Source: Ignavibacteria bacterium
GTDB lineage: Bacteria; Elusimicrobiota; Endomicrobiia; PHAN01
Reading direction: 5' to 3'
DNA length: 31,670 nucleotides
Assembly (NCBI GenBank): GCA_041694835.1
Contig: JBGFRZ010000009.1
Location: 1-31,670, forward strand
Shown here: one piece after another, positions 1 to 31,670 of the stretch
Layout of the letters: every line of letters starts with the position of its first letter
Numbering within the stretch: position 1 is the first letter of the stretch
Program-made: the position numbers and the translations under genes
The notes under the pieces: generated by a model
The model's input: only the letters and a program-made list of their open reading frames with translations
Told to the model about the DNA's origin: nothing
The model's database searches: none

Positions 1-53
1 GGCACTTGTATCTACCGTCTTTAAGCCTCCATGCCCAACAGTGAGAACATTGG

Positions 54-83
54 GGACATTGTCGTTTCACAATGTCTTATTTT
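54..83 (+). terminator. Intrinsic terminator-like hairpin upstream of CRISPR array
   Basis: GACATTGT (55-62) / ACAATGTC (69-76) perfect 8-bp stem followed by TTATTTT. Confidence 0.55.
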
Positions 84-146
84 AGCATAATTTTAGTCCG
101 TTTTCTTTGGCTATTACCAAAGAATATAAGGAACTGTCGTTATAGA

Positions 147-314
147 GTTTTGACGCTACTAAAATTCTGAATTTGTTATAATGTGGTCGGTAGTTTATTC
201 GTTCTATAAGTCGTTTTGACGCTACTAAAATTCTGAATTTGTTATAATAATTAGAAACATCTGTCTTGCCAACATATTGTTTTGACGCTACTAAAATTCT
301 GAATTTGTTATAAT
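147..314 (+). CRISPR. Type II CRISPR array, 3 identical 36-bp repeats, two 30-bp spacers (possible third spacer 117-146)
   Basis: GTTTTGACGCTACTAAAATTCTGAATTTGTTATAAT at 147-182, 213-248, 279-314; spacers 183-212 and 249-278. Orientation inferred from tracrRNA pairing to the GTTTTG end and TGTTATAAT at the 3' end of each repeat. Confidence 0.95.
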
Positions 315-343
315 AGGATTTATAGTGCGGATTTGCGTAAGAT

Positions 344-373
344 TTGCATTTTCTGCGCTAAAAATTGTATAAT
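344..373 (+). promoter_or_regulatory. Putative sigma70 promoter of tracrRNA
   Basis: TTGCAT (344-349), 18 nt, TATAAT (368-373); with the MITE removed it lies just upstream of the tracrRNA. Confidence 0.55.
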
Positions 374-549
374 GAGCTCGTTGAAAAACCTTAATCTTTT
401 GAACGATTTGGCAGTTTCAGGTTAAAAGTTGAAATCGTTTAGACCGCAATGTCCGACGAGCAAAGCGAGGAGTTTTGCGGTCTGATTGAAACTTTTAACC
501 GTTAAGAAACTGCCCTTTAAGTGAAAAAGATGGGTTTTTCAATAATCTC
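374..549. mobile_element. 176-bp palindromic MITE, copy 1
   Basis: GAG...CTC ends with imperfect TIRs, 5-bp direct repeat ATAAT (369-373 / 550-554), nested stems along its whole length; 174/176 identical to 31374-31549. Confidence 0.9.
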
Positions 550-560
550 ATAATGTTCAT

Positions 561-655
561 AATAGCGTCTGTTTTGACATTACGGTTTAGTAGCGTCTTA
601 ACAAAATACAAAGAGACCTTGACCTCTGCATGGCACGTCAGGGTTATCTTTTTTT
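561..655 (+). ncRNA. tracrRNA (5' end uncertain)
   Basis: Anti-repeat TTTAGTAGCGT (586-596) pairs with repeat ACGCTACTAAA, bulge CTTAA, CAAAAT (602-607) pairs with GTTTTG; then hairpin ACCTTGAC (616-623)/GTCAGGGT (637-644) and T-tract 649-655. Confidence 0.85.
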
Positions 656-658
656 AAC

Positions 659-1012
659 TCACCAGAATTGAAGTTGTTCTCCCTTAAATGATTTATTGTT
701 CACCTTCCTTGTGCCGTATTTTCTTTCATCGCAGATGGTCGCCATTTGTTCCCACTGTGCGTCGGTTATAAAAAGACATTTTACACTTCCTGTACCCGGA
801 TTTATTGCAAATAATTCTGCTATGAGATGTTTTTTCTTATCAATAGTTACAGCGCATCTGACATATACTGAGTACTGAAGCATAAGATACCCAATGTCCA
901 AAAGGTCGTTGCGGAAACGGACCGCCTTTCTTTTTTCTTCGTTTGTGTCCGTAGGTAAATCAAAAAGTACTACAAGCCAGCCCATACGATATGAACTCTT
1001 TATGTTTGACAT
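659..1012 (-). CDS. cas2: CRISPR-associated endonuclease Cas2
   Basis: YRMGWLVVLFDLP...FRNDLLDIGYLMLQYSVYVR...ITDAQW, type II Cas2 pattern; ATG at 1012 overlaps the cas1 stop (TGATG), preferred over the 1072 start. Confidence 0.95.
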   Translation of the reverse strand: MSNIKSSYRMGWLVVLFDLPTDTNEEKRKAVRFRNDLLDIGYLMLQYSVYVRCAVTIDKKKHLIAELFAINPGTGSVKCLFITDAQWEQMATICDERKYGTRKVNNKSFKGEQLQFW

Positions 1013-1914
1013 CACGATATGTCGGCTATACGAGGAATAAATGGTTTGTTGACAACGCCGGTATAAAAGCAATCAGTTATTGACGAAACATATCTGTCTA
1101 TTGAGTTGACAAGTTTAAGGGTTTTTGTAGCGTCGTATTTTATGCGGAGATTTATGAGGTCGGATGCCACGAATTTTATGTATTCTTCTATAGGTTTGCG
1201 AGGATTTTCTGTTTTGAATCTTAAGAGCGAAAGGTCACAGAATGGTCTGAGCGGTTCAAGAAGGTCATAAACGAGCGGCTCTGAGCGGAAACGGTATTTG
1301 TGGTGGATGCCGAGTGTTGTGTTGAGCCCGTGTGCTATGGCGCTTCTGTGGACAAGTGCACCCATTACGGCATAGGCGTAGTTAAGCATTTGATTAACAG
1401 GGTGTTCAGCGTCTTTATGCTCTCTGATATGTGGGGCTTTTCTCCCAAATTTTGAGAAATAAAATTTCCAGTAGTGCCGTGCAACATTACCTTCGTCGGG
1501 ATTTTCCTCAGTGAGATACTTATGTAGTTTGTGAGTAACTTTTATTGAATCAAGTATAACGCACTGATTTTCAAGTTTAGTTTTGAAAAGTTGCAACCAG
1601 AGTTTTTCGGAAAAAGTAAGCGATTTTCCAATTTGACGCTCAAATATCTCGGAATGGACAACCCTGTGGAGTCCGACGGTTTTTCCGATGGGTCGGTAGT
1701 TGTGGTCACAATGAAGTATCACACCGCCGTTTGAAATGATTGCAGAAAGCGACTCGCCTGAAAATTGAACGCCCTGTGCGGCAACTATTACGGCAAGTAT
1801 GTCTGAAATCGGTGCTCTACGCTCGATGCCGTCCGGGGTTTTGAGGACGAGACAGCCGCGGTCAATATGAAGGCGACTCTGATGTTGGAGTATGTGGATT
1901 AGATGGTAGGACAT
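1012..1914 (-). CDS. cas1: Type II CRISPR-associated endonuclease Cas1
   Basis: 300 aa; EGNVARHYW, NQMLNYAYAV, LGIHH, LVYDLLEPLRP motifs; lies between cas9 and cas2. Confidence 0.95.
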   Translation of the reverse strand: MSYHLIHILQHQSRLHIDRGCLVLKTPDGIERRAPISDILAVIVAAQGVQFSGESLSAIISNGGVILHCDHNYRPIGKTVGLHRVVHSEIFERQIGKSLTFSEKLWLQLFKTKLENQCVILDSIKVTHKLHKYLTEENPDEGNVARHYWKFYFSKFGRKAPHIREHKDAEHPVNQMLNYAYAVMGALVHRSAIAHGLNTTLGIHHKYRFRSEPLVYDLLEPLRPFCDLSLLRFKTENPRKPIEEYIKFVASDLINLRIKYDATKTLKLVNSIDRYVSSITDCFYTGVVNKPFIPRIADIS

Positions 1915-1949
1915 ATCCCCTCTCGTAGTCGTTCTGTTTTTGATGCTTG

Positions 1950-4900
1950 TTATATTGCCGTTTTTTGGGTTGGCTCCATTTTACCGTTGGTCATAAGTTC
2001 ATTCAAAGTTGCTAATACAGATGTATTTCCGTCTATAGAAGTTAATTTTACTGTGTTTGTGTGTATTATGGTGTTAAGATACCAAAATCCCTTTGCAACT
2101 TTTTGTTTTGGATTTTGAAGGTTGCAGTCGTTTTTGATTTCAACGAGCATCCCCGAACGGAAAAAGACCGGATTTTTTATTTCGGGATTGTTTTTGAGCG
2201 TCTTGATTTTTTCATACAACGATTCAAAAACATAAATCGGTTCACGCTTCCACTCCTCTTTTTTGTTTTGATAGACGATAAACCCTAAAAACTCTTTCTT
2301 ATTTTTGAGCCACTGCCCCGGCATTTTGCCTCGGATGAACTCACCATATTTCAATAGTTCGCCTTTTTCAAGTTTCTCGCCAGTTTCTTTATCTATAGTG
2401 GACGAGGCAATTTGAACAAACTTTTTGGGTTTTGAGCCGTCGCGCGTATAAGCGTTAATAAACTTTTCCCATCCTTCTTGAGATGGTTTTGAGTAGAGTT
2501 CTTTTTTGAAATCATCTCTTATTCGCTCGTCAAATATACCATCGTAGAATTTTTGAGCGTCTTGAAGTTTGCGAAAATGTTTTATTCTCGTGCCCGTTCC
2601 GAACCGGGTGGTAAAGACATAACACACTTTGCCGTCTTTGATTATCCGTCGCAAACCATAGATGGTCTCAGCGAGTTTTGGCTTTTCAAATCGGATTCTT
2701 TCAGGATAAACATTTTCAATAACTTGCCGGCAATAGTCCTTGTGAAACCAATCGGGGAATATGTCGCCTTTGGTGCGAAGATCAAGTTTTAGTTCCGGAG
2801 TCATTGAAATAACGAGTGCATCAAGGGCGTGGTGGCGGGGATTCGTTCGGTTTTTTTTGTCGAGTTCTCCGCTTCGGGCTAATTTTGTGAAATCTTCGTC
2901 GGGCAAGCCAGGATGGAGCAGTCGGTCGAGTTTGTATTTTCTGCGAAGTTTTGCAGTGAATCCACCGTTTGCAACGATGACTTTTCTTGCTGAGCCTTCG
3001 GTAAGTTGAGGCCAGCCAAAAAACAGATGAACAATTTTTTGTGCAAGTTTGGAAATATAAGCGGTGGCGGCAAGGTCGGTGTATTTGTTTATAAGTTCAA
3101 GCGAGTTTTCAGAGGTTAACAGCGCTTTTTTCTTCTTGTCTAGATTACTCTGGCCGACTGCTTTTATGAAAGCTAACCACTTGTTTTTGTCTGATGAGAG
3201 CCACTCATAAGGTGTGCATTTGGCTTTGTTGCGATTGTTTTCAGCAGTGGTAAGAATTTTGTTTATGTAAGCGTCTGAGCCGCCTGATTCTCGCGGGACT
3301 ATGTGGTCTATTTCATATTCTTCTGAATCCAATTTTGATACGACAAGTGGCGACATTGAGTAAAAATCGTAGCCAACTTGTTCTTTGAATAACATCATTT
3401 TTTCAAGTGATCGTTTACCGGTTATTTTGGAATTTTGGAGGGATTTGTACGCTTCGTCTTTTTTGGCGCGGTTTTCTTTTTGGAGTTTCTCCCATTTTTT
3501 GCGGTTTTTGTTTTTAGGTCCTTGAAAACTTTCCTCGCCTTCCCTGGCAAACTCAAGTATTATTTTGTCTGGTTCTCCGTTGCTTCCGCATTTGTCTTTC
3601 AAGAATTTCAGACGCTTTACAAATAATTCCAGCCGGTGCCTCACGACGGGATTTGTGATACCCCCAAGGATTTCGGCTATGCGTTTTTCACTCTCGGATT
3701 TTTTCAGTTCCGATTCTTCTATGCGGCGGTCGGGGATATAAAATTTTTCCCATTCGGCTGACATATCGAGCAAAAATTTTATGTCTTCAGCGACAAGACC
3801 TTTTTGCGGGTCTTTGTTTTTGTTGTCCGCGAGCCATTCTTTGTGATAAGCGTGTGGACTTTTGCCGGAAAGCAGAATTTCCTTCAAGATTCTCAATGAC
3901 GGTCGGCAGAATCGTGAACGTCCAGATGTTTTAGGTTTTTCTACTTTGACAAGATTTGAGGGCGGAAGGCCAGAGAGATTTGTCTTGATATACTTTTCAA
4001 GTTGTTTTACAGGGATATGTTTGGTGTCGTTATGAGCATTAAATAAATTTTTTAGCGCTGAAGGAGATAGAGGTTTTTCTGCCTCGCCGGTGGTCATATC
4101 TGTATAGCGGATATTTTTTAGTTCGAGCAGAAATGTTACTTCCTGATTTAGTTCGTCGGACGCTTTGCACACATTGAGACGCGGGATTAGAACGCATTTA
4201 GAAATTATACGGTTGTCAAACCGCGGGATTTTTTGAGAGATGAGCCCCTGAGCGTCCCACTCTGTGCCGCGATGTTTGAAGTATTTTTCGTTTTTACATG
4301 AAGCGTATTCTTCTTCGCCCGGACCGTAGAGGACATATCTGACTTTGTCTTTGAGTTTCAGGTATTGTTTAGACGCTTGTTCGAGCATCTTTAATAATTC
4401 AAGTGCCACGAGTTTTCGCGGTGGGATAAGAGAGGTGCGATTTTCTTTGTTCCTTGCTGGTTCGGGATTGGTGTTGAGTTTTCCGTCCAATTTGTCGGGG
4501 TTGTTGGGGTTCCAGATGCCGAGCCGATATGCTTCGTAATAACAGGGTAGGCGGTATTTTTCGTTTTTGAAAATTTTTTCTAACTCTTGCTGATAATTCT
4601 TGACTGCGGCGCGGTTTTCTTTTTCGTCTTTTTTGTTTTCGTTGTCTTCATCGTTTGCGGTGGCTGATTTTTTATTCTCGTTATTTGCGTTCGCTTTATC
4701 GGTCTCTTCCTCTGTAGAAACATTGCGTTTTAATTTTCCCTTCCATGGCAAGTCGGCGTCGTAGCCACGCCTTTGTATTGCCGACCAGATGGCTTTGTAA
4801 ATCTGCCAACCCTCAAGTTTTACACCTTGTAAAAGAGCGATACGCAAAAGACAGGAAGCGTAAATGGTTTTGTCGCCGTCTTTGGGAAATTGGCGGGAAA

Positions 4901-5186
4901 TTCTTTCGTCCGGTTTTACAAATGTTCCGTCGGCGGTAAGATGTCCCGTTTCCAAAATTTCAATTCCAACTTCTTTTGACTGTGCTCGCCACCAATCCTC
5001 GCGTTTTTTGTGCGCCCGACGGGTTTTGATTTGCCTCCTTCTTTCGCGAGCATCTTTTAATATCGCAAAATCATTCGGCAGTAAAAGTGAATGTAGATGC
5101 AATATCTCTTTCCCCCGTCGCACACACTCCCCGATACTCCCAGTTCCTAAATCAAACGACCAAATTGTCTTTTGTTTTTCCTCCAT
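1950..5186 (-). CDS. cas9: Cas9 endonuclease, 1078 aa
   Basis: RuvC-I FDLGTGSIG, Arg-rich bridge helix, RuvC-II IILEFARE, HNH EIDHIVP..GG.D..NK...ENNRNK, RuvC-III RHHALDA; GGAGG RBS; no csn2 or cas4 nearby. Confidence 0.95.
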   Translation of the reverse strand: MEEKQKTIWSFDLGTGSIGECVRRGKEILHLHSLLLPNDFAILKDARERRRQIKTRRAHKKREDWWRAQSKEVGIEILETGHLTADGTFVKPDERISRQFPKDGDKTIYASCLLRIALLQGVKLEGWQIYKAIWSAIQRRGYDADLPWKGKLKRNVSTEEETDKANANNENKKSATANDEDNENKKDEKENRAAVKNYQQELEKIFKNEKYRLPCYYEAYRLGIWNPNNPDKLDGKLNTNPEPARNKENRTSLIPPRKLVALELLKMLEQASKQYLKLKDKVRYVLYGPGEEEYASCKNEKYFKHRGTEWDAQGLISQKIPRFDNRIISKCVLIPRLNVCKASDELNQEVTFLLELKNIRYTDMTTGEAEKPLSPSALKNLFNAHNDTKHIPVKQLEKYIKTNLSGLPPSNLVKVEKPKTSGRSRFCRPSLRILKEILLSGKSPHAYHKEWLADNKNKDPQKGLVAEDIKFLLDMSAEWEKFYIPDRRIEESELKKSESEKRIAEILGGITNPVVRHRLELFVKRLKFLKDKCGSNGEPDKIILEFAREGEESFQGPKNKNRKKWEKLQKENRAKKDEAYKSLQNSKITGKRSLEKMMLFKEQVGYDFYSMSPLVVSKLDSEEYEIDHIVPRESGGSDAYINKILTTAENNRNKAKCTPYEWLSSDKNKWLAFIKAVGQSNLDKKKKALLTSENSLELINKYTDLAATAYISKLAQKIVHLFFGWPQLTEGSARKVIVANGGFTAKLRRKYKLDRLLHPGLPDEDFTKLARSGELDKKNRTNPRHHALDALVISMTPELKLDLRTKGDIFPDWFHKDYCRQVIENVYPERIRFEKPKLAETIYGLRRIIKDGKVCYVFTTRFGTGTRIKHFRKLQDAQKFYDGIFDERIRDDFKKELYSKPSQEGWEKFINAYTRDGSKPKKFVQIASSTIDKETGEKLEKGELLKYGEFIRGKMPGQWLKNKKEFLGFIVYQNKKEEWKREPIYVFESLYEKIKTLKNNPEIKNPVFFRSGMLVEIKNDCNLQNPKQKVAKGFWYLNTIIHTNTVKLTSIDGNTSVLATLNELMTNGKMEPTQKTAI

Positions 5187-5324
5187 ATGACCCTCCGATA
5201 AGGTAATGTGCTATAATTCCTGTAAAAACTCATGATGTTGTCTCTTGAAAAATAAATAAAAAAGGCGTAAAATATCTCCTATAACAAAAACAAGGGTCCA
5301 AAGAGGCCCTAAAAAAGAGGTTTT

Positions 5325-5519
5325 ACGCCTACAAGAAGGATAGCAAAAAGTCAAGTGTTTCGTCAAGTTGTTGAAGATATGCTTATCAGTGGAAAAGCAG
5401 AGGCACTGTCGCAGACGCTTGACGCATTTATAAAGATGAGCGCCCGATACATGCTGCAAATAGCCTTGGAGCGGGAAGTTACGGAGTATCTTGGCGTTTG
5501 GTTGATATATCCCTTTTAA
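5325..5519 (+). pseudogene. Probable IS256-family transposase N-terminal remnant
   Basis: My translation from ACG (after GAGG) reads ...LDAFIKMSARYMLQIALEREVTEYLG then stops, resembling the IS256 Tnp N-terminal helix (ARxMLxxALExEVTEFLG); recognised by eye only. Confidence 0.55.
5337..5366 (-). promoter_or_regulatory. Candidate proximal cas operon promoter
   Basis: Minus strand TTGACG-18 nt-TATCCT with TGn extension. Confidence 0.45.
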
Positions 5520-5531
5520 TTATACAAAACG

Positions 5532-5560
5532 ATTATAGCAAAAAATGGACAAATTGCCAA
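5532..5560 (-). promoter_or_regulatory. Candidate distal cas operon promoter
   Basis: Minus strand TTGGCA-17 nt-TATAAT with TGn extension. Confidence 0.55.
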
Positions 5561-5647
5561 TTGGATTTACAATTTGGACGGATATTATTGTGGAAACGTA
5601 TCGTTACCTATCTTTAATATCTGCTCTTTCAGCGGTGCTTCCATAAA

Positions 5648-5728
5648 CCCCGTTAGAAATCTCCGATGGCTACAAGTTCGTCTGAAATTTTTGGTTTCTG
5701 CTTAATAACTTGGGTATTTCTAACGGGG
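5648..5728. mobile_element. Small MITE with CCCCGTTAGAAAT termini, copy A
   Basis: 13-bp perfect TIR CCCCGTTAGAAAT / ATTTCTAACGGGG flanked by TAAA on both sides; same TIRs at 29670-29759. Confidence 0.75.
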
Positions 5729-5782
5729 TAAACTCCGCACAGGGGGATTTGCAAAGTGGGATTGTGCCGTCGGTATTGATAG

Positions 5783-6814
5783 TTATTGGCGAGACAGAGC
5801 GGTGGGAAGATTAAATTTGTAAGAAAGAGAAATTCGGTGGGTTCCGTAGATGTCTTTTATACCCGAGAGATTCCATACAAAACCATAGTTGATGTTAAAC
5901 ATTTCTTTATAGTAATAGCCAAATCCGACTGAAAATGAGCCTTTATTTCGTGTTCCGGTGTTCAATCCGCCTCGTAAAGCAACGGAGTTCTCTTGAAGCC
6001 ATTTTTCTACACCTGTTAGCAACATCACATCTGCCATATCAAAAATAATATCCATTGTAACATTTAAATCGGATATCCCGTAACAAATACCTGGCGTAAT
6101 CGTCGGTTTCAAAGCATCTTCTGGTTTCTGAGATAAACCAACGTTAGGACTGTTTATGTTTTTGATGGCAAGTCCTGCATACCAATCTTCAACGAAGTTA
6201 TACATAACACCCAAATCAAATCCTAAAGATAACTTTGTAGTATAACCATACTCATTAAACAAATCATATTGCCGGGTGTATTCATCAGACCCATATGAAA
6301 TGCTCAATATCTTTGTGTTTAGACCCATAGAAAGAGTATCGCTTATTTTACGCGCGTGAGAAATATAAACCGAGTTTTCTTGATAATAATTTCCATAGTG
6401 AAGATTTTTCCACGCAAGACCTAAGGCGCTCGTGCCGTAAATATCTACCTCGGGATGGACAAAACCGACGAAAGAATTTCCTAAACTACTTTCATCTGGA
6501 CCTGAAAGTCCCCAAAATAACCTGGCATATTCAAACGAAAATTCAGGTTTGAAGAGATCGAGCATACCAGCCGGATTATAATGAATGCTATATACATCAT
6601 CGGACAATGCCACATAAGCATTGCCCATTCCGAGCGGTCTTGCTCCGACGCCAAGTTCACCAAAAGCCCCGTAAACAACTGGTAGACGGTAGAAGGTAAA
6701 AGGTAGAAGGTAAAAAAGAAGGAGCAGTAGTGCAGTAGAGCAGTAGCGCAGTAGTATTTTTGAAACTGCTGCTCTGATGCTCTGCCTTGTGCTCTTGCGC
6801 TCTTGTGTCCTCAT
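5783..6814 (-). CDS. PorV/PorQ (UPF0164)-like outer-membrane beta-barrel protein; start uncertain
   Basis: GVGARPLGMGNAYVALSDD..IHYNPAG N-terminal motif, amphipathic strands, C-terminal THRISLSYKF. Confidence 0.8.
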   Translation of the reverse strand: MRTQERKSTRQSIRAAVSKILLRYCSTALLLLLFYLLPFTFYRLPVVYGAFGELGVGARPLGMGNAYVALSDDVYSIHYNPAGMLDLFKPEFSFEYARLFWGLSGPDESSLGNSFVGFVHPEVDIYGTSALGLAWKNLHYGNYYQENSVYISHARKISDTLSMGLNTKILSISYGSDEYTRQYDLFNEYGYTTKLSLGFDLGVMYNFVEDWYAGLAIKNINSPNVGLSQKPEDALKPTITPGICYGISDLNVTMDIIFDMADVMLLTGVEKWLQENSVALRGGLNTGTRNKGSFSVGFGYYYKEMFNINYGFVWNLSGIKDIYGTHRISLSYKFNLPTALSRQ

Positions 6815-6895
6815 CTCTGCCCTCTGTCCTCTATTCTCTGTCTTTTATTCATTTCACTAACCCTATTGCCTGCTGCCTATTCCCTGTTGCCTGTC
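6681..6895. repeat. Cluster of degenerate 7- and 8-mer tandem repeats
   Basis: GGTAGAA x5 (6681-6715), GCAGTAGN x4 (6724-6755), plus CTCTTGYG-, CTCTGTC- and TTGCCTG-like runs. Confidence 0.75.
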
Positions 6896-6898
6896 TTT

Positions 6899-8602
6899 TT
6901 ATCTCGCTACCACCACGACTCCGTTTATTGTTTTGTTTCCTTCAATCTGATAGATATACAAACCACTCGCAACCGGTCTTCCTCTGGAATCTTTTCCGTC
7001 CCAATAAAGAATGCAGGGGTTATCGGCGGCGCCCACTTCGTGGTTCAAATCGCAAACGTATGCGCCATTAATATCAAATATTTTTCCGACGAATCTTTCA
7101 TTATATGGGTTTACTATGTTAAATCTGATTTTGTTAAATTCGGCGTTTTTATCGTCGGGAGAAAAGATTTTTCTGGGGGTAATCGTTAATTGCACTTTAT
7201 CCGAAAGCGACTGCGAGAGTTTATATTTACTAAGATGACTCGTTTTTATCTCTATGCTCTTGTCATCTTTATTGTTCCTCCCCCCGTATTTCACCCACTC
7301 TATGCCGTTATGATAAAAAATTGCAAGTTTTCCTTCGGCGGTATTTACTGGAATTCCAATTTTGTCCACAATCAGGTCATTGTCGATATCGTAATAGAAT
7401 TTTAAGACAACCGCATCTGAAAACTTAAATTTTGGGGGCAATGCCGTGTTTGTGTCCGCTCTGTATGGCTTAAATTCAATGACGCTGATATCTCCCTGTT
7501 TTTCCTCGTTTTTAAGTCGGGCAAGTTTCAATACGATATCTGCCCCCATGGAATTATTTGCTCCTAATAATATTGATGCAGCAGAAGCGGGTATCTCAAT
7601 AGAAGCGGTAATTTTGCCGCTTTCTTCTAAAACAGCCGCTAATTGTGCTTCGGGACGAGAATCAATGAGCATAGAGGCCTCGCTCTCGTTGCCACTCGTA
7701 TCATAAGCCGTTATCCTATAATATACTATTGTCGCATTGTTCTCATTATCCAACCAACTATGTGTGTGTGATGAAAGAGCGACTTTGAACGTCCATAGAT
7801 TTTGAGAAATCCTTTGTTGCGTGGATTTATAAACTTTATAGCCCGCAAGGTCATTGCATTGCGAACCATCGGTATTTAATGTTACGGCGGACCACAGAAT
7901 ACGAACTCTTCCGTTTTCAATAACTGTTCTGATTCCCGAAGGGGGATTAGGTTTTACGGTATCTACGATGGTTGCTTGAACCCCAACCTTAAAATTAGCG
8001 GTTATGGTATCGTTGCCTGCATGCGGCCAGTTGTCCTCTGTCCCTTGACCATTCTGATTTTTTACAACTACACTTATGACTGATGAATCCCCTCCTTTTG
8101 CGTCGGAAGGAACATAAACCATAACAAAGAAATAAAAAGTCGCATCTGCTGCCAATGAATCCGTAGTTGAAATCTCGGTGTTTTCACCCGACTGGCGAAC
8201 TCCATCGGAATTGTCGTCTTTTAATATTTTAACGCTCCAATTTTCGCCCGAAACCGTAGATGCCGAAATCGTAAAATTATCAGCGGCATTGGCAAGATTA
8301 CAGAAATTAAAGGAGACATATCGTGTTGTGCCCGATGTAAGCGTCTGCGGCGAGACGGATGGTAATTGAGAAATAGCATATCCTGTTGACACCGCGACTA
8401 TTGAGAGATGAGATGTAAAATAAAAAGTCGTTCCCATGGCATCCCTTGAAACAATTGTATCGCCCGGTTGATCGCAGATATCCACCACTCCGGAATCTCC
8501 GCCATTTCTAATAAGTGTTCCGGCGGAAGTTCCAATAGACAAAAGATGAGAAACGTCTGCCGTCAGAATTATTAGAGAGAATAATATTTTCTTTAACTTC
8601 AT
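6899..8602 (-). CDS. Secreted protein: N-terminal region paralogous to 8982-9938, Fn3 domain, C-terminal FlgD/T9SS-CTD-like domain
   Basis: Signal peptide; GTSAGTLIRN start; DDNSDG motif; YYRITAYDTSGNES (Fn3); C-terminus IFSP...IFDING...WDGKDSRGRPVASGLYIYQI. Confidence 0.8.
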   Translation of the reverse strand: MKLKKILFSLIILTADVSHLLSIGTSAGTLIRNGGDSGVVDICDQPGDTIVSRDAMGTTFYFTSHLSIVAVSTGYAISQLPSVSPQTLTSGTTRYVSFNFCNLANAADNFTISASTVSGENWSVKILKDDNSDGVRQSGENTEISTTDSLAADATFYFFVMVYVPSDAKGGDSSVISVVVKNQNGQGTEDNWPHAGNDTITANFKVGVQATIVDTVKPNPPSGIRTVIENGRVRILWSAVTLNTDGSQCNDLAGYKVYKSTQQRISQNLWTFKVALSSHTHSWLDNENNATIVYYRITAYDTSGNESEASMLIDSRPEAQLAAVLEESGKITASIEIPASAASILLGANNSMGADIVLKLARLKNEEKQGDISVIEFKPYRADTNTALPPKFKFSDAVVLKFYYDIDNDLIVDKIGIPVNTAEGKLAIFYHNGIEWVKYGGRNNKDDKSIEIKTSHLSKYKLSQSLSDKVQLTITPRKIFSPDDKNAEFNKIRFNIVNPYNERFVGKIFDINGAYVCDLNHEVGAADNPCILYWDGKDSRGRPVASGLYIYQIEGNKTINGVVVVAR

Positions 8603-8648
8603 AATCTATACCGATGATTTTTAATCGCCGCAAAGCGTCAACTGAAAA

Positions 8649-8734
8649 TTGACGGCTACAAAGTTGACGACTACAAAGTCCACAGTCAATAGTCCATGGT
8701 CCACATATCAACCTATCAACCTGTCAACTTATCA
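8649..8734. repeat. Short tandem repeats (15-mer x2, 7-mer x4, 8-mer x3)
   Basis: TTGACGRCTACAAAG x2, GTCCACA-like x4, TCAACCTR-like x3. Confidence 0.65.
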
Positions 8735-8761
8735 TCTTCCTGCCGATAAATCGGCAACTAC

Positions 8762-8932
8762 TGCTCTGTGACATAAGTCTTTGATAGTGCCGCTCACGAG
8801 TGTCGGGAACAAATCCCTCTTGGCCCCCCTTTAATAAAGGGGAAATATAGGGGGATTTACAAAAATTGTCACCATTGATGTTGAGCGGTTCTGACAATGA
8901 CGACTACTATCAATAACTTCTGTCACAGAGCA
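8762..8932. mobile_element. 171-bp MITE-like element with nested palindrome
   Basis: TIRs TGCTCTGTGACATAAGTCTTTGATAGT / ACTATCAATAACTTCTGTCACAGAGCA, direct repeat CTAC on both flanks; internal AAATCCC...CCCCTTT..AAAGGGG...GGGATTT hairpin (8811-8858). Confidence 0.75.
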
Positions 8933-8981
8933 CTACTTTCTATAAATTTCTAAAAACACTCACCGATTACTGATTGCTTTT

Positions 8982-9938
8982 TTATCTTACATTGACTCTA
9001 AACTCTACATATGCACTCGTGCCGGCGGTCAAGTCGCCAAGATTTACAGTAATAAGTTGATCGCCGCTGTTCCATGCCACACCATCACTGATTGACTCAC
9101 GAGTCCCACCGGTTGACCATATACATCTGACTATGCTTCCGGTTATATAGTCACATTGTAGCGGTAGTTTGTCTCTATAAATCACATTTGTTGCAGTCCC
9201 TGAACCGGTTGCAGTAATCGTAGAGGTATAAACAATCGGGTCGGTAAATGGTCTTGCTGTACTTCTGTTTGCTCCTTTTACCATTTGCAAAGTAGTTACG
9301 CTGGATCTCGTTGTGGTGTCGTCGATGCGAGTGTCGTTGCCGGCGGCTGGCCAATTGTCTTCAGTGCCCGAACCGTTCCGATTTCTTGCTGTCAGACGAA
9401 TCGTTGAAGTCGAGCCGTCTACGGCATTTGAAGGAATCACAACGCTTACAAAGAAATAAAAAGTCGCATCTGCTGCCAATGTGCCCGTAGTTGAAATCTC
9501 GGTGTTTTCAGTGGGTTGGCGGATGCCGTCGGCATTATCATCTCTAAAAATCCTGGCCGGCCACGTCGCACCAGCAATTACACTTGTAGAGAGCGATATG
9601 GTATCAGTCGCGTTACCAAGGTTGCAGATCGAATACGCATAGTTTGCCGTAGCCCCCGGAAGAAGCGTTTGGTCGGAGGGGGCCGGTAAAGCGGTCAAAG
9701 CAAAACCCGTTGACACAACTACACCCGCCAAATTACTGGCAGCGAAACTTGTCGTATTGCCGACGAGCCACTGGACTATAGTATCTCCAGCGGTATCAGC
9801 AAGATTTGGTGAACCAGCATCGCCGCCATTCTGGATTTGCGTGTTGGCGGCGGTGCCTGCTGCAAAAAGACGAGAACCAGAAAAAACTGAAACCACTACT
9901 ACGGCAAAAACCAAAAACAAAACCTTTAATCTACACAT
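8982..9938 (-). CDS. Secreted DUF11-domain protein, putative fibre shaft subunit
   Basis: ATG at 9938 follows GGAGG; signal peptide ending LFA; mature start AGTAANTQIQN; C-terminal DUF11-like LQMVK...IVYT...ATNVIYRDKLP...YITGS...LGDLTAG...VEFRVNVR. Confidence 0.8.
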   Translation of the reverse strand: MCRLKVLFLVFAVVVVSVFSGSRLFAAGTAANTQIQNGGDAGSPNLADTAGDTIVQWLVGNTTSFAASNLAGVVVSTGFALTALPAPSDQTLLPGATANYAYSICNLGNATDTISLSTSVIAGATWPARIFRDDNADGIRQPTENTEISTTGTLAADATFYFFVSVVIPSNAVDGSTSTIRLTARNRNGSGTEDNWPAAGNDTRIDDTTTRSSVTTLQMVKGANRSTARPFTDPIVYTSTITATGSGTATNVIYRDKLPLQCDYITGSIVRCIWSTGGTRESISDGVAWNSGDQLITVNLGDLTAGTSAYVEFRVNVR

Positions 9939-9954
9939 ACACCCTCCCATTTTA

Positions 9955-12900
9955 TTATTTTATCTGCGCTTTAAACTCAATGACGACACTCTCCGCCACA
10001 CCAATTGTGGGAATGTTAACTTTTACCAGATTATTGCTTATATCAAACTCTGCCTCATCTCCGTCTAAAGCATCAGTTTTTAGGACACCGCCAAGATGTA
10101 TCGTTTCTGCCACATAATTACAATTCTGCGGGATTTTATCTCTGATGACAACATTGCTTTGCGCAATATTTCCATTGTTTGTAACCATAATTCTGTAAGT
10201 TATCACACCACCAGGTCGGGATGAACTTGTGACTTCAAATATTGATTTTGTCGCCGTTATTACAACAAAGTTGGTAATTGTTGATGTGGTATTAGACAAT
10301 TCTGACCAATTTCTTTGCTTGAAAGGTGGCGTCTCTTCGTCGGCGGTGCGAATACGGAAATAATATGTGCTTCCTCCGAGTAAACCTGTAACTGTATAAC
10401 TTTGAATAGAACCTGATGTGGTAGAGGTGGAAAGATAGATGGACAGGAAGGTAGAGAGGTCGGAAGAAGTAGAGTGTCTTATCTCAAATTGACCGTTAAC
10501 GATATTGCCGACGTTGCCGTCGTCGCCGGGAGATGTCCATCTCAATCTAACGTTTCTTTCTCCAAAACCAGGCTCGGCAAATAAATCGCTAACCATTGCC
10601 GGCGGCACGTTATCAAACTGGGCATATGCCGACGCTGTATTTGAAAATACCGACCAGTTGCTACGTTCATCGGCGGTTCTCAGACGGAAAAAATATGTTC
10701 TTGCCGGCTCAAGCCCTGTGATTGTATAATTCTGAATAGAACCTGATGTAGAAGAGGTGGAAAGATAGATGGACAGAAAGGTAGAGAGGTCGGAAGAAGT
10801 AGAATAGCGAATTTCAAATGAACCGTTAACGATATTGCCGACGGTGCCATCGTCGCCCGGCGAAGTCCATTGTAAATTTATTTCACCGGAATTGACCCCG
10901 ACAGCAGCGGTCAAATCAGTAATTACTGCTGGTGGTGTAACATCAACTTGTGCCCAGGTGGTTGCAGCGTTTGAAATACCTGACCAGTTGAATGCTTCGT
11001 CGCGTGTCCAGAGACGGAAGAAGTATGTCGCCCCCGGCGACATAGCAAATAGCGAATAGCGAATAGCAAATAGTGGTGAGACACCACTGGTGGAGATAAT
11101 TACCTGAGCATTTGAGGTTGACCAAACTACTTCTGTGTATGTTGAGTATTGAACTTTGAACATTGAACCTGAAACGAGTGTTCCTGACCAGTTATCGTCG
11201 CCGGGCGATATCCATGATAAAGTAATTTGTCCTTCTGTCGTGCCCGCTTGAGCCGATAAACTTGTAACCGCGGCAGGTGCTGTTATGTCGCCTAAACTCC
11301 GGAGTGTGTAAGTATATGATGCTGTTACTACCGAGTTAGAATTACCCCAGTCGTTACAAGCAGATGCATCATAAGGTGTGGAATCGGTTATACCGGGTTT
11401 GTTTTCTGCAGGACGGAATATATGAACAATATGCACATTCTGTCCTGTTGTAATGCCAAGGACTGAAAGTGGGATTCTAAACTCTGCCCAGTCATTTGTC
11501 TTGTTAGATGCAAAATCCGTTCCTGAAACCATACTTGCGCCAGGCCCCCAGTTGATTCCGTCGGATCTAAATCTCAACATACCGCCCAAAGAAGTTGCAG
11601 TCGGACCGTTTATCCAGCCGTTTACTGCAATATCAGGTTTATGATTCCAGTTAATCGTTGTATTACTCATCCACGGGTCTGTTGTTGTTCCACTGACAGT
11701 TACGGTATCAAAGAAGAAGTTATAGTGTGCAGAGAGTCCGTCATTCCACGGGTCGCCATTAAACTGAAATCCGAGATATAAAAATTGCGCGTCGTTTGTA
11801 ATATAGAGGTCACGAGCGCGGTTATCGGGCGATTTAAAACCAACGCTTATAGTATTTGGGACACTGCCCCAGAAAGAATCTTTTGTTCCATCAATAACTG
11901 GCGTGAATGGCCCGCATGGCGATGGCTGCGGTGTGGCATAAGTTGTGGCGGTATTAGAAAGTCCCGACCAGTTGGGGACTTCATCTGCAAGACGTAGACG
12001 GAAATAATAAGTTGACGCAGGGACAAGCCCTGCAACTGTGTAGTTCTGAATGGAACCTGAGGCAGAAGAGGTAGAAAGATAGAGGGGTAGAAAGGTGGAA
12101 AAGTCGAAAGATGTTGAATAACGGATTTCAAATTGACCATTGACGATGTTACCGGTATTGCCATCGTCACCGGTGGCTGTCCATTGCAGTTGCACAGTGC
12201 CTGCATCAGCACCGGGCTGTGCTGATAAATCGATAACGGCAGCAGGCGGTGTACTGTCATCCGACGGTATAGTATAAGTAAAGAACTGTGTCAAAGTCGC
12301 ACCGACATCAGCCCAGTCAGAGCAGGCAGAATCATAAGGTGTTGAATCAGAGACACCAGGTTTGTTGTCTGCAGGACGGAAAATACCGAGTATCTGTAAT
12401 GTTTTTCCTGCGGTAAGCCCGAGTGATGTTCTCGGTAGACGGAACTCAGCCCAGTTATTGTTTTTGTTTGAGCCAAAGTCAGTCCCGGAAGTCATTGATG
12501 TTCCGGTGCCCCACGCCGAACCTGTCCAGACATATCTTGTCATACCACCGAAAGATGTTGCACCTGTTCCGTTTACCCAGCCGCAAACGGCAATATCAGG
12601 TCTGTTGGTCCAGTTTATACCTGTGTTTGACTGCCACGGGTCTGATGAACCACCAGAAGTTGTATTAGTATCAATAAAGAAATTGTAATGCGCTGAACGC
12701 GCGGTTGGACTCTCGTCCCATGGGTCGCCACCAAACCAGAAGCCGATATATAAGTAATTAGCGTCGTAAGTAACAAAAATACCTCTCGAGAAATCGCCCG
12801 GCTGCCTTGAGTTGGGACTCGTTCCGACGGGAGTAGTTCCCCACGCAGCATCCTTCGTCCCATCCATTACCGGCGTAGGCGAGCCAGTGGCAACGTAATT

Positions 12901-15900
12901 AGTTGCGCCATTAGAAATTGCCGACCAATTATTATTTTCATCAGCAGCCCAAAGACGGATGTAGTAAGTAGCGCCCCATATTAGTTCTGAAATAGTGTAT
13001 GAATGCCCGGAACTCGGCGAATATGAAGTTGAAATTTGAATATTGTAATTTGCCAGTTGAAAGTTGAATGCAGGATTTGTGCTGAACGCTATGCGCCAAT
13101 AACCGTTTGAAACATTACCCGAAGTACCGTCGTCGCCGGTTGCTGTCCAGTTGATTGATATTTGTCCGGCTGAAGGACCTGGCGAAGCGGATAAATTATT
13201 GATTGCCGACGGAGGAATGTTGTCGGTGTTTGCGGTAGTGGTAGAAAGAACCGGCGAATCTTTGGGATTTACACCTGAGACCAGGTTCACATCATAAAAA
13301 TGAGTAAATGTGACATTACTCGCATCATTAGGCGCTGGATTTTGTGTCGGGTATGCGTTATATACATTTCTTGCCGTCTCCCATTTGTGAAACATAAGTA
13401 CACGCAGTTTGGTCGGGTTGTTAAGAGTAGAACGTAAAATAGCAATTTCATTTACAGTCGCGCCGAGTGAAACTGACGCAATTCCCCCGCCGTTGCCGGG
13501 GTCATTCCATAAAGAACCCGTCCAGTTTCGGACTGCTCTATATCCAGTCCCTTCCACACATAACGCGTAATCTGCCCGGAATGGCAGTATATGATTCTCA
13601 GCACCATCCCAGGCAGTCACCGGACTCGTTGTGCCGACAGTTGTATTATAGTCGGTATGGGTGTCAAACAACACAAAGAAATCGTTGTTTGTCGTATTGA
13701 CATCTGGACCGGCATAACAGATATAAATCGCAGTTGATGACCAGGTAAAATAAAAAGTATTTCCATTACGAAGTCCCATGTTTTCTGCCGGTAGCCAGTC
13801 AGCAAGTGAGCCATCCACAGTTATATTTCTGAATGTAACACCAGCAGGTGTATATGCAGTTGCTCCATTTGACAACTCTGATTCATTTCCAACTTCATCA
13901 TATGTTCTAATCCAGAAATAATGTGAGGTTCCGTTTAAAAGATTTTCAATGATACGTATCTGTGACGACCCGGGCGAGACATTTGATGTTGATATAGTTA
14001 CGACATTTACGCTTGACCATCCATCAGCGCTATTGGTTGAGTATTTGACAACAAATTTACTGCCTGAAAGAAGCGTTCCCGAATTTCCGTCGTCGCCGGG
14101 GGAGGTCCAGGTGAGACGGACAGAATTTGCGGACAACACAGTCGCTGATAAATTGGCAACTGCGGCGGGGGCTATAATGTCCGGTAAGGTATAAGCCGTT
14201 GCACCATTTGATATTTCAGACCACAGCGGAACTTCATCCCGAGAGCGAATTGCAAAATAATATGTCGCATTTGACAAAAGCCCCGTCAACAAAAGCGTCT
14301 GCCCACTTCCCGGTGGAGATGGCGGAGGTATTGGAGAAAACTGAGAGACGCTTCTTGCCGAGTTGAAGTTGTCGATAGAAATCGCCGGCGACGCTGAGAT
14401 ACTTGTTGAGTATTTTATATCGTATGCCGAGCATGTCGCGACCGTCCAGTCGGCTCCGGGTGCTGTCCATGAAAGTTCTATGCCCTGACCGTCGAGAGCA
14501 GACGACGCCGTCAAATCTGTAATCGTTCCGGGGTAGTTTCGCAGGGTAAATTGGCCTGAGATGGAAATTCCTGTAAGTCCCCCATTGTCTGATGCAATCA
14601 CGCGAACCATGTATGAAGTTGAGTTTGGAAGAAAAGTCGTATTCCAGGTATGTGTTCCGATATTTAACAGGTTAGTTGCGATATTTGTCCAGGTAATATC
14701 CGACCGAATATATTGTAAAGTTATTCCGAGCGTATCGCCGTCAGGGTCAGTGGCAGTCCATCGTATATTTCGTGAACCTGTCCATAATTCACCTCCAACT
14801 GGTTCAAGTATAGTTACAGAAGGTGGCTGGTTTATCAAATTGATTCTCACTTTAACATCTGGCGAAATCCCGACATTATTATCGGCGTCGTAAGCGCGCG
14901 CTTGAAGTATATAATCGCTATCTTCGTTTAAGCCCGTAACATTCCAAGACGTGACATACGGGCTTACAGTATGCGAAGATATAAATGTCCAGGTAACAGT
15001 TGCTGTAGAGCGATAGAAAAACTCTACTTTTGTTACCCCGACATCGTCTGTTGCAGTTGCTGAAATATCTACTGATGATGTAGTTACGGAGAAGTTCTGT
15101 GCCGGGTATGTAATAGATACTGTTGGTGTTGCTGCTACAACACTAAGGTTTATGTTCCAGTTCTGGTTACTATTATTATCCCAGGTGCCATCGTTCCAGT
15201 TGAATACGAAATTGATTTGTGAGACCTGTTGTTGCGATTTATTGAACGGACCAAGTTGTATAAAATACTTCCCTGTTTCTGTGGATAACAATACCGTCTG
15301 GACTGCTTTCCCGTCGGTACCCCAGATAGTTGTCGTAGAATTACCGGGCCAGTAGACGGAGTTTGGCTGTATCCAGTTATTCACGCCCCAGTGCAGTTTG
15401 CCGGGTTTGTTATCAACAGATGCACGGATAGTGATTACATCATTAGTTGTCGGATTTGTTGGTGTCCATAAAGTCGTCGGTGACGGTGTTGTCGCCTGAC
15501 CTACCCAGACATGTAAAATTGGTGATTTACTGATATTGCCTTTTGTATCGGTTGCTTCTACATAGTAATCAACCAACGCGTTTGAAACACCTGTAACTCG
15601 TGCACTGTATTCGGATGCTTTGTAAGTCGGTGCGGGATTTGTCCTTGATGCCCAATCACGGGAAGTCATTGAAATTGAGTTCCACGTTCCGCCTGAATAT
15701 AGTCCATTAGATGAATCTCTGACGCCATCAGGGTCAATACGGTATTTTAACTGAACTGAAGAAAGCCCGGAAACATCATATACCAAAGTCCAGACAGTAA
15801 AAGTGCTTGTCTGTAATTTTCCCCATTCATTCCCACCCGGATTGTAAGGGTCTCGCTGCGGATAATAAATAGAAGGTCCGACAGTATCTGCGGGATTTGC

Positions 15901-18900
15901 GCCTAAAACCAAATCTGCATAATGAACCGCCTGATTTGCTGCTCTTGTTGGGTTTGAATCCCAGATTTCCGTGCCATCCCAATACCAGTAACACGACTGC
16001 TGTCCGCAGTAATAATAATGCCACGCTTTTGCAGTATTGTTGCCTGTATTATTCAGTATATCGGAAAGTGAAGCTGCAGGTAAGTTTTTTTCTGCTGTAT
16101 CTAACCGGTTTTTTGCGGCTATCATAACAGCCCACGAGTTTCTATCATGGGAATAGCCGGTTGCATCGGGTGGAGCATTCCATTTCAAAAACTCCGGGTC
16201 GCCATTGTCCGCACCCGACCAGGAACCGTTCTCTACATGGATAACATCATTCACCGGGTCAGGCGGGAACATATCTAAATAGTCCTGTATTGTCGTGCAG
16301 ACGAACCTGTGCGGGTTTGCAAGTAACCAATTCACAAAGTTCTGGAAGTTAGAGCCATAATATGACTCAGTTCCGCCGCCGTAGTTATCGCCATCGTGCG
16401 GCAGAACCACGAGCATCGGTCGTCTTGCATCGGTGTTGTACTGTTCATACTGACTCATCACTGCTTCATACTGCAACGCACCGAAACCACCACGCGCATC
16501 TTCGTTACCTTCATATCTTGCACCTGGGACTGCGATTATTTTTTTCGTCTCACCTGTAGTCGGGTCGCGGTATGCAACATAATGCGGTCTGTAGCCCCAC
16601 GGGACTGAGACTCTCGTCGGTGCCCAGAGATTAGTAAGTTGTAGCCAGGTAATCCCTGCCGGATTATTCAGTTGGTCTGCTGGATTCGGTTCGTATAAAT
16701 TGCCACCGGAATTCCACGGATAGCCCTTTACAGTTCTATCAAAATGGACATTATCTACGAGTACCCACTGGATACCTTCATCAACTAACGCTGGTATCAT
16801 CTCCGGTCTGAAAGCATTTTCAGGCGGAAAAATTCCTTTTGAATAAGGAGGCGTTGTGCCAAAAACCTGACCAAATCTTAAACGATGAAGTTGAATCTGC
16901 CGACGAATATCGTTGTAATCAATCAAGCCCATCAAAGGATGATGATGACCGAATGCAACCATATCCATCCGAGGATTACCACCACCCGCAGAAACAGCGC
17001 CGGGCGGTATTGACGGCTCTGCTTGTGTTAGCCAGTTTCGTGCTGTGATATAATCATTCTGCCAGCCGGACCAGAACCCACGATTCGCCGCAACGATATT
17101 ATTTATATTCTCCATAAGCGAGCCGGAGAAAGAGACCTGCGCACCTAATTTTCTAAGTCCGAGGCCCTTCTCAACCGCTCCTTTTGGCCAGGAAGTATAA
17201 GGTCCCGTTCTGCTGGTGTGGACATTTATTACGCTGAAACTGTACCTGTTGGCATCGTTCGTCTGGACAACATTTTCATACGGATAGTAAATCGGCTGGT
17301 GCATATGCCAGAGGAACGCTATGTAAATAGGTGGTTTTGGAAGTTGTGCTCCAACTCCTGCCGCTATTGACGACGCAGAGTTAGAAATTGGAGAGATATT
17401 CCAAGCATCATCAACTGATTTTATACGGAAATAGTAGGTAGCGCCAGCGGTAAGATTCATGATAGTCATTGTTTGTGTAAACCCTGGCGTAAGTGGTGCT
17501 GGTGGATTTGATGCAGTCGTCGCTTGTGACCAGTTAGTATCATCAACCGGGAACGAAGCATATTTTACAATGTATGATGTAACCGCACCGCCGGTGGCAC
17601 CGTCTTCTTTAGGTGCAGTCCATGAAAGGTTCACACTACCTTGTGTTGCGCCTGTAAGTGCCGACAGGTTTGTAATTGCTGCAGGTGGTATTCTCGGGAC
17701 AGTTGTAGAGACAGTAGTATCAAAACTGCTTGCGATATTATTTCCATTTAGTGAACGCACGCGATAAAAGTATGTTGAACCTTCCGTGATAGAAATGTCC
17801 GAATAAGTAAGAGAGGTAGAAAGGTAGAGAGGTAGAAAGACGGAACCGGTTGTGGAGCGTTCAATCTGGTATTGAGTGTAATCCGGGTTATTATTCGCTG
17901 ACCACGAGATACTGATACTTGACACTGACACTGACACTATGTTACTACCTGTTGGCGGGTTTGAAAGCGTCCAGGAAGTCGCAGAGTTTGATAAAGAAGT
18001 TAGACCATCAAAAAATGCTTTTACTCTACGAATAAGTTTTTGGTTTGGTGAAAGTCCTGACTCAACATAAAATGTTGTATTAGCGGCTAGTACTGGTGAT
18101 GCATTGTATGTAAAAGTATCTGCTACAATTTGATAACCTGTCTCACCTGTAATATCCGACCAGTCCCAACGTATTGAAATTGTAGTTTGAGTTGATGCTC
18201 TGAAATCTGTAACAGCAGAAAGCCCGGCACGAGCAAAATTTGTAGTATTTTTAGTTAAATCAGAAACCCAGTTATTTATATTATTCGCCTGGTCTCTTGC
18301 ACGAATTGCAAAATAATATGTTGCACCGGGTACAAGCCCTGTAACTATTAACGATTCTGTCATTCCTGCGGTAGCAGGAATCTGAATTTGTGTCGGTGAT
18401 AATGCAGACAGCGGCAGCGCTGCATCAAACTGCGTATTATTTGTGATATTAGCAGTTGAAGAAATTTTGATAGTATAAGCAGAAGCAGTACCAATTGTTC
18501 CATCATTACCCGGTGCAGTCCATGAAAGATTTATATTACCTGCGGAAAGCCCTGTCGTTGCAACCAAATTGGTTATATCCGACGGAGGAATGTTGTCAAT
18601 CCTTGCTATGGAAGTCGCTCCGTTTGATAAATCAGACCAGATAGATGCATCTTTAGCGCGCATTGCAAAATAGTAGGTATTGCCCGGGATGAGTCCTGTG
18701 ACAGTCATTGCTTGAAAAGAACCAGAGGGTAGGGGATAGGGGATAGGGGATAGGGTAGAAACAAGTTGTGCTTGAGAAAACTTTGTCAGGTTAATAGCAG
18801 GTGAGTCAGACGCAATACTTGAGAGCCGGATATCATATTCTTTTGCAGTGCCAACGTTGCCGTCATCACCCGGCGCAAGCCAGGATAAAATTATAGAACC

Positions 18901-21900
18901 ATCAATAGTTCCCGTTGACGCAAACAGTGTTGTGATAGTGTTTGGCGGAACTGTATCCGGCCTGGTTTCTGCCGATGCAACAATTTGTATTCCGGAGATA
19001 TTGTTTGATTCATCCTGCGTCTTTATTGCGATATAATATCTTGTGCCTTTAGCAAGGCCTGTGACTATCCTGTTTTCAGTTGTTCCCTGCGGTGAAACCG
19101 GCCAGTTTTGATTAAATACAGTTGCACTCTGCCACCACAATTCTACATTGCCCGTTGGTGAGAATGTAGCATATCGGACATGATATTTTGCTGTTGGCTC
19201 GTTGTTGCCGGTATATCCATCGTCGCCGGGTGCAGTCCATGTAAGATTTATTTCACCGTCATTAGCACCGGTTGATGCGACCAAATTTGTAATTGCGCCT
19301 GGTGGTGTTGTATCTACAGCGCCGGTATTAGAAAGCCGTAACGAAAATGAGAAAGTGCCATCGCCATAAATTTCCATCCCGTAACAATGCGGATTATTGG
19401 TATTATCAGATGTGCCGTCGGTAAAAGCGGTGTTAAGAGTTGTGCCACCAATGTTTAATGTAACCAGCCCACCACTTAAATTCCTGAAACCAAAAACAGG
19501 CGCTGAACTTATCGCAACAACATTTGTTTTACCATTAAAGTACATATCATAAGCATTTGGTACAATACCGAACCTGATATAAACCGCACCTGTAACTGTT
19601 TCTGAGTAATTTGCAGTTAATGTATCACTATAGAGTGCGATTGTTTTTCTTATATGGTTATCCGGTGAGATGAAGGTTATACTTGAACTCCAGACAGAAA
19701 CATTGTAAAGTGCGTTTTCATATACCCCGCCGTTCATCTCACGGAATGCAGATGTTTGTTTTGTTGCCACTTCTTCGCCTTCGTGTTCGCGATTGGTTGC
19801 AGTAGCGCCGATAAGTTGGAGCGCACCTACCGCGGGGTCATACGCAAACGCCGCAACAAGACGTCCACCGATTCTTTCAAACACTGCGAATACTTTATTA
19901 TTTTTCAGAATATATTCCGGCTCGCCATCTAAATCAATATCTGCTGATTGTACACTGACTGCCGACCACTGACCACCTGCCACTTCCTGTGCCCATCTTG
20001 CTGCTGAAGAAATTATTGTTGCATATCTTATATGCCCGTGCAGATACAGCGCCCAGCCGGAAATTGGATTCCAGGTAGTGTCAGGACCATCCCATTTAGA
20101 CCCCTGCTGGTCGTGCCATGCAGTCTCGTATGTAAGGGTATTGTAGACCATAGATGCATATTCTTTCATCTGTCCGCCGGGAGCATTACGAACCGCATCC
20201 CAGGCATCTCTTAAAATTGTTCCCGCCGTATTTATATGCCCGTAGGTTCTGTTTGATGGGATAGTTACACCAGCCCGCACAAACGGTTTCCGATTAGCAA
20301 ACGACTCTTCCAGTGAAGAACCCCAGTACCAGTTATCGTAAGAGCCCTGAGTAGCACGGTTCAGCCAGCAGTATGTCTTTATCGGAAGGTTTATGTTTGT
20401 GCCATGGTCAACAGGCGTCCAGTTACGGCTTAAAACATCTTCAAGTGTGACGGTTTCAATCCATTGTTTATTCGCAATCCAGCGAACAGTTTTGTCCCAG
20501 TTGTCAGGATTCGGATTGGCGGTGGCGTCCGTGAACGACCTGCCAGCATACGCTTCCCAGTCGTCAAATACCAGCACCAATTTTTGTTGGTCTGAATCCA
20601 TTGCGCGTTCTATCAACAGTTTTCTTGTGCCGATATGCAAACCACTATCCTGATTCCAGAATTTTGCACCATCAGGGTCGTAGTATCCGTAAGTTGATTG
20701 CACAGATGCATCTGACGGTGGTAATTCAGCACCTACTCTGACACCATTTATTAAAAATGTTAATACATTATTGATTTTATGCAGTTTGAATTTGTTCTGC
20801 CCGAGCAGACCCAAATTGCTGCTATAAAACCAATCCATAATATGATATTTATCATCCAATATAGTTGCTGTATAGCCCGTCGGCGAAGAAACATTCGCAT
20901 CGTAATAAAGTATATCCTGGAATGTCTGTCCACGAATAACCCGTTCCGGTGTCCAGAAGACCTTTGGCGTCTGCGACAAGCCGAAGACGTTCTTCAGCAG
21001 ATTGTCTCGTTGCCTTATTGATTCAGAATTGACGAAAAGTCCGGCAGAGGCGTTGTTTTCAAAATACGGCATAATATGCTCGGCAAGCACTCCGCCGATA
21101 ATTTTTACTTTCCCAGCAGATTCCATCGCTTTTACTCTGTTAATAAAAGATGGCTGTGCCCATTGTAGTGCAGAAGTTAGTGACCCGGAAATATGCAAAT
21201 TGCCTTTTACACCGTAATTTTCTATCGTATCCAGCCCGCGGACAAATCCTGTTTTGTTTGTAGCAGAACCGGGAGGCTCGTTTCTTTCTACCCAATCGCG
21301 GATATCTTTTGCCTGATTTATTGATTGATTTGCATGATATATAAACGCGTATTTTGCTCTTCCTGTTGATGCATTTGACAAAACATTTCCCCTTAAGAAT
21401 CCGCCTCCCCTGTCTATGGTGGCGCCTGCAGCATCTACCACATCAGAGCCGGGAATCTCGCCGAGACCACCATTAGTCCCGTCCTTTGTAGTATAAATTT
21501 GAAACCGCAATTCCTGTCCATCTGTCCAGCCGTAACTTTTCAAAAGTGCCTTATCAAGCGCAAACTCTACCGAGTCAAGCGCCGAGTTGAACCTCACGCC
21601 TTTAAATGCTGTATTTGAAGTTGACCAATCGTGCCTAAATACATTCCATACGGTGGCGTTGTCAATGGCAACGCAAACTTCCCATGGTGTATCTGTCTGC
21701 GTATCCGCAAAATCGGGAAGCCATGTTTGACCACCCGAAGCGCAGTCAATCGCAAGATAAATGTTCAGGTGAGAATTTTCGGCGAAAAGCCCAAGTTCAT
21801 GAATGTCCACCCGGAAGTAATAGTTATCCCTGCCTTCACGCGAATAAAATGCGACTAAATCTCTTGATGAATCATAGCCGTCATTGAAAACATAAGCATC

Positions 21901-24900
21901 TTCGCAGGGGTCAAGAACACGAACATCAGACGCCTTCCAGTCAAGGAAGTTCCCGTCAATAACGCGTTCTTCAAATTCAGGAAGAACCTGCGGCATTGCG
22001 CTTACTTGCGAAGATGGCGATGAAATACCCCCCGCTGTATCTGATGCCCGGACAACGATATAGTAAGTCGTTCCATTTGTTAAATTAGTAATTGTATAAA
22101 CTGTCGTTGTTTTTGATATAAGCGGACTTGAGTTAGGATAGGGGCCCGTGTTTACTGTTCCCCACCTGACAAAATATCCCGCTAAATCCGGCTCTGTATT
22201 AGCATTCCATGAAACACTTATTGTTCCACTGCTCGCAGTTGCCGCAACACCCGTCGGTGCGGCAGGCGGCGGGTCTTGACCTGCAACCGCATTCACACTA
22301 CCTGTCAAGCCGGATTTTTGTCTTGCCAGGTCCTCTGCTTCTATTTTGAAATGATATGTCGTCCCTGTGAGCAACCCGCCAATCTGATACGAAGTAGAAG
22401 TTGCAGAGACAATGTAAGTATAATTAGGATTTGCCGCCCATGTGCTGTTATAGATATTATATCTTTCCAAATCAAATTCTGTGTTAGCATTCCAGCCAAG
22501 TAAAACGCCTCCAATATTACCTTGTGCTGAAAGTCCTGTCGGTATCGCCGGTATTGCATCGCCCGCGACATTCCATTTGTTTGATACATACATCTTCGGA
22601 CCGTTGTTTGGATTTATTGTGATAAGGCGGTTATTGTTTGGTGCAGTGCCAAAGTCGTTTTCCCATGTTCCACCATTCATTACATATTTATACTGCAACT
22701 GCACACCCGCCGAAAGGTTGAGTGTAATTCTCCAGACACCTAACAAATTACCCGTCTGCTGCGTCATTGCATAATGAGTAGTATTCCACAATGGCTGAAG
22801 TGTATTTTGAGCGATTGCGACGGATGTTACATTACCTAACCCGCGCATGTCAACCTGAAATATCACTTCAACCAAATCCATCGGTCTTGCAGAAACTTCA
22901 GACGAATAATTTGACTCGCCACCCAAAGTATTCACAGCGGTAAGTTTGTAGTAGTAAGTAACCCCATTTGTGAGCGATGTATTAGAGTAAGTTGTTGCAC
23001 CAGAAATAAGTGACTGGTTCACCTTAAAATATACGCCAACTGACGAGCAATACAAATTATAGCCCGCAAGATTTGATTCAGTATTCGGATTCCACTTCAG
23101 GTCAACTTTTTGATTCCCGGCAGTTGCAGTAAGTCCCGTCGGTGCTGATGGCGGCGAAACTGATTGTGCAAGTGCTGATACTTCTGTCGTCGGCGGGCTT
23201 TCGTTACTTAAACCATCTATCGCGGTAAGTTGATAGTAGTAAGTTACACCGGCCGTCAAGCCAGTACTCTGGTATGATGTTTGAACGGTTGTTGGCGTCG
23301 CAGTCGCGGTTTTGAGCAAGAAGCCACAGGAATATGTTGATACATAGAGTTTGTAATTTGCTAAATCCGTCTCTAAATTTTTCGTCCAGTAAACTATTGT
23401 TGATGTTACACCGCCGGTAGCATAGAAATTGATTGGTGTCTGGGGTGGTCTGTTATCAATCGCGACGGGTGAAGTCGTTATTGGCGCAGAAAACGAACTT
23501 TCCGGATTCGTCCCTGTTGATTTTACACTGGTCACCGAGTACTGATAAGTTGTGCCATTAACAAGTGCAGTATTAGACGGTGTAGAAATAGTCACAGCAT
23601 AACCCGTGGTCCAGGTTATCAGCGATGCAAGCCGTACATAAGTTGAGTTGCTCACGCTCCACTCATAAATGTTATATCCTGCAAGAGAAACGCCTGTTAC
23701 CGGCTCCCACAATAAATCAATCCGCTGGTTTTTTGCCGTCGGCGTTAGTCGTGTTGGTGCAGGTGGTGGGGTATTATCTGCAGGACTTACCGTGATTTTC
23801 CAATTTGCCCCGCCGTTGTTGTCCCAGGTGCCATCATCCCACTGAAAGACAAAATTTATTTCTGAAACTGACTGACTGCCTAAAAACGGGCCGAGTGTAA
23901 TATAGTATGAAGTCCCGTTCCATAAGAGTCGCGTCTGAACCGCCTGGACCGAATGAATTGTCGTCGTAGAGTTCGCAGGCCAGTATTCCGACGACGGTTG
24001 GGTCCAGTTATTCACGCCCCAGTGCAATTTGCCCGGCTTAACCTGTGAGGCATATATCGTCACCTGCTGGTCGGCCGTCGGATTCGTCGGCGTCCACAAT
24101 TGCGTTCCTCCGCCGCCGGCGCCCGCGCCATCGCCAACCCAGACATGCTGTATCGGAGAGCGACGGACATTCCCCTTTTTGTCAGTCGCTTCAACATAAT
24201 AGTCAACTAATTTGTTTGGTCCAACGTTTATCTCAGCCCAATATCGCAACGGCAGATATTTCGGCTGAACGGGCGTCGGGATTTGTTCAGTGCCGTTTAT
24301 GAATAGTTTGACCGGCCATGTGCCCGACGACATCACGATTTCCTGCCACGTTCCGACCGCTGTTCCACCAGCATAAGTGAAATTATCTGGATGAACCGGT
24401 GTTTTATTGGTGCCGGTTGCTGTTCGGTATTTCAATTTTACCGACGAGAGCCCTGAAGCGTCATAGGCGAATGTAAATACATGAAAATTAGTTGGATAAT
24501 TCCAGGATTTCCATTTGTATGCGCAACCGAAATTCAAAGCACCTGGATTATACGGAAATCTCTGAGGCACCCAGATGGTCGGTGGGACCGTTTCCGAGAA
24601 TCCCGACGGAAGTTCCCCCGTGTGTCCAAGCACGGCGTCAGCATAATCAGCAGCGCGATTTCCCCCGACGACGGGTATGAAAGTAAAATCCGACGATGTA
24701 CCATAATAAATATGGCCTGAGTCGCCGAAGCCCAGAAGATAATGCCAGGCATATTCTAAATTATTTCCGCCTGTTTCTGGACGGACAATTCTATAAATAT
24801 TTGGCGCAGAACCAAATCTCTGCTCGGCAGTCAAAACACGATTCGTGAGTGCCGTCGTGATTGCCCAGAACTGTGAGTTGTCGTCCCAGGCGGTCGCGTC

Positions 24901-26223
24901 AAAAATCGGATGTTCGTTCAACCCGCGCGGGTTAATCCATGGCCAATTCCAGTTTGAAAAAGTCGGAGAACCAAAGTCGCCCGCTGCATTTACCCATGGC
25001 CCATCTTCAACATGAATAACATCATTTATATCAACGGGATGGTCTGACAGATACTGCGATACCTGAGACGGCGTATAGCCCCTTGCAGATGCGCCACTCG
25101 CCTTATTCGGAGTATTCGTCATATAGGAATCAAACCCACCACCCCATGCGTTGTCACCGTCGTGTGCTAATACAACAAGTGGCGGTTTCCCGGGCTCTGC
25201 CGCAGCTGCCGGTGCATCAAACAAATCCACAGGAAATGTCTGATAACCATCAACATAACTTTCATAATCTGCAAAGGGAACGGCGATAATTTTATGTATC
25301 GTTCCATCGTTGGGGTCAACATATTGAGTATATCTTGGTCTGTATGAATATCTTAGTTCGTTCGTTGTAGGTCTTCCATCAATATTCGCTTTACGCCATT
25401 GTGGAGTATAACCACCAGGGAAAGAATTTCGCTGGTCGGCACGGTTTGGGGGTTCAGTGTTCATTCCGTTTCCAGGCGTTGCTACGGTTGACCACTCGGG
25501 ATAAGCCCTTGAGATATGCGAGTTTGCGACATAAGTCCAGGTTATACCTTCTTGAAGAAGATAAGGTATCATCCTTATTGAAAACGCGCCTTCCAAGGGC
25601 CAGAAACCGGTTGACATCGGCACATGATTTCCCCAGTGTTCTGAATAAATTGCTTTATATGTCTGTATGTATCTTCGGGCAAGTGTATCGTCGGGAAGGA
25701 GTGGGAAGAAGTTATGATGGAAACCAGTTAACACAATATCCATCCGCGTTTTTCCGCCTGAAGTCATCCAGCCGCGCGCTTCGCGCCAGGGGTCTTTCCA
25801 GCTGGGTGAATATCCGAGCCGGAACTGAGCGCCGAGCGCCCCGACATTCTCAGCAAGCGCACCCGTGTAAGAAACAGTAAAACCCGCCTCGGGATAAGTA
25901 CCGATTGTGCCCAGGGCGTCCCTGCATCTGTACTGATATGCCGCTACTCTATCGGCTAAACCAAAGATAGCGGAAAGGTCGTTGTTGGGATGTCCCGGCC
26001 ACGGTGAGTTGTTTTTGTTGTCTATCGACTCAGGCGCCAACTCCCATCTTGCGATTCCCGCCCTTGATTGGTTCGGCCAGTAAATTGGCTGATGGTCGTG
26101 CCAGTGATTGACATAATGGAGAGATGAACCAGCGTAAAGACAGGTAGAAAGGTAGAAAGGTAGAGAGGTGGAGAGGTAGAAAGCAAAACCTAAGCATCTT
26201 TTTTTAATTTTCATTCTACACAT
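9955..26223 (-). CDS. Giant (5422 aa) secreted multi-domain alpha-glucan hydrolase: 3 GH57-like regions, CBM-like modules, Fn3 repeats, C-terminal DUF11
   Basis: HDHQP/FWPLE/HDGDN, HANQ/FWTPE/FDDWE and HMHQP/FPPE/HDGDN motif sets; two LHWGVNNW...WDNN modules; YKYV..G.WE module; many WTAPGDDG...TYYF Fn3 units; N-terminal signal peptide. Confidence 0.85.
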   Translation of the reverse strand: MCRMKIKKRCLGFAFYLSTSLPFYLSTCLYAGSSLHYVNHWHDHQPIYWPNQSRAGIARWELAPESIDNKNNSPWPGHPNNDLSAIFGLADRVAAYQYRCRDALGTIGTYPEAGFTVSYTGALAENVGALGAQFRLGYSPSWKDPWREARGWMTSGGKTRMDIVLTGFHHNFFPLLPDDTLARRYIQTYKAIYSEHWGNHVPMSTGFWPLEGAFSIRMIPYLLQEGITWTYVANSHISRAYPEWSTVATPGNGMNTEPPNRADQRNSFPGGYTPQWRKANIDGRPTTNELRYSYRPRYTQYVDPNDGTIHKIIAVPFADYESYVDGYQTFPVDLFDAPAAAAEPGKPPLVVLAHDGDNAWGGGFDSYMTNTPNKASGASARGYTPSQVSQYLSDHPVDINDVIHVEDGPWVNAAGDFGSPTFSNWNWPWINPRGLNEHPIFDATAWDDNSQFWAITTALTNRVLTAEQRFGSAPNIYRIVRPETGGNNLEYAWHYLLGFGDSGHIYYGTSSDFTFIPVVGGNRAADYADAVLGHTGELPSGFSETVPPTIWVPQRFPYNPGALNFGCAYKWKSWNYPTNFHVFTFAYDASGLSSVKLKYRTATGTNKTPVHPDNFTYAGGTAVGTWQEIVMSSGTWPVKLFINGTEQIPTPVQPKYLPLRYWAEINVGPNKLVDYYVEATDKKGNVRRSPIQHVWVGDGAGAGGGGTQLWTPTNPTADQQVTIYASQVKPGKLHWGVNNWTQPSSEYWPANSTTTIHSVQAVQTRLLWNGTSYYITLGPFLGSQSVSEINFVFQWDDGTWDNNGGANWKITVSPADNTPPPAPTRLTPTAKNQRIDLLWEPVTGVSLAGYNIYEWSVSNSTYVRLASLITWTTGYAVTISTPSNTALVNGTTYQYSVTSVKSTGTNPESSFSAPITTSPVAIDNRPPQTPINFYATGGVTSTIVYWTKNLETDLANYKLYVSTYSCGFLLKTATATPTTVQTSYQSTGLTAGVTYYYQLTAIDGLSNESPPTTEVSALAQSVSPPSAPTGLTATAGNQKVDLKWNPNTESNLAGYNLYCSSVGVYFKVNQSLISGATTYSNTSLTNGVTYYYKLTAVNTLGGESNYSSEVSARPMDLVEVIFQVDMRGLGNVTSVAIAQNTLQPLWNTTHYAMTQQTGNLLGVWRITLNLSAGVQLQYKYVMNGGTWENDFGTAPNNNRLITINPNNGPKMYVSNKWNVAGDAIPAIPTGLSAQGNIGGVLLGWNANTEFDLERYNIYNSTWAANPNYTYIVSATSTSYQIGGLLTGTTYHFKIEAEDLARQKSGLTGSVNAVAGQDPPPAAPTGVAATASSGTISVSWNANTEPDLAGYFVRWGTVNTGPYPNSSPLISKTTTVYTITNLTNGTTYYIVVRASDTAGGISSPSSQVSAMPQVLPEFEERVIDGNFLDWKASDVRVLDPCEDAYVFNDGYDSSRDLVAFYSREGRDNYYFRVDIHELGLFAENSHLNIYLAIDCASGGQTWLPDFADTQTDTPWEVCVAIDNATVWNVFRHDWSTSNTAFKGVRFNSALDSVEFALDKALLKSYGWTDGQELRFQIYTTKDGTNGGLGEIPGSDVVDAAGATIDRGGGFLRGNVLSNASTGRAKYAFIYHANQSINQAKDIRDWVERNEPPGSATNKTGFVRGLDTIENYGVKGNLHISGSLTSALQWAQPSFINRVKAMESAGKVKIIGGVLAEHIMPYFENNASAGLFVNSESIRQRDNLLKNVFGLSQTPKVFWTPERVIRGQTFQDILYYDANVSSPTGYTATILDDKYHIMDWFYSSNLGLLGQNKFKLHKINNVLTFLINGVRVGAELPPSDASVQSTYGYYDPDGAKFWNQDSGLHIGTRKLLIERAMDSDQQKLVLVFDDWEAYAGRSFTDATANPNPDNWDKTVRWIANKQWIETVTLEDVLSRNWTPVDHGTNINLPIKTYCWLNRATQGSYDNWYWGSSLEESFANRKPFVRAGVTIPSNRTYGHINTAGTILRDAWDAVRNAPGGQMKEYASMVYNTLTYETAWHDQQGSKWDGPDTTWNPISGWALYLHGHIRYATIISSAARWAQEVAGGQWSAVSVQSADIDLDGEPEYILKNNKVFAVFERIGGRLVAAFAYDPAVGALQLIGATATNREHEGEEVATKQTSAFREMNGGVYENALYNVSVWSSSITFISPDNHIRKTIALYSDTLTANYSETVTGAVYIRFGIVPNAYDMYFNGKTNVVAISSAPVFGFRNLSGGLVTLNIGGTTLNTAFTDGTSDNTNNPHCYGMEIYGDGTFSFSLRLSNTGAVDTTPPGAITNLVASTGANDGEINLTWTAPGDDGYTGNNEPTAKYHVRYATFSPTGNVELWWQSATVFNQNWPVSPQGTTENRIVTGLAKGTRYYIAIKTQDESNNISGIQIVASAETRPDTVPPNTITTLFASTGTIDGSIILSWLAPGDDGNVGTAKEYDIRLSSIASDSPAINLTKFSQAQLVSTLSPIPYPLPSGSFQAMTVTGLIPGNTYYFAMRAKDASIWSDLSNGATSIARIDNIPPSDITNLVATTGLSAGNINLSWTAPGNDGTIGTASAYTIKISSTANITNNTQFDAALPLSALSPTQIQIPATAGMTESLIVTGLVPGATYYFAIRARDQANNINNWVSDLTKNTTNFARAGLSAVTDFRASTQTTISIRWDWSDITGETGYQIVADTFTYNASPVLAANTTFYVESGLSPNQKLIRRVKAFFDGLTSLSNSATSWTLSNPPTGSNIVSVSVSSISISWSANNNPDYTQYQIERSTTGSVFLPLYLSTSLTYSDISITEGSTYFYRVRSLNGNNIASSFDTTVSTTVPRIPPAAITNLSALTGATQGSVNLSWTAPKEDGATGGAVTSYIVKYASFPVDDTNWSQATTASNPPAPLTPGFTQTMTIMNLTAGATYYFRIKSVDDAWNISPISNSASSIAAGVGAQLPKPPIYIAFLWHMHQPIYYPYENVVQTNDANRYSFSVINVHTSRTGPYTSWPKGAVEKGLGLRKLGAQVSFSGSLMENINNIVAANRGFWSGWQNDYITARNWLTQAEPSIPPGAVSAGGGNPRMDMVAFGHHHPLMGLIDYNDIRRQIQLHRLRFGQVFGTTPPYSKGIFPPENAFRPEMIPALVDEGIQWVLVDNVHFDRTVKGYPWNSGGNLYEPNPADQLNNPAGITWLQLTNLWAPTRVSVPWGYRPHYVAYRDPTTGETKKIIAVPGARYEGNEDARGGFGALQYEAVMSQYEQYNTDARRPMLVVLPHDGDNYGGGTESYYGSNFQNFVNWLLANPHRFVCTTIQDYLDMFPPDPVNDVIHVENGSWSGADNGDPEFLKWNAPPDATGYSHDRNSWAVMIAAKNRLDTAEKNLPAASLSDILNNTGNNTAKAWHYYYCGQQSCYWYWDGTEIWDSNPTRAANQAVHYADLVLGANPADTVGPSIYYPQRDPYNPGGNEWGKLQTSTFTVWTLVYDVSGLSSVQLKYRIDPDGVRDSSNGLYSGGTWNSISMTSRDWASRTNPAPTYKASEYSARVTGVSNALVDYYVEATDTKGNISKSPILHVWVGQATTPSPTTLWTPTNPTTNDVITIRASVDNKPGKLHWGVNNWIQPNSVYWPGNSTTTIWGTDGKAVQTVLLSTETGKYFIQLGPFNKSQQQVSQINFVFNWNDGTWDNNSNQNWNINLSVVAATPTVSITYPAQNFSVTTSSVDISATATDDVGVTKVEFFYRSTATVTWTFISSHTVSPYVTSWNVTGLNEDSDYILQARAYDADNNVGISPDVKVRINLINQPPSVTILEPVGGELWTGSRNIRWTATDPDGDTLGITLQYIRSDITWTNIATNLLNIGTHTWNTTFLPNSTSYMVRVIASDNGGLTGISISGQFTLRNYPGTITDLTASSALDGQGIELSWTAPGADWTVATCSAYDIKYSTSISASPAISIDNFNSARSVSQFSPIPPPSPPGSGQTLLLTGLLSNATYYFAIRSRDEVPLWSEISNGATAYTLPDIIAPAAVANLSATVLSANSVRLTWTSPGDDGNSGTLLSGSKFVVKYSTNSADGWSSVNVVTISTSNVSPGSSQIRIIENLLNGTSHYFWIRTYDEVGNESELSNGATAYTPAGVTFRNITVDGSLADWLPAENMGLRNGNTFYFTWSSTAIYICYAGPDVNTTNNDFFVLFDTHTDYNTTVGTTSPVTAWDGAENHILPFRADYALCVEGTGYRAVRNWTGSLWNDPGNGGGIASVSLGATVNEIAILRSTLNNPTKLRVLMFHKWETARNVYNAYPTQNPAPNDASNVTFTHFYDVNLVSGVNPKDSPVLSTTTANTDNIPPSAINNLSASPGPSAGQISINWTATGDDGTSGNVSNGYWRIAFSTNPAFNFQLANYNIQISTSYSPSSGHSYTISELIWGATYYIRLWAADENNNWSAISNGATNYVATGSPTPVMDGTKDAAWGTTPVGTSPNSRQPGDFSRGIFVTYDANYLYIGFWFGGDPWDESPTARSAHYNFFIDTNTTSGGSSDPWQSNTGINWTNRPDIAVCGWVNGTGATSFGGMTRYVWTGSAWGTGTSMTSGTDFGSNKNNNWAEFRLPRTSLGLTAGKTLQILGIFRPADNKPGVSDSTPYDSACSDWADVGATLTQFFTYTIPSDDSTPPAAVIDLSAQPGADAGTVQLQWTATGDDGNTGNIVNGQFEIRYSTSFDFSTFLPLYLSTSSASGSIQNYTVAGLVPASTYYFRLRLADEVPNWSGLSNTATTYATPQPSPCGPFTPVIDGTKDSFWGSVPNTISVGFKSPDNRARDLYITNDAQFLYLGFQFNGDPWNDGLSAHYNFFFDTVTVSGTTTDPWMSNTTINWNHKPDIAVNGWINGPTATSLGGMLRFRSDGINWGPGASMVSGTDFASNKTNDWAEFRIPLSVLGITTGQNVHIVHIFRPAENKPGITDSTPYDASACNDWGNSNSVVTASYTYTLRSLGDITAPAAVTSLSAQAGTTEGQITLSWISPGDDNWSGTLVSGSMFKVQYSTYTEVVWSTSNAQVIISTSGVSPLFAIRYSLFAMSPGATYFFRLWTRDEAFNWSGISNAATTWAQVDVTPPAVITDLTAAVGVNSGEINLQWTSPGDDGTVGNIVNGSFEIRYSTSSDLSTFLSIYLSTSSTSGSIQNYTITGLEPARTYFFRLRTADERSNWSVFSNTASAYAQFDNVPPAMVSDLFAEPGFGERNVRLRWTSPGDDGNVGNIVNGQFEIRHSTSSDLSTFLSIYLSTSTTSGSIQSYTVTGLLGGSTYYFRIRTADEETPPFKQRNWSELSNTTSTITNFVVITATKSIFEVTSSSRPGGVITYRIMVTNNGNIAQSNVVIRDKIPQNCNYVAETIHLGGVLKTDALDGDEAEFDISNNLVKVNIPTIGVAESVVIEFKAQIK
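26142..26181. repeat. AGGTAGAR octamer x5 within the signal-peptide coding region
   Basis: AGGTAGAA AGGTAGAA AGGTAGAG AGGTGGAG AGGTAGAA encoding FYLSTSLPFYLST. Confidence 0.8.
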
Positions 26224-26368
26224 TTAACCACCCAAGCACCCAATAACCCAATGGTATTACCGATTGGCTACCTTATCTTTAATTTTTGTTCTACTAAAAA
26301 ATAGTGTCAGGGGAAATTTCATAAGTTCCGCACCTTGAACACCTCTCCAGCCTTATTCTATGAATTAG

Positions 26369-26414
26369 GTTAATCGCTTAACTACATTGTAACAAAAAAA
26401 GAGACCTCTGTCAA
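26369..26414 (-). promoter_or_regulatory. Promoter plus LacI-type operator 1
   Basis: Minus strand TTGACA-17-TACAAT; palindrome GTTAATCGCTTAAC (26369-26382) 3 nt downstream of -10. Confidence 0.8.
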
Positions 26415-26547
26415 CTCTCCTTAAAAAATTTATCGCGTTTGTGCGCCCGCCGCAGAACACTCGTCGGAAATTCTTAAAACATCTTTGCATGGGATGATGG
26501 ATGAAATCCTTGTGTGTCATTTTATCTTTGCGCTATTGATTAATCTG

Positions 26548-26593
26548 ATTAAGCGGTTAACTATATTATACCTAAAAAAGAGGCCTTTGTCAA
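26548..26593 (-). promoter_or_regulatory. Promoter plus LacI-type operator 2
   Basis: Minus strand consensus TTGACA-17-TATAAT; ATTAAGCGGTTAAC (26548-26561) 3 nt downstream of -10. Confidence 0.8.
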
Positions 26594-26648
26594 GGTTTTT
26601 TTACAAGGGTTTTTAGGTTGTTTTTCTACTTGCTACTTTGCTATTTCC

Positions 26649-27791
26649 TTAGTTATTGGGAACGGGGGGATTTATAGACGGGTTCTTAATTACCTTAACC
26701 ACATAGCCACCTTTACTTAATCGCCGCCTATTGGCGCCGCAGGTCTCTCTCACAACGAGTTTTACCGGCAGAATTTCTTTTATCTGTCCATCAGCGCTAT
26801 CCTCTATCTGTTTAATGAGTTCTTCACAGGCAACTTTGCCCATTTGATAGATGTTATATTCGACTGTGGTCAGCATCGAATCCCCCGCGGCAGACATTCT
26901 TATATTGTCCATACCGACAACTGCAATATCATCAGGAACTTTTAACTTTTTTTCTTCTACTGCTCTTATAGCGCCGAGTGCCATTAAATCGTTGCCGGCA
27001 AATACCGCTGTTGGGCGAGCAATAACACCACGACTTGCTTCCTTTCCGAATCGTCTAATTGTTACATCGCCACATCGCTCCAATAACTTACACATCGCCT
27101 GATAACCCGTTTTTTCGTCGAAATCCGCTTTAAGTATTATTGATTTGTCCACAGGTATGCCTGCTTCTCTAAGTGCTTTTTTATAGCCCATGAATCTATC
27201 TTGTGCGCTAACTACTTTGAAATTGCCGGTGATAAACGCAATCCTTCTATGTCCAAGTTCAATCAGGTGCCTTGTTGCCAAATAGCCGCCAGTTAAGTTG
27301 TCGCCAATGACATAACTCAAATTTAATTCTGGTATGTATGAACCCACCTGGATAAATGGCATATTGTCTTTTTCAAAATCAATCAGGTAAGCATCATCTA
27401 AAGTTGAACCTACATATAACATTCCATCAATAGTTCGTTCTTTGAATAATTGTAGATATTTTTTATAGAAGCAAAATTCATAAGTTGCGGCTTCAAGCAA
27501 GATTTTATAGTCGTTCTTCGATGCATAATCGTAAATACCACTTAAGACCTCACCAAAAAACGGATTTGAAAATATGTGCGATATATGAGGAACTACAACG
27601 CAAAGTGCTTTTGTATTGTTTGTAGATAACATCCTCGCCGCAATGTTTGGATAATAACCTGATTGTTTGATGACTCTGAGCACTCGTCTTTTTGTTGCTC
27701 TTGAAATTCTTGAACTGCCAGATAACACCAGTGACACAGTCGCAGTCGATACGCCGCATTGTTTTGCGATATCAGATAGTTTTACTGTCAT
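26649..27791 (-). CDS. LacI-family transcriptional regulator
   Basis: LSDIAKQCGVSTATVSLVL HTH, YYPNIAA hinge, LIELGHRRIAFI, PTAVFAGNDLMALG, VPDDIAVVGMD. Confidence 0.95.
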   Translation of the reverse strand: MTVKLSDIAKQCGVSTATVSLVLSGSSRISRATKRRVLRVIKQSGYYPNIAARMLSTNNTKALCVVVPHISHIFSNPFFGEVLSGIYDYASKNDYKILLEAATYEFCFYKKYLQLFKERTIDGMLYVGSTLDDAYLIDFEKDNMPFIQVGSYIPELNLSYVIGDNLTGGYLATRHLIELGHRRIAFITGNFKVVSAQDRFMGYKKALREAGIPVDKSIILKADFDEKTGYQAMCKLLERCGDVTIRRFGKEASRGVIARPTAVFAGNDLMALGAIRAVEEKKLKVPDDIAVVGMDNIRMSAAGDSMLTTVEYNIYQMGKVACEELIKQIEDSADGQIKEILPVKLVVRETCGANRRRLSKGGYVVKVIKNPSINPPVPNN

Positions 27792-27946
27792 TTTATGCCA
27801 CCCATTAAAGGGAAAGGCTCTATAATTTATCGACGGAAGGCCGATAGCACAGAAAAGTTATTAAATCATTTACAACTTGATTTTCTCCCCGCCTGTGCGG
27901 GCAGGTCGGTGTTTCTGCTGCTCTTAATTATTAACCCCGCTTTATA

Positions 27947-28037
27947 GTTAATCGATTAACTGCATTTTATTTCTAATCTACAATTCAGAATTGAACAAAC
28001 CCGCCTTTATTGTAGCGAAAAAAGAAATGTTTGTCAA
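27947..28037 (-). promoter_or_regulatory. Regulator-gene promoter plus perfect operator 3
   Basis: GTTAATCGATTAAC perfect palindrome (27947-27960); minus strand TTGACA (28032-37)-17-TACAAT (28009-14). Confidence 0.75.
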
Positions 28038-28065
28038 GATTTTTTAAAAGTCTCAGTTAATGTTA

Positions 28066-28120
28066 GTCAATCGGTTAACTTATGCCGCCTGTATCATGCA
28101 AGAAAGAAGACTTTTGTCAA
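28066..28120 (-). promoter_or_regulatory. Operator 4 with weaker upstream promoter
   Basis: GTCAATCGGTTAAC (28066-28079); minus strand TTGACA-16-CATGAT. Confidence 0.6.
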
Positions 28121-28414
28121 ATTCCTGATTTAAATTCCGCTCAACGATTTTGTTCATGCTGTTTTAAATGCCCTCGCTTGTAAACAACACGCTAAAATCT
28201 AACAGTTAGTAGAACGCTCTGCCACCCTTCTGTAATGTCCCCCGTTTGTCAAGCAAAAAATAAGTTAGAACTTTTTGAAGCTGTCCCATTTCCGCCAACT
28301 CATCTTCACGTCTTTTTTTCTGCCCGTTTTTTTCTTTGAGCGGGCTCTTTTTAGAGGCTTCTTTCGGCTTATTTTTACGCCTTTGTTAATGGGGGACAGT
28401 ATAATCAAATATTT

Positions 28415-29452
28415 CTAACGAGGCTTAATTGGTAGGTTCACAGTAAACTTCGAGCCCGCCCCTGAGGCGCTTTTAACATTTATTTGTCCGTTATGCAGTT
28501 GAACAATATGTTTTACGATTGAAAGCCCCAGTCCCGTTCCCCCAAGTTTTCTGGAATGCGACTTATCTACGACAAAAAATCTTTCAAAAATACGACTTAG
28601 ATATTTTTTGGGTATTCCTATGCCCGTGTCTCTTATCTCAAGAATAATATATTTGCCTTTTTGCCTTACCGATATTTTAATTTCTCCCGTTTCAGTATAC
28701 TTAACGGCATTATCAATTAAGTTAATAAGAAGTTGTTCCAACTTAAAAGAATCCGCTCTTAAGGTCGGGGTATTTTTGTTGATATTGAGTTTTAAATTCA
28801 ATTTTTTTGCCATTATTTTTTCTTCAAACAATTTGGCGACACTTTCAATCAATTCCACTATGTTTAAATTTTCCAACTCTAACCTGGTGTCTTTTTCTTC
28901 AAGTTCCGACAATATAAGCAGATCCTGAACTATTCTCACCAACCTATCTGTATTGATTTTTATTATGTCAACATAATGCCGACATTTTTCGTCGACTTCA
29001 TCTTCAAGGGTTTCAGCGAACCCCTTTATTGCCGTCAGAGGAGTTCTCAATTCATGCGACACATTTGTCACAAAATCCTTTTTTATTTTTTCTATATTTT
29101 TCAACTCGGTTATGTCGTGAAACAATAGAACCACCTCTTCGTTTTTATGCAAAAAAGTCGCACTGCACAAAAATGTTTTGTTGTTCAATAATATTTCTCT
29201 TACCAGGTTTTTTTTTCGAGTTATTACATTGTTTATCAAGTCATCAAATTCAATTCCGACTAAAACTTCCCGATAATGTTTGTTTTCTATATTTTGACTT
29301 TCGGATATTTTCCTGAAACTATCGTTAGTCAATAAAATAACCCCTTTTTTATCTATTAAAAGCAGCCCTTCTTGAATTGAAGAAATAATGTTGTCGAGCA
29401 ATTCTTTTTGGTGTGAGAGTTTCTCGAATATTTTTTTCATTTGCCTGGTCAT
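28415..29452 (-). CDS. phoR: PhoR-like sensor histidine kinase (PAS-HisKA-HATPase) lacking TM/HAMP N-terminus
   Basis: DFVTNVSHELRTPLT H-box, NLIDNAVKY, DTGIGI, RIFERFF.VDK.HSR..GGTGLGLSIVKH. Confidence 0.8.
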   Translation of the reverse strand: MTRQMKKIFEKLSHQKELLDNIISSIQEGLLLIDKKGVILLTNDSFRKISESQNIENKHYREVLVGIEFDDLINNVITRKKNLVREILLNNKTFLCSATFLHKNEEVVLLFHDITELKNIEKIKKDFVTNVSHELRTPLTAIKGFAETLEDEVDEKCRHYVDIIKINTDRLVRIVQDLLILSELEEKDTRLELENLNIVELIESVAKLFEEKIMAKKLNLKLNINKNTPTLRADSFKLEQLLINLIDNAVKYTETGEIKISVRQKGKYIILEIRDTGIGIPKKYLSRIFERFFVVDKSHSRKLGGTGLGLSIVKHIVQLHNGQINVKSASGAGSKFTVNLPIKPR

Positions 29453-29478
29453 ATCGTATTGATTTTTATATTTTCAGA

Positions 29479-30045
29479 ACGCGGATTTTTCGCGGATGAA
29501 TCAGGATTAAGGATTAAGACGCTCTCTTCATTCGCTTTAAGAATTAAGTTATGGTCTGCTGACGCTTCGCTAAAATTCACCACAGAGACACAGAGAAAAA
29601 ACACAGAGTTCAAATCTCCGTCGGTAGTTTCTCTGTGATACTTTCATTTTTCGGAGTGTTTCTGCTGTGCCCCGTTAGAAATACCAAAAGGGTTGAAGCA
29701 TTAACAGACAGCATCTACTTATCCCGCCTTGGCGGGATAACCCATAATTTCTAACGGGGTGAAGTAAAAGGTTTTATTTTTGTAATAAACTGCAAGGTTT
29801 TTACATAAGAATAGCAAAAAATCGCGCACTTTGAGCGCTGTTTTTATGGTTTCAGTTGTTTAATTCCCGTCGTAGTGCTCGAATTTTTAGCATTTTTCAG
29901 TAAGCCCTAAGTTAAATTGTAACTACTTACCACGAAAGCACGAAAAAACAATTTCGTGTCTTCGTGGTTAAGGTTTTTAAAAAAGTTTTTTTCTTATCAC
30001 TTAATCCTTAATTCTTAAACCCGTCTTTTCTGCGTTCACCTGCGT
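29479..30045. repeat. Nested set of palindromic / REP-like elements
   Basis: Outer inverted pairs 29479-29518 vs 30000-30045; inner CACAGAG../CTCTGTG (29578-29637), MITE 29670-29759, ACCACGAA.../TTCGTGGT hairpin (29929-29968). Confidence 0.65.
29670..29759. mobile_element. Small MITE with CCCCGTTAGAAAT termini, copy B
   Basis: Same 13-bp TIRs as 5648-5728; contains hairpin TTATCCCGCCTTGGCGGGATAA; flanks TGTG/TGAA are not a clean duplication. Confidence 0.7.
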
Positions 30046-30058
30046 CCAATTAGTTTTT

Positions 30059-30748
30059 TTATTCTTCTATTTTATAGCCAATGCCTCTGATGTTTTTTAT
30101 GAATTTGCCGGCTTTGCCTAATTTTTCGCGAAGGTTTTTGATATGAACATCTATCGTCCTGTCAATGACCGCTTTTTCCTGCCCCCAGAGCTCATCCAAC
30201 AATTTGTCTCTGCTGTATACCATGCCCTTTTTCGCTGAAAGAATTTCCAAAATTTTGAATTCTGTTGTAGTTAAATTTATTTTTTTGCCTTCAATAAAAA
30301 CCTCATATTTTTCTAAATCAATTAAAATCATACCGCCAACTTCTCTTTTTTTTGTTTTGTCCTTTATCTCTTGTCTTCTCAAAACTGCTTTTACCCTCGC
30401 CACAAGTTCTCTCGGGGAAAATGGTTTTGTTACATAGTCGTCCGCACCCAACTCCAATCCCAGGAGTTTGTCGACCTCTTCGCCTTTTGACGTAAGCATT
30501 ATCACCGGAATTGAAGAAAATTTATCGTTGGATTTTAGACACTTGCATATTTCATAACCGTCGGTATTAGGTAGCATTATATCTAGTATTATTAGTTGGG
30601 GGGGGTGTTTTTCTATAAACCTTAAAAAGTCCCTGGGGTCAAGAAATTCTTTGGTATTATATCCCGCTTTTTTGAGATGTAACGAGAGAAGTTCAAGTAT
30701 GTCCCGCTCGTCATCAACAACTGCTATCAATTTGCCTGTTTTTTCCAT
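30059..30748 (-). CDS. phoB: OmpR/PhoB-family response regulator
   Basis: VVDDE, ILDIMLP, LGADDYVTKPFSPREL, RTIDVHIKNLREKL...IRGIGY; upstream of phoR-like kinase (symbol by context). Confidence 0.8.
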   Translation of the reverse strand: MEKTGKLIAVVDDERDILELLSLHLKKAGYNTKEFLDPRDFLRFIEKHPPQLIILDIMLPNTDGYEICKCLKSNDKFSSIPVIMLTSKGEEVDKLLGLELGADDYVTKPFSPRELVARVKAVLRRQEIKDKTKKREVGGMILIDLEKYEVFIEGKKINLTTTEFKILEILSAKKGMVYSRDKLLDELWGQEKAVIDRTIDVHIKNLREKLGKAGKFIKNIRGIGYKIEE

Positions 30749-30800
30749 AGTTTTTTCGGCGCCCCCTATCTACTACTTACTATCTACTATTTTCAGCGTG

Positions 30801-31352
30801 TCACAACTTCGGTAGCGTCAATTTATTTTGTTTTTGATATTTCCCATTTTTATCAGCGTAAGAAGTTTCGCAGGGCTCGTCGCTTTCAAAAAAAATAACC
30901 TGTGATATGCCTTCATTTGAATAAATTTTCGCTGGAAGCGGGGTCGTGTTTGAGATTTCGAGAGTGACAAATCCTTCCCACTCAGGTTCAAAGGGAGTAA
31001 CATTGACTATTATGCCGCATCTTGCATAAGTGGATTTTCCGACGCAGATAGTCAATATGCTTCTTGGTATGCGAAAATATTCCACTGACCTTGCCAATGC
31101 AAATGAGTTGGGTGGAATAATACAGTATTTCCCCCTGACACTGACTAGATTTTTTTTATCAAAATTTTTAGGGTCAACAATAGTGGAGTTTACATTTGTA
31201 AAAATACAGTATTCATCGCTGACCCGCATATCGTAACCATAAGATGAAAGTCCGTATGAAATCGCATTTTTTCTGATTTGCTTTTCACAGAACGGTTCAA
31301 TCATCTTTTTTTCAATTGCCATCTTTTTAATCCACTTATCATTTTTTAGCAT
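30801..31352 (-). CDS. dcd: dCTP deaminase
   Basis: [58 protein letters not shown]. Confidence 0.97.
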
Positions 31353-31373
31353 ATTTCTACCCGAAATTATTAT

Positions 31374-31549
31374 GAGCTCGTTGAAAAACCTTAATCTTTT
31401 GAACGATTTGGCAGTTTTAGGTTAAAAGTTGAAATCGTTTAGACCGCAATGTCCGACGAGCAAAGCGAGGAGTTTTGCGGTCTGATTGAAACTTTTAACC
31501 GTTAAGAAACTGCTCTTTAAGTGAAAAAGATGGGTTTTTCAATAATCTC
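31374..31549. mobile_element. 176-bp palindromic MITE, copy 2
   Basis: Two substitutions relative to 374-549; 5-bp direct repeat ATTAT (31369-73 / 31550-54). Confidence 0.9.
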
Positions 31550-31578
31550 ATTATACAAGAAAATGTAAGAATTTTCAA
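31550..31578 (-). promoter_or_regulatory. Putative dcd promoter
   Basis: Minus strand TTGAAA-17-TATAAT immediately abutting the MITE. Confidence 0.65.
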
Positions 31579-31608
31579 GAAAACCTATTTTTAACATAAT
31601 TTACCGAC

Positions 31609-31647
31609 AAAAAAAAGAGCACCCTGAAATGGATTCAGAGTGCTCTT
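31609..31647 (-). terminator. Intrinsic terminator of an upstream minus-strand transcript
   Basis: AAGAGCAC..CTGAA / TTCAG..GTGCTCTT stem with adjacent A-run (U-tract on minus strand). Confidence 0.7.
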
Positions 31648-31670
31648 GCTATTTAATAGCAGACATCTTT

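Follow-up and report, generated by a model that had tools for sequence, protein, structure and literature searches.

Chaperone-usher pili such as Fim and Pap are non-covalent fibers in which an N-terminal donor strand fills an incomplete Ig-like acceptor, with the tip first and an acceptor-less terminator last. The SpyTag/SpyCatcher and DogTag/DogCatcher pairs ligate spontaneously and are engineered versions of Gram-positive adhesin domains that were originally intact. The CLIPPER domain (DUF11, PF01345) is described as an intramolecular isopeptide domain of fibrillar adhesins, with a Lys715, Asp748, Asn806 triad in crystal structure 9IFR, and the survey in the same paper, as presented there, is restricted to intramolecular bonds (PMC12617251). 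For BsaA of Clostridium perfringens, "donor strand exchange and lock" is reported to involve an N35-K74 isopeptide and catalytic E56 with no sortase (PMC11580942), while the archaeal thread protein Saci_0406 is described as assembling head to tail by donor-strand complementation, its subunits being linked covalently in the absence of a chaperone or usher (PMC9715654). The grappling hooks GhpA and GhlA, according to the account of these proteins, are surface proteins of thousands of residues with a beads-on-a-string Ig/DUF11 architecture (bioRxiv 10.1101/2025.08.19.671072).

Here we compare with these systems an operon that we regard, with moderate confidence, as encoding a modular surface assembly joined by CLIPPER (DUF11) isopeptide domains that are split between polypeptides.

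Gene layout of the locus

The operon lies in a 31,670-nt window (the whole stretch of DNA analyzed) on contig JBGFRZ010000009.1 of assembly GCA_041694835.1, from an uncultured Elusimicrobiota bacterium. All of its genes are on the minus strand. The first encodes a secreted tip or cargo protein of 5422 aa (9955..26223) with three GH57 modules, many fn3 domains, Big_7, and a truncated DUF11 at its C-terminus, but no donor segment. It is followed by a shaft protein of 322 aa (318 if the second ATG is the start; 8982..9950), composed of a signal peptide, a donor hairpin, an Ig-like N-domain, and a truncated DUF11 acceptor. The third product, an anchor or terminator of 567 aa (6899..8602), has a signal peptide, donor hairpin, N-domain, middle domains, and a putative C-terminal sorting domain but lacks an acceptor, and the fourth is an outer-membrane barrel of the PorV/PorQ family (343 aa; 5783..6814), which probably partners the sorting domain of the anchor. 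Directly upstream of the operon, a Pfam match identifies a LacI-family protein (26649..27791, minus strand), possibly a sugar-responsive regulator of these genes.

The ORFs, termini, and codon positions of the original prediction are all present in the ORF calls and translations, including the tip and shaft ends IEFKAQIK and VEFRVNVR and the shaft and anchor starts GTAANTQIQN and GTSAGTLIRN; the anchor ends in VVVVAR. A Pfam scan of the window ORFs likewise agrees with the predicted lack of assembly genes, in that no sortase, chaperone, or usher was found in any window ORF of at least 100 aa, nor did the scan find a signal peptidase gene among the window ORFs. An LPXTG-type C-terminal signal is absent from the ends of the tip, shaft, and anchor, and a terminator scan 3' of the shaft gene gave nothing above chance. 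The remaining window ORFs match Cas9, Cas1, Cas2, the LacI regulator, a histidine kinase, a response regulator, and a dCTP deaminase.

A DUF11 domain divided between neighboring proteins

The acceptor of the tip (9958..10275) is a DUF11 core without the last hairpin, in which the Lys of ITATKS is encoded at 10246-10248 and the Asp of IRDKIP at 10138-10140. That of the shaft (residues 213-322; 8985..9314) carries Lys225 (codon 9276-9278) and Asp260 (codon 9171-9173). Against Pfam DUF11 (PF01345; cut-off 24.6), the tip end covers profile positions 11-84 of 114 with 37.4 bits, and the shaft end positions 3-84 with 21.9 bits, which is below the cut-off; with TIGR01451 (cut-off 24) they score 44.5 and 32.9 bits, respectively. 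Both proteins thus terminate with 30 DUF11 profile positions still outstanding. In complete internal DUF11 domains (492 from 59 other proteins, of which 272 were kept after near-duplicate removal), the consensus beyond profile position 84 is ..PAGNPITNTATVTYDY..SNTVTTTV. The missing part is, in complete domains, the hairpin that carries the Asn, and in the window the Asn sits in the N-terminal hairpin of the next protein: Asn41 (codon 9828-9830) in residues 31-80 of the shaft (9711..9860), and Asn33 (codon 8504-8506) in residues 23-76 of the anchor (8375..8536). The original prediction had taken the donor to be a single strand of about 10 residues; it is instead a hairpin of two strands, about 50 residues long, whose loop is conserved as NGGDxG...DxxGD. 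The fold, predicted to be CnaB-like, is CnaA-like according to the CLIPPER paper (PMC12617251).

The window's own donors match the canonical hairpin weakly: alone against the DUF11 hairpin ("tail") profile, that of the shaft scores 4.2 bits and that of the anchor about 0, and isolated 64-residue N-termini gave no Pfam match. Scripted fusion of acceptor core and donor from the window adds about 5 bits, and between 6 and 25 of 300 controls reach the resulting score. In relatives, fusing the C-terminal core to the N-terminal hairpin raises the score against the full DUF11 profile by 19-27 bits in 15/15 cases, and the fused score was reached by 0/100 controls for each of the 15. Identification of the window's donor as the missing DUF11 part rests mainly on homology to relatives with a strong resemblance. 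The low scores of the window donors are also what would be expected if the C-terminal domains were complete, compact Ig domains and the N-terminal motif either served in sorting or recognition or made up the opening strands of the N-domain, with no strand exchange; DUF7507-type relatives are described as compact seven-strand domains (PMC12617251). We consider this reading improbable, given the fusions that restore the full profile in relatives, the presence of the hairpin without the N-domain in three anchors (loci L001-L003), and the disorder that AF2 predicts for the anchor hairpin beside a well-folded N-domain.

In the AF2 model of the anchor, the donor hairpin has a pLDDT of 34-45 (below 50 over mature residues 1-54) and the adjacent N-domain 83-89. 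The shaft monomer is predicted at pLDDT 93.5 and pTM 0.74, with its donor hairpin (residues 1-50 of the mature protein) at 86-96. The hairpin is thus ordered where an acceptor is present and disordered where it is absent. As AF2 folds the shaft monomer confidently with its hairpin included, the model is compatible with closure in cis, in which the shaft hairpin completes its own DUF11 to give a closed monomer and, at most, the anchor plugs the tip, with no fiber. Consistent with either arrangement, donor Asn and acceptor K/D co-vary equally within one protein (70/93) and between neighboring genes (77/104); these counts are confounded by kinship and by small acceptor-only proteins, and do not discriminate. 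Structure predictors are, however, known to self-complement pilin monomers. Closure in cis also leaves unexplained a tip with conserved K and D but no hairpin, an anchor with a conserved Asn hairpin but no acceptor, and a shaft gene that always lies between the tip and anchor genes. Moreover, an unsplit tandem form exists, a 2286-aa ORF in genome G133 with at least five repeats of hairpin, N-domain, and DUF11 core, in which each hairpin follows the previous core and not its own. We consider cis closure quite unlikely, and pairing in trans the better account of these proteins. In a complex prediction with three chains (the end of the tip, the shaft as scored partner, and residues 1-192 of the anchor), the real complex scored like the control in which the third chain was replaced, a result that weighs on neither side of the question of binding. 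Foldseek comparison of the shaft model with the PDB returned generic tandem Ig-like proteins only (integrin legs, AgI/II, CfaB, and PrgB; TM 0.2-0.4).

Conservation of the triad residues bears on whether the joint is covalent. N41, K225, D260, and the same C-terminus are kept in 6/6 close homologs of the shaft and in one homolog of 28% identity. In a set of 16 proteins 315-422 aa long, K is present in 16/16, N in 15/16, and D in 15/16, and the sole protein with N replaced by S is also the sole one with D replaced by E. The acceptor K and D are invariant in tip ends (4/4), and the donor N is kept in 8/9 anchors. Relatives of about 550 aa have termini like those of the window's shaft and an intact internal DUF11 followed by the same GTxIxN hairpin; in these, N41, K475, and D510 of the split domain are invariant (17/17), whereas the intact internal domain, as read by eye from the alignment, lacks K and D in 2/17. 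A K225-N41 isopeptide, assisted by D260, and equivalents at the other joints probably lock the assembly without an enzyme.

Strands could also be complemented in trans with no isopeptide bond. In Bacteroidota- and Ignavibacteria-type clusters, Ser or Thr stands where donors otherwise have Asn, and K or D is missing from many acceptors, which indicates that the architecture works without the triad, and some DUF11 domains are described as having no bond (PMC12617251). At loci with Ser or Thr in shaft donors, 0/33 acceptor-only proteins keep both K and D; at those with Asn in shaft donors, Asn is also found in 36/37 donor-only proteins. For the window itself we consider a joint of this kind unlikely, as its own subfamily keeps N, K, and D with few or no exceptions and the triad is stricter at the split domain (17/17) than at the intact internal one (15/17).

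The gene order is itself conserved. Tip end, shaft, and anchor follow one another in 3/3 close metagenome loci, and a genome from a different family of the phylum (G010) encodes a giant GH57 protein, a shaft, an anchor, and a PorV-like barrel in the same order; a search of one genome per species returned no close relatives. Across 84 loci from more than ten phyla, the full order of acceptor-only, donor plus acceptor, and donor-only proteins occurs in 37, although the locus classes are not fully independent, since the donor profile and regular expressions were derived from the family itself. The tips vary from locus to locus. The predicted roles (tip with acceptor only, shaft with donor and acceptor, anchor with donor only, gene order matching assembly order) are strongly backed by conservation, the related loci, and the AF2 contrast between anchor and shaft, and the principle of split-DUF11 assembly appears to be widespread in bacteria.

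With only 4 nt between the stop codon of the tip and the first ATG of the shaft, and with DUF11 cut exactly at the gene boundary, the genes could be taken for pieces of one broken giant adhesin gene. We find this hardly credible. Shaft and anchor each begin with their own hydrophobic leader in the translations, and the boundaries are the same in relatives of 50-60% identity, in another family of the phylum, and across phyla; judged by these conserved boundaries and leaders, a broken gene appears already contradicted.

Giant tip enzyme, sorting domain, and barrel

All three GH57 modules of the tip exceed the Pfam cut-off (PF03065; 21.2 bits). Their best stretches, all on the minus strand, are residues 157-234 (25522..25755; 31.2 bits), residues 1670-1807 (20803..21216; 29.5 bits), and residues 2969-3168 (16720..17319; 57.2 bits). 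The strings WPLEGA / HDGDN and PPENA / HDGDN are what we take to be GH57 catalytic regions, and the tip looks like a starch-degrading enzyme. A phmmer search of the PDB returned no relative of two GH57 modules (E up to 0.001) and nothing meaningful for the tip's last domain. The ortholog in G010 has 5454 aa.

The N-domain of the anchor is the same as that of the shaft (46% identity). Its C-terminus (6902..7165, minus strand) is a probable T9SS-type, FlgD-Ig-like sorting domain; the genome has at least 19 others of this class. No curated model matches it above cut-off; a profile built from 19 same-genome domains matches it at E up to 0.01, and the likeness to the genome's common sorting domains is plain by reading too. 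What the original prediction took for a FlgD/CTD-like tail is probably the sorting domain commonly found at C-termini in this genome.

The 343-aa protein matches the PorV/PorQ family with an E-value of 1.4e-22 and 80.7 bits, below the cut-off of 90; the genome holds 11 matches above it. A PorV-family gene lies no more than 2 kb downstream of 16/20 sorting-domain genes of the genome, and the anchor with its PorV-like barrel belongs to this genome-wide cassette of a sorting-domain protein followed by a barrel. The barrel predicted to follow the anchor is present in the window and in the second family (G010), but does not adjoin the anchor in 2/3 of the closest metagenome loci. Core components of the T9SS are not clearly evident: the genome contains a SprA-like ORF of 1713 aa, below cut-off, and a weak GldK match. 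No match to the catalytic part of PorU was found in the genome, the PorU model having matched solely over its own sorting domain, and a GldM search was silent, as were its controls.

Proposed assembly and comparison with known systems

In the split-CLIPPER assembly that we favor, an acceptor would be a DUF11 core that ends before the last hairpin and bears the first-strand Lys and catalytic Asp, and a donor would be that last hairpin, with its Asn, forming the N-terminus of the next mature protein. Following Sec export, the shaft hairpin would complete the truncated C-terminal DUF11 of the giant GH57 enzyme, and the DUF11 of the shaft would in turn be completed by the anchor or by a further shaft, so that more than one shaft may enter a chain. 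As the anchor has no acceptor, the chain would end there, and its sorting domain and the neighboring PorV-like barrel would fix the chain to the outer membrane. Read from N to C, the finished chain would resemble a single giant cargo of the T9SS type that ends in a sorting domain.

A bolder form of this proposal, which we offer as a doubtful extension, is that split CLIPPER forms a widespread, enzyme-free "click" fiber of two-membrane bacteria, used here for piggyback secretion and display. The enzyme and shaft, both without a sorting signal, would become covalently linked in the periplasm to a small anchor, the one component with a sorting domain, and the chain would then pass and dock at its dedicated PorV-like barrel like one giant cargo.

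If split-CLIPPER assembly is correct, bacteria would have a further route to surface fibers: a common adhesin domain, split in nature much as SpyTag/SpyCatcher is by design, would let subunits self-ligate without the help of a sortase, chaperone, or usher. Thousands of "DUF11 repeat" genes whose tip-shaft-anchor order is fixed across many phyla, cultured Deinococcus included, would then be accounted for, and the testable question would arise of how such chains are exported. The use of the fiber would be new as well: because the tip is not an adhesin but a GH57 enzyme with three modules and 5,422 residues, the fiber would hold a starch- or glycogen-degrading machine off the cell, in an amylosome-like manner. 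For protein engineering, these loci would offer natural orthogonal ligation pairs.

The assembly was originally predicted to be undescribed. This holds insofar as no paper on split-DUF11 assembly was found in the literature searched, but a donor strand combined with an isopeptide lock has been published for BsaA and archaeal threads. Papers on tafi, F-ENA, and grappling hooks were considered as precedents and rejected, the "DUF11" there being DUF1102 or an ordinary intact repeat.

Among known systems, chaperone-usher pili share with the window the division into donor and acceptor, the order from tip to terminator, and a terminator without an acceptor; they differ in that chaperone and usher genes are absent from the window, where a hairpin instead of one strand would be donated. 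What is common to SpyTag/SpyCatcher and DogTag/DogCatcher is a split isopeptide domain joining two polypeptides, although the split in the window would be natural.

CLIPPER as described is the same family (by Pfam and TIGR01451), has the same triad order of first-strand Lys, Asp, and near-end Asn, and likewise serves as a stalk module of surface proteins; its bond, however, lies within one chain, whereas the Asn hairpin of the window is on the N-terminus of another secreted protein. Similarly to BsaA, the shaft and anchor carry an N-terminal Asn segment right after the signal peptide, inserted, as we propose here, in the sheet of the next subunit. BsaA, in its published description, is a Gram-positive protein with a TasA-like fold that uses the peptidase SipW and makes up a homopolymeric fiber of the matrix, in contrast to the DUF11 fold, two-membrane cell, tip/shaft/anchor operon, and enzyme cargo found here, with neither a TasA-like fold nor a SipW gene. 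The Saci_0406 thread has a putative cap protein without an acceptor, as does the window in its anchor, but its bond runs from the N-terminal amine to Asn57 in subunit n+2, its fold is unrelated, and its host is an archaeon (PMC9715654). Finally, giant T9SS cargos and DUF11 filaments such as GhpA and GhlA are, as described, single polypeptides, whereas the chain encoded in the window is split into genes whose products would be joined at DUF11.

The four-gene operon

The operon comprises four co-directional ORFs on the minus strand, encoding a giant 5422-aa GH57 protein, the putative tip (9955–26223), a 322-aa shaft protein (P0002; 8982–9950), a 567-aa anchor protein (P0003; 6899–8602), and a 343-aa barrel protein (P0004; 5783–6814). 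The sequence strings quoted in the original prediction are all present in the translations and their codon coordinates fit, confirming its observation. The giant has a leader, and Pfam recognises in it three GH57 modules (31.2, 29.5, and 57.2 bits, all above the cut-off of 21.2), a Big_7 domain, numerous fn3 domains, and, at the extreme C-terminus, a DUF11 match to profile positions 11–84 of 114 (37.4 bits). The shaft matches DUF11 at positions 3–84 of 114 with 21.9 bits, under the cut-off of 24.6, and TIGR01451 with 32.9 bits, above the cut-off of 24; the C-termini of the two proteins coincide with the same DUF11 profile position (84 of 114). The barrel is nearest to the PorV/PorQ family (E 1.4e-22; 80.7 bits, short of the 90-bit cut-off), a family resemblance in keeping with the PorV-like fourth gene that had been predicted. 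Also as predicted, Pfam scans found no sortase, chaperone, or usher gene among the window ORFs. The remaining window genes encode Cas9, Cas1, Cas2, a LacI regulator, a two-component pair, and a dCTP deaminase; the type II CRISPR-Cas set (659–5186; Cas9 of 1078 aa) lies directly downstream of the operon, and Tandem Repeats Finder located no CRISPR array in the window.

The shaft and anchor genes are spaced by 379 nt (8603–8981), compared with 4 nt between giant and shaft. This gap, which might set the shaft-to-anchor ratio, contains a promoter-like site (8872–8844), a short inverted repeat near 8820–8836, and a 15-nt tandem repeat (8645–8679), with no terminator above chance. Short tandem repeats with 7- or 8-nt units (4 to 6 copies) occur where the 5' ends of the giant (26138–26183) and barrel (6681–6715, 6722–6755) genes encode the leader, and once deep inside the giant gene (11037–11073). 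Because their periods are not multiples of three, unit gain or loss would shift the reading frame, and the repeats could confer phase variation. The giant gene contains five copies of a CT-rich stretch, about 27 nt long, encoding F(L/Y)(P/S)(L/I)YLSTS, four within fn3-like domains (10405–10458, 10735–10788, 12049–12102, 17794–17847) and one in the leader (26146–26199); the genome's six-frame translation contains 11 YLSTS peptides, including these five.

The segment missing from truncated DUF11 domains

A profile built from truncated C-terminal DUF11 domains was run on 90-odd long repeat proteins from the library search and located 1772 DUF11 domains, 493 of which extend to the profile end. The sequence beyond has the consensus ..PAGNPITNTATVTYDY..SNTVTTTV (272 non-redundant tails, 59 proteins), and in complete domains this segment is a hairpin with the triad Asn on its first strand. 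In structure 9IFR of the DUF11 intramolecular isopeptide domain, published as CLIPPER, the Lys-Asp-Asn triad is Lys715, Asp748, and Asn806 (PMC12617251, Table 1). The predicted absence of a terminal segment from truncated DUF11 is thus borne out, but complete domains show a hairpin there and not the single final strand proposed.

The candidate donors, Asn-bearing hairpins behind the signal peptide, open the mature shaft (GTAANTQIQN) and anchor (GTSAGTLIRN). Taken alone, their tail-profile scores are weak (P0002, 4.2 bits; P0003, about 0), and joining the window cores and hairpins in a script gains about 5 bits against the full-domain profile, with 6 to 25 of 300 controls as high. A profile search over 1.84 billion representatives returned 6599 matches at E up to 0.001, the majority being DUF11 repeat proteins of the ordinary kind. 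The N-terminal motif right behind the leader, together with a ..FxVxIx C-terminal strand, is present in 34/63 proteins shorter than 1000 aa, a tally in which five cluster members, the protein of the window itself, and one false match (P0041) are counted. The unit of hairpin, N-domain (the Ig-like domain behind the hairpin), and DUF11 core is doubled in 17 relatives of about 550 aa: their first DUF11 is whole and has an internal GTxIxNxAxxxY motif after it, the motif that also opens each protein, and their last DUF11 is cut short. All 17 keep N41, K475, and D510, and the intact internal DUF11 lacks both K and D in the same 2 of the 17, as read from the alignment by eye. The N-termini of these relatives match the tail profile at E 4e-8 to about 1e-3 (with 2068 own-genome ORFs for comparison), and joining core and hairpin gains 19–27 bits, a value reached by 0 of 100 controls for any of 15 proteins. 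An unsplit form also exists, a 2286-aa ORF in genome G133 with at least five copies of the unit. As the relatives, the joining scores, and the unsplit ORF agree, the putative equivalence of the N-terminal donor and the missing DUF11 hairpin holds, despite the weak likeness of the window's own donors.

Anchors of the three closest metagenome loci (L001–L003) keep the hairpin without the N-domain that comes next in the window's anchor. In AF2 models, residues 1–54 of the mature anchor, a protein lacking an acceptor (the DUF11 core carrying Lys and Asp), have pLDDT below 50 (block means 34–45) beside an N-domain at 83–89, whereas the hairpin region of the mature shaft, a protein with an acceptor, reaches 86–96, a comparison by pLDDT, not contacts, from alignments of unequal depth (9 rows for the anchor, 16 for the shaft). 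Together these anchors and models place the predicted hairpin outside the N-domain, and on the modelled ordering contrast the donor is a probable module needing an acceptor. The contrast speaks to module status and not to trans pairing, and closure of the shaft in cis, with its own donor in its own acceptor, remains a rival reading.

Recurrence of the gene order and the triad

Only seven proteins of similar length, the window's own included, match P0002 at E up to 0.001, one from a record naming an Elusimicrobiota MAG; in all seven N41, K225, and D260 are invariant and the chain stops at the same strand. Among 16 proteins of 315–422 aa, K is present in 16/16 and N and D each in 15/16, the sole N-to-S and D-to-E changes sharing one protein. 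K and D are invariant in tip ends (4/4), and Asn is present in 8/9 anchors. The NGGDxG...DxxGD loop between the hairpin strands (minus-strand genes; 9765–9830 in the shaft, 8441–8506 in the anchor) is invariant in the donors of this subfamily (G12, D14, G16, D22, G25, and D26 in 9/9 anchors; alignments A3 and A4), is absent from the canonical DUF11 hairpin, and could bind metal.

The order tip end, shaft, anchor is found in all three of L001–L003. Counting the source genome itself, 6/301 genomes sampled in the phylum contain a match at E up to 1e-15; neither of the two same-family genomes searched does. The four-gene order recurs in a genome of another family (G010). Its giant, of 5454 aa, is again a GH57/fn3 protein that shares the N-terminus and carries a truncated DUF11; downstream come a shaft of 328 aa, a sorting-domain anchor, and a barrel with 37% identity to P0004 (E 1e-65). 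Scanning one genome per species for the pattern gave 80 loci in many groups, among them Latescibacterota, Neomarinimicrobiota, Ignavibacteriales, Bacteroidota, Chlorobiaceae, Acidobacteriota, Deinococcus (cultured strains), Woeseiaceae, Gallionellaceae, and Geobacter. With the three metagenome loci and the window, this set comprises 84 loci, whose ORFs were classed with profiles made here as acceptor-only (A), donor plus acceptor (DA), or donor-only (D); one locus lacks any classed gene. The full order occurs in 37/84 (15 A DA D, 9 A A DA DA D, 7 A A DA D, 5 A DA DA D, and 1 A A DA D D). Many others end at contig edges or open with a DA gene, and in five an acceptor-only gene comes behind a donor-only gene. 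Tips differ between loci, containing no Pfam domain, CBM6/CBM35 with Ig repeats, or GH57; the last gene often encodes a 1500–2400-aa protein with a peptidoglycan-binding OmpA domain. Many loci of the wider family (L022, L023, L052, L061, L063, L067, and others), though not the window, encode an extra secreted protein of about 160–370 aa between tip and shaft, a lone truncated DUF11 with no donor and often no Lys, which may be a cap or chaperone for donor hairpins.

Where all shaft donors have Asn, donor-only proteins also have it (36/37), and where shaft donors have Ser/Thr (Bacteroidota and Ignavibacteria types), acceptor-only proteins keep both K and D in 0/33; since the loci are related, these counts are not independent of one another. 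Given the Ser/Thr-donor loci, the covalent lock looks optional in the wider family and retained in the window's lineage, where non-covalent assembly remains a rival to a triad-locked fibre. In L026–L051 (Bacteroidota, Ignavibacteria), shaft donors have Ser/Thr instead of Asn and neither K nor D is present in the tips. K and D are often retained in the last shaft, and Asn is often retained in the anchor (13/20 donor-only proteins of these loci), so that a covalent bond may be limited to the basal joint in these clusters.

Anchoring and comparison with known systems

At least 19 other C-terminal domains encoded in the 1.9-Mb source genome are similar to the last ~90 residues of the anchor; the genome also has 29 PorV/PorQ-family matches, 11 above cut-off. 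Of 20 sorting-domain genes, 16, the window's anchor among them (anchor domain plus barrel, 5783–7165), have a PorV-family match on the same strand no more than 2 kb downstream; further examples of the 20 in this genome are C70:1274–2879, C65:25216–26461, and C62:15240–16684. This frequency indicates that a PorV-family barrel is the probable usual partner of the T9SS-type sorting domain in the source organism, and the pairing of a sorting-domain gene with its own barrel gene has the look of a two-gene cassette of cargo plus barrel. The same genome shows no evident canonical T9SS core.

We regard a split DUF11 domain joining tip, shaft, and anchor as the best explanation, with moderate confidence. 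Full-text literature searches turned up no paper describing a DUF11 domain divided between polypeptides. The CLIPPER survey, in the sections cited here, covers intramolecular bonds only (PMC12617251), whereas in the window the DUF11 is proposed to be split between polypeptides. Among the closest published systems, as far as the portions cited describe them, are BsaA with its "exchange and lock" (PMC11580942) and archaeal threads (PMC9715654). The underlying principle is therefore already known and the window's split-DUF11 form is a variant of it, unusual in its giant enzyme as cargo and in its anchoring by a sorting domain and barrel.
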